Source of the DNA: Candidatus Moraniibacteriota bacterium
GTDB taxonomy: Bacteria; Patescibacteriota; Minisyncoccia; Moranbacterales; UBA2206
Direction: 5' to 3'
Length of the DNA stretch: 64,000 nt
Assembly (NCBI GenBank): GCA_030645735.1
Contig: JAUSNP010000004.1
Span: 10,739-74,738 of the forward strand
Shown here: positions 1-64,000 of the stretch, piece after piece
Layout: the number at the start of each line of letters is the position of its first letter
Position numbering within the stretch: the first letter of the stretch is position 1
Notes under the pieces: model-generated
Databases searched by the model: none
Told to the model about the DNA's origin: nothing
What the model saw: only the letters and a program-made list of their open reading frames with translations
Program-made: the position numbers and the translations under genes

Positions 1-354
1 CTTGTTTCGATCTGATCGAACCAATCTAGGACTATTATTTTGTTATCTTGATAAATAAAAAAACTCTCATGGAGTTGCACTTTTTACTTACCCGAGCCAA
101 TATTATACAGGATTGCCAAAAGGCTGTCAATGACATTTTAGTCCGCCTTTCTATCGATTCGCTCAAATCAAAAAACAGGCTTATTCGCCCGCTTTTTTCA
201 CATATCTATTCAGTCTGGTGCTTCTATCTGTGCATCGTGTATTTTGTATGAAATTGTGAAATACGCATATTACACAATAGCCTTTCGCCAATTAAAAAAC
301 AGGATGCTAAGACGCTAACATCCTGTTCTATTCTAGTAAAGCATTCGGCATTGT

Positions 355-939
355 TCACGCCGGGCTAGTGACTGCCAGCATGCATGTTCCAGCTGACCAG
401 ACGCCATGAAAAAATCCGAGATCAAGTACTGCGCCCGCTTTGGTTCGACAATACTGCGGAACCCTGACGCTTCGAATTCCCTCAGAATGTAATGATTTTG
501 GCTGATCGAGGGCTACAATCAAGGTATTTCTTGGAATATCCAAATTGTCAATTGCGAACGCAAGGCCTTGAGCACCCACGAAGAGCGATCTGATTCTTTC
601 AAGCTCTTTAAGGCAGTCTTCGGAACATAGCGTTTTCTTAAGTTGTAATAACTCGAAAACATAGTGTCCATGAGGGACTAAAGTATGCGTAACTCTGCCG
701 AAATTCACATCATTAACACGATTGTTAAACAGTGTATCCCTGCACTGTCTGACCTTTGAGGCTTTGAGTCCAAGCCTGTGATCATAGCTGGGCGGTATTT
801 TGACAGACGCCGTGAGCACGCTTTTCATAGTTCCGCCTGATGATAGAAGAACCCCAGGAAGCCTGCTTCCTTGCTCAACGGCTGTTCCAGCGAGTTTAGT
901 TAAGTCAGGAAATCGACGTGCACAACATTTCGCTCCCAT
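355..939 (-). CDS. Hypothetical protein. The local GC content is clearly higher than in flanking DNA. There is a weak resemblance to the GGT..HR N-terminal segment of AbiEii-type nucleotidyltransferases, but this is not secure.
   Basis: A 194-aa ORF with no strong motif match recognised. It lies in a GC-richer patch (about 50%, against about 38% in neighbouring DNA). The true start may be an internal Met. Confidence 0.3.
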   Translation of the reverse strand: MGAKCCARRFPDLTKLAGTAVEQGSRLPGVLLSSGGTMKSVLTASVKIPPSYDHRLGLKASKVRQCRDTLFNNRVNDVNFGRVTHTLVPHGHYVFELLQLKKTLCSEDCLKELERIRSLFVGAQGLAFAIDNLDIPRNTLIVALDQPKSLHSEGIRSVRVPQYCRTKAGAVLDLGFFHGVWSAGTCMLAVTSPA

Positions 940-1035
940 AAAAACTCCTCCTTATAAAAAGAACTTCCTTGGAAACCGCCAAGTCGGCTGTGGAATTTTT
1001 CCACAAATTAAGTCTAAAAAATCAAACTTTCATTG

Positions 1036-2232
1036 TTAAATATGGCTTTCTGGGTCTTTCGAGAAATATTGTACTTTTTTAGCATAGTCATTGCATTTAT
1101 TGTTCCAGAAAGATGAGCCTGGACCTCCGCAATAATATCGTTTTGAAGCTAGAAATTCACCACTCTTGCTAGTTGCGCCACCAGCTGCCAACTTGATAGC
1201 CATGCCCGTGATTCCATCGGCCAAATCCCATGGATCAGCTGGACTACTACCTGTCTTGGCGGAAATCTTAGCTTTGTAGCCAATCCAAGTGGTTGGCATA
1301 AATTGGGCCACGCCCATCGCGCCACCATAACCGCCCCATTTCGGTGAACAAGATAATTTCTTACCTTTATAATCTCCCCCGTAGGCCTTGGTGAGTTCAG
1401 CGGCAATTTTCAAAAATTCATTCACATCGGCCGCTTTCATACGAATGTTTTTGTAGGTGCAACCACCTGTGAAAGTTCCGTATCCAGTTTCCACAATCAG
1501 CTCGGCTTGCAAAAATTCTTTGCGCAAACCTGTGGCCTTACTGGCATAGGCCACGGCGTCATCAATATCCTTGGTACTGTATGACTTGCCTAAAAAAGAT
1601 GACAAGGTACTGCGTAGTTCAGCTATTTTTTGTTGAATTTCAGCCAAGGTTGCCTGAGCCTCTTTGATATCTCCGACAATCTCGCCTTGCTCCGCTTTTT
1701 GTTGTTGCAAAAGTTTTTCATGTTCAGCTTTTTTATCTGCTAGTTCCTCTTTGGTTTGCGCAATCACTTGTTGCGATGCGTCAATATTATCCAAAAGTCC
1801 CAGAATTTTTTCCTTTACATTCAGCATCTGATCGTCATTGCCAAAAATATTATTCAAATTTTCATTCGCCATCGCCAACTGCATAACTGGATCTTGGTTG
1901 TTGAAATATAACTCCTGCAAATAGGCCGTCATAATTTTTTTATACAACGCCACCTGGTCAGCTAAGTTTTTCAGCTCCGTTTCTTTGCGCGCTATTTCAG
2001 TTACCGTTTCAACAATCTTGCTTTTGGTGGTCCCGACCTGAACTTGATTTTTCTGTAACAAAACTTTCGAAGCATTCAGGTCTTTTGTGACTTGTTCTTG
2101 CTTAGCGGTCAGCTTGTTTATGGCGCTCAAAATGCTACTTTCATCTTGCGCCCAAGCAAAATTGAAAACATCAAAAAGCATAACCGCGATTATGCCCACT
2201 GCCAAAAAATGTTTTCGTCCTAGTTTGTTCAT
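1036..2232 (-). CDS. Membrane-anchored lytic transglycosylase (MltB/SLT_2-like) with a long coiled-coil region
   Basis: The N-terminal signal/TM is MNKLGRKHFLAVGIIAVMLF, so the real start is probably this internal Met and not 2271. A heptad-rich coiled-coil region is followed by a C-terminal ...GGYGGAMGVAQFMPTTW... motif typical of the MltB-like lytic murein transglycosylase domain. Confidence 0.7.
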   Translation of the reverse strand: MNKLGRKHFLAVGIIAVMLFDVFNFAWAQDESSILSAINKLTAKQEQVTKDLNASKVLLQKNQVQVGTTKSKIVETVTEIARKETELKNLADQVALYKKIMTAYLQELYFNNQDPVMQLAMANENLNNIFGNDDQMLNVKEKILGLLDNIDASQQVIAQTKEELADKKAEHEKLLQQQKAEQGEIVGDIKEAQATLAEIQQKIAELRSTLSSFLGKSYSTKDIDDAVAYASKATGLRKEFLQAELIVETGYGTFTGGCTYKNIRMKAADVNEFLKIAAELTKAYGGDYKGKKLSCSPKWGGYGGAMGVAQFMPTTWIGYKAKISAKTGSSPADPWDLADGITGMAIKLAAGGATSKSGEFLASKRYYCGGPGSSFWNNKCNDYAKKVQYFSKDPESHI

Positions 2233-2262
2233 ATTGTATATTATAGCACTTTTTAGACAATA

Positions 2263-2296
2263 AAAAACCATCCGCTACAGCGGATGGCCTTTCTTT
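2263..2296 (-). terminator. Rho-independent terminator downstream of the 2308-3000 gene
   Basis: The hairpin ccatccgc-taca-gcggatgg is flanked by an A-run and a T-run. On the minus strand it is followed by TTTTTT. Confidence 0.6.
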
Positions 2297-2307
2297 TGTT
2301 TGCTCTG

Positions 2308-3000
2308 TTATTTTGTCATTCCTTCTCGCAATTTACGCAAAATCAAAGCGGCTTCCTCTCGTCCACCTAGACCAAAGGCCAAGCCTCCAGCTAGTGAGAA
2401 CATCGCTACGATGCCAATGAAAATTGTGCTCACCAAAGATGAGGCAATTCCAAGTTGCAAAAGAGATGCTAGGATACCAAAGATTATGATTGCCCATTTG
2501 GCAATTCCAGCCAGCATCGTGGCGGACATCACACCCGCAGCGCGCGTACTGCCTTTCACCACGCTGTACACGAAATTTCCAACAATCACCACCACGGTCA
2601 TAATAATCACTGACACTACCACATTCGGCAGATATAGCAATATGCTATTAATAAAAGCAGTGACTTGCTTCAATTGCAAAACATCTGTCGCGGCCATCAA
2701 GAAAACTAAAATCAAAAACCACTTGACCAAGCCGCCAAAAAATTCGGCAATGCTTGCGCTGATTCCCATTTCAGAAAGTCTTTGTCCCCAACCAATCTTT
2801 TGCAAGGCGTGATCAACTTTCATAGTTTTCACAATTTTCTCCACAACCTTGCCCAGCGCCACAGCCACAATCCAACCAGCTACGAAGATTACCAACGCGC
2901 CAATGATTGCCGGCAAGAAAAATATAAAAGATTCCCACACGCCCAAAAGCGACAATGTTATCGCCTCTCCCCAAGTTTGAATTCCATTCATAATTATCAC
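2308..3000 (-). CDS. Integral membrane protein with conserved TM-helix repeats (MscS N-terminal-like)
   Basis: A 230-aa protein with several hydrophobic helices, each followed by KxVEK/KT-type basic linkers. The pattern resembles the PF05552 'conserved TM helix' repeat. Confidence 0.5.
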   Translation of the reverse strand: MIIMNGIQTWGEAITLSLLGVWESFIFFLPAIIGALVIFVAGWIVAVALGKVVEKIVKTMKVDHALQKIGWGQRLSEMGISASIAEFFGGLVKWFLILVFLMAATDVLQLKQVTAFINSILLYLPNVVVSVIIMTVVVIVGNFVYSVVKGSTRAAGVMSATMLAGIAKWAIIIFGILASLLQLGIASSLVSTIFIGIVAMFSLAGGLAFGLGGREEAALILRKLREGMTK

Positions 3001-3008
3001 CTGCCTTT

Positions 3009-3599
3009 CTAATTATTGTTTAATAACTCTCTAAATTCAGAATATATTTTTTCCAAGCTCAACAAATCCGGATTGCCATCACTTGCCAAAACCTTCATAC
3101 GAGCTTCAATCAATCTATTTTTCAATTCATCAACTCCGATATTTTCTTTTTCTGCGTTCAAAAAATTCACAAAAATATCCCGCACATACAGAATGAAGTC
3201 TTGACGATCTGGGTTGCCAGCATTTTTTCCCAACAATTCTTCCGTCACTGCATAAATGCGATCTACACTTTGGCCAGCCTTTTTGAAATAATCATACATC
3301 AGATTCAAAGCATCTTCACTCATCGAACTATTTTTGGCTAGCAGTTTTATTTTTATCTCAATCAATTCATGTTTGCTTTGATCCAAGCTGTGTTTTCTGA
3401 AACCATCTTCAATAAATAGCTTTTCTACTGTTCGCACATACTCCATAAAAGATCGCAAATCGGAATATTCGCCATATTTCTCCACGGTTTTCACATATGC
3501 CACTTCAACTTTTTCTAGTTTGCTTTGCAATTCTCGTTCGTGCATATATATAGTGTCAAAATTTTCAAACTGACTTGCCTCATTTCTTTCATCATACAT
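3009..3599 (-). CDS. Hypothetical cytoplasmic protein
   Basis: A 196-aa ORF with a clean frame, no TM helix, and a 9-nt gap to the next gene. Confidence 0.5.
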   Translation of the reverse strand: MYDERNEASQFENFDTIYMHERELQSKLEKVEVAYVKTVEKYGEYSDLRSFMEYVRTVEKLFIEDGFRKHSLDQSKHELIEIKIKLLAKNSSMSEDALNLMYDYFKKAGQSVDRIYAVTEELLGKNAGNPDRQDFILYVRDIFVNFLNAEKENIGVDELKNRLIEARMKVLASDGNPDLLSLEKIYSEFRELLNNN

Positions 3600-3728
3600 A
3601 ATAAAGTTTTTATAATCCTATTAGTACCCCCATAATAGCATTTTTTTGTCTATCCTACAACCAAAAACACCCTGCCCAAAAAGGCAAAGTGTTTTTTATT
3701 GCAAAGACAGCTTTCACTGAAATAATGT

Positions 3729-6233
3729 CTATTCAGTAACTGGCGCCACCGCTGAATCTGTAGCTGGTTCAGCAACTGGAGCCGTGTCAGGCTCAGCACT
3801 CAAGCTTTCTGGCGTATTTTCAATGCCAGCTTGAATATTGCTAATCATTTTTTGAACTTGTTTTATCGCCTGCTCAGACTCATTTGGCCCGCCTTGCATC
3901 GACGAAGCGTCTCTGCTAGTCGAGGCAGGCAACAACTCAATAACTCTCCTATATTCCTTAACTGCTTCATCCCTCCTGTTGGTTTTTTCATACAGCATGC
4001 CCAAGCTGAAATGTGTGTTAACATCTTTGTCATTGCCACTCAAGATATATGCATATAGAGACTCAGCTGTTTTACTGTCATCGCCTTTGCCTCTTTCTTG
4101 ATATAATCTGGCCAAATTGAAAATGAAGCTTGCGTTGTCTCTTTCTATTGTTAGCGCGTTGGTCATACTCTCGATGGCGCCATCCACTTCCCCCAAGGCA
4201 TCTTTTGCCAAAGCCAATTGATAATAGGCTTGCGCAAAATTGACCTTTTCATCCACCGCTTTTTGGAACAAATCGCGAGCTTCAGAAACCAATTTCTTCT
4301 TAGCCTCAACATCTTTTTCACCCGCCACTTGATTCAATTTTATCTGTCCCATCTTTACCAGCAAACTTGGATTGTGCGGTTCCAAATCGAGCGCCTTTTG
4401 ATAACTTTCCAAAGCCAATTGGAATGAATTGGCTACATAGTATCCGGAATTATCATAAATTTGCGCCAACGCTTCAGAAGTGCTGACATCTTGCGCTGAT
4501 TTTTCTTTGGCTTTTGTAGCTGCCAAGATTGAATTGTTCAGATAGTTTTGAATCTTATTGACATCTTTGTTTTCTGCGCCATTCAATGCCTCGTCATTAG
4601 CCAAAACCATATTGATTTGCGACAAAGCTGTGTAATAACGGCTTTCAAAACTGTATAAATTTATTGCTTGCACCATTTTGTTCATCGAGCCATCATCAAC
4701 TTTGTTCTTTCCTGCCATGCCAGCATAAATGTCAGCAGTGATAACTTTTCCAACAAACACGAACAAGAAAATCACGCTCGCGCTCACCACCATGAAAATC
4801 AAAGCGAGTGTCAGCGCAAATTTTGGCGAAGCTTTCAAAGAAAAATTAATGAAATTTTCTTTGATTGGCCCTTCCTTCATCAGGATTGCCAAAGACAGCG
4901 CGCAAATCAAAGCGCCGATGAGAAAGACTGAGCCTTCCATCCTTGAGGAAAACAAATTGATCAAAAACACCATTGCCGCTGACAAAAAAGTCAGGGAATA
5001 AATCTTGTCCCGCTCCTTTTCCAGAGAAATGAAATAGATGCTAGCGCCGATAAATGACAGGATCAAAACCAACATAAAGAATGTTCCCACCGCGCCAACG
5101 GTTGCCAATGATTCAAAAAGAATGCCTGTGCCTTGATAGAAGCGCAAATTGAACAATGAGTTCAGGTTGAATTCTTGCGGTTTGTGGGCAGAAAAATCAT
5201 AGCCATAAGTTGCCTGACCAGAACCGAAGAAAAAATTATCTTTGATTGATTCTTTGGCAATCTGCCAAGAAATTTTGTAATCCAAACTCACCTCGGCTGG
5301 CAATTGAATTTTGGAAATGTTCATTGACTTGCCACCCATAAACAGTACCATCAAAACCACAAACACCGCCATCAAAAACCACGAGTTGGAATATTTTTTC
5401 ACTTTCACAACATTAGCCAAGATGTAGATCAAGAAAAAGGCCACGCCAGCCAGCAAAGCAATCCAAATGGACAACGAAATAAACGAATAGAAAGTCAACA
5501 ACAAAAATAGATTTAATATCGTGCTTATCGCTACAAATGCTTGCCCAGCTGTTCTGGCAATTTTGTTTTCCACGCTCTCGCCAATTTTCAAGAACAATCC
5601 CATCAAAACTGGAATCATGATTGAAATAAAAATGACCATACCCGTGAAAGACCCGATCAAATTGACGGGGATATTTTTAGCTAAAATTTGTGGCACAAAA
5701 CCCAAATTCAAAACACTGACCAACGCCCAAACTGCTACCAAAAAATTAGCGCCCAGCAAAGCGCCAGCGAATAATTTGATCTTGTTTGTCTGCACTCTCT
5801 CCAAGATCAAATAGAAAACCACCACTAGCGCCAAAAGACCGATGAAGCCACGAGAAGGGTCACCAAAAGATCCCCAAAAGCTGTGCCATTTGTCCACCGA
5901 AAGAATTGCCGTCAGAAACGCAATCACAATCGTGGCAACAATCGGCAAGTCGAGCGGGTTTCGCTTGATGCGCATCTCTCCAGCTACCACTCCGCGCAAA
6001 GCCCAGAAAACCAATGCCACCAATACCAAAACATAGAAGTACATCTGCTTTTCAAAAATTATACCTTGAAAAGTTTTATTGAGAAAAAATAGTGGCACCC
6101 CGAAAACCATCAACACCAAGCTGGCGTCAATCACCCAGTTGCAAATCCGCATCAACCAATTATTTTTCACTCCGACCTCATTGTCCGCCCCAACTTCCTC
6201 GGTGCGAATTCTTTTGTTCACTACTTTTTCCAT
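3729..6233 (-). CDS. O-antigen ligase (Wzy_C)-family polytopic membrane protein with a C-terminal TPR repeat region. It may be a PglL/PilO-like O-oligosaccharyltransferase.
   Basis: About 12 predicted TM helices occupy the first roughly 500 aa. The C-terminal roughly 300 aa carries several TPR-like repeats (LGEVDGAIESMTNAL..., ARLYQERGK..., LGMLYEKTNRRDEAVKEYRRVIEL). Confidence 0.65.
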   Translation of the reverse strand: MEKVVNKRIRTEEVGADNEVGVKNNWLMRICNWVIDASLVLMVFGVPLFFLNKTFQGIIFEKQMYFYVLVLVALVFWALRGVVAGEMRIKRNPLDLPIVATIVIAFLTAILSVDKWHSFWGSFGDPSRGFIGLLALVVVFYLILERVQTNKIKLFAGALLGANFLVAVWALVSVLNLGFVPQILAKNIPVNLIGSFTGMVIFISIMIPVLMGLFLKIGESVENKIARTAGQAFVAISTILNLFLLLTFYSFISLSIWIALLAGVAFFLIYILANVVKVKKYSNSWFLMAVFVVLMVLFMGGKSMNISKIQLPAEVSLDYKISWQIAKESIKDNFFFGSGQATYGYDFSAHKPQEFNLNSLFNLRFYQGTGILFESLATVGAVGTFFMLVLILSFIGASIYFISLEKERDKIYSLTFLSAAMVFLINLFSSRMEGSVFLIGALICALSLAILMKEGPIKENFINFSLKASPKFALTLALIFMVVSASVIFLFVFVGKVITADIYAGMAGKNKVDDGSMNKMVQAINLYSFESRYYTALSQINMVLANDEALNGAENKDVNKIQNYLNNSILAATKAKEKSAQDVSTSEALAQIYDNSGYYVANSFQLALESYQKALDLEPHNPSLLVKMGQIKLNQVAGEKDVEAKKKLVSEARDLFQKAVDEKVNFAQAYYQLALAKDALGEVDGAIESMTNALTIERDNASFIFNLARLYQERGKGDDSKTAESLYAYILSGNDKDVNTHFSLGMLYEKTNRRDEAVKEYRRVIELLPASTSRDASSMQGGPNESEQAIKQVQKMISNIQAGIENTPESLSAEPDTAPVAEPATDSAVAPVTE

Positions 6234-6284
6234 ATTTTTTAATTATTTTAGACTAATTTATTTACTTCTTTTATTATACTACAT

Positions 6285-9200
6285 TTATTTTTCTGCCACA
6301 ATCCACCAATTGAAGTTGATTTCTTTCGGCGCCAAAATTGCATCAAGTCGGTCCACTCCGACTTCAAAGCCTTTGCCTATATCTGTGTTTTTCACATAAA
6401 TAACTTGATTGTCAGTTGAACCAATTGGCGTGATATAAATCTTTGAATCCGCGCTAACTGCACTAGTTTTCACAACGACAACACTTTTATCCGCCACAAT
6501 CACCGCCTCACCAATCGTGGCTGCGGTTTTGTCATTGACTGCAATAGTCAGCAAGCCAGTCTCAGTGATTTGCGAGGTCAATTTACCAACAATTGTAATG
6601 TCGCCAGCCTTGCTAGTGTCTGTGATGCCTAGGAGTTGGTTCAAATAATCTATGGATTGGGTGTTGGCATCAATTTGCGCAATGTTGACTGGTGTAGCAA
6701 TTTGCGATTGCAAGGCGGTGATTTGTTGTTGCAAAATATCTGTCAGCGCCTGTAGAGACGCAATGCTTTGCGTCTGCGCATTGATTTGCGTATTGATATT
6801 TGCAACTTGTTTGGTGAATGTATCTTGGTTATTGGTGATGGTGGTTAGGTTTTTTTCAATTGAACCAAGTTGAGTGTTAACAGAATTTTTCAAATCCGTG
6901 ACAGTTGAAATGTTGCCAGTTAGTTGCAAGTTTAGATTTTCAATCTGAGTTTTTTCTTCTTGGAACATTTGATTTTTCACATCCGCAAATCTAGCGTAGA
7001 GTCCATGGATAGCGCCGTCTTGGAGAGTTGAGTCGGCATATGGTATGAGCAGTTCGCCTGGGGTAATTTGTTGAGTTAGATAGTTTTGGAAATGGGTCAG
7101 TTCATTTGGAGTGACACCTTTGAGAGTGTTTTTGGAAAGCTGGTTGAGTGGAGCAACTTCGTAGTTTGGAATTTGGAAACCTCCAGTCTTAGCGATGTAG
7201 CTCCAAGTGCCTCCAGTTCTAAAGTAGAGTCTTTCAGTGCCTAGAGTTGTGTCCAGACAAGTGAGACCGTCAGTAGCTGTGGTGAAAGTTAAATCAGTAC
7301 AAGCGCCGGCGTTGGTTTTTTGGATGAAGCCGTCGGAGGCAAGAGCTTGGCCAGTTGCACCTACTTTAAATTTATTTACTGAATTAACATTGAAATCTAA
7401 GAAGTCGCCAGTGAATGAGCCAGTGCCAGAAGCCATGTCGGCGTGAAATAAGTCTGCTGTTTTATCAGAGGTATTATGCGACACATAAATAGATTCATCA
7501 CTCGTAGAGTCACTGTCATCAATATAGAGACCGTATCCAGCGCCTGTTATGGTAGCATAAAAAGCTGGGGCTCCCCCTGATTCAGTGACCCAAACCCCAA
7601 CGTTGCCCGCAGAATCATTGATTTCTACACCACCATCATTCCTTACTTTGAATACTGAATCGCTATTCACATTGAAATCCAAAAAATCGCCAGTAAATGA
7701 ACCTGTGCCAACAGCCATGTTGGCATTGATTAAGTCACCTGATTTAGCGGATGTATTATGTATAAAATACAATGAGTTAGCAGTGGTAGAACCATAATCA
7801 TAGCCAAAAATAAAACGATTATTGTCTTGCTGATAGAGTTTCAAATCGTCATTTCCCCCAGTTGCATAAAGATATGCCACCGTACTATCATCTGTAGTAA
7901 ATCCGCCATCTGTCACATAAAGTGGGTCTGAGCCGGTATCAGTATTTGGAGTTATGCGAAGTTCACCACTGTGCCCGACTGTGAATGACGCAACATTGTT
8001 TTTTCTAAAATCCAAGAAGTCACCAGTGAATGAACCTGTGCCAACAGCCATATTAGCATTGATTAAGTCACCGGTTTTAGCGGAAGTTGAATGATATGTA
8101 TTAAAAGTATTATTTGAAGCTGAAGCAGTATCATAGACATACATAGCTGGAACATCAGCACCTAATTGTGCATAATATGCGGTGTTGCCATAGGACACGA
8201 TAGATTCAATTATGCCGTTACCTTCCATTAAATTTGCATCCGTAGCTCGCAGTGCATATGAGCCAGCTGAATTGATATATGTATCACCAGATGAACTAAC
8301 TTGAAATACCTTAGGATTAACGCCGACGTTACCATTATTAAAATCCAAGAAGTCACCAGTGAATGAGCCTGAACCACCCCCAAAATTCATATTAATGCCG
8401 TCGCCAGAAAAAGCAGAGTTTGATTGAGTTAATCCAATCAAATTATTGGAAGTAATGGAGTAAGATATCCCAGTGATTAATGGTGCATTATTACTATTGC
8501 CTGCATTGTAACTAACCAAGCTCAAAACTGGCGCAGCATAATTGCCAGAATATTCAAATGTTCCCAATCCCCAGCCATTGCCTTGGACATTGAAGGCATT
8601 GCCGTCTATATTGTCATTTGGGTCATTGTAATTAAGATAAAAACCATTGCCATTTTTTCCTATTTCCGTATTGATGTATGAACCATCGCCATAATAGAAA
8701 TTATTATTATAGCCTAGACCAGATACCGCATTATATTGCGCCTCGCTCAACGAATACCGCGTCATCCAACCACTTGAATTAAGACTTGGATCATTCCCCC
8801 AACCATCTCCATTTTCATATGCAAAAAAGGCGAACGGATAATCATATTGCCATTGCCCATAATCACTATCTGGTCCATCATATGTGACAGTGATTGCATT
8901 TCGAATTGGGTTTTGAATAATTACCGCCCCATCAAAACCATTCGTGTCTTCATACAAACCAGACAAGGACCGTCCGCCACCTATAGATCCGTCATTACCG
9001 AAAGTTAAAATTAAGCGCTCAGCGCTATTGAAAGTATCACGGCTACCCACAATCTTTATCCGATGAGTATAAGGGATTGTAGCTTCAATTTCTTGCGCAG
9101 TATTTCCGTTTGAAGTAGTTGTTGCAATGGCAGGTGTGTTTCGATCACTTGGCAAAAAGATAAAAGCTGAGATGCCACCAAATGCTGGATCATTGGACTC

Positions 9201-10784
9201 ATAGCTATTATATGATTCATGGTAACCTGAAATTATCTCAATCGTGTCCTCTCCGTTAGAGTACGCAATATATGGATTACTAGGACTAGTCAAAGACGGA
9301 TCAAGTCGATAGACTTTACCCTCGCCTTTGGCATATTCCCATTTAGTGTCCGTGCCGGTGGAAGACAAAAACATCCCGTCTGTTCCGTTGGAATTGGTGC
9401 TGTCAAAGAGTCCATTTTCTAAGCGCATATTGCCGGCGATGTGCAAAGCTTCGGTTGGACTGGAGGTTCCAATTCCAAATTGTTTGCTGGCGTTGTCCCA
9501 GAAAAGACTGGCATCCGCCCCAAAGGTTCCGGCATTGTTAAATTGCAACTGACCAATGGAACCGCCTGGTACCGCATTGACACTAGCCCAGCTCAAGTTG
9601 CCATCACCATCAGTAGTCATAACTTGATTAGGATTGCCATCCACCGCTGGCAAGGTATAGGCGCCGGCAATGATGATTGTTTGTGTATGCAAAGTTCCTT
9701 GCACTTCAGCGTCATGGGAAATGACTAGATCACCAGTGTTTGTTAGGCCGTGATTTGAATTGTTCTCACCAATGAAAATCGGTGAAGCGCCAATCAAGCG
9801 ATGGGTATAGATCGTGTTCCAGCTTTTGTCAGAGTTGCCGAGATTGTAGGAGAGGTTGTTGTCTGGGATGATGTCCTTGGTGGTAGTGGTGCCTTCGACA
9901 GTCAGGTCAGCCTTGTCACCGGACAGAACAAGCGCGCCACTGACTTCTCCGCCAGTATTAGACAACTTAGTTTTTACATCCGTAGCCAGTTGTGTTGAGG
10001 CTTTATCAATTGATTGGGAGAAATCTTCTTTGACTGTGGAGAGATCGGCGGATAAATTGGAGTTAGAAGATGAGATTTCTTTAAATAGATTACTTTTGGT
10101 ATCGCGAATAGCCTTACCTAGAAGACCTGTTAAGGAAGCTTGCTGAGTTGAATCGTCATTAGAACTAAAGACACTTGCTATTGCCTCTCCAATGGGAGCA
10201 TAGGCTTGTGGATAGGCAAAAGCTGAGAAAGAAAACAATAGGAAAAAGACCAGGAAAGCTGAGTAGAGGATTTTTTTAGTTAGATGACTAATTGAGTCTT
10301 GGTATTCACCGATGCCTTTTTGGTACAAGCGGACAAAGAAAAGAACTAGCGAGCCAGTTACGGTTAAAACACCGATGTAGGCCATTATGATGAAGGCGTC
10401 GTCGAGGGAAAGACTGGTTACGAAGTGGAATAGTGGATAGATTAAGAAGAATACCGGTTTCCATTCAGAAGGGAAAAAGACTATAAATAGGATTAGGAAA
10501 GCTAGGGAGATTTTGAGAAAGTTTTTTAGAAAAACATCATTCTTTTGCATCAACACATACATGGCGTGATCCTGCTTGTCTTTCAGATACATCCACAAGG
10601 CAAAGCCGATTATCAATACCAACGGCATCAGAGCGATAAAGGTGACAATGAAGTTGGCAAAAAACTCAAACTGCGCCAATGAGCGCAAAATGACAAATTC
10701 AGCAAAGACTACGAAGATTAGGAAACGGCTTTTGTGTAAGTTTAATTTTTGTAGAAGTGAATATTGTTCGATTGCTTCGGACAT
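6285..10784 (-). CDS. Giant surface protein 1 (1499 aa). It has an N-terminal multi-TM anchor and G/N/S/T-rich beta-helical repeats, and ends in the conserved C-terminal module shared with the other two giant proteins.
   Basis: A long uninterrupted ORF. N-terminal hydrophobic helices. Four internal repeats of the ...TSAK(S/T)GDLINANMAVGTGSFTGDFLDFNVNS... type. The C-terminal roughly 330 aa is almost identical to the C-termini of the ORFs at 18281-24610 and 24875-32218. Confidence 0.8.
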   Translation of the reverse strand: MSEAIEQYSLLQKLNLHKSRFLIFVVFAEFVILRSLAQFEFFANFIVTFIALMPLVLIIGFALWMYLKDKQDHAMYVLMQKNDVFLKNFLKISLAFLILFIVFFPSEWKPVFFLIYPLFHFVTSLSLDDAFIIMAYIGVLTVTGSLVLFFVRLYQKGIGEYQDSISHLTKKILYSAFLVFFLLFSFSAFAYPQAYAPIGEAIASVFSSNDDSTQQASLTGLLGKAIRDTKSNLFKEISSSNSNLSADLSTVKEDFSQSIDKASTQLATDVKTKLSNTGGEVSGALVLSGDKADLTVEGTTTTKDIIPDNNLSYNLGNSDKSWNTIYTHRLIGASPIFIGENNSNHGLTNTGDLVISHDAEVQGTLHTQTIIIAGAYTLPAVDGNPNQVMTTDGDGNLSWASVNAVPGGSIGQLQFNNAGTFGADASLFWDNASKQFGIGTSSPTEALHIAGNMRLENGLFDSTNSNGTDGMFLSSTGTDTKWEYAKGEGKVYRLDPSLTSPSNPYIAYSNGEDTIEIISGYHESYNSYESNDPAFGGISAFIFLPSDRNTPAIATTTSNGNTAQEIEATIPYTHRIKIVGSRDTFNSAERLILTFGNDGSIGGGRSLSGLYEDTNGFDGAVIIQNPIRNAITVTYDGPDSDYGQWQYDYPFAFFAYENGDGWGNDPSLNSSGWMTRYSLSEAQYNAVSGLGYNNNFYYGDGSYINTEIGKNGNGFYLNYNDPNDNIDGNAFNVQGNGWGLGTFEYSGNYAAPVLSLVSYNAGNSNNAPLITGISYSITSNNLIGLTQSNSAFSGDGINMNFGGGSGSFTGDFLDFNNGNVGVNPKVFQVSSSGDTYINSAGSYALRATDANLMEGNGIIESIVSYGNTAYYAQLGADVPAMYVYDTASASNNTFNTYHSTSAKTGDLINANMAVGTGSFTGDFLDFRKNNVASFTVGHSGELRITPNTDTGSDPLYVTDGGFTTDDSTVAYLYATGGNDDLKLYQQDNNRFIFGYDYGSTTANSLYFIHNTSAKSGDLINANMAVGTGSFTGDFLDFNVNSDSVFKVRNDGGVEINDSAGNVGVWVTESGGAPAFYATITGAGYGLYIDDSDSTSDESIYVSHNTSDKTADLFHADMASGTGSFTGDFLDFNVNSVNKFKVGATGQALASDGFIQKTNAGACTDLTFTTATDGLTCLDTTLGTERLYFRTGGTWSYIAKTGGFQIPNYEVAPLNQLSKNTLKGVTPNELTHFQNYLTQQITPGELLIPYADSTLQDGAIHGLYARFADVKNQMFQEEKTQIENLNLQLTGNISTVTDLKNSVNTQLGSIEKNLTTITNNQDTFTKQVANINTQINAQTQSIASLQALTDILQQQITALQSQIATPVNIAQIDANTQSIDYLNQLLGITDTSKAGDITIVGKLTSQITETGLLTIAVNDKTAATIGEAVIVADKSVVVVKTSAVSADSKIYITPIGSTDNQVIYVKNTDIGKGFEVGVDRLDAILAPKEINFNWWIVAEK

Positions 10785-10875
10785 AATATGTGAGTGTTTT
10801 TATTTTTATTCTTATCCTATTATACCACAGAAAAGAGATGTTGCGGATGTGGATAACTTGGTTGTGTGAGAATCA

Positions 10876-10903
10876 AAAAAGCAGACATGGAAGTGTCTGC
10901 TTT
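10876..10903. terminator. Bidirectional-looking intrinsic terminator downstream of rplY
   Basis: aaaaaagcagaca-tggaag-tgtctgctttttt gives a perfect 7-bp stem with a flanking A-run and T-run. Confidence 0.6.
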
Positions 10904-10933
10904 TTTGGTTCCAATTCAGAAAATATATCTGAT

Positions 10934-11599
10934 TTATTTCTTGTCTTTCTTTTCCTCCACTGGAGCTTCTGGCTTAACTACACCCTCAACCTTAGTTACA
11001 TCAGCCTCGACTTTTTCTTCAAGTGCGGCTAGATCCTCTTCGGTTCGTGGCGCAGACACAAGCGCAACAACGGTTTCTGGGTCAAGTTCAATTTTCACCT
11101 TGGCTGAAACCTTCAAATCCTTGATAGTGATATGATCTTCAAATGTTACAATCTTAGAAATATCTACATCAATGTGAGATGGCAAATCAGATGGCAAACA
11201 TTTCACCGTAACCTTGTCGATGCTCTTAACAAAGATTCCACCCATTGTTTTCACAGCAGGAGCTTCGCCAATAAACACCAATTCAACTTCAGTTTCAATT
11301 TCTTCATCCATACGAACTTGGAAAAAATCAACATGCGTGAATTTCCCAGTCACGCCATTCTTTTGAATTTCATGAATCAAAACATTGCGGTCATCCTTGC
11401 CATCAATTTTCAAATCAATGATGGTGCTTTCTCCAGATTTTTTCAACAATCTTTTCAAATCCAAGGCATTCACCCAAAGACTAGTTGACTCAACACTGTG
11501 TCCATAAACAACAGCTGGCACTCGTCCTTCTCGACGACCCACATTCACTTTTCTGCCTCGTTCAGCTCGCGCTGTCGCTTCCAATAAAACTTTCTCCAT
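10934..11599 (-). CDS. rplY: 50S ribosomal protein L25 / general stress protein Ctc
   Basis: The N-terminus is ...LEATARAERGRKVNVGRREGRVPAVVYGH.... Overall length and architecture are typical of L25/Ctc, with a C-terminal charged tail. Confidence 0.85.
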   Translation of the reverse strand: MEKVLLEATARAERGRKVNVGRREGRVPAVVYGHSVESTSLWVNALDLKRLLKKSGESTIIDLKIDGKDDRNVLIHEIQKNGVTGKFTHVDFFQVRMDEEIETEVELVFIGEAPAVKTMGGIFVKSIDKVTVKCLPSDLPSHIDVDISKIVTFEDHITIKDLKVSAKVKIELDPETVVALVSAPRTEEDLAALEEKVEADVTKVEGVVKPEAPVEEKKDKK

Positions 11600-11630
11600 A
11601 AATATTACATCCTACCTGAACCCGCCCATG

Positions 11631-11700
11631 CGGGAATTTCCAATTTCCAATTTCCAATTTCCAAACAATTTTCAATGACCAAATTTTCAATGACCAAAAC
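11631..11700. repeat. Hairpin plus short tandem repeats in the rplY upstream region
   Basis: A cccgcccatgcggg hairpin is followed by (TTTCCAAT)x4 and (ATTTTCAATGACCAAA)x2, read directly from the sequence. Confidence 0.8.
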
Positions 11701-11868
11701 TTTTTTAAATTTTGGAGGTTGTAATTTGAAATTTAGAATTTATTTGGTTATTGTATCTTGGTTATTGTATTTTCCGCTTCACGGTTTCCCCTCGGACATT
11801 AAAAAATTAATAACTAAACAAAAATCAGCTTTTTCAACTGTTTTATGATTTTACCAGCATTTAACGGC

Positions 11869-12960
11869 TTAGTCAAGTGTTTTTATGCGCCTTAAATAGA
11901 TACTTTGCACAATTCCCAAAGAAGCCAAAACGGCAATCATCGAACTGCCACCATAGCTCAAAAGTGGCAACGGCACACCAGCTACCGGCGCTACCCCGAT
12001 GTTCATACCCACATTCACCAAAATCTGCAAAAACAGCATAATAGCAATGCCCACAGCCAACAAATAGCCAAAATTATCCCGCGCCAAACGTGCCGTTTCC
12101 TTGATGCGATAGATCAAAATTCCAAACAAAATGATGATAGCGCAAGATCCAAAAAAGCCCAACTCTTCAGCGAAAACTGCGAAAATAAAGTCGGTATGCT
12201 TTTCTGGCAAAAAGTTCAGCTGGGATTGTGAACCATGGCCCAAACCCTTACCCCACATTCCACCTGAACCCACGGCCACCGTAGATTGAATGACATTGTA
12301 CCCGCTACCCATCGGGTCCTGCTCGGGGCTGACGAAATTTATCAAACGATCTTTTTGATAATCCTTCAGCACAAACCAACCCGAAGAGGCAGTTACAACC
12401 CCCACTAATAGCAGAGCAAAAAAAACTTTTTTAGTTATACCAGACACAAATAGCATCCCCAGCCAGATGCCCATAATAACTGCGGCTGAACCAAAATCCG
12501 GTTGCTTCAAAATCAAAAAAACTGGAATGGCAATCAAAATTATGGACGCAATTGTTCTGACAATCACGCTTAGATGAGTTTTCTTTTTGGACAGGAAGCT
12601 AGCCAAAAAAATTATGACAATCAGTTTGGTTATTTCCACTGGTTGAATATTGAAGGCGCCCACGCCAATCCAGCCCGTTGTGCCACGCACTGTAGTTCCC
12701 CACAACACTAGCACCAGCAAAATTCCAATGATGCCAAAATATAATTTAGTGCTATATGAATTGAGCGCGCGATAATCAAAAAATGAAAAAAACATCATCA
12801 AGGCCAAGCCAATGCCAACTGACACTAATTGCTTTTGAAAGTGATTCATTTGAGCGCTATCTTCGATTGAAGAAATGGTGTACAAAGTCACCAAGCCAAC
12901 TGCCAGTAACAAAAAAATGGTGATCGTTAGCACCCAATCAAGTTTTAAAAAATTTCTCAT
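11869..12960 (-). CDS. SEDS-family peptidoglycan glycosyltransferase (RodA/FtsW/SpoVE)
   Basis: About 10 TM helices. Conserved SEDS segments include ...NFLPEKHTDFIFAVFAEELGFFG... and ...GVPLPLLSYGGSSM.... Confidence 0.9.
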   Translation of the reverse strand: MRNFLKLDWVLTITIFLLLAVGLVTLYTISSIEDSAQMNHFQKQLVSVGIGLALMMFFSFFDYRALNSYSTKLYFGIIGILLVLVLWGTTVRGTTGWIGVGAFNIQPVEITKLIVIIFLASFLSKKKTHLSVIVRTIASIILIAIPVFLILKQPDFGSAAVIMGIWLGMLFVSGITKKVFFALLLVGVVTASSGWFVLKDYQKDRLINFVSPEQDPMGSGYNVIQSTVAVGSGGMWGKGLGHGSQSQLNFLPEKHTDFIFAVFAEELGFFGSCAIIILFGILIYRIKETARLARDNFGYLLAVGIAIMLFLQILVNVGMNIGVAPVAGVPLPLLSYGGSSMIAVLASLGIVQSIYLRRIKTLD

Positions 12961-12963
12961 ATT

Positions 12964-13797
12964 TTATAAACCAGGTACAAAATATTGTTTAGTAAAAGTT
13001 TCCGATTCAAAAATATTAACTCCCGTCTGCACTTCCACATTCATAACTTCACCAGGAAATCGGTTGAGCCACAAGGCTCGAAAATCTCGATTTTCACCAG
13101 ATTTCACCGTATTCATTTCCGTTGAATTCAAAGCAATCACACTGTCGTTGGCATCTTTCAAAATCACATCCAGTCTGATGGTATTGAAATTGAATGAACT
13201 TTCATTTTTCAATAGCCCCTTAACTTCGCTAAAGCCGATACCGGAATTTATTTGACCATAAGTCTTGTTAACAATTTTCAGCTGTGGTCTTTCATAATAA
13301 TTAGCAAATTCTGACCATTCTTGATTGAGAATATTGAATTCAACACGACTTGGCACACCAACAAATTCTACATTATTCTCTACGACATATTTACTTTCAG
13401 CTGGCAAAATATAGCTGACGCCTTTTTTTGTTGTCACAACCGAACCCGCTGCATCCAAAATTTTGAATTCATATTGAAATTTTTTGCTGCCAAAAGTTGC
13501 ATTTGGATTGGACACGCGGGCATACAAATCAATCTTGCTAGCCACGCCACTTTCCACAAAGCCACTCTCTTGGCTGGTCAAATTTTGCGCCACAATTGCA
13601 CACTTAGTTGCACACACTCCGCCACAATCAATACCAACTTCATTCTGGTTCTTTTTATTATCAGAACAACTCGGCACTGGTTTTAACCAAGAATATAACA
13701 TAAAAATAAACAACAAAAAAACAGCCACAAAAATGGCTATTATAGTCGCTCGCTTTTTCTGATATTTATCCTCTAAAAATTTATCTAATATTTCCAT
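12964..13797 (-). CDS. Membrane-anchored hypothetical protein (single N-terminal TM helix, Cys-rich segment)
   Basis: A 277-aa ORF lying 3 nt downstream of the SEDS gene. It has an N-terminal TM helix and a CSDN...CGGVCATKC motif. Confidence 0.5.
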   Translation of the reverse strand: MEILDKFLEDKYQKKRATIIAIFVAVFLLFIFMLYSWLKPVPSCSDNKKNQNEVGIDCGGVCATKCAIVAQNLTSQESGFVESGVASKIDLYARVSNPNATFGSKKFQYEFKILDAAGSVVTTKKGVSYILPAESKYVVENNVEFVGVPSRVEFNILNQEWSEFANYYERPQLKIVNKTYGQINSGIGFSEVKGLLKNESSFNFNTIRLDVILKDANDSVIALNSTEMNTVKSGENRDFRALWLNRFPGEVMNVEVQTGVNIFESETFTKQYFVPGL

Positions 13798-13839
13798 AAA
13801 TCTATTCTAGCACAAATTTTTCCACAAAAAAAGAGCATT

Positions 13840-13957
13840 GTTTTGGCGGCGTCCTACTTTTCCTAGACTGATGCCTAGATATCATCGGGGCTGAAATGCT
13901 TAACTGCCGAGTTCGGAATGGGATCGGGTGTTGCCATTTCGCTAGAACCACCAAAAC
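13840..13957 (-). rRNA. rrf: 5S rRNA
   Basis: The reverse complement reads GTTTTGGTGGTTCTAGCG...CCGAACTCGGCAGTTAAGC...GGACGCCGCCAAAAC. It has terminal helix I pairing and conserved 5S loop motifs. Confidence 0.85.
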
Positions 13958-14394
13958 AATGCTCTTTTTTCGCAGTCCGTAAAGTCCCAAGTCCGTAAAG
14001 TTTTTAAAGTCACATACTTTATGGACTTTTGACTTTATAGCCTTTCGACTCTAGAACGCGTTTATAACTGGTGCAAAAAACAAAAATGAAAAGATCGCAA
14101 TCGCAATTACAGAGAAGATGATGAAGATAAACTTCAAGCTTTCTCCGTATTTTTTAGAATACGATTTCATATTATTATTGTCCATTGTAAATATACTAAT
14201 ACAACTATTTATTCAGTAGATCTTGTGCACTCAGTTGAATTTCGCCATAAGCAAACTTCAACCGAGATAGTTTAGAAACTATTAACCACTAACCCACGCA
14301 TAACGCGTAACGCATATCGTGAAACATATATGAAATACGTTCTACGATTTGCGCTCTACGATCTGCGATTTATTTAAATTTAAGAGTGTAATTT

Positions 14395-17570
<3,176 letters not shown>

Positions 17571-17992
17571 TAAATGGTTAGCAGTTAGTAGTTTCTAAAG
17601 TTACTAACGCTAAACCTGAACTTTCTTACTATTGCAATACCTCGCAATTCCGCTAACCGAAATTACGAAGCTTTTTCTACTTCATTGAATTCTTGCCGTG
17701 AAGCAAAAACCCAACTCCATAAACCTACTGTATTACAACATGTGTTGCACGCATGTTGTAATTAACTAATCACGACTCCTCCGACCTCGTTCCCGCGAAC
17801 TCAAGACCAGACTTGTGTGATAGACCATCGTATTCAGTTGTGAAAGTTCACACTGATGCGGAAATAATAATTTACCGATTCCTTTCGATAAATTATTACC
17901 TCCTCACCAACCAAAATTTTTAATTTGACTGACACCGACTGCGGTCGGTGTTTATTGCCTGGGCGAAATTATAAATTTCGAAAGACAATAAA

Positions 17993-18020
17993 AAAAACCG
18001 CTCTCGCGGGTTTTTAGACA
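17993..18020 (-). terminator. Intrinsic terminator downstream of giant gene 2
   Basis: aaaaaaaccgc-tctc-gcgggttttt. On the minus strand the hairpin is followed by a T-run. Confidence 0.55.
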
Positions 18021-18134
18021 ATAAAAAAGTCTAAAAAATTCACCCGCCGTATTTGTTTGAAACTCTAATGGATACTATCATGTATTATCCTTAAACTTTC
18101 CCCCACTATTTGACTACTTTTTAACAGTATTACC

Positions 18135-18163
18135 ATCTTAGCAATTCCTTGAAAACCTGTCAA
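18135..18163 (-). promoter_or_regulatory. Candidate sigma70-type promoter directed toward the 23S rRNA
   Basis: The minus strand reads TTGACA-17 nt-TAAGAT about 560 nt upstream of the 23S 5' end. It is a single consensus-like match only. Confidence 0.3.
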
Positions 18164-18280
18164 CCCCGCCACAATCGCGACCTGTTGATAACTTTTCAGA
18201 ATACTCATTTAATACCGTTTTTATAGTATAAAGGAAAGAAAAAGCTAAGTCAAGGGTTTTTCCGTGCCCTCGACCTTTGC

Positions 18281-21200
18281 CTATTTCTTATCCACAATCC
18301 ACCAATTTATCTGCAAATCTTCTAGTAAAACCTTGCCAATTTCAATTTTGAAACTTGCGCCTTTTTGAATTGTATTCACCCCAATTTCCACTGGCTTTTC
18401 TGAAGTCACAAAAACTTTTGAGTCAGCACTGATTGCCGTGGTATCCACCTTCACCGAAGTATCGCCAGCTTTGATAATGGCCTCACCAATCGTGGCTGCG
18501 GTTTTGTCATTGACTGCAATAGTTAGTAGACCAGTTTCAGTGATTTGGGAGGTGAGTTTTCCAACTATGGTAATGTCACCAACTTTGCTAGTTGGAGTGA
18601 TGCCGAGCAACTGATTGAGATAGTCAATTGATTGGGTGTTGGCATCAATTTGCGCAATGTTGACTGGTGTAGCAATTTGCGATTGTAGAGTTGTGATTTG
18701 AGCTTGCAAAGTTGTTGCCAGATTTTCTAGAGTTGCAATTCTAATTTCATCATTTGTAATTTGAGTATTGATGTTTGAAATTTGTTTGGTTATTGTATCT
18801 TGGTTATTGGTTATTTCGCTTAGACTTTTTTCAATTGAACCAAGTTGCGTATTGATAGAATTTTTTAGTTCTGCGACTGTGGTGATGTTGCCTGTGACTT
18901 GCAAATTGAGATTTTCAATCTGAGTTTTTTCTTCTTGAAACATTTGATTCTTCACATCCGCAAATCTAGCGTAGAGTCCATGGATAGCTCCGTCTTGAAG
19001 AGTTGAGTCAGCGTATGGAATGAGGAGCTCGCCAGGAGTGATTTGTTGAGTTAGATAGTTTTGGAAATGGGTCAGTTCATTTGGAGTGACACCTTTGAGA
19101 GTGCTTTGGGAAAGTTGGTTGAGGGGGGCGACTTCATAGTTCGGAATTTGGAAACCTCCAGTTTTAGCGATGTAGCTCCAAGCACCACCGGTGCGGAAAT
19201 ACATTCGTTCTACACCCGCGGTGGAGTCTAGACAAATTTGTCCATCAGTGTCAGTGGTGAAAAGGGCGTCGGTGCAGGCGCCGGCGTTGGTTTTTTGGAT
19301 GAAGCCGTCGGAGGCAATGGCTTGGCCGACAACATCAAGCTTGGCAGTTGGAGTTACCGTCCCGATGCCGATGTTGCCGTTTTTATCAACAACACTTAAC
19401 ACGTTACCCACACTATCCTGCCACTCTTGAAGATTAGCTGATTGAGTTGCTGAATTTGCCCTAATGACTAAACCTTTTACCGTATCGCTTGCGGTTAAAA
19501 CATAAGCCCTGACTCCACTAAGTCCGCCTATCGCACCTACACTAAGTTGATTCTGATTCATTACGGTAGACACGAAAGCATTACCGACAACATGCAAATT
19601 GTATGTCGGACTCGTCGTCCCGATGCCGACGTTGCCAGCCGAAGTGTCGACATAAAGTTGATTAGTATTCACGGCAAAATCACCTGCACCGGAAAGACCA
19701 ATGTTTAAATTCGATCCGGCAGTCGGAGAAATGGTAATCGCTCCAGAAGTGGCATCAATCGTGTTTCCATCAATCCTAAGGTTATCAACCGTAAGTTGTC
19801 CTAGTCCTGTAATTGATTGGGCATTTCCAGTGACCGCGCCTAAAAGAGTGTGCGTGCCAAGTCTTAATGTTCCAGATGAAGCGGTAATATCATGATTTCC
19901 CGTTTGATTGAAAGTGAGATTACCATAAGCTGATGGATTATATTCAGAAAGGAAGGGATAAATAAATCCATTCTTTTTATACCATCCCAATTGCCTTATG
20001 TATGTTGTAGCTTCAGTCAAGGAAGTTATTGAATAACGAACACCCTTAATAGCCCATGCTGCTGGATATGGAGCCACATTCGTAACTGGCTGAGAAAACC
20101 AATACGCCTTTGAGGCTATGCTAATATCTTCATCCGCCAATGTTACCCAGGTGTCATCAAATTTTTTAATTTCCACTAAAAGATGCCCACTGATATTACC
20201 ATGAGCCTGCAGAAAAACTCTTTGACTGCCAACATCCGTGTCCGAAGGAATGCTTCCAGTTACTTCAACCACGATTGGTAAGGTCGTATTTGTAATAGTG
20301 GCGTATGTGTCTCCTTGTCTGAAAGCACTACTAACGCTTGAAATAGAACCACTAGAAGTTATAGCAAATCCTTTTGCATCGGCAAACATAAGTTGATTTC
20401 CGATATAGTCATTCATCGGTGGAGTTTGTTCAATTGTCGCGCCACCAAAAGAATTAGTAAATAAATAATTTCCTCCTGAAGTATAAGTCGAACCCCAACT
20501 ACTTAATTTTGATGTTAATGTGGTTCCATTCACATCCAATTTTGCTCCCGGTGCCGACGTCCCGATGCCGACGTTGCCAGAAGAATTAATTCTCATGTAT
20601 TCAGCGGAGAATGGATCGGTAAATCTCAACCCATATGCTCCATCGAGACCTCTAATTTGGCCACCCGATGTCTCTGTTGTGTTGGTTAATAAAATAAACG
20701 GCTCGTTTCCAGCATTACGCCGAAGTCTAATCCCCGCACTGACTCCGTCAATCTGGAATTGAGAAACAGGACTCGTCGTCCCGATGCCGACGTTGCCGTT
20801 TCCATTTATGACCAACGCACTAGTAGTAACACCCGCCCCCGCTGGGTTATAAACTTGCCAACCTAAATAATCACTTTCCGCAGTCGTACTTTCTGTTCTA
20901 TGAAGTTGATATGAGAAAGCACTAGCATTAGATATTACTCCTGTAGAAGGATTGCGGTTGAAAGATAAATCTCCTCCAGTAATGCCTCTTAAATATATTT
21001 GAGAACCTCCAACTGGACCAATTTGAAAATCTCCTCCAGCAATGTGAAGTTTAGACCCAGGCGCCGTCGTCCCGATGCCGACATTGCCGCCATTGAAATA
21101 ACTGTTTCCACCAGTATCCAATCTAATTGTTTGTGAATCTGTAGCATTATAAAAAGCAAATGTTGCACGTGTATCACTTTCTTCATAAATTCCTGCAAGC

Positions 21201-24200
21201 CTTTGTGAATCACTCGAATTTACTAAGAATCCCCAAGCATCCGTTCCTCCACTTTTTACATTCAGTTTCGCCCCCGGATTCGTCGTTCCTATGCCGACGT
21301 TGCCGTTTATATTATCTACCGCAAAGACCGTACCGGAGTTATCATATTTTTTGATGTAGCTAACACCATTAGTTTCAAGATGCGTTATTAATGTTGCTTG
21401 TCTATATAAATCCAGTCCCCCATATCCAGAACCGCTACTCGTATCCAATATCCTTGCATATGAGTAACTAGCATCACCAACGGAAAATTTAGCCAAAGGA
21501 TTCGTCGTCCCGATGCCGACGTTGCCGTTATTTGCTATTCTCATCCGTTCTACCTCTGAAGTATTTCCAGTACTAAAAGTGATTGGATAGGTTCCTCCTG
21601 CACCATATCCTCCAATCGCCCTTAATGTCAATCCATAAAATGATTCTATTCTGGAAGTAGGTCCACCTTTTATGCTGATATATTGATCTCCACTTTGAGT
21701 AGCTGATACCCTAATTCCACTGTCGCTAACCAGGTGCAGACTTGTACTTGGACTCACCGTCCCGATGCCGACGTTGCCGTTAGCTAAGACGTTTATGCCA
21801 GAACCAGCGGTGGCACCATAAAAACTTCCAATATTTATATAATTAGATGCGCTTCCGTCAGAAACATGATTATATGCAACACCACCCCTATTATTAGCCG
21901 ACGCTTCTTTACCAAGTACCATATAAGCATTTCCTCCATTGGAGATATTTGGCGTTAAGCCCTGCATGATTCCAATGGACCCTGCTGAAGTAACATTATT
22001 AGTTGCTATCATTATTGTATTAGCCCCTGAAAAAGAACCGGCCACGGATAAAGGGGATCCCGGACTCGTCGTTCCAATGCCGACGTTGCCTTCTGGAGTA
22101 ATCCGCATCTTTTCAGATGAACCTGGAGCAAAAATTTGGCCTACAGAAGAATACAAAAACGAACCTGCACTAGTAATATTGATTGACCCAGCTCTTGTGC
22201 CATCGCCCCAAGCTATTTTTTGAGATGCATATCCCGTAGAACCAACAGAACCTATTTGTAATGAAGATACTGGTGCCGTCGTCCCAATGCCGACGTTGCC
22301 ATTAGATGCCTTGATAAGCATGTTATTTATAACGGAAGAACCATTCCAACTTTTCCAACTATAATCAGCTGCTGCTGAATAAAAATTGTCAAAATAAACT
22401 TTTGTTCCGTTGGTCCATTCGAAAAACTGACTCGTGTCCGAAAAACGCAAATTACCATTGACTTCTAATTTTTGGTTTGGTGCCGTCGTCCCAATGCCGA
22501 CGTTGCCACCGGAAATAATCCTCATCGCTTCGGTTGTGCCCGGTGAAAAAATTATAGCACCCGTTGTTAGTGTATTAAGCGTGAAATTCGCTCCATTGGA
22601 TTGCGTCAAAATTCCATTAGCTCTTATATTTGTATCGGACCAGACCGAACCAGAACTGCGAATGTTACCTGTAACTTGCAATGGGTACCCCGGACTCACC
22701 GTCCCCACCCCCACATTCCCTGTTGTTGCATCCACAAAAAGTTTTCCTGAGTTAACATTCAAGTTGCCAGCCAAATCTAGGCTACCTGTTCCATACACAT
22801 TTCCATCCACATGCAATCGGTAACCATTCGCATCATTAGACCCAATCGCCACATCCCCCGTCTCTCGGTAAATATTCCCGCCTGATTCTCCCCACCAATT
22901 GGCGTTGACTGAGCCAGGAGTTAGATAGGCTCCATTAGTTGCGTCATAGAAATTGGTAGCTCTGACCGTGCCAGCTACTTCCAACTTAGTGGTCGGAGTG
23001 ATGCCAATACCCACATTGCCAGCAAGATTGTAAGCTACATCCGAACCAGTCTTGGTCCAGAAGTTTTCACCCAATTTTAATCCGTTCCAATAGACATCTC
23101 CAGCTACATTGTAAAGCTTGTCGACAGTGTCAACTGGCGCGGTGGTTTGGCGCAAATGCACGCGACCGTTGATGTCGAGAGTTTCGGTGGGAGTGTTAGT
23201 CCCCATTCCAATGTTGCCAGTTTCGCGATAGATATTGCCTGCGGTTTCTCCCCAGTAGTTAGTTGAGACACTATCAGAAGTTAGATAGATGCCACCCGGC
23301 AACATAAAGGCATCCGCTTTGACGGTGCCAGTCACTTGCAGTTTGGTGCTCGGACTATTGGTGCCAATACCTAGACGTTTGTCAGTGTTGTTCCAAAACA
23401 GTTCTGAGTCAGAGGCAAATGTGCCGTTGTCATTCCATTGCAATTGCCCCGTGGTGCCACCTGGGATGATTTTGGCTGTCCAACTCAAATTGCCATTGCC
23501 GTCAGTGGCAATGAGTTGATCCGCGCTACCATCACTAGTTGGCAGCGTGTAGGCGCCAGCAATGAGAATCGTCTCAACATGCAAGGTGCCTTGCACTTCG
23601 GCGTCGTTGGAAATCACTAAATCGCCAGTCTGAGTTAGACCGTGTTTGGAATTGTTGTTGCCAATGAAAATAGGTGAAGCGCCGATTAGACGATGGGCGT
23701 AGATGGTGTTCCAGCTTTTGCTAGAGTTACCAAGATTGTAGGAGAGATTATCATTAGGAATAATATCCTTGGTAGTGGTGGTACCTTCTACTGTTAAATC
23801 GCCTTCACTCCCTGAGAGAGTTAGGGCGCCACTGATTTCTCCGCCATCACTGGAAACTTTGCCATTGATAGATTCGGTTAGATTTTTGGAAGTGTCAGTG
23901 ATAGATTGGGTAAGCGTTTCTTTGCTGGAAGCAATAGTTTTGGACAGATCTGTTCTGGTTGAATCCAAAGCGCCAGAGAGATTGTCAGAAGTTTTGTTGA
24001 TGGCGCTTTTAGCTAGATTGAAAAAGGAACTGTTAGCTTGCAGTTGTTCACCCGAAAGTTTTGTCAGAGCAATCCTGCCTTGACTCACCGTGAACATACC
24101 ATCAGCCACTGCGTCCGTGATTGGATAGAAAGCTTGCGGGTAGGTGAAGACGGAAAATAGCAAGAGGAAAATGAAAATGAAGAAAGTGGCGTAGAGACTT

Positions 24201-24610
24201 TTTCTCGTTAGTTGTTTGACTGTTTGCTGATAAGTGCCTCGACCGATTTGATAGAGCCGGATGACATAGGTGATGAGTCCGATGGCCAGGGTGATCACTG
24301 CTACATACGCAGCCAGAAAAAAATATGTTTCTAAGGAAAAGAAGTTGCGAAAAATAGTGAAGAAATTTAGCAATGGCGCCCAAGCATTTGGAAAAAAGAC
24401 GATAAACAGAATGAGGATAGCGAGGGAGAGTTTGAAAGCCAGCTTCAAGAAAAAGCCATGTTTTACGAGAGCTTCATACAGAATGTGATCTTTGCGGTTT
24501 TTAATGTATAGCCAGAGAGCAAAGGAGATAAGTAGAATAAAGGGTGAAACAGCAATGGTGCTGGTGATCAGATTAGCCAGTGATTCATATTGAGAAAGGA
24601 ATTTGAGCAA
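18281..24610 (-). CDS. Giant surface protein 2 (2109 aa). It has an N-terminal multi-TM anchor, about 15 GNVGIGTT(S/A/N)P beta-helical repeats, and ends in the conserved C-terminal module.
   Basis: A long ORF. Its N-terminal module (GEISGALTLSGSEGDLTVEGTTTTKDIIPNDNLSYNLGNSSKSWNTIYAHRLIG...) is homologous to that of giant protein 1. It carries repeated DNA 24-mers cgtcgtcccgatgccgacgttgcc. The C-terminal roughly 330 aa is shared with the other two giant proteins. Confidence 0.8.
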   Translation of the reverse strand: MLKFLSQYESLANLITSTIAVSPFILLISFALWLYIKNRKDHILYEALVKHGFFLKLAFKLSLAILILFIVFFPNAWAPLLNFFTIFRNFFSLETYFFLAAYVAVITLAIGLITYVIRLYQIGRGTYQQTVKQLTRKSLYATFFIFIFLLLFSVFTYPQAFYPITDAVADGMFTVSQGRIALTKLSGEQLQANSSFFNLAKSAINKTSDNLSGALDSTRTDLSKTIASSKETLTQSITDTSKNLTESINGKVSSDGGEISGALTLSGSEGDLTVEGTTTTKDIIPNDNLSYNLGNSSKSWNTIYAHRLIGASPIFIGNNNSKHGLTQTGDLVISNDAEVQGTLHVETILIAGAYTLPTSDGSADQLIATDGNGNLSWTAKIIPGGTTGQLQWNDNGTFASDSELFWNNTDKRLGIGTNSPSTKLQVTGTVKADAFMLPGGIYLTSDSVSTNYWGETAGNIYRETGNIGMGTNTPTETLDINGRVHLRQTTAPVDTVDKLYNVAGDVYWNGLKLGENFWTKTGSDVAYNLAGNVGIGITPTTKLEVAGTVRATNFYDATNGAYLTPGSVNANWWGESGGNIYRETGDVAIGSNDANGYRLHVDGNVYGTGSLDLAGNLNVNSGKLFVDATTGNVGVGTVSPGYPLQVTGNIRSSGSVWSDTNIRANGILTQSNGANFTLNTLTTGAIIFSPGTTEAMRIISGGNVGIGTTAPNQKLEVNGNLRFSDTSQFFEWTNGTKVYFDNFYSAAADYSWKSWNGSSVINNMLIKASNGNVGIGTTAPVSSLQIGSVGSTGYASQKIAWGDGTRAGSINITSAGSFLYSSVGQIFAPGSSEKMRITPEGNVGIGTTSPGSPLSVAGSFSGANTIMIATNNVTSAGSIGIMQGLTPNISNGGNAYMVLGKEASANNRGGVAYNHVSDGSASNYINIGSFYGATAGSGINVLANGNVGIGTVSPSTSLHLVSDSGIRVSATQSGDQYISIKGGPTSRIESFYGLTLRAIGGYGAGGTYPITFSTGNTSEVERMRIANNGNVGIGTTNPLAKFSVGDASYSYARILDTSSGSGYGGLDLYRQATLITHLETNGVSYIKKYDNSGTVFAVDNINGNVGIGTTNPGAKLNVKSGGTDAWGFLVNSSDSQRLAGIYEESDTRATFAFYNATDSQTIRLDTGGNSYFNGGNVGIGTTAPGSKLHIAGGDFQIGPVGGSQIYLRGITGGDLSFNRNPSTGVISNASAFSYQLHRTESTTAESDYLGWQVYNPAGAGVTTSALVINGNGNVGIGTTSPVSQFQIDGVSAGIRLRRNAGNEPFILLTNTTETSGGQIRGLDGAYGLRFTDPFSAEYMRINSSGNVGIGTSAPGAKLDVNGTTLTSKLSSWGSTYTSGGNYLFTNSFGGATIEQTPPMNDYIGNQLMFADAKGFAITSSGSISSVSSAFRQGDTYATITNTTLPIVVEVTGSIPSDTDVGSQRVFLQAHGNISGHLLVEIKKFDDTWVTLADEDISIASKAYWFSQPVTNVAPYPAAWAIKGVRYSITSLTEATTYIRQLGWYKKNGFIYPFLSEYNPSAYGNLTFNQTGNHDITASSGTLRLGTHTLLGAVTGNAQSITGLGQLTVDNLRIDGNTIDATSGAITISPTAGSNLNIGLSGAGDFAVNTNQLYVDTSAGNVGIGTTSPTYNLHVVGNAFVSTVMNQNQLSVGAIGGLSGVRAYVLTASDTVKGLVIRANSATQSANLQEWQDSVGNVLSVVDKNGNIGIGTVTPTAKLDVVGQAIASDGFIQKTNAGACTDALFTTDTDGQICLDSTAGVERMYFRTGGAWSYIAKTGGFQIPNYEVAPLNQLSQSTLKGVTPNELTHFQNYLTQQITPGELLIPYADSTLQDGAIHGLYARFADVKNQMFQEEKTQIENLNLQVTGNITTVAELKNSINTQLGSIEKSLSEITNNQDTITKQISNINTQITNDEIRIATLENLATTLQAQITTLQSQIATPVNIAQIDANTQSIDYLNQLLGITPTSKVGDITIVGKLTSQITETGLLTIAVNDKTAATIGEAIIKAGDTSVKVDTTAISADSKVFVTSEKPVEIGVNTIQKGASFKIEIGKVLLEDLQINWWIVDKK

Positions 24611-24825
24611 AGCGAAGATGCAAAAACCACAAAGACCAGAAAACGGCTTGTGTGTAGATTGTATTTTTCAAAAACATTGCCTCCGTTAGCTTGCATGAGT
24701 TTTTGTTTTTTATAGCCAATATCTGGCAATGTATGATTGCTCAGAAAAGGCTTTTATCTGATTGAATTATACCACAAAAATGGGTATGCAGGGGGGTGTG
24801 GATAACTTTGTGAGGGGGGAGTGAA

Positions 24826-24856
24826 AAAAGCGATTGCCTTATAGCAATCGCTTTTT
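24826..24856 (-). terminator. Intrinsic terminator downstream of giant gene 3
   Basis: aaaaaagcgattgc-cttata-gcaatcgcttttt gives a perfect 9-bp stem. Confidence 0.6.
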
Positions 24857-24874
24857 ATATCCTAAGTTGTGAGG

Positions 24875-27800
24875 TTATTTAGAATCAACCAACCACCAGT
24901 TGAATTTCAGATCTTCAACCGAAGGAATTTTAATTTTCACGATAAAGCCCTCTCCGGCATTTATCTTTGTAACGGCCAACGGTTGATCAGTGACTATCAT
25001 TGAAGTCACAAAAACCTTGCTATCCCCACTCACCGCTTTCGTGTTGACTGTCACCGAAGTATCCCCAGCCTTGATAGTGGCTTCTCCGATAGTAGCCTTG
25101 TCTTTGTTTTTTGGATCGACGGTGATGATGATGGAGCCAGTCTCAGTGATTTGCGAGGTCAATTTACCAACAATTGTAATGTCGCCAGCCTTGCTAGTGT
25201 CTGTGATGCCTAGGAGTTGGTTCAAATAATCTATGGATTGGGTGTTGGCATCAATCTGGGCGATGTTGACCGGTGTAGCAATTTGGGATTGCAAGGTGGT
25301 GATTTGTTGTTGAAGAGTTTCTGTTATTGTCTGTAGAGACGCAATATTTTGCGTCTGTGCGTTGATTTGATCATTGATATTTGAAATTTGTTTGGTGCTT
25401 GTATCTTGGTTATTGGTTATTTCGCTTAGACTTTTTTCAATCGAACCAAATTGGGTGTTAACAGAATTTTTTAGTTCTGCCACTGTGGTGATGTTGCCCG
25501 TGACTTGCAGATTTAGATTTTCAATCTGCGATATTTGCTCTTGGAACATCTGATCTTTCACATCGGCAAATCTGGCATAGAGTCCATGGATAGCTCCGTC
25601 TTGAAGAGTGGAGTCAGCGTATGGGATGAGGAGTTCTCCAGGAGTGATTTGTTGAGTTAGATAGTTTTGGAAATGAGTGAGTTCATTGGGAGTGACACCT
25701 TTGAGGGTGTTTTTAGAAAGTTGGTTAAGTGGGGCGACTTCGTAGTTGGGAATTTGGAAACCTCCAGTCTTAGCAATATAGCTCCAAGTGCCTCCAGTTC
25801 TAAAGTAGAGTCTTTCAGTGCCTAGGGTTGTATCAAGACAAGTGAGGCCGTCAGTAGCTGTGGTGAAAGTTAAATCAGTACAAGCGCCGGCGTTGGTTTT
25901 TTGGATGAAGCCGTCGGAGGAGGTGGTTTGGCCGACAACATCCAGCTTGGCAGTTGGATTGCTTGTACCAATCCCAATATTTCCAGCGGATGTTATTCTC
26001 ATTTGCTCTGCAACAACAGTGCTACCAGTTCTAAAAACTAAATCAGTTGGAACACTATCAGCAACTACAGTTCCATTTACTATTGCAAAAATAGTAGCTC
26101 TCTGCGTATAGGCTGTTCCATATCCAAAAAAACCTACAGAACCAATATAGTCTCCATTAGCTAAAGTAGATGGTGACAATATTGTCCCCCTTGATTTTCT
26201 TAGATTTAAAAGTGCAGAATGTACGCTTGAAGCATGTTGTGACGAAGTTATACCTCTGTCTGCACTAACAGTGTCAGAAGATGTTACATGTAATTCTCCA
26301 ACTGGAGAATTAGTACCAATACCAACATATCCAGTCGTACTATTAACAATAAAATTGTGTGAGTTAGTCCCTCTGCTTACCAAAAAACCTTTGTTTGCTG
26401 GGATATAAAATCCTGCATACGCTCCCTCCAATGTAAAAGAATCATTAATTCCTACTTGAAAATCTGCATTTTCTGTCCATGCTGTTGGTTTAAATCTTAG
26501 CGCTGGATAAGTTGAAGAAAGTTTTATATTACCAAGTATGTCTAATTTTTCAGCAGGGACAGTTACACCCATTCCTATTCTCCCATTACTTGTTATTCTC
26601 ATACCCTCGACTGGTGTACCCGCACTATAAGAATTTAGCAATAATGAAGATGTATTATCTGCCCCAACTCTTAACGCCTGAATTGAACCAACAGCATTCG
26701 CTACACCAGCACTATCTTTAATTTGGAAAGTGAGAGAAGAGCCAAATCCATCAACCATATCACCTGACGTAGTGTGTCTTACAAACAAAGCTGAAGCTAC
26801 GGAATTTGTAATAGCAGTTGCCCTTTCTAGCGTAATTATTTCAGAAGCACCACTAATTACATGTAACTTGCTTTCAGGAGCAGTCGTGCCGATGCCGACG
26901 TTGCCAGTTGGTTTAATTGTCATAGCAGTAATCTCGGCAGTATTAGAAGAGACTCTAAATTGCATGTTTGCTGGATTATAAAAAGTAGAACCAGCAGTGC
27001 CATCTTGTTGAACAATAATTCTAGCAGCTTGACCAAAAGTATTAACAGAAGTAACTCCGCCAAATTGAAAAATACCTAAATAATCTCCATCTTGTGTTGT
27101 AACCATAGAACCAGCTGTTGTTCCACGTGTTTTTAACCAACTTCCATAGGAAGCATTACCATCATTACCAAATTTTGTAATTTGAAATTGGTCTCCTAAA
27201 CCACTACCAGCTACTTCTAGTTTATATGCGGGCGCCGTCGTCCCGATGCCGACATATCCGTTTGTTCTTAGTAAAGTCATTACCGTGGATTTTAAAGCAC
27301 CTGCGTCCGTTCGACTGACAAATTCTAAATTTGTGCCAACATCGCTACCAGATTCTGCTACACTATTTGCTCTGATTATCCACCTAGAAAGTCCCCCTGA
27401 AGAAAACATCAAATCACGTGACTGTCCCGCTGCCGAATTAATCATAGCTGATACATATCCACCGTTACCATCTACCTGCAGTAAAGATGTGGGCGTTGCT
27501 GTTCCAATACCAACACTACCATTGAATGCCACTATGTCAGTTGAAAAATCTCCATAAATCAAAGGCGAGGCAGTGTTAGAGTTGTCGATATATAATTTGT
27601 TTGAACCAGTTTCGCTGTAGCCAGACTTATATCCAATAAATATATTGCCTGAACCAAGTACTGAATATCCAGCTTGGTAGCCAACTCCTGTATTATAGTT
27701 GCCAATGATGTTGGAGTAGAGAGTATCCACACCATTAGCAGTATTGAAGGAGCCTGTGGTATTAGAAAAAAGAGTATGCCTACCATTGGCAGTATTATAG

Positions 27801-30800
27801 GAACCTGTGGTATTGACATAGAGAGCATTCATACCATTGGCGGTGTTTTGAAGCCCCGTAGTGTTAGTATAGAGTGCTTGTCCACCATTGGCAGTATTTT
27901 CTTGGCCCGTAGTATTGAATCGGAGAGCTCTATATCCATTAGCTGTATTTACGCCACCCGTAGTATTAGAGTTTCCAGCCTGATAACCCGTGAAAGTATT
28001 CCAATTTCCCGTATTAACATTCCCTGCTTGATAGCCAAGAAAGGTTGAAAATCTTGCATCATCAAAATTAATCAGTCCACTAACTTGCAAGCTATTATTT
28101 GGCGTTGTAGTTCCAATGCCGATGTTGCCTGTTGCATTTACTACCGTTAATAAAGCTGTGCCGCTTGAATTACTAACAATTATATTTCCACCTAACTCTG
28201 GTGCAAATAAAAAATTATTGCTGTTGTCGATTCCAAAATACCCCTGACGAGCCGTATTATTATAAAATTCGATATAATTCCAACCGCCCGTGGTCTTACG
28301 CAATCTAATAGGATTATCAGTTGTGCTCGAAATTTCTAATTTTGCCCCTGGCGTCGTTGTCCCGATGCCAACATTTCCACTGCTTGCTTGAATATACATA
28401 CGATCAGTGGCACCGGCGTTGAATCGCATATTTATTGAATTAGCCGAGCCCATACTTAGTGTGCCGCTAGTGCTATTTCCATCATGCGTAAAAAGCGCAG
28501 CCCCGCCAAGACGGACATATTGATTCTGAGCTAGATTTAAATCGCCACCGCCAATGTCCAACTTGTATGCTGGATTCGTCGTTCCAATTCCAACATTGCC
28601 TCGCAAAATTGTTTCCACGACAGAGGCGTTGCCCAGCACTACTTGATTGCTAGCGGTGGTATAGGCGCCATTGCCCAGTGCCATGGAATTTGTAGCATCA
28701 ACTTTTTGCGAAGCATTGTTGCCAGCACTATTTCCCAAAAATGTATTGTATGTCCCAGTTGTAATTGAAAATCCAGATTGATAGCCCATAGCCGAATTGT
28801 TATCAGCAATAGTATTGCGCAAAGAATATGGACCAATTGCTACATTTGAAGAACCCAAGACATTCATTCTAAGCGCTTCTGAACCAACTGCTACATTATA
28901 TGCTCCAGAAGTATTGGCATACAGAGTATATGAACCAATTGCTGTATTCATCATCCCCGTGTTATTTGGCCCAAGAACATAAACTCCCAAAGCAGTATTA
29001 TAATTGCCAGTATTATTGACACTCGCTCCAGCGCCTATCAATGTTGAGTTCTTCGCACTATCAAAATTAATCAATCCTGCCACCTGCAAAAGATTATTTG
29101 GCGTAGTCGTGCCAATACCCAAGCTTCCATTGACGGCCAAAATATTGGTTGAAAAATCTCCATAAATCAAAGGCGTGGCCGTGTTGGAATTGTCGATATA
29201 CAATTTGTCTGATCCAGTTTCGCTGTAACCAGCTTGGTAACCAAGAAAGATGTTGCCAGAGCCAAGCGCTGAATATCCAGCTTGATAACCAAAGCCAATA
29301 TTATTGCTGTTGGTACTAATGTTCCTAAGAGTTTCCTGGCCTATGGCATAATTATTAGAACCAGTCGTGTTTGAAATAAGCGCATACAAGCCAATAGCGA
29401 TATTACTGTTTCCAGAAGTATTTGAATAAAGAGCCATATTGCCCATGGCGGAATTATATGATCCAGTAGTGTTAGAATACAATGCCAGTGGCCCAAAGGC
29501 AGAATTATATGAGCCAGTAGTATTAGAAAAAAGGGCGCTATTTCCCAAAGCTGAATTATAAAATCCAGCAATGTTTGCACGAAGCGCTTGGTTTCCTAGA
29601 GCTGAATTATAACCACCTGTAGTGTTTGAAAAGAGAGCTAGATAGCCAATTCCCGTGTTATCATTATTCGTCAAATCATCCACTTTTCCAGCATCTTCAC
29701 CGAAATAGGTTGACCGTCCTAGCCCAGTTTGTGAAACCCGTCCGTTAATGGTTAGTTTTGCTCCAGCAGTTGAAGCGCCGCTAATTCCTACTGTGCCATT
29801 TATGGTCAGTGCATCGGTTGAAAAATCTCCATAAATCAAAGGCAACGCTGTATTGGAATTGTCGATATACAATTTGTTTGAACCAAGTTCATTATAGCCA
29901 GCGTTATAGCCAACAAAAATATTGCCCGAACCAACAGAATTTTGAAATCCTGCCCCATTGCCAACACCAACGTTGCTATTTCCAGTAGTATTGCCCCGCA
30001 AAGCATCTACGCCGACAGCCGAGTTATAGCTACCCGTCGTATTGGAATAAATAGCATACACTCCGAAAGCAGAGTTGTATCCACCAGCAGTATTATATCT
30101 GAGAGCTCTCATCCCAAACGCAGAATTACTCCAGCCATCAATGTTATACATCATGGACTGATAACCTACAGCTACATTATTTTGACCAGCAGTATTGCGA
30201 TTAAGAGTTTGATATCCGACTGCAATATTATTTGAAGCTGTATTACTATAAAGAGTACCTGTTCCAATGGCAATGTTATAACCACCTGTGTTAGAATATA
30301 GCGCCTGATATCCCACAGCTATATTGTCTTGACCCGTGGTATTTAACGCCCCAGCCTGATAGCCCACAAAGGAGTTATGAATTCCAGCATTCGCATTCCC
30401 CGCTTGATAACCAAGGCTTGTGGAATATAGGGAGTTATTAAAATTTATAAGTCCCGCTACTTGAAGAAAATTATTTGGCGATGAAGTTCCAATGCCAAGA
30501 TTACCAGCAAAATATCCATTACCGCTAGCATCGAGCTTGAATTTATTGACGCTATTAACATTGAAATCCAAGAAGTCGCCACTGAATGAGCCAGAGCCGT
30601 TGGCGAAATTCATATTGATACCATCTCCAGAAAAAGCGGAGGTTGTCTGAGATAAACTCAAAGCATTTCCGGTTGTTACTCCACTCTGATATAAATATAT
30701 CCCGCTTGAACCTGATGCAACAGTCGATAACTCAAGCGCGGTATTGCTTATATTTTGATTTATTGTAAGGGCTGCGCCTTGTGCATTGTTTGTAAAAACT

Positions 30801-32218
30801 GCCCTGCCTCTTGGCGCAATAGTGAAAACATCCCCACCACCGAGAGTTGCAGGTTGTGATATTTTAAAGACACTCTGGCTAACTCCTTCCTTCCCTTGAA
30901 TATGCAGATTGGCGGATGGCGTACTCGTCCCAATCCCCACATTCCCCTCAGCATAAATATTTTTCACATTCAAATCCCCCAACTCCTCCGTATTCTCTCT
31001 TTGAAATAAGTTAAATTGTGACAGAGTGGCGTCCCAGACCAAGGCTGCATAGCCGTTTAGGCTCGAGCGATAGAAACGCAAGCCCATAGTTTCATCAACT
31101 GTTGAATCAGTGTTGATGGCAAAGTATTCACTGGTAGTTCCGTTTAGGTCTGTTCCACCTACACTCATGTTGTCTACATACAAGCTAGACCAGTGATTGG
31201 TAGCTGAGCCCAAATTAAGTCCCGTGGTTGATGGAATCAAATTGGAATTGATGGTCACATTCTCACCCGAGGTTCCCAGTGTGGCCTCACCATTGATGAT
31301 GAGTGATCTAGCATTGATAGTTCCAGCAACATCCAGCGCATAGGCAGGATTGTCTACGCCGATGCCGACATTGCCGTTGTTTAAAATCACCATCCGTTTA
31401 ACATCGGCGATTTTGATGAAAACATCACCTATGCCATCGGCGTTGGAGTCAGCGATGACCAATGCGTCGTCCGTATTGGAAATGTTTTGAGAAGAGATCA
31501 AATCTCCCCAAGCCGGCAAGCCGTTGATGACGCTTAGGACTTGTCCATTAGTACCAATTTTTAAATTAGACAGTGTGTTAGCAGCTGAAGCAAAAAGGGT
31601 GTCGCCGACGGTGTAGGTGGTGAGACCAGTGCCACCAAAGTTTGTGGTGACAGCATCGCCTTCCCAGGTTCCCGTGGCAATCACGCCGAGCGTTGTGATG
31701 CTGGGTAGAATTTTAGCATCGATCTTTCCACCTTTAGCTAGTTGCACAATGTTGCCTTCGGCTGTGCCAAGAGTGGCGCCACCGACTGAGTAGGAATCTG
31801 AAGCCAATGGCACAGCACCAATCTTTTTTCTGGGCACCATTTCACTGTCTGTGTTGATGCGGATACCGATGTAGTAATCATTTTCAGAAAAGTTCAAATC
31901 GGCCGGCAAAGGAGTTTCTTCCCCGAGGAAAGCGCCGATAGAACCGTTTTCAATTTTCACCTTTTGGGTTTCCTCCCAAACTCTGGCTCCAGCATCAGCA
32001 TTAGATGGATAACCATCTGTCTTTGTGCGGTCAGTGGTGTAAATGGCAAAACGGATGTCATATTCCCCATTGGGAATTTCTTTGTTTTTGTTGTTGAGGA
32101 TGTAGGCGGAGACATCGAGTTTTTTGATGGCTTGCGCGTGATTGGAAAAAAACAAAAGACTGCCTACTGTTGTTAGTAGAGCGACAGTTGCAATTAGTTT
32201 TGTTTTTGTTCTAAACAT
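24875..32218 (-). CDS. Giant secreted surface protein 3 (2447 aa). It has a signal peptide, tail-fibre-like NTxG/AxG beta-helical repeats, and ends in the conserved C-terminal module.
   Basis: The N-terminal signal peptide is MFRTKTKLIATVALLTTVGSLLFFSNHAQA. There are long runs of the YxSxxGxxAL..NTTGxxN(T/S)A.G repeat type seen in phage tail-fibre/beta-helix proteins. The SGDFLDF module and the C-terminal roughly 330 aa are shared with giants 1 and 2. Confidence 0.8.
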   Translation of the reverse strand: MFRTKTKLIATVALLTTVGSLLFFSNHAQAIKKLDVSAYILNNKNKEIPNGEYDIRFAIYTTDRTKTDGYPSNADAGARVWEETQKVKIENGSIGAFLGEETPLPADLNFSENDYYIGIRINTDSEMVPRKKIGAVPLASDSYSVGGATLGTAEGNIVQLAKGGKIDAKILPSITTLGVIATGTWEGDAVTTNFGGTGLTTYTVGDTLFASAANTLSNLKIGTNGQVLSVINGLPAWGDLISSQNISNTDDALVIADSNADGIGDVFIKIADVKRMVILNNGNVGIGVDNPAYALDVAGTINARSLIINGEATLGTSGENVTINSNLIPSTTGLNLGSATNHWSSLYVDNMSVGGTDLNGTTSEYFAINTDSTVDETMGLRFYRSSLNGYAALVWDATLSQFNLFQRENTEELGDLNVKNIYAEGNVGIGTSTPSANLHIQGKEGVSQSVFKISQPATLGGGDVFTIAPRGRAVFTNNAQGAALTINQNISNTALELSTVASGSSGIYLYQSGVTTGNALSLSQTTSAFSGDGINMNFANGSGSFSGDFLDFNVNSVNKFKLDASGNGYFAGNLGIGTSSPNNFLQVAGLINFNNSLYSTSLGYQAGNANAGIHNSFVGYQAGALNTTGQDNIAVGYQALYSNTGGYNIAIGTGTLYSNTASNNIAVGYQTLNRNTAGQNNVAVGYQSMMYNIDGWSNSAFGMRALRYNTAGGYNSAFGVYAIYSNTTGSYNSAVGVDALRGNTTGNSNVGVGNGAGFQNSVGSGNIFVGYNAGYNELGSNKLYIDNSNTALPLIYGDFSTDALTINGTVGISGASTAGAKLTINGRVSQTGLGRSTYFGEDAGKVDDLTNNDNTGIGYLALFSNTTGGYNSALGNQALRANIAGFYNSALGNSALFSNTTGSYNSAFGPLALYSNTTGSYNSAMGNMALYSNTSGNSNIAIGLYALISNTTGSNNYAIGQETLRNISTNSNNIGFGYQAGYSALGSGNIFLGYQAGYSETGSDKLYIDNSNTATPLIYGDFSTNILAVNGSLGIGTTTPNNLLQVAGLINFDSAKNSTLIGAGASVNNTGNYNTALGVYVLGPNNTGMMNTAIGSYTLYANTSGAYNVAVGSEALRMNVLGSSNVAIGPYSLRNTIADNNSAMGYQSGFSITTGTYNTFLGNSAGNNASQKVDATNSMALGNGAYTTASNQVVLGNASVVETILRGNVGIGTTNPAYKLDIGGGDLNLAQNQYVRLGGAALFTHDGNSTSGTLSMGSANSINMRFNAGATDRMYIQASSGNVGIGTTTPGAKLEISSTTDNPIRLRKTTGGWNYIEFYNNTARQGYFGIDNSNNFLFAPELGGNIIVSNSSGTALLTVVNATGNIGIGTTTPNNSLQVSGLINFDDARFSTFLGYQAGNVNTGNWNTFTGYQAGNSNTTGGVNTANGYRALRFNTTGQENTANGGQALYTNTTGLQNTANGMNALYVNTTGSYNTANGRHTLFSNTTGSFNTANGVDTLYSNIIGNYNTGVGYQAGYSVLGSGNIFIGYKSGYSETGSNKLYIDNSNTASPLIYGDFSTDIVAFNGSVGIGTATPTSLLQVDGNGGYVSAMINSAAGQSRDLMFSSGGLSRWIIRANSVAESGSDVGTNLEFVSRTDAGALKSTVMTLLRTNGYVGIGTTAPAYKLEVAGSGLGDQFQITKFGNDGNASYGSWLKTRGTTAGSMVTTQDGDYLGIFQFGGVTSVNTFGQAARIIVQQDGTAGSTFYNPANMQFRVSSNTAEITAMTIKPTGNVGIGTTAPESKLHVISGASEIITLERATAITNSVASALFVRHTTSGDMVDGFGSSLTFQIKDSAGVANAVGSIQALRVGADNTSSLLLNSYSAGTPVEGMRITSNGRIGMGVTVPAEKLDILGNIKLSSTYPALRFKPTAWTENADFQVGINDSFTLEGAYAGFYIPANKGFLVSRGTNSHNFIVNSTTGYVGIGTNSPVGELHVTSSDTVSADRGITSSQHASSVHSALLNLRKSRGTILSPSTLANGDYIGSVGFFGYGTAYTQRATIFAIVNGTVVADSVPTDLVFRTGSTVVAEQMRITSAGNIGIGTSNPTAKLDVVGQTTSSDGFIQKTNAGACTDLTFTTATDGLTCLDTTLGTERLYFRTGGTWSYIAKTGGFQIPNYEVAPLNQLSKNTLKGVTPNELTHFQNYLTQQITPGELLIPYADSTLQDGAIHGLYARFADVKDQMFQEQISQIENLNLQVTGNITTVAELKNSVNTQFGSIEKSLSEITNNQDTSTKQISNINDQINAQTQNIASLQTITETLQQQITTLQSQIATPVNIAQIDANTQSIDYLNQLLGITDTSKAGDITIVGKLTSQITETGSIIITVDPKNKDKATIGEATIKAGDTSVTVNTKAVSGDSKVFVTSMIVTDQPLAVTKINAGEGFIVKIKIPSVEDLKFNWWLVDSK

Positions 32219-32252
32219 TCTTGATTAATATTCCTTGTGTTAAATTTGTTTT

Positions 32253-32915
32253 CTACTTTTCATTGATTGCCCAACCGAAGATATCATCAAAAGCTTTGCC
32301 GACTAGTTCAAAAACCGAGACAGCACGCGAACCAGAATAGATGCCATAGAAACCAGAAGTCAGTGAGTTGTTCCAGCGATCTTTACTTTTGATTTGATAA
32401 AGGTAACCCGTGCCTTGTGCTAAATTAGGTAGAACCAAACTGTGACTGAAACCAAAGCCATTCTCTTTGGCAGTTTTGGAACCCTGACCATTATTCTTGG
32501 CGTAGCTGATTTCTGAGTTAGTGAGTTTGTTAGATTTCCAAGTGATGACGGCGCGCGACTCTTCCCCTTTTTTATCAGCGAAGACTTCGCTTTTGATGTC
32601 ATAGATTTCAATCGGCAGACTTTCTTGATCGTCGCCAGCAACGAGGGTATCCCCCCCGAATCTAACTTGCTTGATGGTGAAGTTTTCACTGGTCAGATTC
32701 TTGTTTTGAGCAATGATTTCAGCAGGAATATCAGCGGTGTTTTCAGGTAAGATTTCGGTGACAGTTTTTTTCTCGATGGTGATGGGAGTTTCAGTTTTGA
32801 CGATGACTTCGGGAAGGTTATTTGACTTTTGTTTGAGCCATAGATACGAAAAAGCGGCCACTAAAAAAATTACAGTGATGACTGTTGCTATGCTCCATAA
32901 TTTTCTTTCGCTCAT
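32253..32915 (-). CDS. Membrane-anchored hypothetical protein, immediately upstream of giant gene 3 and co-oriented with it
   Basis: A 220-aa ORF with an N-terminal TM helix. It lies 34 nt from the start of the giant gene. Confidence 0.5.
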   Translation of the reverse strand: MSERKLWSIATVITVIFLVAAFSYLWLKQKSNNLPEVIVKTETPITIEKKTVTEILPENTADIPAEIIAQNKNLTSENFTIKQVRFGGDTLVAGDDQESLPIEIYDIKSEVFADKKGEESRAVITWKSNKLTNSEISYAKNNGQGSKTAKENGFGFSHSLVLPNLAQGTGYLYQIKSKDRWNNSLTSGFYGIYSGSRAVSVFELVGKAFDDIFGWAINEK

Positions 32916-32989
32916 GAGTGGATTATACCATTTTTTTGCTTGCAGAACAATGATTTTTAGATAAGTTATCCACAGTTATACGCAAACAA

Positions 32990-33020
32990 AAAAATCTGAC
33001 CAGAAGGGTCAGATTTTTAA
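32990..33020 (-). terminator. Intrinsic terminator downstream of gyrB
   Basis: aaaaaaatctgacc-agaag-ggtcagattttt. Confidence 0.6.
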
Positions 33021-33043
33021 AAATTTATAAACTAAATCTGTAC

Positions 33044-35128
33044 TTATACATCCAGATTTTTTACACTCTTAGCGTGAGTCTGAATAAATCGGCGCCGCGG
33101 TTCAACTTCTGAACCCATCAAAACATCAAACATCTTGTCAGCCGCTTCCGCGTCTTCAATGTTCACTTGCAACATCAAGCGATGCGCCGGATCCATGGTG
33201 GTATCCCAAAGTTGTTCTGGATTCATTTCTCCGAGACCTTTATAGCGTTGAATATTGATGCCGAGTGCCTTTTCTTCAGTGAGTTCCTCTGCTTCACCCT
33301 CTTCGCTATCAGTTTCCATAGTCATATTTTCCTCCACGGTCTTCAATGCTTCCAAAGCATCATCTTCATCCTTTTTGTCCTTCTTGTCTTTTTTAGTTTT
33401 GGCCAAAGTGGCTTTTATTTTTTCAATGGCCACAACTTTTTCTTCATCCGTGAAAACATATTGCACATCTTTGCCTTTTTGAATTCGGTAGAGCGGTGGT
33501 TGGGCAATATAAATAAATCCGCTACGAATCAACGGTTCATAATAACGATAGAAAAAAGTCAAAAGCAAAGTTCGAATATGTGATCCATCAACATCGGCAT
33601 CGGCCATGATGATGATTCGATGATATCTCAATTTATCAATATTGAAACTTTCGCCAATGCCTGCTCCCAGCGCGATGATGATTGGCTTCAAGGTGTCAGA
33701 TTTCACCACCTTGTCCAAAGTAGTTTTTTCCACATTCACCAATTTTCCACGCAATGGCAAAATGGCTTGGAATTTTCGGTCGCGTCCTTGTTTAGCTGAA
33801 CCACCAGCAGAGTCTCCCTCTACAATGTACAATTCAGTTTCAGCTGGATTTCGTGAAGAACAATCAGCCAATTTTCCTGGAAGAGTCATGCCTTCCAAAG
33901 CGCCTTTGCGAATCACGGCATCCTTAGCGGCGCGTGCTGCAATTCTGGCTTTGCAGGTCAACAAACATTTACCAATGATTGCCTTGGCATTGTTAGGATG
34001 TGATTCAAGATAATCTGCCAACGCTTCCGCCATCACACTCGAAACTGCGCCACGCATTTCTGAATTGCCCAACTTAGCTTTGGTCTGTCCTTCAAATTGC
34101 GGGTTGCGCAATTTCACACTGATAACCGCTGTCAAACCTTCTTGCAAATCTTCGGCTGTCAAATTTTCTTCTTTTTCTTTAAGAATATTATTTTTTCTAG
34201 CATAGGCATTCACCACGCGCGTCAAAGCAGTGCGGAAACCGACTTCATGCATTCCACCCTCTGGCGTAAAAATGTTATTGGCAAAAGAAAAAACATGCTC
34301 TTTATAACTGTCCGTATATTGCATAGCAATTTCCACCACTGTATCAGTCGTGTCATCTTTCTTTTCTACATAGAAAGGCAATTCATTCTTGATTTCCTTG
34401 CCACGATTTAAAAATTTGATAAATGAAACCAGTCCTCCATCAAACAAAAAGCCATAAGCCCGTTCCTTGCCAGCTTCTCGACTATCATAAACTTTGATGG
34501 TGATGCCTTTGGTCAAAAAAGCTTGGTGCCTGACATAGCCCAAAATCTTTTCCCAGCTATATTTTATTTCTGGGAAAATTTGCGGGTCAGCTTGAAAAGA
34601 AATAGTTGTTCCAGTCTTGTCAGATTTGCCAGTCACTTTTGGTTCCTTGCTTTTTGGCACACCGCGTTCAAATTCCATCGCATACACTTTGCCATCACGA
34701 CGCACTTCCGCCTTGGTCCAAACTGACAACGCATTCACCACGGACACACCCACACCATGCAAACCACCAGAGATTTTGTAGCCATTGCCACCAAATTTTC
34801 CTCCAGCATGCAAAACGGTCAACACAGTTTCCAAGGTTGATTTTTTAGTTTGCGGATGAATTTCAACTGGGATTCCACGACCATCATCCGAAATTTCTAC
34901 CAAATCGTTTGGCAAAAGTTTAATGATAATATCTTTTCCATAACCCGCCATCGCCTCATCGATGGAGTTATTAATAACCTCCCAAATCAAATGATGCAGA
35001 CCTTCAGTTGAAGTTCCACCAATATACATTCCGGGGCGTTTGCGCACTGGCTCTAGTCCCTCCAAGACCTGGATGGAGCTAGCAGTGTACCCGCCATTAT
35101 CTTTTTTTAATTCTTTTTCTTTAGCCAT
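33044..35128 (-). CDS. gyrB: DNA gyrase subunit B (type IIA topoisomerase ATPase subunit). It carries an acidic/lysine-rich low-complexity insertion near the C-terminus.
   Basis: The GHKL ATPase N-terminus is ...VRKRPGMYIGGTS..GLHHLIWEVINNSIDEAMAG.... The TOPRIM segment is ...ELYIVEGDSAGGSAKQGRDRKFQAILPLRGK.... The C-terminus is ...GLGEMNPEQLWDTTMDP.... Confidence 0.9.
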   Translation of the reverse strand: MAKEKELKKDNGGYTASSIQVLEGLEPVRKRPGMYIGGTSTEGLHHLIWEVINNSIDEAMAGYGKDIIIKLLPNDLVEISDDGRGIPVEIHPQTKKSTLETVLTVLHAGGKFGGNGYKISGGLHGVGVSVVNALSVWTKAEVRRDGKVYAMEFERGVPKSKEPKVTGKSDKTGTTISFQADPQIFPEIKYSWEKILGYVRHQAFLTKGITIKVYDSREAGKERAYGFLFDGGLVSFIKFLNRGKEIKNELPFYVEKKDDTTDTVVEIAMQYTDSYKEHVFSFANNIFTPEGGMHEVGFRTALTRVVNAYARKNNILKEKEENLTAEDLQEGLTAVISVKLRNPQFEGQTKAKLGNSEMRGAVSSVMAEALADYLESHPNNAKAIIGKCLLTCKARIAARAAKDAVIRKGALEGMTLPGKLADCSSRNPAETELYIVEGDSAGGSAKQGRDRKFQAILPLRGKLVNVEKTTLDKVVKSDTLKPIIIALGAGIGESFNIDKLRYHRIIIMADADVDGSHIRTLLLTFFYRYYEPLIRSGFIYIAQPPLYRIQKGKDVQYVFTDEEKVVAIEKIKATLAKTKKDKKDKKDEDDALEALKTVEENMTMETDSEEGEAEELTEEKALGINIQRYKGLGEMNPEQLWDTTMDPAHRLMLQVNIEDAEAADKMFDVLMGSEVEPRRRFIQTHAKSVKNLDV

Positions 35129-35140
35129 ACTGATAAAATT

Positions 35141-35290
35141 ACAAATTCAAAATTACAAATATCAAACAAATTCAAAATTACAATTTTCAAAATTCAAAAC
35201 AATTTTGAATTTCAATTTTTGGTTATTGTGATTTATTTGGAATTTGAGATTTTGAATTTTGGATTTAACAAATTATAAATTTTTAAAAAA
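35141..35290. repeat. Intergenic palindromic repeat element, about 130-150 bp, copy 1 (MITE/REP-like)
   Basis: It shares the blocks caaaattacaattttcaaaattcaaaa and ttggttattgt(g/a)(a/g)tttatttggaatttgagattttg(a/g)atttt with 51233-51362. The two halves are roughly reverse-complementary. Confidence 0.7.
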
Positions 35291-35295
35291 TCTCG

Positions 35296-35667
35296 CTACT
35301 CCCTAGATACAAAATAAAACTCTATCAAAAATATTCCTGCCAACAACAATAATCCATCCCACCAAACTAGCAATCTCAGGCTTTGCAAAATCAGAAGTCC
35401 AATCGCAAACAATGCCAACAACATTCCCTGTCGAAAACTAAGTCCGACATTGGAAAAAGCATTTTCCATATCCACATTTTTTCTACGTAACCACAACAAC
35501 AACAGATTGAAAAGCCCACTCAGAGCAAAAAACAAACTGCAATAAAAAAGCAATTTGCCCGCCACACCTGTCGCATCTGGATCAACGAATTTGACCACAA
35601 AAACAAATGCCACAACTGAAAGCAAAGTTACCAAACGAATGCCCCAAATGTATGATTTTAAGGTCAT
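35296..35667 (-). CDS. Small integral membrane protein (4 TM helices), hypothetical
   Basis: A 123-aa hydrophobic ORF. Confidence 0.45.
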   Translation of the reverse strand: MTLKSYIWGIRLVTLLSVVAFVFVVKFVDPDATGVAGKLLFYCSLFFALSGLFNLLLLWLRRKNVDMENAFSNVGLSFRQGMLLALFAIGLLILQSLRLLVWWDGLLLLAGIFLIEFYFVSRE

Positions 35668-35897
35668 AGAAGTTTAATTGTTTTTTTATTTTACTTTTTT
35701 AATTATACAGCATTTCAAATATTTTGGCAAAGGCTTAAATAAAGCAAAAACAGTCCGCCAAGACGAACTGTTTTTGATATGCGGGAAGGACAGTTGATAG
35801 GTGGGAACATGTTTCCAAGGCTGGTGACTGGCATTTTGGAGAATTGGGATAGGATTGAGGTGAAAGTGGAAAGGATGGAGACTTTGATGAAGGGTTG

Positions 35898-36113
35898 CTA
35901 GTTACTAGCCTTGTCTTGCGTTTGTTTCATCTTTGCTAGAGCGCCATTTATAAACACCATTCCGAGCCTACTAAGCTTATCCATATGTAATTCAGCCTCA
36001 TCCTCGGTGATTTTCTTGCCGGAGCGTTCGAATATGAGATTCTGACACTTCTTGATTAGCTCATTTGAATATGTGCGACTTGGTTGTTCTTCTCTTTTTA
36101 AGTTTGTCATATT
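35898..36113 (-). CDS. Small protein of the paralogous ELIKKCQ..IFERSGKKIT.DEAE family, copy 1
   Basis: The start is chosen at the internal Met (MTNLKREEQPSRTYSNELIKKCQNLIFERSGKKITEDEAELHMDKL...) by alignment with copy 2. It is followed by an intrinsic-terminator-like hairpin at about 35740-35770. Confidence 0.5.
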   Translation of the reverse strand, partial: NMTNLKREEQPSRTYSNELIKKCQNLIFERSGKKITEDEAELHMDKLSRLGMVFINGALAKMKQTQDKASN

Positions 36114-36192
36114 CTTTGTGATGATAGTGAAAACAAATTGACCACACTCTTTATTATGCAACAATTGAATAAAAAAATTTTACTTTTTTTAT

Positions 36193-36642
36193 CTAAATTA
36201 TATTTAGATAGACAAAAAATAAAACACTTATAAGATTCACGAATAACAACGCCGTCATAACAAAAGTTTGAATTTCGATAAATTTCGATTGCCATGCCTT
36301 TCCTCCAAATGGGCCAACTAGATGTTTTCCAGTTTCTCTTGCGTGTTTAGTATAAACTTCGGCTGATTCTCGAGTAATTAAAAAATAAAAGAGATTTTCC
36401 AATAAAGCCGCCAAAACAATTAAAACAGCGGTGAGAATTATGATAAAAAAGAAAACTTTCTTGTAATTTGTATCAAGAGACACTGATGTTGAAAGAAAGA
36501 AAAGCCCCGATGTAACAGGCGTGTATATTGTCAAAAGAAGTTTTGAAAATATCCTTCTTTCTTTATCTGTTTCATTAATCAGTTTGTTAAACACCCGCAT
36601 GATTGTTAGTTCATCATTTGGATCTAATTTATCGGTATCCAT
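36193..36642 (-). CDS. Integral membrane protein, hypothetical, downstream partner of copy 2 of the small protein family
   Basis: A 149-aa ORF with three hydrophobic helices. It lies 21 nt from the preceding gene. Confidence 0.45.
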   Translation of the reverse strand: MDTDKLDPNDELTIMRVFNKLINETDKERRIFSKLLLTIYTPVTSGLFFLSTSVSLDTNYKKVFFFIIILTAVLIVLAALLENLFYFLITRESAEVYTKHARETGKHLVGPFGGKAWQSKFIEIQTFVMTALLFVNLISVLFFVYLNII

Positions 36643-36663
36643 TTCGGTTAATAACTAAATTTA

Positions 36664-36855
36664 TTATTTCTTTTTTACTTGTTCCTCTTGATCCAAAACT
36701 TTCACCGCCAGCATGAAATAGCGCGCAAATTTTTCGAGATATAATTCGGCCTTGTCCTTAGTGATTTTTTTGCCGGAGCGTTCAAATATGATCCGCTGGC
36801 ACTTTTTAATCAATTCACTCGAGAATGTGCGTTTTGGCTGATTTTCTTTTATCAT
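36664..36855 (-). CDS. Small protein of the ELIKKCQ..IFERSGKKIT family, copy 2
   Basis: MIKENQPKRTFSSELIKKCQRIIFERSGKKITKDKAELYLEKFARYF.... Identity to copy 1 is clear. Confidence 0.55.
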   Translation of the reverse strand: MIKENQPKRTFSSELIKKCQRIIFERSGKKITKDKAELYLEKFARYFMLAVKVLDQEEQVKKK

Positions 36856-36921
36856 ATTATTTGCCTTGTTGCAAAAACAAATCGCTGTTGTGCTTATTAT
36901 GCGATAGAGCGATTAAAAAAA

Positions 36922-37221
36922 TTACTTTTTTCCAGATTCCAAATTTTGTTCGGCTGGCGAAAGACCACCGGCGGCTTTATGCGGAAAATAATTCCAAGCG
37001 TCTGTGACAAGCTCCAAAACATTGCCCAATTCTGAGGCATCGCCACCACGGTCAAACATCGCCACGACATGCATAAAATCATCCTGCTCTTCTTCGTTGA
37101 AAATCGCATCTTTGATATCTCGCAATTCAAAATCACTTTCAGTTTCTTCAAGCATTTCCAAAATCTCGCTTTCAATTTCTTTGCGCCTTTCTAAAATTTC
37201 TTCTTTTGTTTCAGTTTCCAT
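36922..37221 (-). CDS. Acidic small cytoplasmic protein, hypothetical, 5 nt downstream of the serine protease gene
   Basis: A 99-aa ORF rich in E/D (MFDRGGDASELGNVLELVTDAWNYF). It overlaps an alternative-frame ORF that is judged spurious. Confidence 0.45.
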   Translation of the reverse strand: METETKEEILERRKEIESEILEMLEETESDFELRDIKDAIFNEEEQDDFMHVVAMFDRGGDASELGNVLELVTDAWNYFPHKAAGGLSPAEQNLESGKK

Positions 37222-37226
37222 ATTTT

Positions 37227-38102
37227 TTATTTTTCAGATCCAACATCTTGAACTTTTGCCTCCTCGGTTTTTTGAGGTAGAGGAATTTTGTCAATAATTT
37301 CAAATATTAATTCGATAGGCACAACTCTTACTAATCCAGTTTGTTCTGTAAATATTATTCTAGGCTCACCAGTCTGCTGACTAATAGCAACATCAGAATA
37401 ATTTTCTCCTGAACTAACAACGCCTATTAATCCTGCGGAAGGATTACTTTGGGTGCCAGCAATTGCTAGCAATTCCGGTTTATGGATAACTGGGCCTCCA
37501 CTATTTCCGGGATAAGCCGAAGCATCGATATAGAAAAAACCTTCCCCCAATACTTCTTCATCAACTCTAGCTATTATTCCTTGTCTAACAATAACAAAAT
37601 TTCTTGCTTTACCACTTATACGCATTGGAAATCCAAGTACAAACAATCCATCGCCGGTTGAAATATTTTTTGTTGCAAAATCTTTAGCATAAAATAACTC
37701 TTCCCCAACAAAAAAATCGTAATTTATTTTTGCCTCGTCTATTGCAGTAGCGTTAATTGGAAGCACCGCCAAATCAACTCTTTCATCTTCGTGCATTAAC
37801 CAGAGAGGACAACCATCACTCTTTAATAAATTCACTTTGAAATAATGACTTTTATTATCCAAAGTGTTAAATCTAAAAAATACCTCCTTGAGAAATTCCT
37901 TTGTTTTTTTATTCTGATATACATGCCTATTTGTCACAATAAACAACCTGAAGAGGGCGCCTCCTTCATTACTTTTGCCTGTTGGTTTTCCCACCAAAAA
38001 ACCCGTTGCAATTGAGTTTTTTTGCAACAATCCATTATTATCTTTACTCTCAACTTCAATTGATACAACTGAGTTTAAATAATGTGGTGGTATTAATGAC
38101 AT
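37227..38102 (-). CDS. Trypsin-like (S1/chymotrypsin fold) serine protease with no signal peptide, sitting within the R-M operon
   Basis: His (..TNRHVY..), Asp (..RVDLAVLPI..) and Ser (..GNSGGPV..) triad motifs appear in canonical order. The gene is co-directional with res and lies 6 nt downstream of it. Confidence 0.7.
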   Translation of the reverse strand: MSLIPPHYLNSVVSIEVESKDNNGLLQKNSIATGFLVGKPTGKSNEGGALFRLFIVTNRHVYQNKKTKEFLKEVFFRFNTLDNKSHYFKVNLLKSDGCPLWLMHEDERVDLAVLPINATAIDEAKINYDFFVGEELFYAKDFATKNISTGDGLFVLGFPMRISGKARNFVIVRQGIIARVDEEVLGEGFFYIDASAYPGNSGGPVIHKPELLAIAGTQSNPSAGLIGVVSSGENYSDVAISQQTGEPRIIFTEQTGLVRVVPIELIFEIIDKIPLPQKTEEAKVQDVGSEK

Positions 38103-38108
38103 AAGATT

Positions 38109-40784
38109 TTATTTTTTAAATGCACCTACTAACTGCATAAAGCTTGTCGGCTTATATTTATCCCATTCCTCCTGCTTAACATAAAGCATTTTATATTCAA
38201 TTTTCTTTTGTCTTTCACTGGCATCCTCGCACCATTGTGCCAATCTTTTTATTTTTTCAATATCATCCAAATCTTCCCGTCCTTTTGTTTCGATAATATA
38301 GATTGTTTTGTTATCTGTCTTCACAAAAAAGTCTGGGTAATAACTGGAAATTGCACCGCTCGCATTTTTGTAATCAATCTTGAAATGAATTTCAAAGTAA
38401 TTTTTTGCGAAAGAAAGCACATCTTCAGCACCTTCCAAGAAGTCCGCAAATTCAAGCTCGAAATCACTGTCGCCGACAATTTTATTAAATACGCTCTTTT
38501 TGGGCAATAAATATTTTTTATCAGTTACCACAAATGGTCGCGCGCTACTAATTTTGAGATAATTTTTTATTTCCGTATCACCAACATCCTGCACAGTCAA
38601 ATTGTTTATCTCTTTTTTAAAGGTTTCGACAATAGTTTTTACCGCCTCTAATTCGGATAAGTTTCGCAAAATATTTGCGTCATTAAGATTCACTTCTTCA
38701 TTAAATAGATGCGCGTTGATAAATTCTTTCACTTTGCCAAAAAGAATGTCATAGCAACCAAAGAGACGGAGTTCTTTCATTATTCTTTGCACAAAAAATC
38801 CAATCACACTTTGGTAATTTGGCTCAATGGAGCTATTCAAAATTGTTGTGTGATGTTCTTTGTCATCAATAACTTCCTTAAAAACAATCTCTTTCTTTTC
38901 TTCCTCGGAAAACTGCTTAACTGAAATTTTTTCATGTTTGAAAGTAGCAATATTCAATAGATTGAGATTTTTGTATTCCCTCTGGATTCTCGGTGTCAGA
39001 ACCGGCAGTTCAATGTCCAAATTTTCAATATCTTTTTTTACATTTTCATGATCGACTTCAATGACTGTGGGAGTGATTGGAGAACCGCTTCGATCCATTC
39101 TTCTTTTTTCCAATTCAACACCTTCTGCCTTGATTGATTCAACAAACTCCATAAAAGCAGGTGTTCCAATGATACTCACATACTCTTCCACATCTTGTCC
39201 AAAAAACATTCGGCGAAGACCACGACCGAGTGTCTGCTCTGGCAAAATTTTTGAATCAGAACCATAAGGACGGAGTCCAACGATTGTTGTCACATTTTTT
39301 ACATCCCAACCCTCTTTGAGCATCAAGACAGAAACAATGACTTTATATGGGCTTTCCATGCTATCAATATCATTGGCCTTTTTCCTGAGTTCTTGCAATT
39401 CTTTTTCTTTTTTGCCAGTTGTCGTTTCAGATATCTCACCACTTCTATTTGTGTGAATTGTCAGAACCGCACCTTTCAATTGTGGATAGCTATTTTCCAA
39501 AAATTCCGCCACATCATCACAATTCGTTGTATCATCAGTCATTATAAAAAGAATCGATTTTTTTCCTGTTGGCAATAATTCTGTATATATCTTTTCCCAT
39601 TCTTCCACGCCCAGTCGAATAAAGTCTTCGTATTTTTCAGAAAATATTGAACTTTGTTTTTCTTGCAGTTTTGCCCGACTGGCAGAATCCGGCAAGACCG
39701 GATTTTTCACTACGCCTTGATGGATAGCTTCAACCAGCGGATAGTCAGAAACAGTCTGCACAAAAATCTCGCCACGATTATTTTTTGGTGTCGCAGTCAC
39801 ATCGATTTGCAAAGCTAGTTTTTTACCCTTTTGTAATAATCGATTATGAATATCTTCGATTGATTTAAACCATGCCATTTTTGGATCATGAATGTGATGA
39901 GCTTCGTCATTAATAACCATCAACTCATCAACGTCGCGCACGATTTCTCCTAAATCAATTTTTGAATCATTAGTCTTTCCAGTAACCTTACTGCCCATAA
40001 AATAATCTGACGTGTCCTCATCTTCAAAACTAGCTTCAGATATATCGCCTTCATAAACTCTATGTATATTAGTCAGAAAAATATTTCCCGATTTTGAAAT
40101 TGTGCCAACCTCATCTTGCAAATGCAGTTTTATTTGAAAATCATCTTGCCAATTTTGTCCGGCAAATCCATTATCAGGCAAAATCGGATCATCATGAAAT
40201 ATTTTCAATCCTTCAAAATCAGCCTTGATTCGATCCAAAACGATGATATTTGGCGTGATGAGTAAGAAATTTTTAGATAGTTCAGAATCTTCTTCATAAA
40301 GCTTGTGAAAATATGACCAAGCTAATAGCAAACTCATAACTTTTGTTTTTCCACTTCCAGTCGCCATCTTTATCACAAAACGAAGCCAATCCTCATTGAA
40401 CATATTCGGACTAACACGACCCAATTTATCAAACTTTATCAAATCATATTTGTTGGAAACTTTTTCAACATCATAGAGCCAGATAATTGTTTCCACTGCC
40501 TCTCTTTGAGCATAATAATATTGAAAGGAAACGCTTGTTCCGTCTTTGGCAAAAATGGTGTGTGGCTCAAGAAACCACCAATTCAAAAGAGCCTTGGAAG
40601 TTTCGCTTGCTCCGTCATAATTATTCTTTCGCCACTCCGCAACTTGCTCACGCAATTCTGGAACAAAAGGAGGCAAAAGCTTTTCAAAACCCTCTCTTCG
40701 CAAATCTTCTTCGGCCGGAAACCACCTGATTGCCGGATCAAGGATTTGAAATTTATCTTTTGGAAAATCTTTGTGTAATGCCAT
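38109..40784 (-). CDS. res: Type III restriction enzyme Res subunit (SF2 helicase plus a C-terminal PD-(D/E)xK-like nuclease)
   Basis: Walker A is ..MATGSGKTKVM... DEAH box is ..VINDEAHHI... A helicase C-terminal region follows. The C-terminal ..YYPDFFV...YIIETKGRE.. motif is nuclease-like. Confidence 0.85.
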   Translation of the reverse strand: MALHKDFPKDKFQILDPAIRWFPAEEDLRREGFEKLLPPFVPELREQVAEWRKNNYDGASETSKALLNWWFLEPHTIFAKDGTSVSFQYYYAQREAVETIIWLYDVEKVSNKYDLIKFDKLGRVSPNMFNEDWLRFVIKMATGSGKTKVMSLLLAWSYFHKLYEEDSELSKNFLLITPNIIVLDRIKADFEGLKIFHDDPILPDNGFAGQNWQDDFQIKLHLQDEVGTISKSGNIFLTNIHRVYEGDISEASFEDEDTSDYFMGSKVTGKTNDSKIDLGEIVRDVDELMVINDEAHHIHDPKMAWFKSIEDIHNRLLQKGKKLALQIDVTATPKNNRGEIFVQTVSDYPLVEAIHQGVVKNPVLPDSASRAKLQEKQSSIFSEKYEDFIRLGVEEWEKIYTELLPTGKKSILFIMTDDTTNCDDVAEFLENSYPQLKGAVLTIHTNRSGEISETTTGKKEKELQELRKKANDIDSMESPYKVIVSVLMLKEGWDVKNVTTIVGLRPYGSDSKILPEQTLGRGLRRMFFGQDVEEYVSIIGTPAFMEFVESIKAEGVELEKRRMDRSGSPITPTVIEVDHENVKKDIENLDIELPVLTPRIQREYKNLNLLNIATFKHEKISVKQFSEEEKKEIVFKEVIDDKEHHTTILNSSIEPNYQSVIGFFVQRIMKELRLFGCYDILFGKVKEFINAHLFNEEVNLNDANILRNLSELEAVKTIVETFKKEINNLTVQDVGDTEIKNYLKISSARPFVVTDKKYLLPKKSVFNKIVGDSDFELEFADFLEGAEDVLSFAKNYFEIHFKIDYKNASGAISSYYPDFFVKTDNKTIYIIETKGREDLDDIEKIKRLAQWCEDASERQKKIEYKMLYVKQEEWDKYKPTSFMQLVGAFKK

Positions 40785-40788
40785 ATAA

Positions 40789-41145
40789 CTATTTCTTTTT
40801 TATTAGCTCCTGAATTTGTTTTTGCTGTTCCAATATTAACTGTTGATTTTTTTGATTTTGATCAAGAAGTTCCTGGTTAATCTTCTGTGATTGTTCAACA
40901 GATCCGGTTTTTTCTGAATATTCCTTATAGATGGCTGAATTTATATGAAAAGAATCAATAATCAATGTTGACACCATCACTAATAAAATTATAACAACAC
41001 TAAGTAAGATATAGTTTATATCTTTAAATTTAGAATCGGCTTCTTTTTTAACATCTTCCACCGTAACAGAGCCACCAGTTTCTGGTATTTTAATTTGGAT
41101 TTCACCAAGTTCAGATTTTTCAAATTGCACTTGTTCCTTTTCCAT
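40789..41145 (-). CDS. Small single-pass membrane protein with a Q-rich coiled-coil C-terminus, inserted between mod and res
   Basis: A 118-aa ORF with a central TM helix (ILLSVVIILLVMVSTLII) and ...QELLDQNQKNQQLILEQQKQIQELIKKK. Confidence 0.4.
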   Translation of the reverse strand: MEKEQVQFEKSELGEIQIKIPETGGSVTVEDVKKEADSKFKDINYILLSVVIILLVMVSTLIIDSFHINSAIYKEYSEKTGSVEQSQKINQELLDQNQKNQQLILEQQKQIQELIKKK

Positions 41146-41148
41146 AAA

Positions 41149-41367
41149 TTAAAAAATACCCTTAATTACAAGAACGCCAGACTCCTCCTCAACAGCAAAA
41201 TCTCTTCCAACAAATTGAGCAAGATCTATCCCACTAAAAGACACTCCTCTACCAAATCTAACACCTGGGCCCATTTGCACGCCACCAATTCTAACCAAGC
41301 GAAGAGGCTCAATGCTTCCATCTGTATCTACTTTAAATATTTGATAAAAATTAATTCTTTGAATCAT
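41149..41367 (-). CDS. Small Gly-rich hypothetical protein between mod and res
   Basis: A 72-aa ORF with a 4-nt overlap or spacing to its neighbours. No motif was recognised. Confidence 0.3.
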   Translation of the reverse strand: MIQRINFYQIFKVDTDGSIEPLRLVRIGGVQMGPGVRFGRGVSFSGIDLAQFVGRDFAVEEESGVLVIKGIF

Positions 41368-41371
41368 TAAT

Positions 41372-43534
41372 TTATATATTTATCTCAATTACTTTGGTCG
41401 TATCGTTTCCAAAAATATCAATCACCTTGATTGCGATTTTCATTTTGCCTTTGGACACTTCCTTGAAAACTGAAATCAATTCAAGAGATCTGTCTTTTTT
41501 GGTTCTGAATGATTGCCACTCATTTTCAAAAATATAATTTCCAGTCCATTTTTCTTCAAAGTCGCCTATCTCCATTTGTACAGCATCAGACGATCCATCA
41601 AGTTTTTGCTGAACAGTTTTTTCTTTCGGCACTCTGATAATTTCTTTTTTGCTTTCAAAATCAAAATCCACCGACCAATAATCAATCCAGTCAGTCCATT
41701 TTTTTGTCAAAGTTTCACGCTCAATAATATCCGTATTTTTATCCTTGGAAATCTTTATGACTTGACCGTTTTCAATGACAATCTTGTTTCCACCGGATTT
41801 CAATTTTTCCTCCACTTCTCCAGTATTGTCTTGATTATAGAAAACGGAGAAATCAGTTATCTCAATAGCAACTTCTTTGGCGTTGCCTCGTCCGCGGATA
41901 ATTGGTTTAACTTCAATATAGGCAATGTCATAAAATTTCACCTGTCCTTTTTCAACCGCTTTTTTATCAAACACTTCACGCGGAATAACCTTAAATTGCA
42001 CATCAATACCCAGTTTTTTTGCTTGCTCAAAGTCCAGTCCCATTTCATAGTCAAATCCCAAAACATCAGCTTTAGTTATTTTATTCTCCCGACATTCAGT
42101 GATTATTTTTTCCAGAAAATCATTTGTAATTGGCGTATCAATTGATCCGACTGCAATCAGCCTATCTCTTTTCTTACCGACAAATGAATTGAATGAATCA
42201 ATTGGCTCAGCCTTGTAGGCAGAAAGAATGAGTTTGATAAATTCTTTTTCTTTATTCACCCTTTGAATTCTTTTTTCTTCGTCACGCAAATTTTCATTCA
42301 CAGTCAAAAACTTCTCTCTTTCATATTTTCCAATATTTAAAATTTCAAATGCTCGAAAATTTTTACCAACTTTCTTCAATTCTCTTTGCACCCCAATCAT
42401 TCTCTTGCGAGTGGTATGGACAGAAAAACGACCTAAATCAGAACCAATCCATTTTCGATTTAGCTTTTCTGCAACCGCCAAAGTTGTGCCTGAGCCACAG
42501 AAAAAATCAGCAACAAGATCACCTTCATTGGAAGAGGCGCTTATTATTCTTCTGAGCAGTGACTCTGGTTTCTGGGTTGGATAAGCAATGTGTTCAGGAA
42601 GTGCATTAAAAACCTGTCCGATATTATTTTCTTTTCTATCTAGCCAAGTCCAAACATCATCCGCTTTTCTCCCTTCATCTGCATAATATCTTGTAGCATT
42701 ATTATTTCCAGACATTCTATACTTTCTACCATCCTCATCAACAAGAGGATAAATACTTTCATTCTTTACAAGCAAACGCACTTGATTAAATTTTACTGAT
42801 TTTTTATTTTTAGCAAAAGAAATTATATAATCATGCTTTTTAGCAAAGCCTTTTATTGGCGCTGTACCAGCCTGATAATGCCAAATTATTTGATTCAAAA
42901 AATTTTCCTTTCCAAAAATTTCATCTAGAATTAAGCGCATATAACTATTCAATCTCCAATCACAATGCACATAAACACTACCATCATCCGCCAAAAGACC
43001 GTGCATCAACTTTAGCCTTTCATAAATCATCGCTATAAAACTATCGGCGCCTTTGCCCCAGGTGTCGCGGTAGGCAATTTCTTCAATCACCGACGGTTTT
43101 TTGGTGAAAGTATCTTCGCCAATTTCAATATTCATCGAAAAATCCGCGCCCACATCAAATGGAGGATCGATATAAATCAATTTCAATCCACCCTCAGCTT
43201 CAATTTGTTTTCGAAGTGGTCCATTCTTGAGCGATGACAAAATCAATTTATTGTCACCCCAAATTAGCTTGTTTGACCAGCCTTTCATTTGCCGGCCAGA
43301 AGTGTCAAAAAGAGAAGTTTGCGCGGTTATTTTTTCCTCACTCCGTGGTTCATCAATATGCTCAATCGTCTGAAATGGCAAAACTATATTTTCCGTTTCA
43401 TCAGTTTTTCCATTCCATAAAAGCTCAACCTCCCGATCGGTGTCAAAAAGCAAAAAGCGGTATTTCTCCGGCAATGACTTGCCAGATTCCAAATACTTTA
43501 TTACATCTCGTTTTTCATTCTCAGTTAGCTTCAT
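41372..43534 (-). CDS. mod: Type III R-M Mod subunit (N6-adenine/N4-cytosine beta-class DNA methyltransferase)
   Basis: Motif IV (..LIYIDPPFDVGADF..) precedes motif I (..DFFCGSGTTLAVA..). The protein is 720 aa and lies upstream of res in the same orientation. Confidence 0.85.
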   Translation of the reverse strand: MKLTENEKRDVIKYLESGKSLPEKYRFLLFDTDREVELLWNGKTDETENIVLPFQTIEHIDEPRSEEKITAQTSLFDTSGRQMKGWSNKLIWGDNKLILSSLKNGPLRKQIEAEGGLKLIYIDPPFDVGADFSMNIEIGEDTFTKKPSVIEEIAYRDTWGKGADSFIAMIYERLKLMHGLLADDGSVYVHCDWRLNSYMRLILDEIFGKENFLNQIIWHYQAGTAPIKGFAKKHDYIISFAKNKKSVKFNQVRLLVKNESIYPLVDEDGRKYRMSGNNNATRYYADEGRKADDVWTWLDRKENNIGQVFNALPEHIAYPTQKPESLLRRIISASSNEGDLVADFFCGSGTTLAVAEKLNRKWIGSDLGRFSVHTTRKRMIGVQRELKKVGKNFRAFEILNIGKYEREKFLTVNENLRDEEKRIQRVNKEKEFIKLILSAYKAEPIDSFNSFVGKKRDRLIAVGSIDTPITNDFLEKIITECRENKITKADVLGFDYEMGLDFEQAKKLGIDVQFKVIPREVFDKKAVEKGQVKFYDIAYIEVKPIIRGRGNAKEVAIEITDFSVFYNQDNTGEVEEKLKSGGNKIVIENGQVIKISKDKNTDIIERETLTKKWTDWIDYWSVDFDFESKKEIIRVPKEKTVQQKLDGSSDAVQMEIGDFEEKWTGNYIFENEWQSFRTKKDRSLELISVFKEVSKGKMKIAIKVIDIFGNDTTKVIEINI

Positions 43535-43571
43535 ATCTTATTGAAACACAAAGGGTTTTTTAGCTATTCTT

Positions 43572-44561
43572 ATGGTATCATTAAGTAAGGGTTTATTCAA
43601 GACAGATGAAATGAGCAGGATTTCAAATACAAATAGCACAGGAGGATTGGAAATAGATCGCCTAATGGGCGACGATTTTCTTTTTCTCCTCCTTATTCTG
43701 ATTGACTACCCAGAAAAAAATCCCGGCATCCTTGATCCAGCTCCGTTTGGAAAATTTAGATTCAAAAATTTGCAGTGGAAGTATTGTATTGAATTTATAC
43801 TGTTTCTCAAAAATTGTGCTGGCATAAAAGTCACACGAACAAACCAAGACCTTCCCGAAGTTGAAGTTTTTGAGGAATCGATTGAAATTATTCAAAATGG
43901 CATAAATAATTATTTGGAAAAATTCATCTCTGGCGAACTTATCCCCATTGATAAAAATTATTTAAATTTTGAAAAACAGAAAAAATATTTTCTAGAGAAA
44001 ATAAAAACTAAGCTTGAAAATGAAACATCTAAAACGCTTTTTCTTTCTGACAATGAAATTGAAAATGAATATGATTTTTTTGAAAGCATGTTGGCTTTGG
44101 AAAGGCAAAAATATTTAAAAATAAAAAGTGTCACCAATTCCCAAAAGCCAGAAAGCTCTGATTTTTATAAAATAGTTTTTACAATACGATCAAAATTTCA
44201 CAAAAAAGTTAGCGTGCAAAACAAAAAAGTTAGAAGGCTTTCCGTTAAATGCTTTTCAAAAGGAAACTTGGGCTATTTTCGCGTGAAAAAAGAATCCAAA
44301 GAAAAAATCATCGGAAAGGCTAATTCCAGGCCGTTTTTATTATTACAATTTTTAGTCAATCAAGGCATTGGCGAAATAGTATCGTTCCAAAAAGCTTTCA
44401 AGGCCATCAAAGACGGCAAACATTATAAAACAACCTCCCACCTTGTGGATGAAGAATTGGCCGCTCTTATAAATGCTAGGAAAGTTCTGCAGAAAGAGAG
44501 AAAAATACACCCCTTCAAACTAATTATCGGCAAAAAAGACCGCACAATCCGAATGCAATAA
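43572..44561 (+). CDS. Hypothetical protein, about 300 aa, lysine-rich, in the mobile-element-like module. The start is uncertain.
   Basis: A long plus-strand ORF. No catalytic motif was recognised. The C-terminal region is helix-rich. Confidence 0.45.
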   Translation: MVSLSKGLFKTDEMSRISNTNSTGGLEIDRLMGDDFLFLLLILIDYPEKNPGILDPAPFGKFRFKNLQWKYCIEFILFLKNCAGIKVTRTNQDLPEVEVFEESIEIIQNGINNYLEKFISGELIPIDKNYLNFEKQKKYFLEKIKTKLENETSKTLFLSDNEIENEYDFFESMLALERQKYLKIKSVTNSQKPESSDFYKIVFTIRSKFHKKVSVQNKKVRRLSVKCFSKGNLGYFRVKKESKEKIIGKANSRPFLLLQFLVNQGIGEIVSFQKAFKAIKDGKHYKTTSHLVDEELAALINARKVLQKERKIHPFKLIIGKKDRTIRMQ

Positions 44562-44698
44562 ATTAAAATCATTTTATTGATTTTGGAAAAAACAGAGAAT
44601 TCACTCTGTTTTTTCGTTTGAATAAACGAAAAAGTTCAACAGCCAATTCTCTCGTGGCTTGTTTTCTTGACGGCGTGGGGAGCGTTTTATGTAATGCA

Positions 44699-44896
44699 GT
44701 CATGCAAGAACAATTTTCACCACACCTCATAGAAAAATGCCAAAAGCTCGTTTTCAAGCGAGCTGGGGTTCACATCACCGAAGATCAAGCAGGGAGGTGC
44801 TTGGAAAAATTGGCGCGTTTGGCTAAACTGGCTTTCGAGACTCTTGTGGAAAATAAACATAATGCAAAACCCGATGGAAAGAATAATCACAATTGA
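44699..44896 (+). CDS. Small protein of the ELIKKCQ family, copy 3 (..PHLIEKCQKLVFKRAGVHITEDQAGRCLEKLARL..)
   Basis: The start is placed at the internal Met by alignment with copies 1 and 2. Confidence 0.5.
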   Translation, partial: VMQEQFSPHLIEKCQKLVFKRAGVHITEDQAGRCLEKLARLAKLAFETLVENKHNAKPDGKNNHN

Positions 44897-45173
44897 TAAA
44901 AATGCCCGCTTAAAAATCATTTGCGGAAGCATAATGTTGCAATATAGGAAAAAATCCAAAACAAAGCAAATAGCGTGGCACACAGACGGCCATTTCTCAG
45001 ATTATGCATCAATGGCAGAACATTACATTTCCAACGCGCCATACCGCGCTATTGAAGGCACAGCGTCAATAGAAAAGCTGATTGAAGTCGTCCAGCAGTC
45101 GAGCGACCAAATCAGCCGAGTTTTGAAAAATAATCAATTAAATGGAAAATCACATGGAAAATCAAACCGATGA
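44862..45173 (+). CDS. Hypothetical small protein
   Basis: An ORF of about 100 aa that overlaps the end of the preceding gene, with a start at an internal Met. Confidence 0.35.
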   Translation: MQNPMERIITIDKNARLKIICGSIMLQYRKKSKTKQIAWHTDGHFSDYASMAEHYISNAPYRAIEGTASIEKLIEVVQQSSDQISRVLKNNQLNGKSHGKSNR

Positions 45174-45375
45174 GACTACGAATGAAGAATTCAATCAAAT
45201 ACCAGCTGGTGAGAAACTCTGCCCGCTCATGAATGGATTCTACAAGGGCATTCCTTGCACTTCAGATTGTGCCCTGTATCGTGAGGGTAAGAATGAAAAT
45301 GCATGTGCTTTGCATGAACTGAGATCGATCAGTTGGTTCATGAAGCAGAGCCAGGACAAAAAGCCCATTGATTAA
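45142..45375 (+). CDS. Small Cys-motif protein (LCPL...C..DC family), copy a
   Basis: A 77-aa ORF containing ...EKLCPLMNGFYKGIPCTSDCALY...C.... Confidence 0.45.
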   Translation: MENHMENQTDETTNEEFNQIPAGEKLCPLMNGFYKGIPCTSDCALYREGKNENACALHELRSISWFMKQSQDKKPID

Positions 45376-45416
45376 ATCAATGGGCTTAAAAAAATAATTA
45401 TTAACTACACAATCAA

Positions 45417-45662
45417 ATGGCTATGGTCAAGATTGAGGGCTTCCTCAAAAAGCTGGAAAAATTGCCGTTGAGCGAGCTATGCCCGCTCATCGACAATGTG
45501 AAGTGGAACTGCGGAAAATTAGACAAAGGCAATGAGCCATGCTGTCATAATACCTATAAATATATGAACTGTCCGCATTTCAAAAAATGGTTCTATTGGA
45601 ATGTGACCCGGATGGTTGCCAAAGAAATCGCCAAACTGGAAATTAGTCAAAAGAAAAAGTAA
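45417..45662 (+). CDS. Small Cys-motif protein (LCPL...C..CC..C family), copy b, a paralog of 45142-45375
   Basis: An 81-aa ORF containing ...SELCPLIDNVKWNCGKLDKGNEPCCHNTYKYMNCPHF.... Confidence 0.45.
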   Translation: MAMVKIEGFLKKLEKLPLSELCPLIDNVKWNCGKLDKGNEPCCHNTYKYMNCPHFKKWFYWNVTRMVAKEIAKLEISQKKK

Positions 45663-45702
45663 CCAAAAAGAAATGTAAATAATACTTACTTACTAAAGGT
45701 AC

Positions 45703-45744
45703 AGTAACTAGTAAGTAAGTATGGTTTTAAAAACTTTTTCTTTG
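45703..45744. promoter_or_regulatory. 14-bp perfect inverted repeat hairpin (atacttacttacta / tagtaagtaagtat) directly after the Cys-protein gene. It may be a terminator or a recombination/operator site.
   Basis: Read from the sequence. It is followed by GGTTTT. Confidence 0.5.
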
Positions 45745-46856
45745 AGAAATCTCTCTAACTGAAAAACTGAAACGACCTAAAAATCCCTCTGTCGCGCGAA
45801 AAATGCTACGCTATGCACATTTAAAAGGCTCGGATAAGCCAAAGTTATGGGAATTAAAAATGACGGTGATCCGCCGCGCGCTGGCAACGAACCACTGACT
45901 TGAAAAAATGCACAAATCTTGGCAGAGGCGCAGCGGAAAGGGCGCCAGAGGACAAAAAAATTGGAGCAATCTTTGAGAAGACGCATTTTTGCCGGAACAA
46001 TGACGGCCATCCGGAATTGGACGGAAAAATGCAAGCGACGAGAAGTTGAAACGATTTTGTTTGGCCTCGGGTTCGCACTCCCCTCGCCTTGGGGCGAGGG
46101 GTTGGGGGTGTGGGGAAATCCAAAGTGCGGAAAAGGATTGATGTCCTACAACGGGCATTCTTGCGACACCCCTTTTTTCTCAAAAATCGGGGAAAGCTTG
46201 GACACGATTTTTGCAAGAAAAAAGAGCGTGTTCGCAAAATGCCTCGTTGTGGGAGGGTGAGAAAAAGACAGTCCTTTAGTTTTCAAAGTGAAGTTTTTTT
46301 CGAATCCCCTTGCGTCAATCCTTTTCCTTCCTTGCGGGGAAAGAGATTGAGAAGACCGCCAAGGTTTTCTCACTACTAAAGCAGTTTGACCGCAACCTTT
46401 ATAAATTGTGCAGGATGAAACAGTGGCATTGGAAAAGTCTGATTAGATATTTGGCAGTCTGGAATTTTCGCCGCGAAAAGTTCCAGTCTGCCAAATTCCT
46501 TGAATGAAAACATTTTCCAAGGACACTGTTTCTTTCTGCTTTCCTTTTTGATTGGTTGCGGGAAAACTACCCTTATTTTAGGGGGTTATCCATAGAATAA
46601 AAATATGTTATTATACATATGGACACAAATTAATATTCATCAGAACACAATCGGTGCGATTTTTTTTCGTATCGAGAAAAGGGCGACTTTCGCTTCAAGT
46701 TCTGATGAAGAATTTGTGTCCAGCGAGGTCGTCCTTTTGTTTGGGCGAAAAACAAAAAAATTATGGACACAAACTTATTACTCAGCGATTCACCGGCAGA
46801 CTTGCCAACCATATTGATGTTTTTTGGAACATTTATTTTTATAATTTTTATGGAAT

Positions 46857-48443
46857 ATGGAAACGATAAAAACAAAAACAAATAAACCAAAATTTGTCAT
46901 CTATGCCCGTAAGTCATCAGAAGACAATAGCAAACAAGTGCATTCGATTGATGCGCAGATTTTTGTCATGAAAGACATTGCCAAACATGAAGGCATTCAG
47001 ATTGTGGAAATCTTTCAAGAATCAAAATCCGCCAAAGAACCTGGGCGGCCGGTTTTCAACAAGATGATCGAGCAATTCAAGAAAAACAAATATGATGGCA
47101 TTCTCTGCTGGAAAATTGACCGCTTGGCGAGAAATCCGGTGGACGCCGGAATTGTGCAATGGCTTTTGCAGAAAAATTCCATCCAGCAGATTATCACCAG
47201 CGACCGAAAATATAATCCGGAAGATAATGTCATTATTGCCAGCGTAGAATTCGGAATGTCGAATCAGTATATTTTGGATTTGTCTAAAAATGTGAAACGC
47301 GGTTTGGCGGAGAAAGTTCGGCGCGGAGAATATCCCGGGCCGGTGCCACTCGGATATTTGCGAGATTTCAAAACTAAAAAGATTATCCTAGATCCTGACA
47401 AAGCGCACTATATCAAACGAGCCTACCAACTTTATTCAACTGGCCTTTATTCTATCGACCAGCTCACGGAAAAACTGAACAATGAAGGCTTGCGCTCTTT
47501 GCACAGCCAAAGAGTCCAGCCATCAATTATTGGGCGCATGCTGAATAATCCAATTTATTATGGCTGGTTTGAATGGAAGGGCCAACTTTGCCCGGGCAAG
47601 CACGCGCCAATCATCTCCAAGGACATTTTTGACAAGGTGGACGAGATAATGTTTCCGCAGAGGGTTATGAAACGGAAAGATAAGCGAAAGTTCACTTTTC
47701 GCGGCCTTTTGCGTTGCGGTGAGTGTGGGTTGAAGATAACCGCGGAGGTGCGGAAAGGCCACACCTATTATCGTTGCACGAAATCCAGAGGCACCAACAA
47801 ATGCTCCCAAAGATATGTGCGTGAAGAGGCTCTGGACGAAGAAATCAACCGCAAGCTATCTGAGCTCAACTTTGATCCGGAAGTGACTGAGCTGGCCATT
47901 TTGGCGCTCAAAGACCAAAACAGAAACCAACTGCAACAGCAAATTGAAATCCAAAGAAAGAACGAGGAACTGCTCCGCAAGAACCGAGAATCGCAAGACA
48001 TCCTCGTCAATCGCTTTTTGGACAATCTCGTGCCAGAGGATATTTATAATCGCCGGCTGACAGGCTTGCGCAACGATGAAGCACGGTTGGATGAAATAAT
48101 CCAAAACACCAAAGACAACACACGCAACGCTTTTGATAAGATTGAAACGATTGTGCGCTTTTCCCAATTAGCCAATGAAATATTTACAAATGGAACTCCG
48201 GTAGCGAAGAAAGAAGTGGCTGGCATAATATCTTCGGACATCACTTTGAAAGATAGAAAAATCCTTGATTTTAGCCTTGATGTTGAATTTCAATGGATGA
48301 TAGATGATATGAATGACTCGTTTGCCCTAAACCACAAAATTGCAATCTTGGAACCAGTCACTTTAGCTTTAGAAAAAGCAAAAGCAGGCATTGAGTTGCC
48401 TGCTAAAAGCGTTGTGCGGGGCTGGCCGGACTCGAACCGGTGA
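46857..48443 (+). CDS. Large serine recombinase (phage-integrase type). It has a resolvase catalytic domain, a recombinase domain and a zinc-ribbon domain.
   Basis: The N-terminus is ..FVIYARKSSEDNSKQVHSIDAQ.. with the catalytic Ser motif, followed by ..ILCWKIDRLARN... The zinc ribbon is ..CGECGLKIT...YYRCTK..C.. and a long coiled coil follows. The last roughly 25 nt of the ORF overlap the 3' end of tRNA-Asp. Confidence 0.9.
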   Translation: METIKTKTNKPKFVIYARKSSEDNSKQVHSIDAQIFVMKDIAKHEGIQIVEIFQESKSAKEPGRPVFNKMIEQFKKNKYDGILCWKIDRLARNPVDAGIVQWLLQKNSIQQIITSDRKYNPEDNVIIASVEFGMSNQYILDLSKNVKRGLAEKVRRGEYPGPVPLGYLRDFKTKKIILDPDKAHYIKRAYQLYSTGLYSIDQLTEKLNNEGLRSLHSQRVQPSIIGRMLNNPIYYGWFEWKGQLCPGKHAPIISKDIFDKVDEIMFPQRVMKRKDKRKFTFRGLLRCGECGLKITAEVRKGHTYYRCTKSRGTNKCSQRYVREEALDEEINRKLSELNFDPEVTELAILALKDQNRNQLQQQIEIQRKNEELLRKNRESQDILVNRFLDNLVPEDIYNRRLTGLRNDEARLDEIIQNTKDNTRNAFDKIETIVRFSQLANEIFTNGTPVAKKEVAGIISSDITLKDRKILDFSLDVEFQWMIDDMNDSFALNHKIAILEPVTLALEKAKAGIELPAKSVVRGWPDSNR

Positions 48444-48490
48444 CCTACTGCGTGACAGGCAGTCGCTCTAACCAACTGAGCTACAGCCCC
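48417..48490 (-). tRNA. tRNA-Asp (anticodon GTC)
   Basis: The reverse complement is GGGGCTGTAGCTCAGTTGGTTAGAGCGACTGCCTGTCACGCAGTAGGTCACCGGTTCGAGTCCGGCCAGCCCC plus a discriminator. The cloverleaf and the anticodon loop CTGTCAC were checked by eye. Confidence 0.8.
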
Positions 48491-48513
48491 ATTTGTCTAT
48501 TCTATTTTTAACT

Positions 48514-48576
48514 TTGCGTAACCTACTGCGTGGCAGTCCCGAGTACTCGGGATCTGACCAACTGAGCTACAGCCCC
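48514..48576 (-). pseudogene. Truncated pseudo-tRNA-Asp fragment. It comprises the 5' acceptor and D arm, an 18-nt palindrome, and an anticodon-stem remnant, and has no T arm.
   Basis: The reverse complement is GGGGCTGTAGCTCAGTTGGTCAGA-tcccgagtactcggga-CTGCCACGCAGTAGGTTACGCAA. It duplicates the 5' half of the adjacent tRNA-Asp. Confidence 0.5.
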
Positions 48577-48604
48577 ATAATTTGTCTATTTTATTTTCAA
48601 CCCG

Positions 48605-48678
48605 TAGCAGGGGTGAGATTCGAACTCACGACCTCAGCGTTATGAGTGCTGTGCTCTAACCAACTGAGCTACCCGGCC
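48605..48678 (-). tRNA. tRNA-Met, or tRNA-Ile2 with lysidine (anticodon CAT), probably the elongator
   Basis: The reverse complement is GGCCGGGTAGCTCAGTTGGTTAGAGCACAGCACTCATAACGCTGAGGTCGTGAGTTCGAATCTCACCCCTGCTA. There is one acceptor-stem mismatch. Confidence 0.7.
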
Positions 48679-48700
48679 ATGCTTTTTATTCCAATTTATG

Positions 48701-48772
48701 TTGCGGGGGCAGGATTCGAACCTGCAACCTCATGGTTATGAGCCATACGAGCTGCCATTGCTCTACCCCGCT
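48701..48772 (-). tRNA. Initiator-like tRNA-Met (anticodon CAT), with a 1-72 mismatch and strong resemblance to tRNA-fMet
   Basis: The reverse complement is AGCGGGGTAGAGCAATGGCAGCTCGTATGGCTCATAACCATGAGGTTGCAGGTTCGAATCCTGCCCCCGCAA. Compare with E. coli fMet: CGCGGGG...CTCATAA...CCCCCGCAACCA. Confidence 0.7.
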
Positions 48773-48844
48773 ATAAGTCCATTCTATGCAGTAAAATGGC
48801 ACTGCAAAAACTATTTGTTATTATAATCAAACCAGCTAAGTTTG

Positions 48845-49378
48845 TCAATCAAATATTTGATATACACGCAAAAATTCCTCAAAATGATTCAGAGCATGTT
48901 CAGCGTCCTCCTTGCTCAATTCCAAACTGTCATCATGTATAATCCTGTTTCGCAGTTCATGCGCCTCTTTCATCCCCTCCACATTTTCAATTTGACCATC
49001 TGGGATGCCATCCAATCGCTCAGCAAAATTGTCACCTTTATATCCCATCCTAGTTATCAAATCATCAATAAAAGTGTCTGCTTCAATGATTGCAATCTTA
49101 TAATCTGATTCATTGCCAACCTCTATTTTTTGTCGAATCTGTTGCCAAGTCTTTCTGGTTTTTTTCTTGTTAGTTGTTAGTTCACGCGGGATATTCATTC
49201 CAGTCACTGTCTCTCTCAGGTTGCCACTCAAACCTCTTTGCACCAAAAGCAAGATAATATCCACAAAAAGTATGATTGTATAAACACCCGCCAAAAATTT
49301 TATCACTGACAAAGCGCCTGAGTGATAAAGCTTAATTGCGTCAGCATATATAGTTGTCGCCAGCATTTCTACATCCAT
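48845..49378 (-). CDS. Hypothetical protein with one N-terminal TM helix
   Basis: A 177-aa ORF. Confidence 0.45.
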   Translation of the reverse strand: MDVEMLATTIYADAIKLYHSGALSVIKFLAGVYTIILFVDIILLLVQRGLSGNLRETVTGMNIPRELTTNKKKTRKTWQQIRQKIEVGNESDYKIAIIEADTFIDDLITRMGYKGDNFAERLDGIPDGQIENVEGMKEAHELRNRIIHDDSLELSKEDAEHALNHFEEFLRVYQIFD

Positions 49379-49420
49379 TCTTTTTTTATTTACCCTATTA
49401 GATTCCTCTATGGGGGCAGA

Positions 49421-50878
49421 TTATTTAGTTGCGATTTCGTATGCATGCGCCGCACGCAAGAGATTTTCTTCATCAAACCATTTGCCCATCAGCTGAAAGC
49501 CTTGCGGTAATTGTTTGCCGTCTACCTCCACTGTCGGCCCAGGCACACTGATTGCTGGCACACCTACAATGTTAGCTGTAATAGTAAAGATATCTTCCAG
49601 ATACATTTGAATTGGATCAGCCGTTTTTTCTCCAAATTTGAAAGCAGGACTTGGGGTGGTCGGCGTCAAAATCAAATCCACCGCCTCAAAGGCTTTTTCA
49701 AAATCTTGCTTAATCAAGGTTCGCACTTTTTGGGCTCGTAAATAATATGCGTCATAATATCCTGAGGACAAAGCATAGGTTCCCAACATTATACGTCTTT
49801 TTGGTTCAGCACCAATTCCATATCGTCTTGAGTCTAGGTATGTTTCAATGAGATTCCGATCTTCTGGCAAAAAGTCAAGCTGAGTATCTTCATGGTCTTC
49901 CGCGCGCATACCAAATTTCACCCCATCAAAGCGCGCCAGATTTGAACTCACTTCACATGGCATAATAATATAATAAACTGGCAAAGAATATTTCGCATTT
50001 GGCAATTCAATTTCTTTAATCTCGGCGCCCAGTTCGCGATATTTTTCCACCACTTTTTCAAAAGAAATTTTCACTTCGCCCGTCAATTTTTCTAAATAAT
50101 CTTTGACGACTCCAATCTTGAGTCCGGAAACTTCTCCAGTCAGATATTTAGTATAATCCTTAGCTGGGCTTTGTGCGCTAGTTGCATCCATTTTGTCTTC
50201 ACCAGAAATCACGCTCAAAATTATTGCCGCATCTTCCACGGTTTTAGTGATTGGTCCGATTTGATCCAAACTTGAAGCCATAGCAATGGCGCCATAACGA
50301 GAAACCCGACCATAAGTGGGCTTGAGTCCCACCACGCCACAAAATGACGCTGGTTGGCGAATTGAGCCCCCAGTGTCAGTTCCCAACGCCCAAACAGCCT
50401 CGCCTGAAGCCACTGATGCCGCTGAACCGCCTGAAGAACCTCCTGGCACTCGCTCCAAATCTACTGGATTTTTAGTTGAACCATAAGCGCTCTTCTCGGT
50501 GGAAGAACCCATCGCAAATTCATCCATATTCGTTTTGCCCAAAAACACTGCTCCAGCCTCCTCGAGCTTTATAACCACTGTTGCGTCAAAGGGCGCAATG
50601 TAATTATCCAAAATTTTTGAAGCTGCCGTCGTCCGCACACCTGTCACACACAAATTGTCCTTAATCGCTCCAGGGATACCTTCTATCATTCCAATTTCAA
50701 CTCCTGCCGCAATTTTTTCATCCACTTTTCTGGCCTGCTTCAAAGCCAGTTCTTTGGTCAAAGTTAGATAGGCATTTAGATTTTTATCCTGCTCCTTAAT
50801 GCGCGCAAAATATTCTTCAGTCAATTGAACTGAAGTAATCTCTTTTGAAATTAATTTATTGTGAAGCTCTTTAATCAT
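49421..50878 (-). CDS. gatA: Glutamyl/aspartyl-tRNA amidotransferase subunit A (amidase signature family)
   Basis: The amidase signature is ..GGSSGGSAASVASG.. and it is preceded by ..KDNLCVTGVRTTAASK... The start is placed at MIKELHNK, because the upstream in-frame extension lies inside a tandem repeat. Confidence 0.9.
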   Translation of the reverse strand: MIKELHNKLISKEITSVQLTEEYFARIKEQDKNLNAYLTLTKELALKQARKVDEKIAAGVEIGMIEGIPGAIKDNLCVTGVRTTAASKILDNYIAPFDATVVIKLEEAGAVFLGKTNMDEFAMGSSTEKSAYGSTKNPVDLERVPGGSSGGSAASVASGEAVWALGTDTGGSIRQPASFCGVVGLKPTYGRVSRYGAIAMASSLDQIGPITKTVEDAAIILSVISGEDKMDATSAQSPAKDYTKYLTGEVSGLKIGVVKDYLEKLTGEVKISFEKVVEKYRELGAEIKEIELPNAKYSLPVYYIIMPCEVSSNLARFDGVKFGMRAEDHEDTQLDFLPEDRNLIETYLDSRRYGIGAEPKRRIMLGTYALSSGYYDAYYLRAQKVRTLIKQDFEKAFEAVDLILTPTTPSPAFKFGEKTADPIQMYLEDIFTITANIVGVPAISVPGPTVEVDGKQLPQGFQLMGKWFDEENLLRAAHAYEIATK

Positions 50879-50948
50879 GAAGCATGAAACATGAAGCATG
50901 AAACAATTTTATTTTTTGTTACATGTTTTATGTTGTATGTTATATGTT

Positions 50949-51230
50949 TTATAATATAGACTTAACTTTCCCAAAATTATCTTTCTTATCTGGAAACAAA
51001 TTTATTATTTCAGCCTTATTCTCAAACTCGCTCATCTTATCTTCCCGCAGCCGATTCTGCATCCCAGTAATATGCGCCGTCGGTTCTACGCCAGAAACAT
51101 CAACCTCTTTCAACTCTTCAATCCAATCCAAAACAGCTGACAAGTCAGTTGCAAATTTTTCCAAATCTTTTTCGTCAACGCCAATGCGGGCTAGACCAGC
51201 AATGTGTTGAACTTCTTCCTTACTTAACAT
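50949..51230 (-). CDS. gatC: Glutamyl/aspartyl-tRNA amidotransferase subunit C
   Basis: A 93-aa protein reading MLSKEEVQHIAGLARIGVDEKDLEKFATDLSAVLDWIEELKEVD.... It lies immediately upstream of gatA. Confidence 0.8.
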   Translation of the reverse strand: MLSKEEVQHIAGLARIGVDEKDLEKFATDLSAVLDWIEELKEVDVSGVEPTAHITGMQNRLREDKMSEFENKAEIINLFPDKKDNFGKVKSIL

Positions 51231-51232
51231 AA

Positions 51233-51362
51233 ATTACAAATTCAAAATTACAAGCTCCAAATAAATTCAAAATTACAATTTTCAAAATTCAAAATAGTTT
51301 TGGATTTTAGATTTTGGTTATTGTAGTTTATTTGGAATTTGAGATTTTGGATTTTAGATTTA
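51233..51362. repeat. Intergenic palindromic repeat element, copy 2, homologous to 35141-35290
   Basis: Near-identical blocks aaattcaaaattacaattttcaaaattcaaaa and ttggttattgtagtttatttggaatttgagattttggattttagattt. Confidence 0.7.
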
Positions 51363-51368
51363 AAATTA

Positions 51369-53546
<2,178 letters not shown>

Positions 53547-53694
53547 CTAATTATAGCATACCCAGCAAAATAAAAAGTAGAGTCTCGTAACTCCGCTTTT
53601 TGAAGATATTTTATCAAAACTTACTTAGCTTACTTGGGACGGTTCTAGGTAATATATCGAAAAAGCTCCGAAGATTAAATCTTCGGAGCTAAAA

Positions 53695-54780
53695 TTAGTC
53701 CTTGATGCATCTTACTGAAGTTCCATAGCCTCGTCCAGAAGAATCACGAAAAATTTTAACCCTATTTGAACTCAAGCTACGAAACCAAGTACTGCTCGCT
53801 AAGCGCGGAGATGATGTCCAAAAATATACTTCAACTCCACGCTCCCAAAAATTACCATTTTGAAGACGGCTTCCAGATAAAAGCGCGGTGAAACCACTTG
53901 AATTATTTCCATTTAATGTTTCCGTAGAAAGCTTACTGCCTTCATTCACACCGCGCCAAGCAGAAATTTTATCCGCCTCAAGTTGAGTCATCCCAAGTTC
54001 CATTTCCAATGTTTTATATTCACCGTCTGTTGGCAAGTGCCAACTATCAGGACAAACACCCTGTGCACCCTCCACAGTTGATCCATTCATAGCTGCACTC
54101 CATTGATACAAAAAGCCAAGTTTATTATTTTTTATATTGGTTAGTGTTTCTTCGGCTGTTCCCGCCAAATTAGATGGGTACGCATAATATCCATTATCAC
54201 TACCATCCCAGGTGGGGGCTGTTGGGCCACGAACAATCGAAGTCCCATTAGGATACTTAGTAGTCTGAAGACTTTCTTTCATCCAGCATTGTGAGCCAAT
54301 TTGTACAGTTCCATATTCATTACCCTCTACATCAATTAGTTTACCACCACAACCAGGGGCAACCGCTGTCTCAATTGATCGTTGCATATCACTGCCTGTA
54401 CCGACTGATTTTATGGCGACAATCTTATCTAAGGTGTCTGTGCAAACTGCGACAATTTCATTGCCAGGATTGGCTGGATCGTCTTTTTTAAGTTCAACCA
54501 CAAATCCTGCTCCGGTAACTTTTCCGCCACTGCAAGGCAACCCCAAATCATTGCCAGTCTTTGTGCTGACAGTTCGATTTGTCAGAATGGCATCCATCAA
54601 TTTTTCAATACCCGTATCCGCGGTTTGATAGGCTTGGTTGGATTTATTAGATCCAAGTGAAGCCTTCCTTTCCTTGAGAGATACAATGGCGATACTTAGA
54701 GATGAGGTTAATACAATTCCCAAAATCATCATAGTGACAATCAGAATTGAAGCTTTAAAATTTTTTATTTTTTTAGTCAT
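53695..54780 (-). CDS. Membrane-anchored protein with a C-terminal FISUMP domain (Fibrobacter succinogenes major paralogous domain, TIGR02145-like), at the head of the pilus locus
   Basis: An N-terminal TM helix. The C-terminal motifs are ..GTVQIGSQCWMKESL.., ..GFLYQW.., ..CPDSWHLPTDGEYKTLE.., ..YFWTSS.., ..GTSVRCIKD. Confidence 0.7.
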   Translation of the reverse strand: MTKKIKNFKASILIVTMMILGIVLTSSLSIAIVSLKERKASLGSNKSNQAYQTADTGIEKLMDAILTNRTVSTKTGNDLGLPCSGGKVTGAGFVVELKKDDPANPGNEIVAVCTDTLDKIVAIKSVGTGSDMQRSIETAVAPGCGGKLIDVEGNEYGTVQIGSQCWMKESLQTTKYPNGTSIVRGPTAPTWDGSDNGYYAYPSNLAGTAEETLTNIKNNKLGFLYQWSAAMNGSTVEGAQGVCPDSWHLPTDGEYKTLEMELGMTQLEADKISAWRGVNEGSKLSTETLNGNNSSGFTALLSGSRLQNGNFWERGVEVYFWTSSPRLASSTWFRSLSSNRVKIFRDSSGRGYGTSVRCIKD

Positions 54781-54795
54781 ATTTTTCTATTAATT

Positions 54796-55374
54796 TTATG
54801 GAGCTACCTCTTGATAGTCCCTCAATGAAACAGCTGACTGAATCGCCACTTCATCTCCAGCTTCTCCCGTGCACACATTATTATAGCAAATATGCAAAGA
54901 AATTGTGACTCTGGCAACTGGCACGCTAGCAGATTTAACCACGAAAAAATTTGCACTATTAAGCGATCCGCTTATCATGTCAGAATAACTACTGCTAAAG
55001 TTGCAGATTGGAGTCACTTCGGGCGTTCCAGAATTTGTCCATGTTCCTGCCCTAGATTGTAATTTAGGACTGCTAAAATTATATTCTAAACAGCTATTTC
55101 GAGAATAATCAAAAAATTGCAGATTTTGAACTGGGGTTCTGTCAATTGGATTCAAAACCGTGCTAGTTCGCAAAGTTTTTGACATTTGTTCTATAGCAAA
55201 TCTAGCATTCTCCGTGTCCTGTTGCAACATTCTGGCTTTTTTACGCACACTCACCACACTCACAAAAGTCGACACCATCGTGGTCATCAACAAAGAAAAA
55301 ACAAAAATCGCCACAATCATTTCCATCAATGAAAATCCTTTATATTTTGATTTTAGATTTGTCCCAGATTTCAT
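54796..55374 (-). CDS. Pseudopilin/minor pilin (prepilin-type N-terminal cleavage/methylation domain)
   Basis: ..KYKG|FSLMEMIVAIFVFSLL.. matches the class III leader G|F(S/T)L(I/M/V)E consensus. Confidence 0.7.
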   Translation of the reverse strand: MKSGTNLKSKYKGFSLMEMIVAIFVFSLLMTTMVSTFVSVVSVRKKARMLQQDTENARFAIEQMSKTLRTSTVLNPIDRTPVQNLQFFDYSRNSCLEYNFSSPKLQSRAGTWTNSGTPEVTPICNFSSSYSDMISGSLNSANFFVVKSASVPVARVTISLHICYNNVCTGEAGDEVAIQSAVSLRDYQEVAP

Positions 55375-55411
55375 TATAAATTAGAAATTATAAATTAGAA
55401 ATTGCGCACAC

Positions 55412-55999
55412 CTACTCGCCCCAACTACTGAGCGTTGTTTCAGTATAGACACATTTATTTTTTGTATTACAATCAGCGTTGCTAGCCGGGAAAGATCCAT
55501 TCCAAGCTACCATGCTGATGACTGTTCGGTCTGTAGCTCCTGAAATAATCAACTTTCGATAAAATTTTGTTGCTGTTGAATTAACTGAAGAGTGCCCATA
55601 AAATCCAGTTGAATCAATATATAGCCGTTTAGCTGGAACACCTGCGGTGCAATCAATCGACGCAGGATAGGCATATGATTTATCTATGCGACAATCACCG
55701 CCTAACACAAAATGCGCAAATGATTTTCCAGCATCAGCCGTCGCCCAATTGTTATCCCGCACATTTCGCACCAATTCAATACCTTCCTGAGCCAATCCGC
55801 TAGCAATCGACTGATCGCGTGAATCTAATGATTCTGTCAGGCCCTTACTCAACAATTGCAAAGAAGCCAACAGTCCAATTGAAACTAAAAATACGGAAAA
55901 CAAAACCTCTACTAAAGAAAAGCCCTGCCTATTCGACTGTCCAGCAGATAAACGACTTTGTTTTTTAATCATACTATTGTCTGCTAATGTTTTTTGCAT
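55412..55999 (-). CDS. Pseudopilin/minor pilin
   Basis: ..SNRQG|FSLVEVLFSVFLVSIGLLA.. Confidence 0.7.
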   Translation of the reverse strand: MQKTLADNSMIKKQSRLSAGQSNRQGFSLVEVLFSVFLVSIGLLASLQLLSKGLTESLDSRDQSIASGLAQEGIELVRNVRDNNWATADAGKSFAHFVLGGDCRIDKSYAYPASIDCTAGVPAKRLYIDSTGFYGHSSVNSTATKFYRKLIISGATDRTVISMVAWNGSFPASNADCNTKNKCVYTETTLSSWGE

Positions 56000-56000
56000 A

Positions 56001-56546
56001 CTAATTTTCTACTATATTTCCAGTTGAGCTTATGGTGACTGATTTAGTAGCGCCTGTGCCAGCTGGATATTGGAGCACAATTAATTGATCGCCAACTAGT
56101 GTTAAACCATCCTTACCCAAAACATTTCCAAACGGAATTGCAAAATAAATTTCCGTGTCCGCAGAGACGGCAGGACTACTTAAAACCACATTGTTTCCGA
56201 GTTGCAAATTTTCCATCTGATTAAAAGAAGTAAAGTTGGTGTCGCTACAATCTTTGCCTGAATTTGGCAATTTATAAAAAATTTCATACTTGCTTGTATC
56301 AGTAAATCTGAAACCATAACCGCATGGTGTTTGTCCGCCCTGCATTCTTCCTTGCAAAGCATAGCTCTGCGCTAGTCTAATTGTCGTGGCTACTTCTCGT
56401 TGCGCAGTTACTAATCGCGTCGTGCTTTTTGACGATTGTAAAGACGCAAAACCCACTCCACCCATAATCCCCATTATTGCAATCGTGATGATAAGCTCGA
56501 GAAATGAAAAGCCATTATATTTTTTTACAATTTCCATTGAATTCAA
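56001..56546 (-). CDS. Pseudopilin/minor pilin
   Basis: ..KKYNG|FSFLELIITIAIMGIM.. Confidence 0.7.
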   Translation of the reverse strand: MNSMEIVKKYNGFSFLELIITIAIMGIMGGVGFASLQSSKSTTRLVTAQREVATTIRLAQSYALQGRMQGGQTPCGYGFRFTDTSKYEIFYKLPNSGKDCSDTNFTSFNQMENLQLGNNVVLSSPAVSADTEIYFAIPFGNVLGKDGLTLVGDQLIVLQYPAGTGATKSVTISSTGNIVEN

Positions 56547-56566
56547 TTCGTTAATGCGTTAATGTC

Positions 56567-57391
56567 CTAAAAGAATAATCCGAAATACCAATCCACGATT
56601 GGCTGATACCAAAACATTGCAATTAGCGACCCCAAAACCAAAAATGGCGCAAACGGGATTTGACTGCTCATCTTTTTCTGTTTCAATGCAATTAAAATGA
56701 TGCCAAAAATTGCTCCCAATGAGAAGGCCAGCATCAGCGCCAAAAGAATATTTGGCCAACCCAGAATGAGCCCCAGCAAAATCACCAAATAGGCATCGCC
56801 CATGCCCATCCATTTCTCTTTGGAAATTGCCACCATGGCAAAGAAAAAGGCAAAAGCCACCACCGCGCCCAATGTCCCAGAATAAACCAAACTATCCAAA
56901 ACACCTATTCCCCCTTGACCTCCTACACTTCCTGTTAGTCCCGTCGTCGCCCAATCAAAAAACAAATTGAATACAATCGCGAAACCAATTGCCGGCCACA
57001 ACGCCAAGCCTGGAATTTCCATATACAGGAAGTCATAAACAAAAATCACCATCAAGAAACTCACGATACCAAGATAATAAACTGTGCTAGCCCAAGTTGA
57101 AACATCAATTACATCAAAAAATTTGTAGCCGATTACCGCAAATAGGAGTCCAGTGAATATTTCTACCAATGGATATTGCCAAGAAATTTTTGTTTTGCAA
57201 TTTCTACATCTAAATTTCAATAAAATGAAACTGATGACTGGAATGTTATCGTACCACGCGATAGTTGCTTTGCAATGCGTACAATGCGAGCGCCCTGTCA
57301 CAAATGATTCCGCCAAATTCAAACGATAGACTACCACATTCAAAAAACTACCCACAATCAATCCCAGCACGAAGAAAATTAATATCATCAT
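56567..57391 (-). CDS. pilD: Prepilin peptidase (A24 family)
   Basis: A polytopic membrane protein. The N-terminal Zn-binding tetracysteine is ..CTHCKATIAWYDNIPVISFILLKFRCRNCKTKI... There is a conserved Asp-containing loop ..GMGDAYL... Confidence 0.85.
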   Translation of the reverse strand: MMILIFFVLGLIVGSFLNVVVYRLNLAESFVTGRSHCTHCKATIAWYDNIPVISFILLKFRCRNCKTKISWQYPLVEIFTGLLFAVIGYKFFDVIDVSTWASTVYYLGIVSFLMVIFVYDFLYMEIPGLALWPAIGFAIVFNLFFDWATTGLTGSVGGQGGIGVLDSLVYSGTLGAVVAFAFFFAMVAISKEKWMGMGDAYLVILLGLILGWPNILLALMLAFSLGAIFGIILIALKQKKMSSQIPFAPFLVLGSLIAMFWYQPIVDWYFGLFF

Positions 57392-57412
57392 ATTTTTTGA
57401 ATTATTGTTTAA

Positions 57413-57814
57413 TTATTCGCAAATTTGTCCTGTACAACTACATGCTATAAAGGTGTTGCCTAATTTAGTCATATCAGATCCTATATTAACCTTAAAGCTA
57501 CAATTGACTGAATCATAGCCGATTCCAGCATCATAAGTATAGCCATAAGAAAGCGCTGGCCACTTAGCACCCGCAAGCCCAACGGCTGTATTACAAATAT
57601 TTACATCTGCTGAGGGAGAACTAACCGAACCACCACCATCTTTACAGGCAATTATAGCCGGCAAAACAGTTTTTATCGAGGTCTTAACCCCATTTATTCT
57701 AGCATTTTTACGCGCCTGATTCACACTGACCAAAACAGCTATCGCCAAAATAGCAATGATGGCAACAACTACTAATAATTCTATTAATGTAAAACCCTGC
57801 CTGCGATCAGACAT
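57413..57814 (-). CDS. Type IV pilin
   Basis: The leader is MSDRRQG|[20 protein letters not shown]. The start is chosen at MSDRRQG. The ORF upstream of that point is hydrophobic and unlikely to be a leader. Confidence 0.75.
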
Positions 57815-57970
57815 GGCTCTTTTATTTTGCATAAAAATATTGAATCCATAAAATATTATAACCCCGTACAAACTCTAATTTTAACTACGCGATAAACGAA
57901 ATTGATAATTAAAGCTGGTGCGGGGCTTGCCAATTTCGCCTAGGCGGACAAATTGGCAAGCAAAAACTAA

Positions 57971-58354
57971 CTAGGGTTTACTACAGCCTACTTGAGTACA
58001 AGTGATTACGACAGTTGAAGCGTCTGTGGCAGTATAACTGAATGTTCCAGCAGCAGGATCTGATGTTGCAGCTCCTCCCCATGCTCCGCCGTTTCCAGCA
58101 ATAGCCGGCCATACAGAAGTTGAACCTGCGCACATAGCAACGCCCGCAGTTGGACCTGCAAGAGCCAAGCCATCATCCATACACATAACTCCACCAGCTA
58201 CAGTGCTACTAACTGAAGCATAGATAGCTGCGTCCTTAGCCTTTATTCTTGCAGAATTCAAACTAACCAAAACGATTGACGCTAAAATACCAATGATGGC
58301 AATTACGATCAAAAGTTCAATCAAGGTGAAACCTCGCATTATTTTATTTTTCAT
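57971..58354 (-). CDS. Type IV pilin, a candidate major pilin
   Basis: MKNKIMRG|[24 protein letters not shown]... It is 127 aa, Gly/Ala/Thr-rich, and has a C-terminal Cys pair. Confidence 0.8.
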
Positions 58355-58376
58355 ATATTCACCCGCCTTTCTAGCT

Positions 58377-58396
58377 AATCCCGAGTACTCGGGATT
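58377..58396. promoter_or_regulatory. 20-nt perfect palindrome aatcccgagtactcgggatt in the pilin 5' leader/promoter region. It is a candidate operator or leader hairpin.
   Basis: Read directly from the sequence. The 16-nt core recurs inside the pseudo-tRNA-Asp at 48537-48552. Confidence 0.6.
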
Positions 58397-58487
58397 CTAT
58401 TAATTCTTATCTCTATCTTAAAATCATGTTTTCAAAAAATATTCCGTGAAATCAAGTGTGCTCAGGTACTAATCAGTGGTTCGGAAA

Positions 58488-59702
58488 CTACATCTGACCT
58501 GCAATATTGTAAATTGGCATAATCACAGAAAAGGACAGGAATGCCACGGCCACGCCAATCGCCACCATCAACAATGGTTCAATCAAAGTTGAAAGGTTTT
58601 TAGCCATATTATCAGCTTCTTGTTCATAGAATCTGGCCACATGCGCCAAAACGGAATCGATTTGTCCAGACTCTTCACCAATTCGCACCATCTGTGAAAC
58701 AATGGCTGGAATTTGCGGAGATCGGCGCAAAACATCACTCATTGAGCCACCAATGCGAACTTCGTCAGCCGCTTTCAAAAAAATAGATTCATATACAACA
58801 TTATCAATCACTGAACTTACGATATTCAAAGATTGAATAATTGGAATTCCGCCAGACAACAGCACAGCTAGATTGTCGGCAAACCTCGCCACATATAAAT
58901 TTTGATAAATTTTGCCAAAGATAGGCAATTTAATTTTTATTTGATCCCATTCTCTTGAACCATCTTCACTCTTGATATAATATACAACTCCGCCAACAAA
59001 TAAAATAATTGCGACTGCGATTGCCCACCAATAACTAGCCATGAAATCACTAATCACAATAATCACTTGTGTATACCAAGGCACGACGATATCCGGACCC
59101 ATATCTTTAATCATTACTGTCAATTTTGGAACTACAAAAGAAACTACTAAAAAAGCAATTACGAAAAAAACTACCAACACAATAATTGGATACATCATTG
59201 CCGACTTAATTTTAGTCGATAGTTTATAATTTTTTTCAATATTATCCGCCACATACTCTATCGACCTTTTCAGATTGCCTGAAACCTCCCCAGCCTTGAT
59301 GATATTGATGGCTAGACTTGAAAAGATGTCTCTATGTTTTTTCAACGCATCAGAAAAGGGCAATCCGTCTTGCACATCACCGACCATTTCAGCAATTATT
59401 TTTTGAAAATATTTATTCTCAATTTGTTCCTTAATTGCATTCAGGGAAGATACTATCGGAACCTTTGCTTCTATAAGAATTGCTAGCTGTCTGAAAAAAA
59501 CCATCAATTCACGCGTATCAACTCTATCAAGATACTTCAGAAATATCTTTTCAATTGAGTCATTATTCCCCTCCTCCTTAATCGCCAACGGAAACAGATC
59601 ATTTTTTTGAAGCAACTCAATCGCGACTTCGCTACTGGCGGCCTCAATAACTCCTTCTTTCAACTCGCCACCTTTATTTTTAGCCTTGAATAGAAATTTC
59701 AT
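58488..59702 (-). CDS. pilC: Type IV pilus inner-membrane platform protein (GspF/PilC family)
   Basis: A 404-aa protein with two T2SS-F repeats and three TM segments, positioned between the pilin and pilT. Confidence 0.85.
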   Translation of the reverse strand: MKFLFKAKNKGGELKEGVIEAASSEVAIELLQKNDLFPLAIKEEGNNDSIEKIFLKYLDRVDTRELMVFFRQLAILIEAKVPIVSSLNAIKEQIENKYFQKIIAEMVGDVQDGLPFSDALKKHRDIFSSLAINIIKAGEVSGNLKRSIEYVADNIEKNYKLSTKIKSAMMYPIIVLVVFFVIAFLVVSFVVPKLTVMIKDMGPDIVVPWYTQVIIVISDFMASYWWAIAVAIILFVGGVVYYIKSEDGSREWDQIKIKLPIFGKIYQNLYVARFADNLAVLLSGGIPIIQSLNIVSSVIDNVVYESIFLKAADEVRIGGSMSDVLRRSPQIPAIVSQMVRIGEESGQIDSVLAHVARFYEQEADNMAKNLSTLIEPLLMVAIGVAVAFLSFSVIMPIYNIAGQM

Positions 59703-59773
59703 TTTTTTATTTTATTTACCCACTGATTCTATATTTATTATACACCAGAAAATCAAAAAAATACACGGCTAAC

Positions 59774-60847
59774 CTATCGAAGCAACGACTGGAAATCACC
59801 TGGATTTTTCGCGAAGGAAACAGCAGTGTCAATGGAGATTATTCCTCGTCTTGCAAAATCAGCTAGAGATTTATCCATAGTCACCATGCCTTGATCAGAA
59901 CCTGTTTCAATTATATTATCTATTTGATAAGTCTTGCCTTCGCGAATCAAATTTTCAATAGCATGATTTTTAATCATAATTTCCACCGCTGGAATTCGCC
60001 CGCCATCAACTTTTGGAACCAATCTTTGTGAAATTACGCCCAAAAGTGAATTTGCAAGCTGAGCGCGCACTTGATTTTGTTGATGAGACGGGAAAACATC
60101 AATGATTCGATCAATTGTTTGCGCCGCATCATTCGTGTGCAGTGTGGCAAAAATCAAATGTCCGGTTTCCGCTCCAGTCATAGCAATGCTGATACTATCC
60201 AGATCTCGCAATTCGCCCACCAAAACTACATTGGCGTCCTCACGAAAAACTGCTTTAAGCGCCGATTGAAATGACTTGGAATCTTGATAGACTTCTCTTT
60301 GATTGATAATGCTTTTGTCCTGCTCATATATATATTCAATTGGATCTTCGATAGTGATGATGTGCTTTTCTTGGTTATGATTTATCTCATTAATGAGAGC
60401 TGCCAGGGTTGTGGATTTTCCATGTCCCACCGGTCCTACTACCAACACAAGTCCTTGCGTAAATTTAGTGAAATCATACAGAACTTCTGGCATATTCAGT
60501 TCATCCAGACGCCTAATTTCTTTCGGAATAAGCCGCATCGCTACACTAACATAACCTTGTTGAAAAAATATGTTTACACGAAATCTAGCCTTGTCCTCAA
60601 AATTGTATGACAAGTCAATTTGCCCTTCGGCTAAAAACTTTTTCTTTTTTTCTTCACCCAAAATCACATCTGCCATAGCCTGCGTGTCTGCTGGAGTCAG
60701 AATGCCATCTTGATTCAATGGAAAGAGACGTCCATCAACTCGCAAAGTAGGATGCCTACCTACCACTAAGTGCAGATCTGATGCTCCTTGTTGCGCCACC
60801 AGTCTCATTAAATTTTTTATTTGCTGTTCAGTATGTACTGTCCCCAT
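59774..60847 (-). CDS. pilT: Type IV pilus retraction ATPase PilT
   Basis: A 357-aa protein. Walker A is ..GLVLVVGPVGHGKSTTLAALI... There is an Asp box and a His box. Its size is typical of PilT rather than PilB. Confidence 0.85.
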   Translation of the reverse strand: MGTVHTEQQIKNLMRLVAQQGASDLHLVVGRHPTLRVDGRLFPLNQDGILTPADTQAMADVILGEEKKKKFLAEGQIDLSYNFEDKARFRVNIFFQQGYVSVAMRLIPKEIRRLDELNMPEVLYDFTKFTQGLVLVVGPVGHGKSTTLAALINEINHNQEKHIITIEDPIEYIYEQDKSIINQREVYQDSKSFQSALKAVFREDANVVLVGELRDLDSISIAMTGAETGHLIFATLHTNDAAQTIDRIIDVFPSHQQNQVRAQLANSLLGVISQRLVPKVDGGRIPAVEIMIKNHAIENLIREGKTYQIDNIIETGSDQGMVTMDKSLADFARRGIISIDTAVSFAKNPGDFQSLLR

Positions 60848-60948
60848 AAAATTTCACTCTCACATCAATCAAGGATCTAAAAAAATTAATCCAAAATATA
60901 ATCCGAGGTAGGTTTATTTTTTATTTTATACTTTTTTATTTATATGGC

Positions 60949-61353
60949 TTAATCTATGTCAGAGACTTGCTCTTCTTTATCTAAATAAATTCTAATCTTT
61001 GCTAGAACCTCGGATGGCGTGAAATGCGATTTAATTAAATAGTCATCTGCGCCTAAAATCATCCCCTGGTCGATATCCTCCTTCTGACTTAAATTTGTCA
61101 ACAAAATTATTGGGATTTTTTTCAACCTGTCATTATTTTTTATTTTCTCCAAAACTTCCAGTCCGTTTACGAACGGCATTATGATATCTAACAAAATAAG
61201 ATCTGGTTTGCAATCAATTTTTTCTAGTTTTTCCAATGCCTCCATTCCGTTATTAGCCGCTATAATGTCAAAGCCTTCTAGAGACAACTTCGTTTGGTAA
61301 ATATCCATCACGAAAGAATCGTCCTCAATAATCATGATAGTTTTTTTTGCCAT
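60949..61353 (-). CDS. Single-domain response regulator (CheY-like receiver, PilH/PilG-like)
   Basis: ..IMIIEDDSFV.. (acidic pocket), ..LILLDIIMP.. (phospho-acceptor Asp), ..PIILLTNLS.. (T/S), and ..DYLIKS.. (K). Confidence 0.8.
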   Translation of the reverse strand: MAKKTIMIIEDDSFVMDIYQTKLSLEGFDIIAANNGMEALEKLEKIDCKPDLILLDIIMPFVNGLEVLEKIKNNDRLKKIPIILLTNLSQKEDIDQGMILGADDYLIKSHFTPSEVLAKIRIYLDKEEQVSDID

Positions 61354-61369
61354 ATCTTTTTCTTATTAA

Positions 61370-63034
61370 TTAGTTATTTTCTTCTTCGAGAGAAACCCGG
61401 CTTTCTGTGACCCTTTCAATCTCCTCAATTGTTGTCTTGCCCAAAAATGCCTTCAAAATCCCATCTTGTCGCATCGTTAAAAACCCTAGCCTATCTCGTT
61501 CTTCGGTCAATAGATTTTCATTGCCTCTTTTCTCAATAATAATATTTCGCATAGCTTCTGTTATTCTAACGACCTCAAAAATAGCTAGCCGTCCGCTAAG
61601 CCCCGTGCCATTGCAGGCATCACAGCCACTGCCCTTGAAAAACTTAATTTCTTTTGACAAATCTATGCCATATTTATTCAATTCATCTGTCGAAATATTC
61701 TCCACTTCTTTCATAAGCATATCTCTAGTAGATTCTGCCAGATCAACTTCAATTTTGCAGTTTTCACAAATTTTTCGCACCAATCTTTGCGCCATCACAA
61801 GTCGCAGTGATGATGATAGCAAAAATGGCTCAATGCCCATGTCAATCATTCGTGGAATTGCCCCGATTGCCGTGTTGGTGTGCAAAGTTGAAAACATCAG
61901 ATGACCAGTGAGCGCAGCATGAACTGCCAATTCGGCTGTTTCACCATCGCGAATTTCTCCAACCATAATGATGTTCGGGTCTTGTCGCAAAATCGTGCGC
62001 AGTCCCGAGGCAAAGGTGTAGCCAATTTCTGGTTTGATTTGACTTTGATTTAGACCCTCAATATTATATTCGATTGGATCCTCCAAGGTTATAATATTCC
62101 GTTCCTCATTGTTCAAAATTTTTAGCATTGCATACAGAGTTGTCGATTTTCCTGAACCAGTTGGACCAGTCATCAAAATCATTCCATAGGTTTCTTTGAT
62201 AGCAGCCTGCATATTTTCTAAGGCTAAGCCCATCAGCCCCATTGATTCAACATCGCTCACGCCCTTATCCTTATCTAAGATTCTCATCACAATCTTTTCA
62301 CCATCAATAACTGGCAAGGTCGAAACACGAAAATCTATTGGATTGCCATTGTGCGAAAGTTGAAAACGACCATCCTGCGGCTTTCTTTTTTCATCAATTT
62401 TCAAATTGGAAAGAATTTTTATTCTCGATATTACAACTGGTCCGATTTCTTTGGGAATAATCAGACTCACATGCAAAACTCCATCTACCCGAAATCTCAC
62501 TCGGTAATCCCTGTCCATTGGCTCAATGTGAATATCACTGGCGTGTCCTTCAATCGCATGGCTCACAATAACTTGCACTAACTTCGCTACAGGAGCTTCT
62601 TTAAGGATTTGCTCATTGCTCCGATCAGTGTGGCTGGAATCACTGGCCTCATCAAATTTAACATCTTCAGAAAATGACCTGACTGCCTCCTTGACCATCT
62701 CTGCCGGTCCAGCATAAAAGGCAAACAACTCTTCAAGAATTTTTTCAGAAACTAAATAAATATTAATTTCCCTTTTTTCCTTCTCCGCAATGAAGCGCAA
62801 CATATTGAGCGCGTTTATATCCTGCGGATCAATCATAGCAACCTGTATAGCGTTGCTATCTCTTCCAAATACCACGATTCTGTTTTTCTTAGCAACTTCT
62901 TCGGGGATAATATTAATAACACTATTATCAATAACTTTAGGCGTCTTATCTAAATAGGCCACGCCTAATGAGGCCGCCTTGCTTGCGAAATCATCTCGTT
63001 CAGCTTGAATATTATTATTTTTGATATCACTCAT
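61370..63034 (-). CDS. pilB: Type IV pilus assembly ATPase PilB (GspE family)
   Basis: A 554-aa protein. It has an N-terminal GspII_E_N-like domain. Walker A is ..GMILMTGPTGSGKSTTLYAML... A tetracysteine (..CENCK...C..C..) is present. Confidence 0.9.
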   Translation of the reverse strand: MSDIKNNNIQAERDDFASKAASLGVAYLDKTPKVIDNSVINIIPEEVAKKNRIVVFGRDSNAIQVAMIDPQDINALNMLRFIAEKEKREINIYLVSEKILEELFAFYAGPAEMVKEAVRSFSEDVKFDEASDSSHTDRSNEQILKEAPVAKLVQVIVSHAIEGHASDIHIEPMDRDYRVRFRVDGVLHVSLIIPKEIGPVVISRIKILSNLKIDEKRKPQDGRFQLSHNGNPIDFRVSTLPVIDGEKIVMRILDKDKGVSDVESMGLMGLALENMQAAIKETYGMILMTGPTGSGKSTTLYAMLKILNNEERNIITLEDPIEYNIEGLNQSQIKPEIGYTFASGLRTILRQDPNIIMVGEIRDGETAELAVHAALTGHLMFSTLHTNTAIGAIPRMIDMGIEPFLLSSSLRLVMAQRLVRKICENCKIEVDLAESTRDMLMKEVENISTDELNKYGIDLSKEIKFFKGSGCDACNGTGLSGRLAIFEVVRITEAMRNIIIEKRGNENLLTEERDRLGFLTMRQDGILKAFLGKTTIEEIERVTESRVSLEEENN

Positions 63035-63073
63035 ATATAATGATTTACGATGTTGGGAGGATAAGCGAGCTGA

Positions 63074-63811
63074 TTATAGGACGAATGGGTTCGATCTACC
63101 CAGGGATCCTGCGTCAACTTTAGACATATCTACGCTTGTTTTATTTTTAATATCTTCTACCACATTCATATCAAATTTTCCATCTGCGAATATCTTTCTG
63201 TCGACATTGGCAACCGATGTAATCTTATTTAAATAATTGAAGGTTACTATCACTTTCGCCATCAGCGTATCATCATCAGCATTAGCGTCTCTTTTTATTT
63301 CGAGAGCTGAAATATTATTAAATCTTTTTAACGCGGATAATAATAAAATAAATTTCTTTATTTCTCCATAATCACCAGCGATTTCAATTTCAACTTTAAA
63401 ATTATCAACTAAACTCTCGGTTGACGGGGCATCCAACATCCCATCAACAACTTCTGCATTTTTAATCTTAGCATCTTTCAACACATCTTTTGTTGATATG
63501 CTGGCAATCAAAAGATCCGCTGATGAAGCTATGGAGTTTAAGCTATTAATGACCTCTTCATCTTGTTTTGCATCTGGCAAATACTGACGCAGCACTGTCT
63601 GCTGATCAGAGTTATAGTTCAAATCATTTGCAAGCTTAACTGCGTTCTCCCCCTTCATATTTATATCAACCAGCCTAGCCTCAGCTTTTACTAAGTTATC
63701 TTTGGCAGAATTAACACCATTTTGGCCAGCATATGCTGGAATAATAACCCAAATGACCAAATACAATCCGTACAACATTATTACAGGAGCAAACAATAAT
63801 TTTAATTTCAT
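63074..63811 (-). CDS. PilO/PilN-like bitopic pilus alignment protein
   Basis: A 245-aa protein with an N-terminal TM helix and a coiled-coil/periplasmic domain. It sits upstream of pilB in the T4P locus. The assignment rests on context and topology only. Confidence 0.4.
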   Translation of the reverse strand: MKLKLLFAPVIMLYGLYLVIWVIIPAYAGQNGVNSAKDNLVKAEARLVDINMKGENAVKLANDLNYNSDQQTVLRQYLPDAKQDEEVINSLNSIASSADLLIASISTKDVLKDAKIKNAEVVDGMLDAPSTESLVDNFKVEIEIAGDYGEIKKFILLLSALKRFNNISALEIKRDANADDDTLMAKVIVTFNYLNKITSVANVDRKIFADGKFDMNVVEDIKNKTSVDMSKVDAGSLGRSNPFVL

Positions 63812-63842
63812 AATGTTATCGACTCAAAAGAGTCATATTTAA

Positions 63843-64000
63843 ATTATTTAGATCTTATGCTGATTGAAAAATTAATTTTCCCATTTTCTCCTATTTTAGC
63901 GCTTCCAATGGTTACATCTGAAAAGGCTTCTGAATGCTTGAAACTCAAAATCTGTCTAGCTATGGCATCATAATTATCAGCTATGCATTCTAATTCAAGT
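63843..64000 (-). CDS. C-terminal part of another pilus-locus ORF (possibly PilN/PilM), truncated by the window edge
   Basis: The frame is open to the window edge and ends ...DVTIGSAKIGENGKINFSISIRSK*. Confidence 0.3.

What the first reader, a model, noticed from the sequence alone, without database searches (positions are those of the whole stretch)
6285..32218. Three paralogous giant fibre-like surface proteins with a near-identical C-terminal cassette
The ORFs of 1499, 2109 and 2447 aa, all on the same strand, end in the same roughly 330-aa module. This module runs ...SDGFIQKTNAGACTD...GGFQIPNYEVAPLNQLS...TPNELTHFQNYLTQQITPGELLIPYADSTLQDGAIHGLYARFADVK..., followed by a coiled coil and then a beta-rich tail. 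Only the last roughly 40 aa diverge. At the DNA level the 3' ends (for example 6600-7460, 18570-19330, 25180-25930) are about 85-95% identical, which suggests ongoing gene conversion or cassette exchange. The N-terminal modules (..DLTVEGTTTTKDIIP..NLSYNLGNS.KSWNTIY.HRLIG..) and the internal SGDFLDF and GNVGIGTT repeats are also shared. The repeats resemble phage tail-fibre/beta-helix architecture. In an episymbiotic CPR-like organism these are prime candidates for host-attachment adhesins, possibly subject to variation. Nothing in the sequence names their function.
Basis: seen in the sequence. Interest (0 to 1): 0.8.

Follow-up and report, generated by a model that had tools for sequence, protein, structure and literature searches.

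The report
Tail-fibre-like surface fibres, shared tip cassette
A Moranbacteria (candidate phyla radiation) genome carries three very large, probably membrane-anchored surface proteins built from phage tail-fibre parts that all end in the same undescribed 350-residue module, which makes them plausible but unproven host-attachment fibres.

Summary
Three minus-strand genes (1499, 2109 and 2447 aa) end in one 348-355 aa cassette.

The cassette has three parts. First comes a 126-aa domain with no Pfam or solved-structure relative, found in 922 protein clusters. Then comes a roughly 140-aa coiled coil and linker. Last is an 83-90 aa beta-sandwich head related to tailspike C-terminal caps and H-type lectins.

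DNA identity is 79-89%, not 85-95%. The divergent end is about 90 aa, not 40.

The shafts of B and C are homologous to phage tail fibres and to Bdellovibrio MAT fibres. The shaft of A matches nothing. A and B have multi-pass membrane N-termini and C has a signal peptide. Neighbouring genes are housekeeping genes and rRNA, not phage genes.

The near-identical protein sequence is held mainly by purifying selection (core dN/dS 0.03-0.10, dS 0.5-0.8). Silent-site mosaicism and long identical tracts (up to 121 nt) show past gene conversion.

A second Moraniibacteriota genome shows the same within-genome homogenised core and coil. Heads resemble those of other genomes more than their own paralogues.

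Best reading: cell-anchored trimeric fibres with a common C-terminal assembly-and-tip cassette. Adhesion to a host is inferred, not shown.

New variant of a known kind. Interest 0.55.

The parts
6285..10784 (-). Gene A, 1499 aa (NCBI MDO8240698.1, annotated hypothetical)
   Evidence: ORF list and translation. Identity of the record.
10203..10784 (-). A residues 1-194: multi-pass hydrophobic N-terminal region, about 5 membrane helices
   Evidence: Hydropathy scan. Lys-rich loops at residues 67-91 and 153-171 fit an N-in/C-out topology; this is my inference.
9513..9953 (-). A residues 278-424: N-proximal domain shared with B (DLTVEGTTTTKDIIP..NLSYNLGNS.KSWNTIY.HRLIG)
   Evidence: blastn 75% over 368 nt. 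tblastn 50% aa over 454 residues.
7353..8507 (-). A residues 760-1144: four repeats of about 100-110 aa carrying GDFLDF. No match to any library.
   Evidence: Motif positions 810, 921, 1032 and 1126. Internal blastn repeats. No PHROG, Pfam or PDB hit.
6975..7352 (-). A cassette core domain (residues 1145-1270)
   Evidence: Profile search found 922 clusters. AF2 model pLDDT 80.6. No PDB fold match.
6558..6974 (-). A cassette coiled coil and linker (residues 1271-1409)
   Evidence: AF2 gives a long helix at module residues 151-240. Only weak coiled-coil hits.
6288..6557 (-). A cassette beta-sandwich head (residues 1410-1499)
   Evidence: AF2 pLDDT 81-94. Pfam K1-lyase_C 2e-4, 22.2 bits, below the cut-off of 27. 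61% identical to the head of P0005 from another organism.
18281..24610 (-). Gene B, 2109 aa as annotated (MDO8240702.1). The true 5' end is probably the frameshifted ATG at 24696.
19349..23293 (-). B shaft: 14 GNVGIG-type repeat units, tail-fibre-like
   Evidence: PHROG 9942 at 1.8e-44 and 18345 at 3.5e-30. Bd2133 (8OND) at 2.9e-5. Motif count.
18950..19327 (-). B cassette core domain (residues 1762-1887)
18533..18949 (-). B cassette coiled coil and linker (residues 1888-2026)
18284..18532 (-). B cassette head (residues 2027-2109)
24875..32218 (-). Gene C, 2447 aa (MDO8240703.1)
32129..32218 (-). C signal-peptide-like N-terminus (MFRTKTKLIATVALLTTVGSLLFFSNHAQA)
   Evidence: Translation. A single hydrophobic segment at residues 6-26.
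27509..30496 (-). C residues 575-1570: three blocks of short NTxxG-type repeats, each ending in LYIDNSNTA.PLIYGDFST
   Evidence: PHROG 23837 at 4e-79, 6002 at 1e-65 and 4636 (tail spike) at 5e-55. Motif at residues 783, 1006 and 1542. TRF arrays.
25934..27508 (-). C residues 1571-2095: beta-helix repeat units homologous to Bdellovibrio MAT fibres
   Evidence: Bd3182 (8OJN) 7.7e-16, Bd2133 (8OND) 1.3e-12, Bd2439 (8OL4) 1.6e-10 and Bd1334 (8OML) 2e-7, aligned over 80-170 residues. PDB codes mapped to proteins in PMC10769870.
25556..25933 (-). C cassette core domain (residues 2096-2221)
25139..25555 (-). C cassette coiled coil and linker. Its 3' end holds most of the 121-nt tract identical to A (25135-25255 versus 6554-6674), which runs a few bases into the head.
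24878..25138 (-). C cassette head (residues 2361-2447)

Best explanation
A, B and C are chromosomal genes for very long, extracellular, probably trimeric fibres. They are assembled from phage tail-fibre and tail-spike building blocks and held to the cell by the N-terminus. A and B use a multi-pass membrane domain. C has a signal peptide followed by a beta-rich domain.

Each fibre has its own shaft but ends in a common C-terminal cassette with three parts:
- a strongly conserved 126-aa domain;
- a coiled-coil neck;
- a small beta-sandwich head.

I propose that the conserved domain and the coiled coil act as the trimerisation and registration unit from which the shaft folds, and that they form the distal end of the fibre. 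The variable head, and possibly the variable shafts, would carry ligand (probably glycan) specificity.

The conserved stretch also serves as a homology handle. Recombination between paralogues has repeatedly homogenised the core and coil within a genome while different, older head types are kept.

Shown: the architecture, the homologies, the selection regime and the mosaicism. Inferred: trimer formation, surface display, and binding to a host cell.
For: **Fibre nature**
- PHROG tail-fibre and tail-spike families hit B and C.
- The solved Bdellovibrio MAT fibres hit C over whole repeat units. B hits them only weakly and over shorter stretches (8OND 2.9e-5).

**Extracellular and N-anchored**
- A and B have hydrophobic N-termini and C has a signal peptide.
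- The relative P0028 also starts with a membrane anchor.
- The only two cysteines in the core form a perfectly covarying pair in the family: 21 sequences have Cys-Cys and none has a single Cys.

**Not a prophage**
- Neighbours are gyrB, FtsW/RodA, ribosomal protein L25 and 23S+5S rRNA.

**The cassette is a widespread C-terminal unit**
- 922 clusters have E<=1e-3. Most place the domain 170-260 aa from the C-terminus and end in xFNWWIVExK.
- One bona fide siphophage tail module (major tail protein, tape measure, tail fibre) ends its fibre protein in the core domain.

**Head**
- 14 of 29 family heads hit Pfam K1-lyase_C, a tailspike C-terminal beta-sandwich that forms a trimer dome (PMC8822698).
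- 10 of 29 hit H_lectin.
- The AF2 head model has pLDDT 81-94.

**Selection**
- Core dN/dS is 0.03-0.10, coil 0.16-0.22, and head dN is 0.34-0.51.

**Exchange**
- Site-pattern runs: 104 observed against 194+-8 permuted. Silent sites only: 47 against 76+-5.
- The longest concordant tracts are significant for all three pairs, up to 121 nt.

**Concerted evolution in two genomes**
- The coil is 79-86% identical within a genome and about 25% between genomes.
- A's head is 61% identical to a head from another organism but 37-41% identical to B and C.
Against: - No oligomer prediction or experiment was possible, so the trimer and the tip position are inferred.
- In one clade of relatives (P0027, P0028, P0029, P0031) a complete Peptidase_S74 autoproteolytic chaperone lies about 110 aa upstream of the core. 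There the cassette would be cut off the mature fibre. That fits a pure assembly role better than a tip role.
- In the K1 lyase the homologous C-terminal sandwich is a structural cap. Sugar binding was mapped to the beta-helix.
- B and C heads do not reach Pfam significance.
- Protein A's shaft has no detectable relative.
- The hydropathy count of 5 versus 6 membrane helices is not settled.
- All data come from one MAG assembly.
Confidence: 0.55

Rival explanations
1. The cassette is a C-terminal intramolecular assembly chaperone. It nucleates trimer folding of whatever shaft lies upstream and is then removed or plays no further part. Specificity lies entirely in the variable shafts.
For: - It is C-terminal, very strongly conserved and contains a coiled coil.
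- It sits behind many unrelated shaft types.
- A clade of relatives places it directly after a Peptidase_S74 cleavage domain, so it would be released together with that chaperone.
- The homologous K1-lyase C-terminal sandwich is a structural dome, not the sugar site.
Against: - There is no S74 domain and no conserved SDxxxK motif in A, B or C.
- No invariant Ser/Lys pair exists in the family.
- Heads fall into old, distinct types kept across genomes, and some are H-type-lectin-like. That is unexpected for a disposable chaperone.
Confidence: 0.2
2. The polarity is reversed. The shared C-terminal cassette is a sorting or anchoring module that fixes different surface proteins to the cell's own wall or S-layer.
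For: - A C-terminal module shared by otherwise different surface proteins of one genome is the usual signature of anchoring or sorting domains (general knowledge).
- C has only a cleavable signal peptide at its N-terminus.
- The core has invariant Arg, Asp, His and Trp residues, as a site for a conserved ligand would.
Against: - A, B and relative P0028 already carry N-terminal membrane anchors.
- In the phage homologue the domain is at the C-terminal end of a tail fibre protein, which in phage fibres is normally the virion-distal end (general knowledge).
- The extreme C-terminal head is the variable part.
Confidence: 0.1
3. These are phage or tailocin structural genes, meaning prophage remnants, rather than cellular surface proteins.
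For: B and C give strong PHROG tail-fibre and virion-structural hits. The core domain occurs in one phage tail fibre.
Against: - No capsid, tail, tape-measure or lysis gene lies near them.
- The flanks are rRNA, gyrB, FtsW and L25.
- The proteins have membrane-anchor or signal-peptide N-termini.
- Only 1 of 2.9 million viral contigs carries the core domain, against 37 cellular loci.
- The only mobile-element genes found in the window lie about 3-16 kb upstream of gene C, at about 35-48 kb, and encode a restriction-modification system and a recombinase, not virion parts.
Confidence: 0.03
4. The shared cassette is an assembly artefact, such as a collapsed or chimeric repeat in the MAG.
For: The sequence comes from a single metagenome assembly with no second copy in public data. 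Exact matches of up to 121 nt exist between copies.
Against: - The copies differ at 11-21% of nucleotides and have unique flanks on both sides.
- Reading frames are intact across all junctions.
- An independent genome shows the same arrangement.
Confidence: 0.02

Closest known systems
Bdellovibrio bacteriovorus mosaic adhesive trimer (MAT) fibres (Caulton et al. 2024, PMC10769870)
   Same: - Chromosomal, non-phage, multi-paralogue fibre proteins built from phage-like beta-helix units with GNVGIGT..P..L.V.G repeats.
- Direct sequence homology of C (E down to 8e-16) and, weakly, of B to Bd3182, Bd2133, Bd2439 and Bd1334.
- Mosaic domain shuffling between paralogues.
- The owner lives on other bacteria.
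   Different: - MATs share a conserved 130-aa N-terminal domain and vary at the C-terminal tip. Here the C-terminal cassette is the shared part and the shafts vary.
- A and B use a multi-pass membrane anchor.
- None of the three has S74.
- The core domain and coiled-coil neck are not described for MATs.
- These proteins are 1.5-2.5 times longer.
- Protein A has no MAT homology.
Phage tailspikes and tail fibres with a C-terminal beta-sandwich cap (for example Klebsiella phage K1 lyase, Pfam PF24146; PMC8822698)
   Same: Head-family members hit K1-lyase_C (14 of 29, best 5e-9). A's head scores 2e-4. In the K1 lyase the domain forms a trimeric dome closing the fibre.
   Different: - A's score is below the Pfam cut-off, and B and C are not detected.
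- Here the sandwich follows a coiled coil rather than a catalytic beta-helix.
- No lyase domain is present.
Peptidase S74 intramolecular chaperone domains of endosialidases, phage T5 pb1 and S74-type MATs
   Same: It is a C-terminal, conserved module behind variable trimeric fibres and includes helical trimer elements. It co-occurs with the cassette in relatives P0027, P0028, P0029 and P0031.
   Different: There is no Pfam S74 hit, no SDxxxK motif and no conserved Ser-Lys pair in A, B or C. The cassette is about 350 aa long and ends in a variable head.
Neck-and-head receptor-binding proteins (lactococcal phage RBPs, reovirus sigma-1, adenovirus fibre); comparison from my own knowledge
   Same: The order is shaft, trimeric helical neck, then small beta-sandwich head. 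Heads are exchangeable behind conserved linker sequence. Weak coiled-coil matches to sigma-1 were seen (E 0.002 for C).
   Different: There is no significant sequence or fold match. The resemblance is architectural only.
Trimeric autotransporter adhesins (YadA/BadA type); comparison from my own knowledge
   Same: Very long modular trimeric fibres with short head-type repeats and coiled-coil stalks. Paralogue arrays are prone to recombination.
   Different: - There is no C-terminal beta-barrel anchor and no Pfam YadA or Hep_Hag hit at E<=0.1.
- The anchor is N-terminal.
- The host lineage is reported to lack an outer membrane (general knowledge, not tested here).

Membership tests
MAT superfamily (Bdellovibrio) | Shaft of beta-helix/prism units homologous to Bd3182, Bd2133, Bd2439 and Bd1334 | tested here: met
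   Met for C: 7.7e-16, 1.3e-12, 1.6e-10 and 2e-7 over 80-170 aa. Weak for B: 2.9e-5. Not met for A: no hit at E<=0.1.
MAT superfamily (Bdellovibrio) | Conserved beta-rich domain of about 130 aa directly after the signal peptide (PMC10769870) | tested here: inconclusive
   C has a signal peptide followed by a beta-rich stretch. A search with it found only Patescibacteria proteins and no Bdellovibrio protein, and that search needs shared words. A and B have membrane helices instead.
MAT superfamily (Bdellovibrio) | Variable C-terminal tip, either S74 or an alternative adhesive domain | tested here: not met
   The C-terminal 260 aa are the most conserved part among the paralogues. Only the final 83-90 aa vary.
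MAT superfamily (Bdellovibrio) | Trimeric assembly and display on the cell surface | not testable with these tools
   Only monomer AF2 models were possible.
Peptidase S74 intramolecular chaperone | Pfam PF13884 match with the SDxxxK catalytic motif at the cleavage site | tested here: not met
   No PF13884 hit in A, B or C at E<=0.1. The SDGFIQK of A, B and C places Lys one residue further from Ser than the SDxxxK motif does, and its Ser-Asp is not conserved in the family. Relatives P0027-31 do have a true S74 domain, upstream of the cassette.
Phage tail fibre / tail spike proteins (PHROG 9942, 18345, 4636, 23837) | Significant profile match | tested here: met
   B: 1.8e-44 and 3.5e-30. C: 4.3e-79, 5.3e-55 and 5.2e-25. 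A: none.
Phage tail fibre / tail spike proteins (PHROG 9942, 18345, 4636, 23837) | Encoded in a virion structural module | tested here: not met
   Neighbours are rRNA, gyrB, FtsW/RodA, L25 and an O-antigen-ligase-like protein.
K1-lyase_C / H-type lectin beta-sandwich | Pfam PF24146 or PF09458 match above the gathering score | tested here: inconclusive
   A's head scores 22.2 bits against a cut-off of 27 (E 2e-4). B and C give no hit. Among aligned family heads, 14 of 29 hit K1-lyase_C and 10 of 29 hit H_lectin. Foldseek lists H-type lectins (HPA, SLL-2) among its top hits, but with E>0.2.
Trimeric autotransporter adhesins | C-terminal YadA-type beta-barrel anchor and Hep_Hag/HIM head motifs | tested here: not met
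   No such Pfam family at E<=0.1. The C-terminus is a soluble beta-sandwich in the AF2 model.
Diversity-generating-retroelement target proteins | Nearby reverse transcriptase and a template repeat nearly identical to a variable C-terminal region | tested here: not met
   No reverse transcriptase among the 30 window ORFs scanned; ORFs 36193-36642 and 43572-44561 had no hit, and a few other ORFs of at least 100 aa, such as 40789-41145, 57971-58354 and 60949-61353, were not scanned. The only repeats of the cassette are the paralogues themselves, at 52-69% nucleotide identity in the head.

The most novel reading that the evidence does not exclude
The core-plus-coiled-coil cassette may be a new, Patescibacteria-wide counterpart of the S74 and foldon C-terminal assembly domains. 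It may be kept near-identical among the paralogues of one genome because the fibres share it functionally. One version is that different paralogues co-assemble into mixed trimers. Another is that recombination within the shared neck swaps heads. Either would give an ultra-small episymbiont a combinatorial, recombination-driven repertoire of host-recognition tips.
Probability: 0.15. Interest if true: 0.8.

Novelty: new variant of a known kind. Interest (0 to 1): 0.55.

Why it matters
How candidate-phyla-radiation bacteria recognise and hold on to their hosts is largely unknown. Type IV pili are the only mechanism with experimental support (for example PMC12206443, seen).

These genes show that a Moranbacteria genome devotes about 18 kb to three fibres built from the same parts that phages and the predator Bdellovibrio use to recognise bacterial surfaces. 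They define an unannotated C-terminal domain family (922 clusters at 50% identity) that marks such fibres across Patescibacteria.

The pattern of a homogenised neck with old, exchangeable heads gives a concrete, testable model for how specificity could be diversified. The cassette profile can serve as a search handle for candidate host-interaction proteins in uncultivated lineages.

Tried and rejected
**Searches that found nothing useful**
- Pfam and NCBIfam on the three full proteins gave only sub-threshold coiled-coil noise.
- AFDB50 was not available.
- PDB profile searches with the cassette, core and head alignments all gave E>=0.078.
- A search with A's N-terminal 460 aa found 4 weak partial hits, so the membrane anchor is not a recognisable family.
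- A search with C's N-terminal domain found only Patescibacteria fragments, with no link to the Bdellovibrio MAT N-domain.
- A metagenome scan for close relatives found one distant head, so there are no population data.
- Each of the three proteins is a singleton at 90% identity.
- Two literature searches for a description of such fibres in Patescibacteria found nothing relevant in the held library.

**Ideas considered and dropped**
- S74 autoproteolysis in A, B or C: the SDGFIQK resemblance is not conserved in the family.
- DGR-driven variation: no reverse transcriptase or template repeat.
- Simple-repeat phase variation: TRF shows no homopolymer or short-repeat arrays inside the genes beyond protein-level repeats.
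- Prophage origin and assembly collapse: see the rival explanations.

**Left open**
- I could not verify the 'Bdellovibrionales' and 'Gammaproteobacteria' labels of some MAGs that carry the cassette.
Full report
**1. Observation**

The window holds three long minus-strand ORFs at the stated coordinates: A 6285-10784 (1499 aa), B 18281-24610 (2109 aa) and C 24875-32218 (2447 aa).

All three end in one module that begins at GQA(L/I)ASDGFIQKTNAGACTD. It covers A 6288-7352, B 18284-19327 and C 24878-25933.

At the DNA level the shared stretches are:

| Pair | Identity | Length |
|---|---|---|
| A-C | 88.9% | 786 nt |
| A-B | 82.0% | 851 nt |
| B-C | 79.4% | 962 nt |

The divergent end is the last 83-90 aa, not about 40. 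Identity there is 37-41% over the last 72 aa.

The N-terminal module is shared by A and B only (50% aa identity over 454 residues).

The repeats are shared pairwise. GDFLDF occurs 4 times in A and once in C. GNVGIG-type motifs occur 14 times in B and 10 times in C.

The copies have unique flanks and hundreds of differences, so a collapsed repeat is excluded.

**2. Source and surroundings**

The three proteins are exact matches to MDO8240698.1, MDO8240702.1 and MDO8240703.1. These are 'hypothetical proteins' of a Candidatus Moranbacteria MAG on a 127-kb contig. Each is a singleton cluster at 90% identity.

A 23S and a 5S rRNA gene lie between A and B. Other neighbours are ribosomal protein L25, FtsW/RodA, gyrB and an O-antigen-ligase-like TPR protein.

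No virion gene is nearby.

**3. Anatomy of the three proteins**

- A and B start with a hydrophobic region of about five membrane helices. An N-proximal domain follows a predicted helical linker.
- C starts with a signal-peptide-like segment.
- The shafts differ.
  - B consists of GNVGIGT..P..L.V.G units.
  - C has three blocks of short NTxxG repeats, each closed by LYIDNSNTA.PLIYGDFST, followed by GNVGIGT units.
  - A has four repeats of about 100-110 aa carrying GDFLDF.
- PHROG profiles call B and C tail fibre, tail spike or virion structural protein, with E-values from 1.8e-44 to 4e-79. They find nothing in A.
- Against PDB sequences, C matches the Bdellovibrio MAT fibres across whole repeat units of 80-170 residues, not just the glycine motif:
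  - Bd3182 at 7.7e-16
  - Bd2133 at 1.3e-12
  - Bd2439 at 1.6e-10
  - Bd1334 at 2e-7
- B matches weakly at 2.9e-5. A does not match.

**4. The cassette**

Alignment with nine relatives splits the cassette into three parts.

*(i) The core (126 aa).*
- Invariant family positions are G29, R41, R45, W50, G58, D112 and H116. The block GFQIP and the motif DGAxHGxY are nearly invariant.
- A profile of this domain finds 922 clusters at E<=1e-3 among 1.84 billion representatives, with 62 at E<=1e-30.
- Most of these are large proteins of up to 5166 aa. The domain usually sits 170-260 residues from the C-terminus, and many end in xFNWWIVExK.
- It has no Pfam model.
- It has no PDB sequence relative.
- Its two cysteines covary perfectly: 21 Cys-Cys sequences and no singles. 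This fits a disulfide in an extracytoplasmic domain.

*(ii) The coiled coil.*
- AF2 predicts one long helix.
- Only insignificant matches to trimeric viral and adhesin coiled coils were found.

*(iii) The beta-sandwich head.*
- The AF2 model has pLDDT 81-94.
- Among 29 aligned family heads, 14 hit Pfam K1-lyase_C (best 5e-9) and 10 hit H_lectin (best 1.3e-7).
- A's own head reaches 22.2 bits, below the cut-off of 27.
- In the K1 lyase structure this domain forms a trimeric dome that closes the spike. Sugar binding was mapped to the beta-helix (PMC8822698).

**5. Distribution**

In one genome per species, the core pattern found 37 loci.
- Most are in Moranbacteria and other Patescibacteria.
- Some are in MAGs labelled Bdellovibrionales or Gammaproteobacteria. 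I could not verify those labels.

Only one of 2.9 million viral contigs carries the domain.
- That contig is a high-GC siphophage tail module with a major tail protein, a tape measure and a 652-aa tail fibre protein.
- The tail fibre protein ends in the core domain.
- So the core belongs to the phage fibre toolkit but is overwhelmingly cellular.

**6. Evolution of the cassette**

*Divergence and selection.*

| Part | dN/dS | dS | dN |
|---|---|---|---|
| Core | 0.03-0.10 | 0.47-0.78 | |
| Coil | 0.16-0.22 | | |
| Head | | saturating | 0.34-0.51 |

Across 36 codons (YLTQQ...ADVK) all three proteins are identical although dS is 0.39-0.91. The near-identity of the proteins is therefore maintained chiefly by purifying selection, not by very recent conversion.

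*Evidence for exchange.*
- The pair that is most similar changes along the alignment in long blocks. There are 104 runs of site patterns against 194+-8 in permutations.
- At silent sites of invariant codons there are 47 runs against 76+-5.
- A Sawyer-type test on variable sites gives significantly long concordant tracts for every pair:
  - A-C: 26 sites, 121 nt, p<1e-4
  - A-B: 17 sites, p<1e-4
  - B-C: 8 sites, p=0.003
- Past gene conversion is therefore supported.

*A second genome.*
- A Moraniibacteriota contig (JBAQNM010000010.1) also carries three cassette genes.
- In both genomes the coil is 79-86% identical within the genome but about 25% identical between genomes.
- The C-terminal half of the core is 97-100% identical within a genome and 72-81% between genomes.

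*Heads behave in the opposite way.*
- A's head is 61%, 51% and 44% identical to heads from other organisms (P0005, P0026, P0004).
- It is only 37-41% identical to B and C.
- So the core and neck evolve in concert inside a genome, while older head types are retained and shuffled.

**7. Mechanism**

The best-supported reading is a set of N-terminally anchored, extracellular, probably trimeric fibres.
- The conserved core and the coiled coil would provide trimerisation and register for whatever shaft lies upstream, and would form the distal end.
- The variable head, the variable shafts, or both would provide ligand specificity.
- The conserved stretch doubles as a recombination handle.

Only the architecture, homologies, selection and mosaicism are shown. 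The trimer, surface display and host binding are inferred. Overall confidence is 0.55. That these are surface fibres of phage-like build I rate at about 0.85, and host attachment at about 0.45.

An important counter-observation concerns relatives P0027, P0028, P0029 and P0031.
- A complete Peptidase_S74 domain (53-62 bits) lies about 110 aa upstream of the core.
- In those proteins the cassette would be released on self-cleavage.
- This keeps alive the rival that the cassette is mainly an assembly chaperone (0.2).

The other rivals are weaker:
- Anchoring to the cell's own envelope (0.1). This is weakened by the N-terminal anchors and by the phage homologue.
- Prophage genes (0.03).
- Assembly artefact (0.02).

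**8. Comparison with known systems**

The nearest known system is the Bdellovibrio MAT superfamily (PMC10769870).
- Shared features are shaft homology (C strongly, B weakly, A not at all), multi-paralogue mosaicism and an owner that lives on other bacteria.
- The logic is inverted, however. MATs keep the N-terminal domain and vary the tip. Here the C-terminal 260 aa are the shared part.
- Two of the three proteins here use a membrane anchor.
- None has S74.
- The core and neck are not described for MATs.

I therefore do not file them as MAT members. They are related fibres with a different terminal organisation: a new variant of a known kind.

S74 chaperones, trimeric autotransporters and DGR targets each fail a defining feature that I tested.

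**9. Limits**
- The data come from a single MAG.
- No multimer modelling was possible.
- AFDB50 was unavailable.
- No close relatives exist for population analysis.
- The literature searches found no prior description in the held library, which is not exhaustive.

Noticed in passing
window 24561-24696 (minus strand): Gene B's 5' end looks frameshifted. An ATG at 24696 opens a 42-codon ORF, MQANGGNVFEKYNLHTSRFLVFVVFA..., that parallels A's N-terminus (LHKSRFLIFVVFA) and then stops. The annotated TTG start at 24610 is in another frame, and a T5 run lies at the switch. This could be a sequencing error, a real mutation or slippage.
   Followed up: partly
window 13841-17563 (minus strand): A 23S rRNA gene (3182 nt, about 257 nt longer than the 2925-nt Rfam model, so it carries an insertion) and a 5S gene sit between paralogues A and B. 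No 16S gene is present anywhere in the 64-kb window, so the rRNA genes are unlinked.
   Followed up: no
window about 35300-48500: A low-GC (0.35) island carries a trypsin-like protease, a type III restriction helicase/endonuclease (38109-40784), a DNA methylase (41372-43534), about 2.3 kb holding only short ORFs of at most 127 aa (44561-46857), and a large serine recombinase (46857-48443). The recombinase's 3' end overlaps tRNA-Asp, which sits next to two tRNA-Met genes. It looks like an integrated mobile element.
   Followed up: partly
window 53695-63811 (minus strand): A complete type IV pilus cluster is present: four pilin-like genes with N-methylation motifs, a prepilin peptidase, PilC, PilT-like and PilB ATPases, and PilO. 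A Fib_succ_major-domain protein is also there. Pili are the only experimentally supported host-attachment device in CPR bacteria, and this cluster lies about 22 kb from the fibre genes.
   Followed up: partly
window 3729-6233 (minus strand): Directly downstream of gene A is an 834-aa protein with a sub-threshold O-antigen-ligase (Wzy_C) match (24.9 bits, cut-off 31.7) and TPR repeats. It might glycosylate surface proteins such as the Ser/Thr/Asn-rich fibres. This is speculation only.
   Followed up: no
relatives P0027, P0028, P0029, P0031 (for example P0027 residues 888-1371): A full Peptidase_S74 self-cleaving chaperone domain sits about 110 aa upstream of the core-coil-head cassette. S74 would then not be terminal, and a 480-aa fragment would be released on cleavage.
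   Followed up: partly
L038 4324-6282 and several core-domain family members: A subset of core domains, including the one in the phage tail fibre, carries a CxxC...HxxC insertion between the two halves of the domain. This looks like a zinc-ribbon-like variant.
   Followed up: no
L002-L004, L008-L010, L012, L013, L021; L007, L018, L030, L031: Several cassette-bearing MAG contigs are labelled 'uncultured Bdellovibrionales' or 'Gammaproteobacteria', yet their core domains are as close to the Moranbacteria ones (49-54%) as other Moranbacteria are. This is either mislabelling or sharing of the cassette across predatory and episymbiotic lineages.
   Followed up: partly
family members in alignment A5; P0172: Three of 25 cassette proteins, and a relative of C's N-terminal region annotated 'MerR family transcriptional regulator', carry MerR-type HTH Pfam hits. 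This is unexpected in a secreted fibre protein and remains unexplained.
   Followed up: no
L019 2-11122: In a Saccharibacteria-labelled contig the fibre gene appears split. A 2205-aa ORF ends ...RTTGNHPYLVKMN, a 522-aa ORF and a gap follow, and a 642-aa ORF carries the cassette. This may be an inserted element.
   Followed up: no
window 24822-24860 (minus strand): Read by eye, a GC-rich hairpin (GCGATTGC...GCAATCGC) followed by a T-run lies just after C's stop codon, and a TGGTATAAT motif lies upstream of B. This suggests that C and B are separate transcription units. The automatic terminator scan did not report the hairpin.
   Followed up: partly

Follow-up and report, generated by a model that had tools for sequence, protein, structure and literature searches.

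A 24-nucleotide coding block repeated in a giant fibre gene of a Candidatus Moranbacteria genome: a candidate junction for in-frame exchange of fibre modules

Within the window analysed here, meaning the whole 64,000-nucleotide stretch of DNA, a giant gene for a surface fibre, belonging to an uncultured bacterium, encodes the peptide GNVGIGTT repeatedly in almost the same codons, at the boundaries of modules that are otherwise unrelated. The question raised by this locus is what keeps these 24 nucleotides alike. The window contains three paralogous fibre genes, referred to as g1, g2 and g3.

6285..10784, minus strand: g1, third paralogue, 1499 amino acids, N-terminal anchor 48% identical in amino acids to that of g2
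6285-7352, minus strand: shared C-terminal module of g1
18281..24610, minus strand: g2, giant fibre gene, 2109 amino acids, NCBI hypothetical protein Q7T51_01850 of a Candidatus Moranbacteria MAG
18281..19352, minus strand: C-terminal module of g2, common to g3 (79% nucleotide identity) and g1 (82%)
24875..32218, minus strand: g3, paralogous fibre gene, 2447 amino acids, same peptide motif 13 times, mostly in other codons
24875-25958, minus strand: shared C-terminal module of g3

The g2 protein, a 100% match to P0001, is a tail-fibre-like fibre resembling the MAT fibres of Bdellovibrio, with matches to PHROG tail-fibre families (E=1.8e-44) and to the MAT structures 8OND, 8OJN and 8OML. Comparison with homologues delimits an N-terminal part of about 630 amino acids, comprising a hydrophobic anchor and a conserved stalk, then a central array of beta-helix modules that is hypervariable, and finally a coiled-coil/tip module, again conserved, at the C-terminus. 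Each beta-helix module starts with GNVGIGTT as its capping loop. In their N- and C-terminal domains, homologues share 34-48% identity with g2 (33-47% when taken individually); homologues with these conserved domains contain no collinear orthologues of the central g2 modules, and the number of units varies between g2 and its homologues. No close strain of the source bacterium was present in the collections searched.

The block GGCAACGTCGGCATCGGGACGACG, read on the sense strand as GGC AAC GTC GGC ATC GGG ACG ACG, encodes GNVGIGTT and occurs inside g2 in 10 copies with at most two mismatches (three exact, four with one mismatch, three with two) plus one variant. All copies are direct repeats sharing one frame, spaced 207-942 nt apart and always by a multiple of three.

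22484..22507, minus strand: copy at amino acid 702, GGC AAC GTC GGC ATT GGG ACG ACG
22277..22300, minus strand: copy at amino acid 771, ATT variant, identical to the copy at 702 over 31 nt
22067..22090, minus strand: copy at amino acid 841, ATT and GGA variants
21755..21778, minus strand: copy at amino acid 945, GNVGIGTV, final codon GTG
21503..21526, minus strand: copy at amino acid 1029, exact canonical 24-mer
21281..21304, minus strand: copy at amino acid 1103, ATA and GGA variants
21065..21088, minus strand: copy at amino acid 1175, AAT variant
20774..20797, minus strand: copy at amino acid 1272, exact canonical 24-mer
20555..20578, minus strand: copy at amino acid 1345, GNVGIGTS, final codon TCG, one change from ACG
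19613..19636, minus strand: copy at amino acid 1659, exact canonical 24-mer
19355..19378, minus strand: last (eleventh) block, amino acid 1745, GNIGIGTV, four differences
22697..23218, minus strand: four N-terminal motif-like copies, GNIGMGTN, GNVGIGIT, GDVAIGSN and GNVGVGTV, in non-canonical codons

The four motif-like copies lie in the part of the g2 protein that is collinear with homologues, and the last block is where the g2-specific array meets the C-terminal module common to g2 and g3. Across the window, 12 matches to CGTCGTCCCGATGCCGACGTTGCC with at most three mismatches were found, every one on the plus strand and antisense to two minus-strand ORFs; none is expected by chance over 100 dinucleotide-preserving shuffles. 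The array recognised in the preliminary description is therefore real, its figure of at least 12 copies in g2 being a slight overcount. The three g3 copies that it reported are also genuine, agreeing in position with copies at 26882, 27236 and 28355, which carry two, three and four differences from the canonical spelling; the near-canonical copies of g3 occupy 26882-26905, 27236-27259, 28355-28378 and 28577-28600. A block of the GNVGIGTT type is absent from g1.

The synonymous conservation of the block has sharp bounds. Over the 11 g2 copies, codon identity at the eight block positions is 1.0, 0.82, 1.0, 1.0, 0.44, 0.67, 1.0 and 0.97. Past the block it falls to 0.27 (the invariant Pro+9), 0.16 (Leu+13), 0.21 (Val+15) and 0.25 (Gly+17). 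Pro+9, two codons beyond the block, is thus fixed as an amino acid and at chance in its codon, and conservation ends exactly at the first variable codon, as expected for a process that needs uninterrupted homology. The flanks share about 30% of their nucleotides, and self-BLAST of g2 returns only matches of 29-71 nt centred on the block. Several block codons are minority codons in the rest of g2 (GGG 10%, ACG 15%, GTC 24%, AAC 33%), and the probability that GNVGIGTT would take exactly the canonical spelling under the gene's own codon usage is 3e-6. In g3, the identical peptide is written in varied codons, with a within-array identity of 0.29 against 0.34 expected. The earlier claim that nucleotide conservation exceeds the need of the protein is borne out by these figures, and homogenisation survives the comparison of synonymous sites inside and outside the block.

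Similar behaviour is seen in other fibre genes. For 26 multi-copy arrays, comprising g2 and g3, unbiased viral-contig loci and three homologues retrieved by protein similarity, within-array codon identity of the motif has a mean of 0.62, where the codon usage of each ORF predicts 0.39, with control values of 0.47 against 0.40 at Pro+9 and 0.28 against 0.31 at Leu+13. Individual arrays have spellings of their own, such as GGT AAT GTT GGT ATA GGT ACA ACA in L195 and GGC AAC GTC GGT ATC GGG ACG ACG in L155. Array-specific and position-specific spellings of this kind are the signature of concerted evolution, and homogenisation restricted to the block fits them in many arrays besides g2.

Local homogenisation cannot be the whole story of block conservation, since the identical 24-mer recurs in homologues with saturated synonymous sites and in more than 100 distant genomes. 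Between g2 and the homologues L241 and L243, block codon identity is 0.75-0.86, compared with 0.39-0.46 in orthologous domains; in the homologue L242 it stays at baseline (0.38-0.43). At least 120 stretches of species-representative genomes contain the 24-mer without a mismatch; they belong to CPR, DPANN, Elusimicrobia, Omnitrophica, methanogens and other groups and span GC contents of 0.28-0.62. Distantly related bacteria, archaea and viruses also use the canonical spelling in their fibre genes. Among the 336 spellings recovered by unbiased degenerate scans it ranks first, with 16 of 240 loci (the runner-up has 5), at a frequency of 8 per 120 loci against 0.08 expected, and it makes up 32 of the 45 all-GC3 spellings, for which 64 forms are possible. 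The choice between C and G in the third base differs by position, with locus majorities of 117:8 at Gly1, 51:64 at Gly6 and 26:78 at Thr7. Neutral conversion leaves the rate at which an array consensus changes unslowed, so it cannot by itself explain the spelling common to g2, L241 and L243. Given its share of the all-GC3 forms, the canonical spelling is too specific without an additional force, be it gene flow, a bias in conversion or selection for the sequence as such.

Mosaic junctions are found at the motif. In five pairs of related fibre genes (L145/L237, L151/L237, L125/L341, L234/L238 and L023/L246), 85-100% nucleotide identity gives way to unrelated sequence from one flank of the motif to the other, and the change falls inside the block. 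Of 19 interior endpoints of hits with at least 90% identity, on which the junction statistic is based, 6 are no more than 12 nt away from a block, where 2.4 would be expected (p=0.025). The nucleotide homology between g2 and g3 begins directly past the last block. Additionally, the C-terminal modules of g1, g2 and g3 form a patchwork of identities attributable to gene conversion, in which g1 and g3 share an identical run of 121 nt, and elsewhere g1 resembles g2 or g2 resembles g3; recombination among these paralogues thus does occur. The proposal that the block is a substrate for in-frame rearrangement, already put forward from the repeats, gains indirect support from four observations: the direct orientation and common frame of all copies, the differing unit numbers of homologues, the mosaic junctions inside the motif in related fibre genes, and the position of the last motif at the start of the module that g2 and g3 have in common.

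We give about an even chance to the reading that the g2 blocks are junctions for in-frame recombination and gene conversion between fibre modules. Under this reading, g2 would be a membrane-anchored, phage-tail-fibre-like trimeric fibre of short beta-helix modules, each starting with the capping-loop motif GNVGIGTT-x-P-x-x-x-L. The eight residues form an unbroken run without variation, so their DNA is the sole uninterrupted homology among unrelated modules, paralogues and foreign fibre genes, and the 24-nt block could serve as an in-frame junction for homologous recombination. A crossover within it would delete, duplicate or swap whole modules and restore the capping loop intact, while heteroduplex repair and block-limited gene conversion would keep synonymous sites identical, a concerted evolution of the block alone. 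Identity would allow recombination and recombination would renew identity, a self-reinforcing loop that should leave arrays either homogenised, as in g2, or decayed, as in g3. Exchange of modules between genomes and viruses through the blocks might then make one spelling common to many lineages. We infer that recombination maintains the block, and the canonical spelling would owe its prevalence to exchange between lineages rather than to a sequence-specific function.

Certain observations count against the recombination reading. The cross-genome comparison of units revealed no recently exchanged module for g2, the best match to a g2 unit having 58% amino-acid identity, and the central array has a host-like GC3 of 0.36. 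The homogeneity of copies is hardly tied to the distance between them (rho=-0.065). In RecA-dependent recombination of E. coli, the minimal efficient processing segment is roughly 23-27 bp, which places a 24-nt block at the lower length limit.

Selection might instead act on the sequence and not on identity between copies, the 24-mer being a nucleic-acid element within codons: a site on DNA or mRNA that a conserved factor recognises, or a signal that pauses transcription or translation and so aids module folding. The worldwide dominance of one spelling across lineages and GC contents, its excess among all-GC3 forms, its retention between saturated homologues and the position-specific choice of G or C despite identical neighbouring bases all speak for such an element. 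We consider it unlikely, as g3 in the same cell uses near-random codons for the same peptide, L242 behaves likewise, homogenisation has led many arrays to AT-rich spellings quite unlike the canonical one, contrary to a universal sequence requirement, no conserved neighbouring gene is common to the window, L241, L242 and L243, and Rfam gave no match at gathering thresholds. Somewhat more doubtful is translational selection at structurally critical residues, through accurate or fast NNC codons (GGC, AAC, GTC, ATC) or a folding pause at the rare codons GGG ACG ACG. The run of five NNC codons before three rare NNG codons agrees with this idea, as does the strong preference for AAC at Asn even in AT-rich arrays (21 of 22 in L224), AAU being misread more often than AAC. 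Against it, codon choice is unbiased at the equally invariant Pro+9 and the conserved Leu+13, the canonical class included (Pro+9: CCG 29, CCA 28, CCT 15, CCC 13), the three Gly codons of one motif differ within the same array, g3 is unconstrained with the same genome and tRNA pool, and spellings differ among loci of similar GC. Genome-wide codon preference as the cause of the spelling received no support.

The stem of a hairpin in RNA or single-stranded DNA (CGUCG, 9-nt loop, CGACG) is present in the majority of minimum-free-energy structures computed for 40-nt segments, and the third bases of Val3 and Thr7 are complementary at 0.425 against 0.277 expected over 120 loci, with GTC/ACG, GTA/ACT and GTT/ACA each being the commonest combination. 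As the selected feature the hairpin is very improbable and largely refuted: the non-pairing control pair 8-23 is equally enriched (0.475 against 0.29), Val3 complementarity is not directed toward the predicted partner where Thr7 and Thr8 differ (60 versus 42 motifs; 32 versus 27 loci), the Asn third base pairs with the wrong partner (62 versus 36), Ile3 does not covary with Val8 (1/24), and fold z-scores are just -0.4 to -2.0. Ordinary tandem-repeat expansion, with the block as the part of recently duplicated units that has not yet diverged, would suit units that are direct, in frame and regularly spaced, and the ATT variant shared by the adjacent copies at 702, 771 and 841. It is hardly credible, since block identity is combined with about 10% amino-acid identity between units and chance-level synonymous sites at conserved flanking residues; moreover, the longest self-match is 71 nt and the 24-mer also occurs in distant genomes. 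Recent homogenisation, as proposed in the preliminary description, is ruled out in the sense of recently duplicated units. A DGR was also considered as an explanation and found no support.

Among known systems, the g2 blocks are probably best read as analogous to the glycine-rich motifs (GRMs) of the gp38 adhesins of T-even phages, whose gp37 also carries conserved motifs (Tetart et al. 1996, 1998, as summarised in Trojet et al. 2011, PMC3157838). In both, hypervariable segments of a fibre or adhesin for host recognition are set apart by short motifs that are strictly conserved. The motif would be both structural and a recombination junction, and mosaic junctions fall inside it in the fibre genes studied here. 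In contrast to GRMs, the g2 motif has no sequence relationship to gp38 and is the capping loop of a trimeric beta-helix module, present in eleven in-frame copies in one chromosomal gene of a CPR bacterium rather than in a phage adhesin. Its single 24-nt spelling is common to bacterial phyla, archaea and viral contigs; to our knowledge, one nucleotide spelling spanning domains has not been described for GRMs.

The beta-helix domains of the mosaic adhesive trimer (MAT) fibres of Bdellovibrio bacteriovorus have the capping-loop consensus V-G-G/N-pi-x-x-P-x-x-x-L (Caulton et al. 2024, PMC10769870), and an alignment of g2 modules with Bd2133 and related fibres places the unit boundary identically, at ..ERMRI..GNVGIGT..P...L.V. 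The passages of that paper on recombination, mosaicism and horizontal transfer mention neither nucleotide-level conservation nor recombination at the motif. A likeness to S74-type phage tail fibres is indicated by PF13884 (Peptidase_S74) in g2 homologues; this domain is absent from g1, g2 and g3, which, unlike MAT and S74 fibres, begin with hydrophobic segments and end in a coiled coil and small tip module.

Polymorphic toxins exchange cassettes at conserved pre-toxin motifs (CdiA VENN, Rhs core boundaries), each gene having a single boundary with orphan cassettes close by. As would be the case in g2, an in-frame motif conserved at the boundary offers the homology for replacing a variable downstream part, but g2-type genes have many boundaries, and no silent cassette store lies in the window. 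Streptococcal surface proteins of the Alp/Rib type undergo concerted evolution of whole units into near-identical tandem repeats; they share with g2 the homogenised, in-frame direct repeats of a surface protein, whereas in g2 just 24 nt are identical per unit of 207-942 nt.

Each beta-helix module of g2 (18281-24610, minus strand), one of three paralogous giant fibre genes together with g1 (6285-10784, minus strand) and g3 (24875-32218, minus strand), is opened by a 24-nt block that reads GGC AAC GTC GGC ATC GGG ACG ACG on the sense strand and encodes GNVGIGTT. A pattern search of the window for CGTCGTCCCGATGCCGACGTTGCC with up to three mismatches identified 12 matches, all on the plus strand, against an expectation of 0 from shuffled sequences; 10 are located in g2 (2109 aa) and 2 in the neighbouring g3 (2447 aa). 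A scan for the translated peptide motif added an eleventh g2 copy, GNIGIGTV at 19355-19378, along with four further motif-like copies with other codons in the N-terminal part of g2, and found the peptide motif 13 times in g3, mostly with a different spelling. The distances between successive g2 copies are 207, 210, 312, 252, 222, 216, 291, 219, 942 and 258 nt, every one of them divisible by three. The array in g2 is real, with overwhelming statistics, and the preliminary description of it was correct apart from its count of at least 12 copies in g2, which was slightly too high.

Codon identity across the 11 g2 copies is, in order of the eight motif codons, 1.0, 0.82, 1.0, 1.0, 0.44, 0.67, 1.0 and 0.97, whereas it amounts to 0.27 at the invariant Pro two codons downstream and to 0.16-0.25, the chance level, at the conserved Leu, Val and Gly further downstream. 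Synonymous sites of the repeat are thus more conserved than those of the surrounding codons, as the homogenisation reading in the preliminary description demanded. Protection at synonymous sites in g2 is confined to the 24-nt block, bounded by the contiguous run of invariant residues. The block is composed of minority codons, with G or C at 8 of 8 third positions in a gene whose GC3 is 0.36, and its exact spelling has a probability of 3e-6 under g2's own codon usage. The flanks of the blocks share approximately 10% amino acid identity and 30% nucleotide identity among copies, self-comparison of g2 yields only matches of 29-71 nt with the block at their centre, and identity between units extends over no more than 24-34 nt (or 71 nt in the extreme case, at 77%). 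Near-identity over the full unit length, by which whole-unit concerted evolution is recognized, is absent from g2. Recent unit duplication is rejected by the diverged flanks, the chance-level flanking synonymous sites and the short self-matches, and from the flank divergence and the short matches it follows that the modules are old. The earlier claim of recent repeat homogenisation was half right: the block has been homogenised, but only the block, and neither recently nor merely locally. A collection of 5.8 billion proteins contained no close strain of the g2 source in which repeat number could be compared.

Homogenisation was further evaluated in 26 arrays of at least four copies each. Mean codon identity of the motif within arrays was 0.62, compared with 0.39 expected from the codon usage of each array's own ORF, while the two conserved residues just downstream of the motif that served as controls, Pro+9 and Leu+13, gave 0.47 versus 0.40 expected and 0.28 versus 0.31 expected, respectively. 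Each array possesses its own position-specific consensus, such as GGT AAT GTT GGT ATA GGT ACA ACA in L195, GGA AAT GTA GGT ATT GGT ACT ACT in L149, and GGC AAC GTC GGT ATC GGG ACG ACG in L155. Codon preference cannot cause unlike codons for the three glycines of one array, nor can it cause the unlike spellings of g2 and g3 in one genome; together, these differences are the hallmark of block-confined concerted evolution. The distribution of mismatches is two-state, with an excess at 0-2 and at 7-8 differences, a pattern consistent with a process that reinforces itself because identical copies can undergo conversion.

The g2 product is identical to the NCBI hypothetical protein Q7T51_01850, and both g2 and g3 match PHROG tail-fibre and tail-spike families, with E=1.8e-44 given for the tail-fibre families. 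Residues 828-1110 of g2 align motif on motif to 8OND (bd2133, E=5e-6), 8OJN and 8OML, all solved structures of Bdellovibrio mosaic adhesive trimer (MAT) fibres, and the unit boundary common to g2 and these fibres is '...ERMRI..GNVGIGT..P...L.V'. Caulton et al. 2024 (PMC10769870) identify this feature as a capping loop on trimeric beta-helix domains that S74-type phage fibres have as well. Like MAT/S74 fibres, g2 has a series of beta-helix modules, each starting with the capping-loop motif (V-G-x-G ... P-x-x-x-L), its distance from V-G to P being one residue more than in the published consensus. A domain search for PF13884, the S74 C-terminal intramolecular chaperone/peptidase, returned nothing in g1, g2 or g3, and the domain is present in several g2 homologues (P0005, P0007-P0009); it defines the S74 subgroup only, not MAT/S74-type fibres as a whole. 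With PF13884 absent from all three paralogues, the g2 protein, judged by its sequence, would fall in the non-S74 subgroup of the MAT and S74-type fibres.

Like MAT/S74-type fibres, which have one conserved retention end and one diversified end, g2 is unevenly conserved along its length, and it comprises three parts. The N-terminal portion of approximately 630 aa is conserved and collinear with homologues, its first 464 aa being 41-48% identical to g1 and the homologues; the central array (aa 631-1744) contains modules without collinear orthologues; and the C-terminal module is common to g1 and g3, at 74-77% amino acid identity. The nearest homologues of g2 show 35-45% identity. In g3, residues ~575-1585 (window 27470-30500) contain two other repeat systems: a run of ~20-aa repeats of the 'NTTG.YNSA.G..AL' type that match PHROG virion-structural and tail-spike families, and larger internal duplications (gene nt 2662-3137 versus 4270-4745 with 70% identity, as well as segments of 121 nt with 81-84%).

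A scan of GTDB species-representative genomes found the exact 24-mer in at least 120 stretches. Among the matches listed, 64 stretches are labelled as CPR/Patescibacteria and 15 as archaea (DPANN lineages and methanogens), the other carriers including Elusimicrobia, Omnitrophica, Bdellovibrionales, Planctomycetales, Acidobacteria and others, and some of these arrays hold up to 13 exact copies per 8 kb. In 182 of the 183 exact copies listed, NNN-CC (x-Pro) follows directly, so the exact copies have one and the same protein context; neither the third position of that Pro nor any other flanking synonymous site is informative in these copies. The first base after the block is a purine in 181 of the 183 canonical copies listed, and a Ser at this variable position (codon +8) is encoded by AGY in 25 of 28 cases in the canonical class and in 54-63% in the other classes, with TCN as the remainder among the loci listed. 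This bias probably reflects the mutational neighbourhood among Ser, Asn, Thr, Gly, Asp and Ala.

Since the scan of species representatives was ascertained on the 24-mer itself, a degenerate scan (GGN AAY GTN GGN ATH GGN ACN ACN) of viral and metagenome contigs was added, for which 240 loci with 444 motifs were listed. Among these loci, 336 distinct spellings occur, and the canonical one leads with 16 loci compared with 5 for the runner-up, which is itself a one-step neighbour of it. Taking one motif for each metagenome locus listed, 8 of 120 are exact (0.08 expected from per-position frequencies) and 17 of 120 lie within one change (~1 expected); the 120 viral loci listed include 3 exact motifs and 11 within two changes. 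Where all eight third positions are G or C, the canonical spelling accounts for 32 of 45 motifs in the loci listed, although 64 such spellings are possible. Two IMG/VR contigs, L221 and L235, classed as giant-virus MAGs (GVMAG) by label alone, bear the GNVGIGTT motif, and L221 has one exact canonical copy. Additionally, among the homologues obtained by protein similarity, L241 and L243 have the canonical block in the central array: these blocks show a codon identity of 0.75-0.86 with the g2 copies, compared with 0.39-0.46 where residues are identical in the orthologous N- and C-terminal domains. The third such homologue, L242, and g3 remain at the baseline of 0.41-0.52 relative to the g2 copies. 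A literature search found no paper containing either the peptide GNVGIGTT or the 24-mer.

All-against-all comparison of the fetched loci identified pairs that are 85-100% identical in nucleotide sequence on one side of the motif and unalignable on the other. In L145/L237, L151/L237, L125/L341, L234/L238 and L023/L246, the switch between related and unrelated sequence occurs inside the 24-nt block. Matches of at least 90% identity have 19 interior endpoints, of which 6 are no more than 12 nt away from a block, versus 2.4 expected (p=0.025, in a small sample); only these matches were counted because endpoints of lower-identity matches (78-83%) at motif edges are partly an alignment artefact of the conserved block itself. 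A short motif between hypervariable segments, with DNA conservation beyond what the protein needs, is characteristic of glycine-rich motifs (GRMs), and in this small sample the mosaic junctions likewise appear, on comparative rather than experimental evidence, to map in or next to the motif. In T-even gp38 adhesins, the exchanges that make chimeric adhesins fall within or near conserved GRMs (PMC3157838). These GRMs are the closest match to the block's DNA behaviour. A second parallel is provided by polymorphic toxins, which have a conserved boundary motif. Compared with both systems, the motif and the fold differ here, a single gene has many junctions, and very distant lineages have one nucleotide spelling in common. 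The retrieved passages of the MAT paper (PMC10769870) do not address DNA-level conservation.

The paralogues of this genome also exchange sequence. Nucleotide homology between g2 and g3, 79% over 962 nt, begins in both genes immediately past the final block. The C-terminal modules of g1 (6285-7352), g2 (18281-19352) and g3 (24875-25958) form a patchwork of identity, in which g1 and g3 share a 121-nt identical run while other 60-nt windows favour g1-g2 or g2-g3; gene conversion among the paralogues has therefore occurred. A segment of the type 'SGDGINMNF..GSGSF.GDFLDFNVNS', present four times in g1 (~7365-8432) and also in g3 (~30537-30655) at 79-87% nucleotide identity, constitutes a second cassette type shared by these two genes, unrelated to the GNVGIGTT block. 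Recent import of cassettes into g2 was considered and rejected, as no unit has a close foreign relative, the best reaching 58% amino acid identity.

The best explanation of the g2 blocks, with about equal chances of proving right or wrong, is that they are in-frame recombination-junction blocks. The block would be the shortest stretch of unbroken homology on which homologous recombination or gene conversion could act when two modules are otherwise unrelated; a crossover inside it would insert, delete or exchange modules in frame while rebuilding the capping loop, and conversion limited to the block would keep the copies identical. RecA-dependent exchange in E. coli has a lower limit of ~23-27 bp, which the 24-nt length of the block matches.

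Several other explanations were weighed against these junction blocks. Genome-wide codon preference, tRNA effects and translational selection are contradicted by the difference between g2 and g3, by Pro+9 and Leu+13, and by the array-specific spellings, although AAC is widely favoured at the motif Asn, a preference that may have an accuracy component. General GC-biased conversion may maintain the motif: motif GC3 is raised to 0.45 from an expected 0.32, and the Pro+9 control is not significant. However, this excess sits in canonical-like copies, a comparison of GC3 after removal of near-canonical copies being circular, and several arrays have been homogenised to all-AT spellings. Distance-dependent slippage was rejected, the effect of inter-copy distance being very weak (rho=-0.065). 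A hairpin, CGTCG-N9-CGACG, looked promising at first, with the third bases of Val3 and Thr7 complementary in three pair types, but its controls failed: a non-pairing position was equally enriched, and the discordant-Thr, Asn partner and Ile/Val covariation tests all spoke against it. Block folding z-scores are weak (-0.4 to -2.0), neither covarying pairs nor a match to a known family of structured RNA repeats was found, and an Rfam search of the window gave no family covering the block. At the loci of the degenerate scan (L121-L240 and L244-L363; positions 8, 20 and 23), the Val third base tends to complement both Thr third bases (GTC/ACG, GTA/ACT, GTT/ACA), an association that GC content alone does not explain and that may be caused by phylogenetic non-independence of the loci.

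Dedicated diversification systems were also sought. For a DGR, the 25 larger ORFs of the window contain no RVT domain, and no TR/VR-like pair was found; for a shufflon, all block copies are direct and none inverted, and no dedicated recombinase adjoins g2. The only recombinase found in the window, a large serine recombinase (46857-48443), lies in a tRNA-flanked island at a distance of ~15 kb from g3 and ~22 kb from g2. No conserved neighbour genes were found among the homologous loci.

The recombination-junction model alone leaves the dominance of one spelling across domains unaccounted for. This dominance may arise from gene flow via the blocks (a shared cassette pool), from biased conversion acting together with infrequent G<->C change, or from a sequence-specific function. 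A tentative and rather improbable proposal is that GGCAACGTCGGCATCGGGACGACG is a 'public' junction sequence, a nucleotide-level standard written into the codons for the capping loop of fibre proteins and maintained in CPR bacteria, DPANN archaea, other phyla, phages and contigs labelled as giant viruses. Such a standard may permit in-frame module exchange between unrelated genomes, drawing on a community-wide pool of host-recognition cassettes; alternatively, the 24-mer may be recognised by a putative conserved factor. Were this proposal true, something other than the demands of the protein would be holding synonymous sites constant from one domain of life to another. Because CPR bacteria and DPANN archaea spend their lives attached to other cells, their giant fibre proteins are leading candidates for recognizing hosts. 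Fibre genes could be rearranged like strings of cassettes if in-frame junction blocks delimit their modules, and under the junction model the occurrence of one spelling in phages as well as in distant microbes would indicate that recognition modules come from a common pool. Selection or conversion at synonymous sites can affect no more than a single run of eight codons, as this case illustrates, which bears on gene-design rules, on the detection of recombination hot spots from sequence, and on assembling and interpreting giant repetitive genes in metagenomes.

As a whole, the window represents part of the chromosome of a Candidatus Moranbacteria MAG, with genes that include 23S and 5S rRNA, gyrB, ligA, a gatA-like gene, ftsW and L25. 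In the rRNA region at 13841-17563 (minus strand), the 23S rRNA match covers 3182 nt against a 2925-nt model, corresponding to ~250 nt of insertion, and the ORFs listed within this region are spurious. The 5S gene adjoins the 23S gene, and there is no adjacent 16S because g2 lies directly upstream; rRNA genes that are unlinked or contain insertions are a typical feature of CPR bacteria. Between ~35300 and 48500, GC content is low (0.35 versus ~0.41), and the region looks like an integrated island with a type III-like restriction-modification system, containing or bordered by the following features:

38109-40784, ResIII helicase/endonuclease, in the low-GC stretch
41372-43534, N6/N4 DNA methylase, in the low-GC stretch
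46857-48443, plus strand, large serine recombinase, in the low-GC stretch
48416-48490, tRNA-Asp, overlapping the 3' end of the recombinase gene and adjoining two tRNA-Met genes

The gene order of fibre gene, TPR/O-antigen-ligase-like gene and mechanosensitive-channel-like gene is common to window 2308-10784 and L242 3001-12990, and L242 is therefore the positional counterpart of g1, not of g2. Further cell-surface genes lie downstream, encoding a Fib_succ_major-domain protein (53695-54780) and a T2SS/type IV pilus platform protein (T2SSF; 58488-59702).

Follow-up and report, generated by a model that had tools for sequence, protein, structure and literature searches.

Hairpin-forming dispersed repeats in operon spacers and within ligA of a Moranbacteria genome, with a possible relationship to rRNA intervening sequences

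The window, i.e., the whole 64,000-nt stretch of DNA analyzed here, has a GC content of 40%, and nearly all its genes are on the minus strand. Two of its intergenic spacers, one upstream of gyrB and the other between ligA and gatC, are occupied by AT-rich elements of 133 nt each, and related sequences were found in a third spacer and inside the ligA coding region (Table 1). Copy 1 ends 7 nt from the gyrB ATG (35128), and copy 2 adjoins the gatC ATG (51230) with 0 nt between them and is separated from the stop codon of ligA (51369-51371) by 5 nt. The stretch of the source genome that we inspected was approximately 76 kb long, comprising the window and about 12 kb beyond its ends, and the element occurs in it twice in full, once as a diverged copy, and once as a half-copy; no further copies of the element were detected in the 12 kb outside the window.

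Table 1. Positions of the repeat copies and neighboring genes in the window.
Feature	Position	Strand	Remarks
Element copy 1	35136..35268		133-nt AT-rich (~16% GC) hairpin repeat in the spacer between the 123-aa membrane ORF and gyrB
Element copy 2	51231..51363		133-nt hairpin repeat filling the ligA-gatC spacer
Diverged third copy, reverse orientation	11640..11761		Spacer from ftsW/rodA to the ribosomal protein L25 gene; profile E 5e-10
Half-copy (one arm), in frame in ligA	51794..51868	-	Profile positions 66-131; splits the HHH_2 domain
Smaller hairpin of the same build, different sequence family	50876..50950		gatC-gatA spacer; 7-nt units catgctt/aacatat
ligA, NAD-dependent DNA ligase, 724 aa	51369..53543	-	Hosts the half-copy; upstream of copy 2
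gatC	50949..51230	-	Directly downstream of copy 2
gyrB	33044..35128	-	Directly downstream of copy 1
123-aa predicted membrane ORF	35296..35667	-	Upstream of copy 1; no Pfam match; pair with gyrB syntenic in relatives

The alignment of copies 1 and 2 gave 88.7% identity over 133 nt without gaps (blastn E 1.8e-37), and the identity dropped abruptly at both ends. The initial annotation, which was made from the sequence alone, had described two near-identical AT-rich elements at these sites, and this description held; its estimate of about 130-150 bp stood for the element itself, but 27 nt of the interval 35141-35290 proved to be ordinary spacer, shared with a relative (L201). The 20-mer TTATTTGGAATTTGAGATTT was found in three exact occurrences within the window (35233, 51328, and 51826), that is, in both elements and in ligA, and in none of 100 shuffles, even with two mismatches permitted. 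A profile was built from the two window copies and used against the window and the loci fetched from other genomes. With this profile, the shorter relatives that had been noticed near 11745-11775 were resolved into a third copy, diverged and reversed in orientation, whose identity to copies 1 and 2 is 61-67% under the strict identity metric described below; a (ggaaatt)x4 array lies beside it, as does a small GC hairpin. The ttggttattgt block was also observed in frame in three giant ORFs, at 6778-6846, 18753-18821, and 25359-25427.

Low-complexity sequences with 16-20% GC may look alike by accident, and the ligA segment could in that case be an ordinary low-complexity linker. A gapped alignment of any two such hairpins indeed yields about 83% over the aligned columns, and our first identity metric, which considered aligned columns only and charged little for gaps, put everything at that value; it was replaced by a strict metric, under which the median between genomes was 0.61 and the 99th percentile was 0.81, with the window pair at the top of all pairs (0.88). 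The two element spacers were the most AT-rich of the window (17-20% GC vs 23-53% in the others), and the remaining approximately 20 spacers look nothing like them. An accidental resemblance is hardly credible, being refuted by the blastn E-value of the ungapped 133-nt alignment, the strict metric, and the 20-mer shuffles.

Both strands of both copies folded into one long imperfect hairpin, with z scores of -3.6 to -7.0 relative to dinucleotide shuffles, and 0 of 200 shuffles folded as well as the element copies, in agreement with the earlier remark that the two halves are approximately reverse-complementary. Whichever strand is read, its 5' arm is rich in A/C and nearly free of G, and its 3' arm is rich in T/G and nearly free of C. 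Each arm showed a 7-nt periodicity, with an autocorrelation of 0.58-0.66 at lag 7 and further peaks at 14 and 21, and this period was also present in the ligA piece and in the copy at 11.7 kb. The loop is tiny (CAAAAC.GTTTTG), and roughly nine heptamers make up an arm, being degenerate versions of ACAAATT/CAAAATT or of the complementary units. A hairpin scan with RNAfold only was too permissive (391 matches), and it was then filtered by GC content and 7-nt periodicity.

The evidence for selection on this fold was also analyzed. RNAalifold returned no consensus structure for a 37-sequence MAFFT alignment, because the heptamer arms misalign in register. In 16 well-aligned relatives, 83.7% of the cells were paired in the proposed register, and this value fell to 58% at a slide of 1 and to 28-40% at slides of 2-3. 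Shuffles of the same set, however, paired in 84.0% of cells, and compensatory changes were not above those in shuffles; the pairing is thus explained by conservation of both arms, without demonstrable selection on pairing. Regarding their position among ORFs, 43 of 57 elements lay between co-directional ORFs, and in these 43 the better fold belonged to the sense strand 20 times and to the antisense strand 23 times (p = 0.55). These covariation and strand results do not count against a DNA-level repeat, and they weaken the claim of a selected RNA structure.

No sense-strand promoter (TTGACA / TATAAT hexamers) and no intrinsic terminator (GC-rich stem followed by a T run) was found in either element spacer. 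Such signals are clear elsewhere in the window, where other spacers contain GC-stem and T-run terminators and extended -10 promoters (TGnTATAAT), and the reading of the elements as promoters or terminators was therefore ruled out. A known RNA family was discarded as well, as the Rfam search at both sites gave no match at the gathering score and noise alone at E <= 10. Because the element spacers contain neither sense-strand promoters nor terminators, the elements probably lie within operon transcripts, and we infer from the sequence that the copies are transcribed inside operon messages.

Within ligA, the profile of the two copies matched 66 nt (51794-51859) at profile positions 66-131, corresponding to the right arm (E 2e-5), and the sense strand reads this half-copy as a peptide of 23 residues, as had been claimed along with the in-frame placement. 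The insert spans approximately residues 561-579 (nt 51807-51863). It had been placed just before the BRCT domain; instead, it interrupts the helix-hairpin-helix domain HHH_2, whose Pfam match covers residues 537-559 (profile positions 1-23 of 64), and BRCT starts at residue 651, about 70 residues past the insert. In the sense strand of ligA, only the A/C-rich arm was ever found, and this arm encodes a K/N/Q/S/P/I-rich peptide with a period of 7 residues, the length of three heptamers. From the complementary arm, an F/L/W/G-rich peptide would result.

The alignment of LigA orthologs that had been proposed as a check on the insertion was performed with 60 sequences. The segment was missing in many of them (..NLE-LVTSKKVKNL..), short in the closest relatives, and present in related forms in other orthologs (EFPISNFQFPNKSQNSKLKIQNL, EIPNSKFQIPNKFQITKSKIQNL), a pattern that fits an insertion. 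The LigA of P0009/L002, with about 71% identity, had a similar linker whose DNA also matched the element profile (E 1e-6), and the ligA insert is therefore not a recent jump from the neighboring copy. By these comparisons, the ligA insertion is real, but old and variable among the Moranbacteria orthologs. Two more insertion hot spots were observed in LigA, at residues ~108-125 and in the zinc-finger loop at residues ~433-452, and a near-perfect GC-rich palindrome (52198-52250) codes for the latter loop.

Next, the orthologous sites were compared in related genomes. Our sample of 80 LigA loci from related Moranbacteria contained 59 distinct ligA-gatC spacers, with lengths of 0-24 nt in 18, 60-165 nt in 33, and more than 200 nt in 6 of them. 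Among the 33 spacers of 60-165 nt, 28 folded with z < -2 and 16 had a 7-nt period in both halves. The filled spacers were built from very different hairpin units (tacgaat, caaaatt, ttgacca, and cacaaag, with some GC-rich types), and in the closest LigA relative (L001/L119, 78% identity) the spacer measured 24 nt vs 138 nt in the window. At the gyrB site, the same element was found in L201/L202 (GyrB 91% identical; 137/167 positions over the whole spacer and 111/133 in the core), the site was empty in L203 (GyrB 89%; spacer of 20 nt), and an unrelated 102-nt hairpin was present instead in L199 (GyrB 96%). In addition, L203 contained two copies of a 'ctctacgaat' hairpin, identical at 111/111 nt, in the adjacent ligA-gatC and gatC-gatA spacers, and this identity argues for copy-and-spread and not for chance. 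Empty sites, turnover at one site, and near-identical copies at different sites of one genome together show gain, loss, and replacement of the elements as well as their copying from one site to a non-homologous one. It was also observed that different hairpin families at one site in close relatives can mean in-place turnover.

This last observation touches on a different origin, in which the hairpins are immobile and grow in place, by slippage of 7-nt units and by template switching in the palindrome that keeps the other arm complementary, each lineage having its own unit. The strong 7-nt periodicity and the lineage-specific units found at the ligA-gatC site agree with this proposal, as do the intermediate 64-nt version in L122 and the 24-nt 'empty' spacer of L001, which already contains a mini-hairpin, ccgatacgaatcgg, with the tacgaat unit; the same can be said of the missing covariation signal, target-site duplication, and transposase. 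We consider growth in place distinctly unlikely as the main origin, since it cannot yield near-identical copies at non-homologous sites, such as the window pair and the L203 pair.

The site comparison bears equally on a host-selected cis-regulatory module, for which spread would be secondary. This module could work at the RNA level, as a processing or stability site or as a U-rich translational leader, or at the DNA level, as a site for a nucleoid protein or gyrase, as proposed for BIMEs, which are clusters of REPs. The window copies are placed at start codons and many copies in relatives end at an ATG, the gyrB-site copy has been kept between genomes whose GyrB is 91% identical, the sequence of the family is well conserved across Patescibacteria lineages, and one copy precedes gyrB, a gene that in model bacteria changes its expression with supercoiling. 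On the other hand, close relatives have spacers of 20-24 nt and intact operons, indicating that the element is dispensable, and it occurs in both orientations relative to the downstream gene. Moreover, the absence of covariation, of a bias in sense-strand folding, of any Rfam match even at E <= 10, and of a sense-strand promoter or terminator in the element spacers speaks against this function, and in the tiny spacers of compact genomes any insertion abuts a stop and a start codon. A regulatory role as the primary explanation is, on balance, rather improbable. In-place expansion and a regulatory function may both contribute, but the combination of near-identical copies at unrelated sites and orthologous sites that are empty goes unexplained under either.

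The 20-mer TTATTTGGAATTTGAGATTT had at least 117 exact matches in a collection of species-representative genomes, and the matches listed did not include the assembly of the window itself. Among those listed, 89 of 117 corresponded to the 3' arm of a hairpin, with a median span of 120 nt and a median loop of 6 nt. The matches came from many phyla and included isolate genomes and megabase contigs, e.g., Niastella sp. OAS944, a 3.6-Mb Flavobacteriaceae chromosome, a 1.6-Mb Planctomycetia contig, and a 309-kb Elusimicrobia contig, and therefore bin contamination cannot account for the spread. The cross-phylum loci were chosen by the exact 20-mer and a hairpin brings its own complement, which inflates full-length profile scores; outside Patescibacteria, homology thus finds no independent support in these scores, and convergence could produce a shared grammar of 7-nt units.

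Within Patescibacteria, full-length multiple copies were found in other genomes, with three copies in L003 plus L099 of one assembly and others in a second one (L052, L055, and L113). These were 80-87% identical to the window copies by the strict metric, with sharp ends and unrelated flanks, and family membership within Patescibacteria is solid on this alignment evidence. The occurrence of the same family with sharp ends at unrelated loci of several genomes is a further point against growth in place, and together with the several copies per genome and the site polymorphism it upholds the initial description of a MITE- or REP-like dispersed palindromic family. The check on termini suggested at that stage defined sharp ends, and its second part, on target-site duplications, gave none: neither 20 aligned copies nor the identical L203 pair showed a duplication or a shared target motif in their flanks, very short duplications being hard to exclude in AT-rich flanks. 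No transposase-bearing parent was found in the loci examined, and the longer forms that we found carry only the PF05635 ORF described below. Carriage by phages or viruses was rejected, as there was no blastn match in 50,697 phage records and the 20-mer had 0 exact matches in 2.9 million IMG/VR viral contigs. Our survey covered the open literature and contained no specific prior account of this element in CPR bacteria, of heptamer hairpins, or of PF05635 with inverted repeats.

At some loci, ORFs of about 120 aa adjoin the arms, and the three that were scanned all matched PF05635, the family of the 23S rRNA intervening-sequence protein (Pfam E 1e-14 to 4e-16). A profile search of all ORFs in 1.4 Mb of fetched loci detected six ORFs of this type, and 6/6 were located exactly between an A/C-rich and a T/G-rich arm (L041, L047, L072, L075, and L090 are among these loci). 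The arms read ..CAAATTCCAAATAAAT.. / ..CAAATTCCAAATAAATCCAA-ATG on the A/C-rich side and ..TTATTTGGAATTTG.. on the T/G-rich side, and the enclosure of PF05635 ORFs by arms of the same sequence again counts against hairpins that grow in place. Reading of the flanks placed the cassette within an intercistronic spacer in L041 and L047; one of the six ORFs, that of L072 (Magasanikiibacteriota), belongs to a CPR genome. An Elusimicrobia contig (L019) contained a 150-nt hairpin whose loop keeps 24 nt encoding YDLEERTL, followed directly by the 3' arm. This octapeptide is the conserved N-terminal motif of the PF05635-type ORFs, and such a relic would be expected after an internal deletion of the ORF. 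The window copies themselves contain no ORF, and neither in the window nor in the LigA loci of Moranbacteria was a four-helix-bundle gene found. The sole 'loaded' form carries a four-helix-bundle ORF without a known role in mobility.

The PF05635 family leads to the intervening sequences (IVS) of rRNA genes, in which complementary termini form a stem, the S23p ORF lies in the loop, and RNase III cuts within the stem; its excision by this enzyme was shown for the Coxiella IVS, and the authors called the IVS a selfish element (PMC4990558). PF05635 proteins also resemble Avd, the accessory protein of diversity-generating retroelements (PMC10053308). The 23S rRNA gene of the window contains a 95-nt insert in helix 45, a classical IVS site (16239-16333), and this insert is not of the heptamer type and does not belong to the family of the 133-nt element. 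It is a tentative idea, more doubtful than not, that the rRNA IVS may be just the rRNA-resident subset of a far larger pan-bacterial family of hairpin cassettes, composed of two heptamer-built arms with or without a gene for the PF05635 (Avd-like four-helix-bundle) protein. Such cassettes would colonize operon spacers and essential protein genes in Patescibacteria, Bacteroidota, Desulfobacterota, Elusimicrobia, and Planctomycetes, with the small protein or processing by the host RNase III aiding propagation, and the window elements would be the ORF-less, MITE-like form.

Collectively, with a probability of about 0.6, we propose that the window elements are copies of a non-autonomous, ORF-less, hairpin-forming dispersed repeat that derived from an IVS-like cassette and was copied into tiny operon spacers. 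The description best supported by the sequence comparisons would be that of a repeat MITE-like and Rickettsia palindromic element-like in behavior and IVS-like in architecture and ancestry, and the best-supported view of the ligA half-copy is that one arm was domesticated as a surface loop. Under this proposal, a cassette bearing PF05635 would have lost its ORF and become a short hairpin element, which would then have been copied into tiny spacers between co-directional genes. To judge from the missing promoters and terminators, the element would be transcribed within the operon message, and by analogy with IVS its stem of about 57 pairs would be an RNase III substrate, whose cleavage would both set the cistrons apart and allow the insertion to be tolerated; co-transcription and cutting of the element by RNase III are probable. 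When an arm enters a coding region, only the A/C-rich sense version would survive, as in ligA, because it encodes a hydrophilic K/N/Q/S/P/I-rich loop.

CPR genomes are very small and densely packed, and yet this one tolerates 130-nt hairpins in its operon spacers and hairpin-derived segments in an essential ligase. Such repeats break assemblies, give spurious ORFs and wrong start codons (e.g., for gatA here), and inflate apparent protein divergence. If these elements are indeed ORF-less relatives of rRNA IVS, IVS biology would extend from rRNA to mRNA and coding sequence, there would be a concrete starting point for understanding the multi-copy PF05635 family, which is unexplained, and part of the hypervariable low-complexity inserts in CPR proteins would be accounted for. 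Of the leads from this analysis, the most valuable is that these elements may be unified with rRNA intervening sequences and the PF05635 family.

Among the known systems, REP, BIME, and REPIN sequences are, like the elements described here, extragenic palindromes inside operons that were amplified within genomes, and they are co-transcribed and affect or tolerate mRNA processing (PMC3116915, PMC3184786). REPs are, however, GC-rich palindromes of 20-40 nt mobilized by a RAYT, an IS200/IS605-like enzyme, whereas the window elements have 133 nt and 16-20% GC, and a non-exhaustive look at the window showed no RAYT. Regarding the unit of repetition, the cyanobacterial STRR are reportedly intergenic tandem heptamer repeats with nested small dispersed repeats (Mazel 1990; Elhai 2008). 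The elements resemble STRR in being intergenic arrays of 7-nt units with nested small GC-rich hairpins, such as cccgcatgggcggg beside (ggaaatt)x4 at ~11610-11665 and the ccgcc..ggcgg inserts in relatives; unlike STRR, they belong to another phylum and use other units, and the window heptamers form the two complementary arms of one hairpin.

The bacterial MITEs Correia, ERIC, RUP, and Nezha have about 100-170 bp and many copies, are typically intergenic, and are co-transcribed with their neighbors (PMC3184786). The 133-nt elements likewise stay below the 300-400 bp limit of MITEs and are non-coding and multi-copy, with inverted-repeat arms and presence/absence between relatives. They differ from MITEs in that the whole element is one hairpin, where a MITE has a unique core enclosed by two short terminal inverted repeats, and neither the target-site duplication nor the transposase-bearing autonomous partner of a MITE was found. 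The Rickettsia palindromic elements (Ogata et al. 2000, cited in PMC3184786) are sequences of 105-146 bp whose in-frame insertions add a tolerated peptide segment. Both systems consist of palindromes of about 100-150 bp that occur between genes and in frame in ORFs, with no transposase; the likeness drawn here is one of features, and the elements described here are distinguished by their Patescibacteria lineage, the half-copy in the ORF, the heptamer-periodic arms, and the link to PF05635.

Finally, the comparison with the IVS of Leptospira and Coxiella (PMC4990558) shows differences in location and build, since the window copies are found in mRNA spacers and a protein gene instead of 23S rRNA helix 25 or 45, and their arms are made of 7-nt units. 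RNase III cleavage was demonstrated for IVS and would apply to the window elements by analogy. The similarities concern the architecture of both: complementary termini that form a long stem, long relatives with a PF05635 ORF of about 120 aa in the loop, short forms that are ORF-less hairpins of about 100-150 nt, AT-richness relative to the genome, and a sporadic distribution.

Besides the in-frame half-copy of the heptamer-built hairpin element, the NAD-dependent DNA ligase LigA contains other insertion hot spots. One of them holds a near-perfect GC-rich palindrome, which is translated in frame within the zinc-finger loop, and whose sequence occurs only once in the window. Many orthologs have this loop without an insert (CPICGGKVERK-GEAATYC), and others carry different palindrome-like peptides at the same place (LEVRPL..KRGRTSE). 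The third hot spot is hypervariable, with heptamer-type peptides (IPNSKSQITNKPQIQNSKNQ) in some orthologs and VVEDGPRPRGRG-type segments in others. The positions of these and the other features are collected in the table below.

Features of the window and of loci fetched from other genomes (handles beginning with L); window coordinates unless a handle is given
Feature	Position	Strand	Details
Giant paralogous ORF	6285-10784	minus	1499 aa
Giant paralogous ORF	18281-24610	minus	2109 aa
Giant paralogous ORF	24875-32218	minus	2447 aa
GC-rich palindrome	52198-52250	minus, within ligA	26-nt arms, 92% complementary, 1 nt between
Third LigA hot spot	~53169-53222		residues ~108-125
Tandem array (ggaaatt)x4 and small GC-rich hairpin (cccgcatgggcggg)	~11610-11665		adjoins third element copy
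Hairpin of 7-nt units (aacatat.. / ..catgctt)	50876-50950		gatC-gatA spacer
23S and 5S rRNA genes	13841-17563
Insert in 23S rRNA helix 45 loop	16239-16333	minus	95 nt; Rfam LSU model positions ~1218/1219
PF05635 ORF outside rRNA	L041 4580-5060
PF05635 ORF outside rRNA	L047 4210-4700
PF05635 ORF outside rRNA	L072 1180-1680
PF05635 ORF outside rRNA	L075
PF05635 ORF outside rRNA	L090

Small GC hairpins similar to the one adjoining the third, diverged copy of the element near 11.7 kb (ccgcc..ggcgg, cccgca..tgcggg) are nested within the arms in many relatives, and in LigA orthologs they show up as PPEADQPLAD/ASPARLAAKRAGG-type peptides. This intergenic copy also resembles coding DNA: the stretch encoding a C-terminal coiled-coil-like segment of the giant ORFs (SLSEITNNQDTITKQISNINTQ) matches it with 77% identity over 69 nt, including the 25-nt block TTTGGTTATTGTATCTTGGTTATTG. 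The three giant ORFs have C-terminal blocks 77-90% identical to one another, and share many internal repeats (..CCGATGCCGACGTTGCC..).

Hairpins were also found in the spacers of the ligA-gatC-gatA operon. In the gatC-gatA spacer of the window, the first ATG of the gatA ORF (50899) falls within the 3' arm of the small hairpin; the conserved GatA N-terminus, MIKELHNKL, begins at an ATG at ~50878, so gatA was probably miscalled in the longer version of the ORF. In L203, a locus of a related Moranbacterium, a hairpin of another family (ctctacgaattacgaatt...) is present twice (2628-2759 and 3042-3161). Its two copies, identical over 111 nt, occupy consecutive spacers of this operon, and both begin directly after the stop codon TAA. 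A TGnTATAAT box precedes the ATG of several genes of the window by only ~7-30 nt (e.g., in spacers 32916-33043, 10785-10933, and 59703-59773), and these genes lack a Shine-Dalgarno sequence; this combination suggests that the organism makes mRNAs with no leader or a very short one.

ORFs of the 23S rRNA intervening-sequence protein family (PF05635) were found outside rRNA in five loci of other genomes, each between complementary heptamer arms. The 5' arm takes in the first ~9 codons of the ORF (MTNIQNTKK), and in L041 and L047, the two loci with flanks read, the cassette lies in an intercistronic spacer. In the window, the rRNA operon appears to be unlinked, because no 16S gene was found in the 46 kb upstream of the 23S and 5S genes. 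The 23S gene measures 3182 nt, versus 2925 positions in the model. Its helix 45 insert, which has no ORF, forms an extended hairpin with 31-nt arms that are 81% complementary, and it lies in the loop that is the classical intervening-sequence site of 23S rRNA.

Follow-up and report, generated by a model that had tools for sequence, protein, structure and literature searches.

[quoted passage not shown] Cleavage by such systems is ATP-dependent and requires two unmethylated sites in inverse orientation, and Mod hemimethylates the DNA. The m4C variants of Type III have three genes, the extra one coding for a helicase-like ATPase located 5' of mod (PMC8259958). The PrrC anticodon nuclease lies inside the Type Ic EcoprrI locus (PMC12707154, PMC1484252), and guardians embedded in R-M loci, including PrrC and PARIS, have been reviewed (PMC12707154). 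Here we describe an R-M operon from a Candidatus Moranbacteria genome (Patescibacteria), found in a window of 64,000 nucleotides (the window being the whole stretch of DNA that was analysed). The operon shares with EcoP15I and EcoP1I the beta-class Mod, the SF2/PD-(D/E)xK Res and the order of the two genes, and carries two small genes, orf72 and a gene for a small membrane protein, between them. This pair is a conserved cassette travelling as a unit, and the cassette together with mod and res is a recurrent four-gene Type III variant.

Gene content and context of the operon

Six open reading frames (ORFs) were read from the minus strand at 36922-43534, in the order mod, orf72, orf118, res, protease and acid99 (Table 1), and the sequence check found all of them where an earlier note on this DNA had placed them. 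That note was also right that the genes are tightly spaced, and that the ORFs between mod and res encode a Gly-rich protein of 72 aa and a single-TM coiled-coil protein of 118 aa. Its spacing of 4-5 nt from mod to res needed correction: the gaps from mod to acid99 are 4, 3, 4, 6 and 5 nt, the last two as previously given. From this tight spacing we infer that mod, res and the four extra genes would be co-transcribed, and no convincing terminator was predicted inside the string. The six-gene string stands, but its left boundary is doubtful. Three further co-oriented ORFs precede the first strong terminator-like hairpin (predicted at 35776-35745, minus strand), so the transcription unit may reach past 36922. 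The 63-aa and 88-aa ORFs among them are paralogs, and neither these nor the 149-aa ORF matched any family in the Pfam, PADLOC, NCBIfam and PHROGs profiles.

Table 1. Positions of the operon genes and neighbouring features, counted from the first nucleotide of the window.
Feature	Position	Strand	Description
mod	41372..43534	-	720 aa; Type III beta-class N6/N4 DNA methyltransferase; first in string
orf72	41149..41367	-	small Gly-rich all-beta protein; gene 1 of portable two-gene cassette
orf118	40789..41145	-	small membrane protein, 118 aa; gene 2 of cassette
res	38109..40784	-	891 aa; SF2 helicase and C-terminal PD-(D/E)xK nuclease
protease	37227..38102	-	291 aa; cytoplasmic S1 (trypsin-fold) serine protease, PADLOC candidate family PDC-S45
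acid99	36922..37221	-	99 aa, acidic, helical; widespread; ends or lies inside Patescibacteria defence operons
three ORFs past acid99	35898..36855	-	63 aa basic, 149 aa multi-TM, 88 aa basic
large serine recombinase	46857..48443	+	Pfam Resolvase, Recombinase, Zn_ribbon_recom; island edge
tRNA-Asp	48416-48490	-	3' end overlapped by serine recombinase gene

The earlier identification of Mod and Res and of their motifs was borne out by the translations and by Pfam and PADLOC profiles. In Mod, DPPF (LIYIDPPFDV) lies upstream of FxGxG (FFCGSGTT), which is the Type III order of motif IV before motif I; the protein matched N6_N4_Mtase in Pfam (5.6e-46) and MTase_III in PADLOC (9.5e-113), and its best solved relative in PDB is EcoP15I Mod (1.7e-17). 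Res carries GSGKT, DEAH and a C-terminal PD..(E)xK motif (YYPDFF...IIETKGRED), the SF2 and nuclease motifs expected of a Type III enzyme, and matched Pfam ResIII (1.8e-18) and RE_endonuc (1.1e-05) and PADLOC REase_III (9.2e-23), with the C-terminus matching both RE_endonuc and TnsA-like N in Pfam. No relative of Res was found in PDB by sequence search. Assignment of Res to the BPTD_3080 family of restriction endonucleases (NCBIfam NF046055) was rejected (292 bits, cut-off 800), the match being partial (residues 39-382 on positions 69-406 of 970). In the usual Type III manner, Mod would methylate host sites and the Mod/Res complex would cut unmodified incoming DNA in an ATP-dependent reaction. 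Res does not directly follow mod, as orf72 and orf118 sit between them.

This part of the genome is a mobile defence island, whose GC content is 33-38% over about 35-45 kb, compared with about 41% in the flanks. A serine recombinase lies at the island edge, and serine recombinases also flank related R-M loci. The earlier suggestion that the R-M system was hijacked by a mobile element holds for the operon as a whole, which is cargo of the serine-recombinase island, but not for the inserted genes, which have neither their own recombinase nor their own flanking repeats; att-like sites are also absent from the orf72/membrane-protein pair.

The cassette of orf72 and a small membrane protein

For orf72, 139 close homologs (60-86% identity) and 401 clusters at 50% identity were obtained. 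Its AF2 model (pLDDT 90.6) is a beta-barrel, all-beta but for one 4-residue helix. For acid99, there are 1158 homologs and an AF2 model with pLDDT 83.8, and both genes vary most at third codon positions. Homolog numbers, confident models and third-position variation together indicate that orf72 and acid99 are real genes, and profile and fold searches assigned a function to neither. A role of orf72 as R-M controller (C) protein, a small helix-turn-helix protein encoded ahead of the nuclease, was rejected, given the all-beta model and the lack of a match to a helix-turn-helix family in Pfam. In distant members of the orf72 family the domain comes with a lipoprotein signal or is fused to a C-terminal TM helix, and so works at a membrane. 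The secreted lipoproteins among them also fit an envelope role unrelated to defence.

The partner orf118 has a single TM helix, at about residues 46-66, and behind it a coiled coil rich in Q, N and K, and its homologs (28-73% identity) come directly after orf72 in related loci. More generally, a small ORF begins within 10 nt downstream of orf72 in 51 of 67 non-redundant loci, with at least three unrelated membrane-protein variants, and the orf72 sequences group by partner type. Profile matches of orf118 were weak and below cut-off only, to Rz-like spanin/DUF2570 (E 0.0015-0.002); Rz-like i-spanins share with it the TM helix and the coiled coil. The assignment was rejected (DUF2570 18.5 bits, cut-off 26.6; phrog_214 E 0.0015; no lysis genes nearby), and these matches probably reflect composition. 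The orf118 family hardly occurs in viral contigs; with regard to a phage origin, both small-protein families are essentially absent from 2.9 million viral contigs.

The arrangement mod-orf72-TM-res was found in at least 14 non-redundant loci, including L091, L109, L114, L128, L133, L135, L136, L142, L145 and L146 and, with one further gene before res, L120, L122, L130 and L156. Mod/Res identity is as low as 35% (L128) and 27-30% (L133). In Patescibacteria metagenomes the cassette usually comes straight after a methyltransferase gene and before a nuclease gene, and its hosts include Type III, MmeI-like and Type II R-M operons: the pair follows an MmeI-type enzyme in L099, lies between a D12 methyltransferase and DUF6997 in L095, and precedes an Eco47II nuclease in L165. 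Upstream neighbours in 34 non-redundant loci were N6_N4_Mtase (12), MmeI (2), D12 (2), N6_Mtase (2), HsdS (1) and HsdR-N (1); ribosomal protein L9 was upstream of orf72 homologs in four loci, so some homologs lie beside housekeeping genes. Among the genes after the pair (37 loci) were ResIII (11) and RE_endonuc (5), and also Eco47II, NYN, HEPN_AbiU2 and Schlafen. DNA similarity between contexts sets in a few bases upstream of the ATG of orf72 and stops at the stop codon of the membrane-protein gene. The slot after res is occupied by other cargo in related operons, e.g., PIN, HNH and nuclease-like genes. No description of the pair was found in Pfam, NCBIfam, PADLOC, PHROGs or the literature searched.

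The protease and acid99

The protease matched Trypsin_2 in Pfam (9.5e-13, 49.5 bits, cut-off 27.6), PDC-S45 in PADLOC (3.3e-24, residues 11-236 on model positions 23-241 of 293) and phrog_7688 in PHROGs (1.3e-26). Its triad (H60, D110 and S201, the last in GNSGGP) is invariant in 14 homologs; the order His/Asp/Ser and the Trypsin_2 match above the gathering score place it in the S1/PA clan. The translated N-terminus has no hydrophobic stretch, and the previous reading as a cytoplasmic trypsin-like protease was thus upheld. As a self-sufficient single gene matching the PDC-S45 model, it would be a candidate for an anti-phage role; no report of anti-phage activity of PDC-S45 was found in the literature searched.

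Homologs of the protease number 1902. It was found directly 3' of genes for Type I HsdR (L081), a TdeIII nuclease (L001) and a Schlafen-type helicase (L187), and of a small nuclease-like ORF (L113); overall, a nuclease or helicase gene lies directly 5' of it in five of the seven distinct Patescibacteria contexts of a small sample. Homologs also occur alone, after ProRS or beside FtsH, and some close homologs adjoin SmpB. No neighbour is common to the relatives with 35-43% identity, which come from many phyla and archaea.

The acidic character of the 99-aa protein had been recognised before and was confirmed (pI 4.2; 28 D/E against 10 K/R). Genes for acid99 were found behind AbiE, OLD-ATPase, DUF87 and other R-M operons, and no protease accompanied them there. 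In a small sample of six distinct Patescibacteria contexts, the five sampled through its own homologs were all defence loci, and all were without protease. A DNA-mimic anti-restriction protein of the Ocr/ArdA type, a class marked by small size, strong acidity and structural similarity to known mimics, was also considered for acid99.

One system or three separately portable units

The reading that we favour, and regard as rather probable, is a canonical Type III R-M system in a mobile island whose four extra genes fall into three separately portable units, namely the cassette, the protease and acid99. The cassette would be a generic R-M-linked module acting at the membrane, while the protease and acid99 would act independently, as additional cargo of the island. 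The earlier note had proposed that the R-M system is coupled to one second effector module. Association of the extra genes with defence stood up, with homologs beside R-M and defence genes in many unrelated contigs, but a single module did not: nine mod-orf72-TM-res loci have neither protease nor acid99, and these two occur apart. Conservation of neighbourhood held for the cassette, which recurs in R-M operons; the protease and acid99 are found in varied contexts. As to the note's statement that the combination is not a described defence system, it is correct for the pair in the databases searched, but the protease family is already listed as PDC-S45.

Alternatively, all six genes might form a single integrated defence system in which restriction or its failure activates, e.g., a protease- or membrane-based abortive response. 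The gaps of 3-6 nt throughout with no convincing internal terminator predicted, and the repeated position of the protease directly 3' of nuclease or helicase genes, agree with this, as do two other loci where the orf72 pair is immediately followed by a more remote Trypsin_2 protein. It also agrees with L113, the only other locus with all three units. That locus has the same order as the window (orf72, membrane partner, nuclease-like ORF, protease, acid99), and has it with a protease of only 41% identity and with a membrane partner that is a different variant from orf118. This recurrence argues for some functional link between the units, which a reading as independent cargo understates. However, the nine other mod-orf72-TM-res loci inspected that have sequence after res contain neither protease nor acid99 there, and the stand-alone protease homologs, the lack of a shared neighbour among the 35-43% identical relatives, and the five acid99 contexts without protease also speak against one system, which we consider unlikely.

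Possible roles of the cassette

By gene position and analogy, the cassette might tentatively be seen as a backup or guardian of the R-M system, with a position like that of PrrC and a logic like that of RexAB. The soluble protein would report the state of the R-M system or of the DNA, and the membrane protein would be the effector. As with PrrC, the genes lie inside an R-M operon, both here and in related loci. The pair was rejected as PrrC proper, since no ABC-ATPase or anticodon-nuclease domain was detected in orf72 or orf118 by Pfam, NCBIfam and PADLOC. A broader idea, possible at the same tentative level, is that the pair represents a new portable class of accessory in Patescibacteria, embedded in Type II, IIG/L and III R-M systems between methyltransferase and nuclease genes. 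It would serve either a membrane abortive response, triggered once restriction has been blocked or overwhelmed, or the coupling of restriction to the place at the membrane where DNA enters. In a stronger version, which L113 fits, orf72 with its TM partner, the PDC-S45 protease and acid99 would together be a layered kit of add-ons for restriction nucleases.

Rather than holding an effector, the pair might tether or localise R-M enzymes at the membrane and so couple restriction to DNA entry through competence or pilus-mediated uptake. Patescibacteria are nucleotide-auxotrophic, and such coupling could also feed salvage. In every case the partner is a small membrane protein, but at least three unrelated types occur, so that what is conserved would be anchoring in the membrane rather than a particular effector fold; the distant orf72 homologs that are themselves TM-anchored or lipoproteins, and the service of the pair to structurally unrelated R-M enzymes, point the same way. 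We nevertheless think tethering improbable: contact of orf72 with Mod, Res or any R-M protein would have to be presumed, the accompanied enzymes have no common surface, the orf72 domain of some distant homologs is outside the cell and so unable to hold an enzyme of the cytoplasm, and the link to DNA uptake is a presumption from the general biology of these organisms.

It is very unlikely that the small genes are hitchhikers or spacers without a role in defence, i.e., a selfish or neutral recombining cassette or a means of delaying translation of Res relative to Mod. Their position between methyltransferase and nuclease would suit delayed nuclease expression, the cassette edges match those of the two reading frames exactly while the flanks are unrelated between contexts, and several loci have further genes between the pair and res. 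However, orf72 is strongly conserved across its 139 homologs, with third codon positions most variable, and its fold is predicted with confidence; the pair is kept even where Mod and Res have diverged to 27-35% identity, and it has no recombinase, repeats or att-like sites. The all-beta orf72, without helix-turn-helix, is also unlike controller proteins. Finally, an unrelated housekeeping operon merely abutting the R-M genes, as the ProRS, FtsH and SmpB neighbours of some close protease homologs and the four orf72 homologs after L9 might suggest, is extremely improbable, for all four extra genes lie inside the low-GC recombinase island, their homologs are patchy with shifting neighbourhoods dominated by R-M, Abi, GmrSD, OLD and PIN genes, and the protease matches a defence-candidate model.

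Comparison with known systems

Unlike canonical Type III loci, the operon has two conserved genes between mod and res and more after res, and its Res has no sequence relative in PDB and only a partial match to BPTD_3080. The m4C variants provide a precedent for a conserved additional gene seemingly tied to a Type III locus (PMC8259958). Their extra gene codes for a large ATPase upstream of mod, whereas the extra genes here lie between mod and res and encode a beta protein of 72 aa and a small membrane protein. The PDC-S45 family, to which the protease belongs by its profile match, behaves as a stand-alone gene with variable neighbourhoods across many phyla; compared with a single-gene candidate, the Patescibacteria copies repeatedly have the gene of a restriction nuclease or helicase immediately 5' of them. 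RexAB-type abortive systems likewise combine a small soluble and a small membrane protein, without homology of RexA or RexB to the proteins here. With PrrC and PARIS, the operon shares a non-R-M gene placed between the modification/specificity and restriction genes, and their general logic, a latent second-line effector held in check by the R-M enzyme, may putatively apply here as well. A PrrC-type guardian is latent as long as the R-M enzyme binds it, and phage anti-restriction factors activate it. The cassette differs from PrrC in having no sequence or domain similarity to it, in its putative effector being a small membrane protein, and in serving several types of R-M systems.

The six-gene string and its restriction-modification enzymes

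The six consecutive ORFs that the earlier note had claimed are present on the minus strand, in the order mod (Type III methyltransferase), orf72 and orf118 (two small genes), res (SF2 helicase and PD-(D/E)xK nuclease), protease (cytoplasmic S1 protease) and acid99 (acidic protein), with gaps of 4, 3, 4, 6 and 5 nt from mod to acid99. The motifs claimed for the two enzymes were also recovered: DPPF precedes FxGxG in Mod, and GSGKT, DEAH and a C-terminal PD..ETK were all found in Res. Mod matched Pfam N6_N4_Mtase (5.6e-46) and the PADLOC Type III methyltransferase model (9.5e-113), and its best solved relative was EcoP15I Mod. Res matched ResIII and RE_endonuc in Pfam and REase_III in PADLOC; it scored below the cut-off of the NCBIfam BPTD_3080 equivalog (292 bits, 800 required), and a PDB search by sequence returned no relative of Res. 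Mod and Res make up a canonical-looking Type III enzyme pair, which presumably carries out ordinary Type III restriction.

The gene spacing suggests that the string is transcribed as one unit. This unit may run beyond 36922 and be longer than the string itself, because the first strong terminator-like hairpin downstream lies only at 35776-35745, past the 63-aa, 149-aa and 88-aa ORFs. Terminator-like sites within the string are weak, and their count in the scanned region is not clearly above shuffle expectation. The small basic ORFs of 63, 88 and 92 aa are paralogous (42-60% identity) and lie on both sides of the R-M string in opposite orientations; they gave no family match.

Positions of the gene string and of other features in the window
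Feature	Length	Position	Strand	Remark
mod	720 aa	within 36922-43534	-	
orf72	72 aa	within 36922-43534	-	
orf118	118 aa	within 36922-43534	-	
res	891 aa	within 36922-43534	-	
protease	291 aa	within 36922-43534	-	
acid99	99 aa	within 36922-43534	-	
Small basic ORF	63 aa	36664-36855	-	after acid99
Multi-TM ORF	149 aa	36193-36642	-	after acid99, same strand
Small basic ORF	88 aa	35898-36164	-	after acid99
Paralogous small basic ORF	92 aa	44618-44896	+	other flank of R-M string
Large serine recombinase		46857-48443		3' end overlaps 3' end of tRNA-Asp, within 48416-48600
Very large ORF	1499 aa	6285-10784	-	upstream of island
Very large ORF	2109 aa	18281-24610	-	upstream of island
Very large ORF	2447 aa	24875-32218	-	upstream of island

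orf72 and its membrane partner

orf72 is a genuine gene product under strong conservation: 139 homologs share 60-86% identity with it, an exhaustive profile search yielded 401 clusters at 50% identity, and substitutions are most frequent at third codon positions. AF2 models it with confidence as a small beta-barrel (pLDDT 90.6), and this all-beta fold excludes an R-M controller protein. No significant match was obtained for orf72 or orf118 in Pfam, NCBIfam, PADLOC or PHROGs, and orf118 scored below the profile cut-offs as a spanin.

Of 83 orf72-encoding loci retrieved, 82 were analysed and 67 were non-redundant. In 51 of the 67, the next gene downstream of orf72 is a small ORF that starts within 10 nt or overlaps it. 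Without exception, this partner encodes a small membrane protein, of one of at least three unrelated types: one TM helix with a coiled coil, the type seen in the window; three TM helices in ~130 aa; and a form of ~90-100 aa. The orf72 sequences group by the type of membrane partner, so the two genes have been inherited together. Across contexts, DNA similarity starts a few bases 5' of the orf72 start codon and ends with the partner's stop codon, and no flanking repeats or conserved non-coding DNA were found around the cassette.

A full HMMER profile search detected no orf72 fused to R-M proteins, the only forms being stand-alone, signal-peptide/lipoprotein or C-terminal TM-helix ones. In distant members (P0432, P0461, P0409, P0453, P0508; P0400, P0491), the domain comes with a lipoprotein or signal peptide or is fused to a C-terminal TM helix. 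The orf72 domain therefore works at a membrane, and for members outside Patescibacteria a location at the envelope or membrane is implied. As to phage origin, orf72 was found on one viral contig among 2.9 million; plasmids gave no orf72 match.

Genomic contexts of the cassette

Together, mod, orf72, a membrane protein and res occur at 14 non-redundant loci, 10 of which have exactly this order (L091, L109, L114, L128, L133, L135, L136, L142, L145, L146), while four have one additional gene ahead of res (L120, L122, L130, L156). Identity of Mod and Res to those of the window is as low as 35% (L128) and 27-30% (L133). The pair was also found 3' of an MmeI-type enzyme and 3' of a D12 methyltransferase, where DUF6997 and two more methyltransferases come next, and a 42%-identical orf72 homolog precedes an Eco47II nuclease. 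Among 34 loci, the upstream gene was assigned by Pfam to N6_N4_Mtase (12), MmeI (2), D12 (2), N6_Mtase (2), HsdS (1), HsdR-N (1) and AbiTii (1), as well as to ribosomal protein L9 (4) and FtsW (1). The gene after the pair, among 37 loci, was ResIII (11), RE_endonuc (5), Trypsin_2 (2) or serine recombinase (2), and Eco47II, DUF6997, NYN, HEPN_AbiU2, Schlafen AlbA_2 and AAA_15 were also seen there. Both the four-gene arrangement of Type III and the portability of the cassette across R-M types are robust, and orf72 with its partner constitutes a conserved, portable, R-M-associated two-gene cassette at the membrane.

In L110 (142-2235) and L111 (537-1597), a large serine recombinase, not a nuclease, directly follows the pair, with gaps of 4 and 1 nt.

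Protease and acid99 as separate units

The earlier note had suggested that the six genes could form one defence system, but they do not hold together as a fixed unit: in nine other mod-orf72-TM-res loci inspected with sequence after res, protease and acid99 were absent from all (0/9). Where an ORF was called after res in these loci, the cargo was different, namely a 297-aa nuclease-like ORF (L091), an HNH protein with two further ORFs (L109), a PIN_12 protein (L142) or small ORFs (L135). Possible cooperation of the three units is supported chiefly by L113, in which orf72 is followed in turn by a three-TM membrane protein, a 176-aa nuclease-like ORF, a protease of 41% identity and acid99; this is suggestive, not decisive. 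The acid99 homolog after the protease in L113 (2798-3146) is broken across two reading frames, owing to a frameshift or an error in sequencing. A conserved neighbourhood was borne out for the orf72/TM pair, which recurs beside R-M genes, but not for the protease, which has no shared neighbour in other phyla.

The claimed catalytic triad of the protease (H60/D110/S201) is invariant in 14 homologs, and no signal peptide is present, as had been noted. The protease passes the Trypsin_2 threshold and matches the PADLOC single-gene phage-defence candidate PDC-S45 (3.3e-24); it also matches an uncharacterised phage family. Many close homologs (60-86% identity) are in Patescibacteria, in varied settings. 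In L081 the protease comes directly after a Type I hsdR; the operon includes DUF3644 and Abi_C as well, and GmrSD follows it. In L187 the protease directly follows a Schlafen-type helicase, in L082 it comes after ProRS, and in L085-L090 it lies alone beside FtsH. In L081 (1-11747), DUF3644, Abi_C and a 147-aa ORF lie between hsdS and hsdR, with the protease, a 109-aa ORF and GmrSD after. Relatives at ~35-43% identity are found across many phyla as well as in archaea and have no Mod, Res or acid99 nearby; no conserved partner was found across 37 loci from other phyla. Only one Parcubacteria locus among these relatives extends upstream of the protease (L001), and there the protease lies after the restriction nuclease TdeIII, with a 1-nt gap. 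Given the varied contexts and the lack of a shared neighbour, the protease is a self-contained, stand-alone defence candidate, which in Patescibacteria tends to lie 3' of defence nucleases or helicases. Plasmids held only a 29%-identity match, and the literature search returned nothing substantive on PDC-S45.

acid99 (pI 4.2) has 1158 homologs, the best 120 of which are 69-89% identical, and a near-invariant C-terminal motif. No family match was obtained for it in Pfam, NCBIfam, PADLOC or PHROGs, and a PDB profile search likewise gave nothing significant; its AF2 model is a helical bundle with generic structural matches only. The motif, WNYFPH..GG.SPAE, looks like the end of rve-type transposase cores; a transposase relationship was rejected, there being no rve match even at E 10. 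Five further types of defence operon were found with acid99 behind them: another mod-res pair (L101), AbiEii with a 462-aa ORF (L104), a ResIII/Ymh/methyltransferase/DUF87 operon (L105), an EcoRI-methylase/GmrSD/PDDEXK/DUF3276 island adjoining a serine recombinase (L182) and an AbiEii/GmrSD-HNH/EMARD/OLD-ATPase operon (L184), and the protease is absent from all five. acid99 is a widespread acidic gene ending, or lying inside, defence operons. As to phage origin, it was found on one viral contig (L180) among 2.9 million. At this IMG/VR contig end (6000-8264) an acid99 sequence continues in frame from the C-terminus of a tape-measure-like ORF of high GC, and L180 is most likely a chimeric assembly.

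Genomic island

The database entries for the exact proteins are hypothetical proteins of Candidatus Moranbacteria, encoded on a contig of 127 kb. GC content is 33-38% across ~35-45 kb, against ~41% in the flanks, a large serine recombinase lies at tRNA-Asp, and gyrB lies on the other side; these features mark the R-M string as the cargo of a genomic island. A search for att-type repeats of the tRNA-Asp end turned up none of at least 11 nt, the opposite end of the low-GC region included.

A partial tRNA-Asp-like copy is present at 48518-48578, between tRNA-Asp and tRNA-Met. The stretch 45600-46900, between small plus-strand ORFs and the recombinase, is ORF-poor and of higher GC, and Rfam gave no credible match there even at E 1. 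A 23S rRNA match at 13841-17563 on the minus strand covers 3182 nt whereas the model has 2925 nt, suggesting an insertion; 5S adjoins 23S, and 16S was not found in the window.

Significance and comparison with known systems

The usual view of R-M systems is of closed units with two or three genes. In the present case, a conserved pair of tiny genes occupies the gap between methyltransferase and nuclease in several mechanistically different R-M classes. CRISPR is not known from most Patescibacteria, and the cassette is found in this phylum, which relies heavily on R-M; R-M operons with additional genes packed into them seem to be common in its islands. The contexts described provide a testable setting for three uncharacterised families, orf72, acid99 (>1100 homologs) and the PDC-S45 protease. 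In the literature, no account was found of small genes between mod and res, nor of a small soluble and membrane pair between methyltransferase and nuclease genes, so that, as far as we found, the four-gene variant and the portability of the cassette are apparently undescribed.

The role of the cassette is probably linked to R-M function. We tentatively favour, as one possibility, that it would act as a generic guardian or backup module with a membrane effector, since it lies inside R-M operons, like prrC in EcoprrI, and serves unrelated R-M enzymes. A membrane-tethering role ranks behind this reading, as does a role as hitchhiker or expression spacer. If the pair does modulate or back up restriction, the guardian reading would yield a second, independent example of a guardian inside an R-M operon, a principle so far known mainly from PrrC, and one portable across R-M types. 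prrC lies inside the R-M locus EcoprrI (PMC1484252, PMC12707154); guardians of this embedded kind have been described for Type I loci (PMC12707154). Three-gene Type III variants have been published as well (PMC8259958); in these m4C-type systems an extra ATPase lies upstream of mod, whereas in the window a small pair lies between mod and res.
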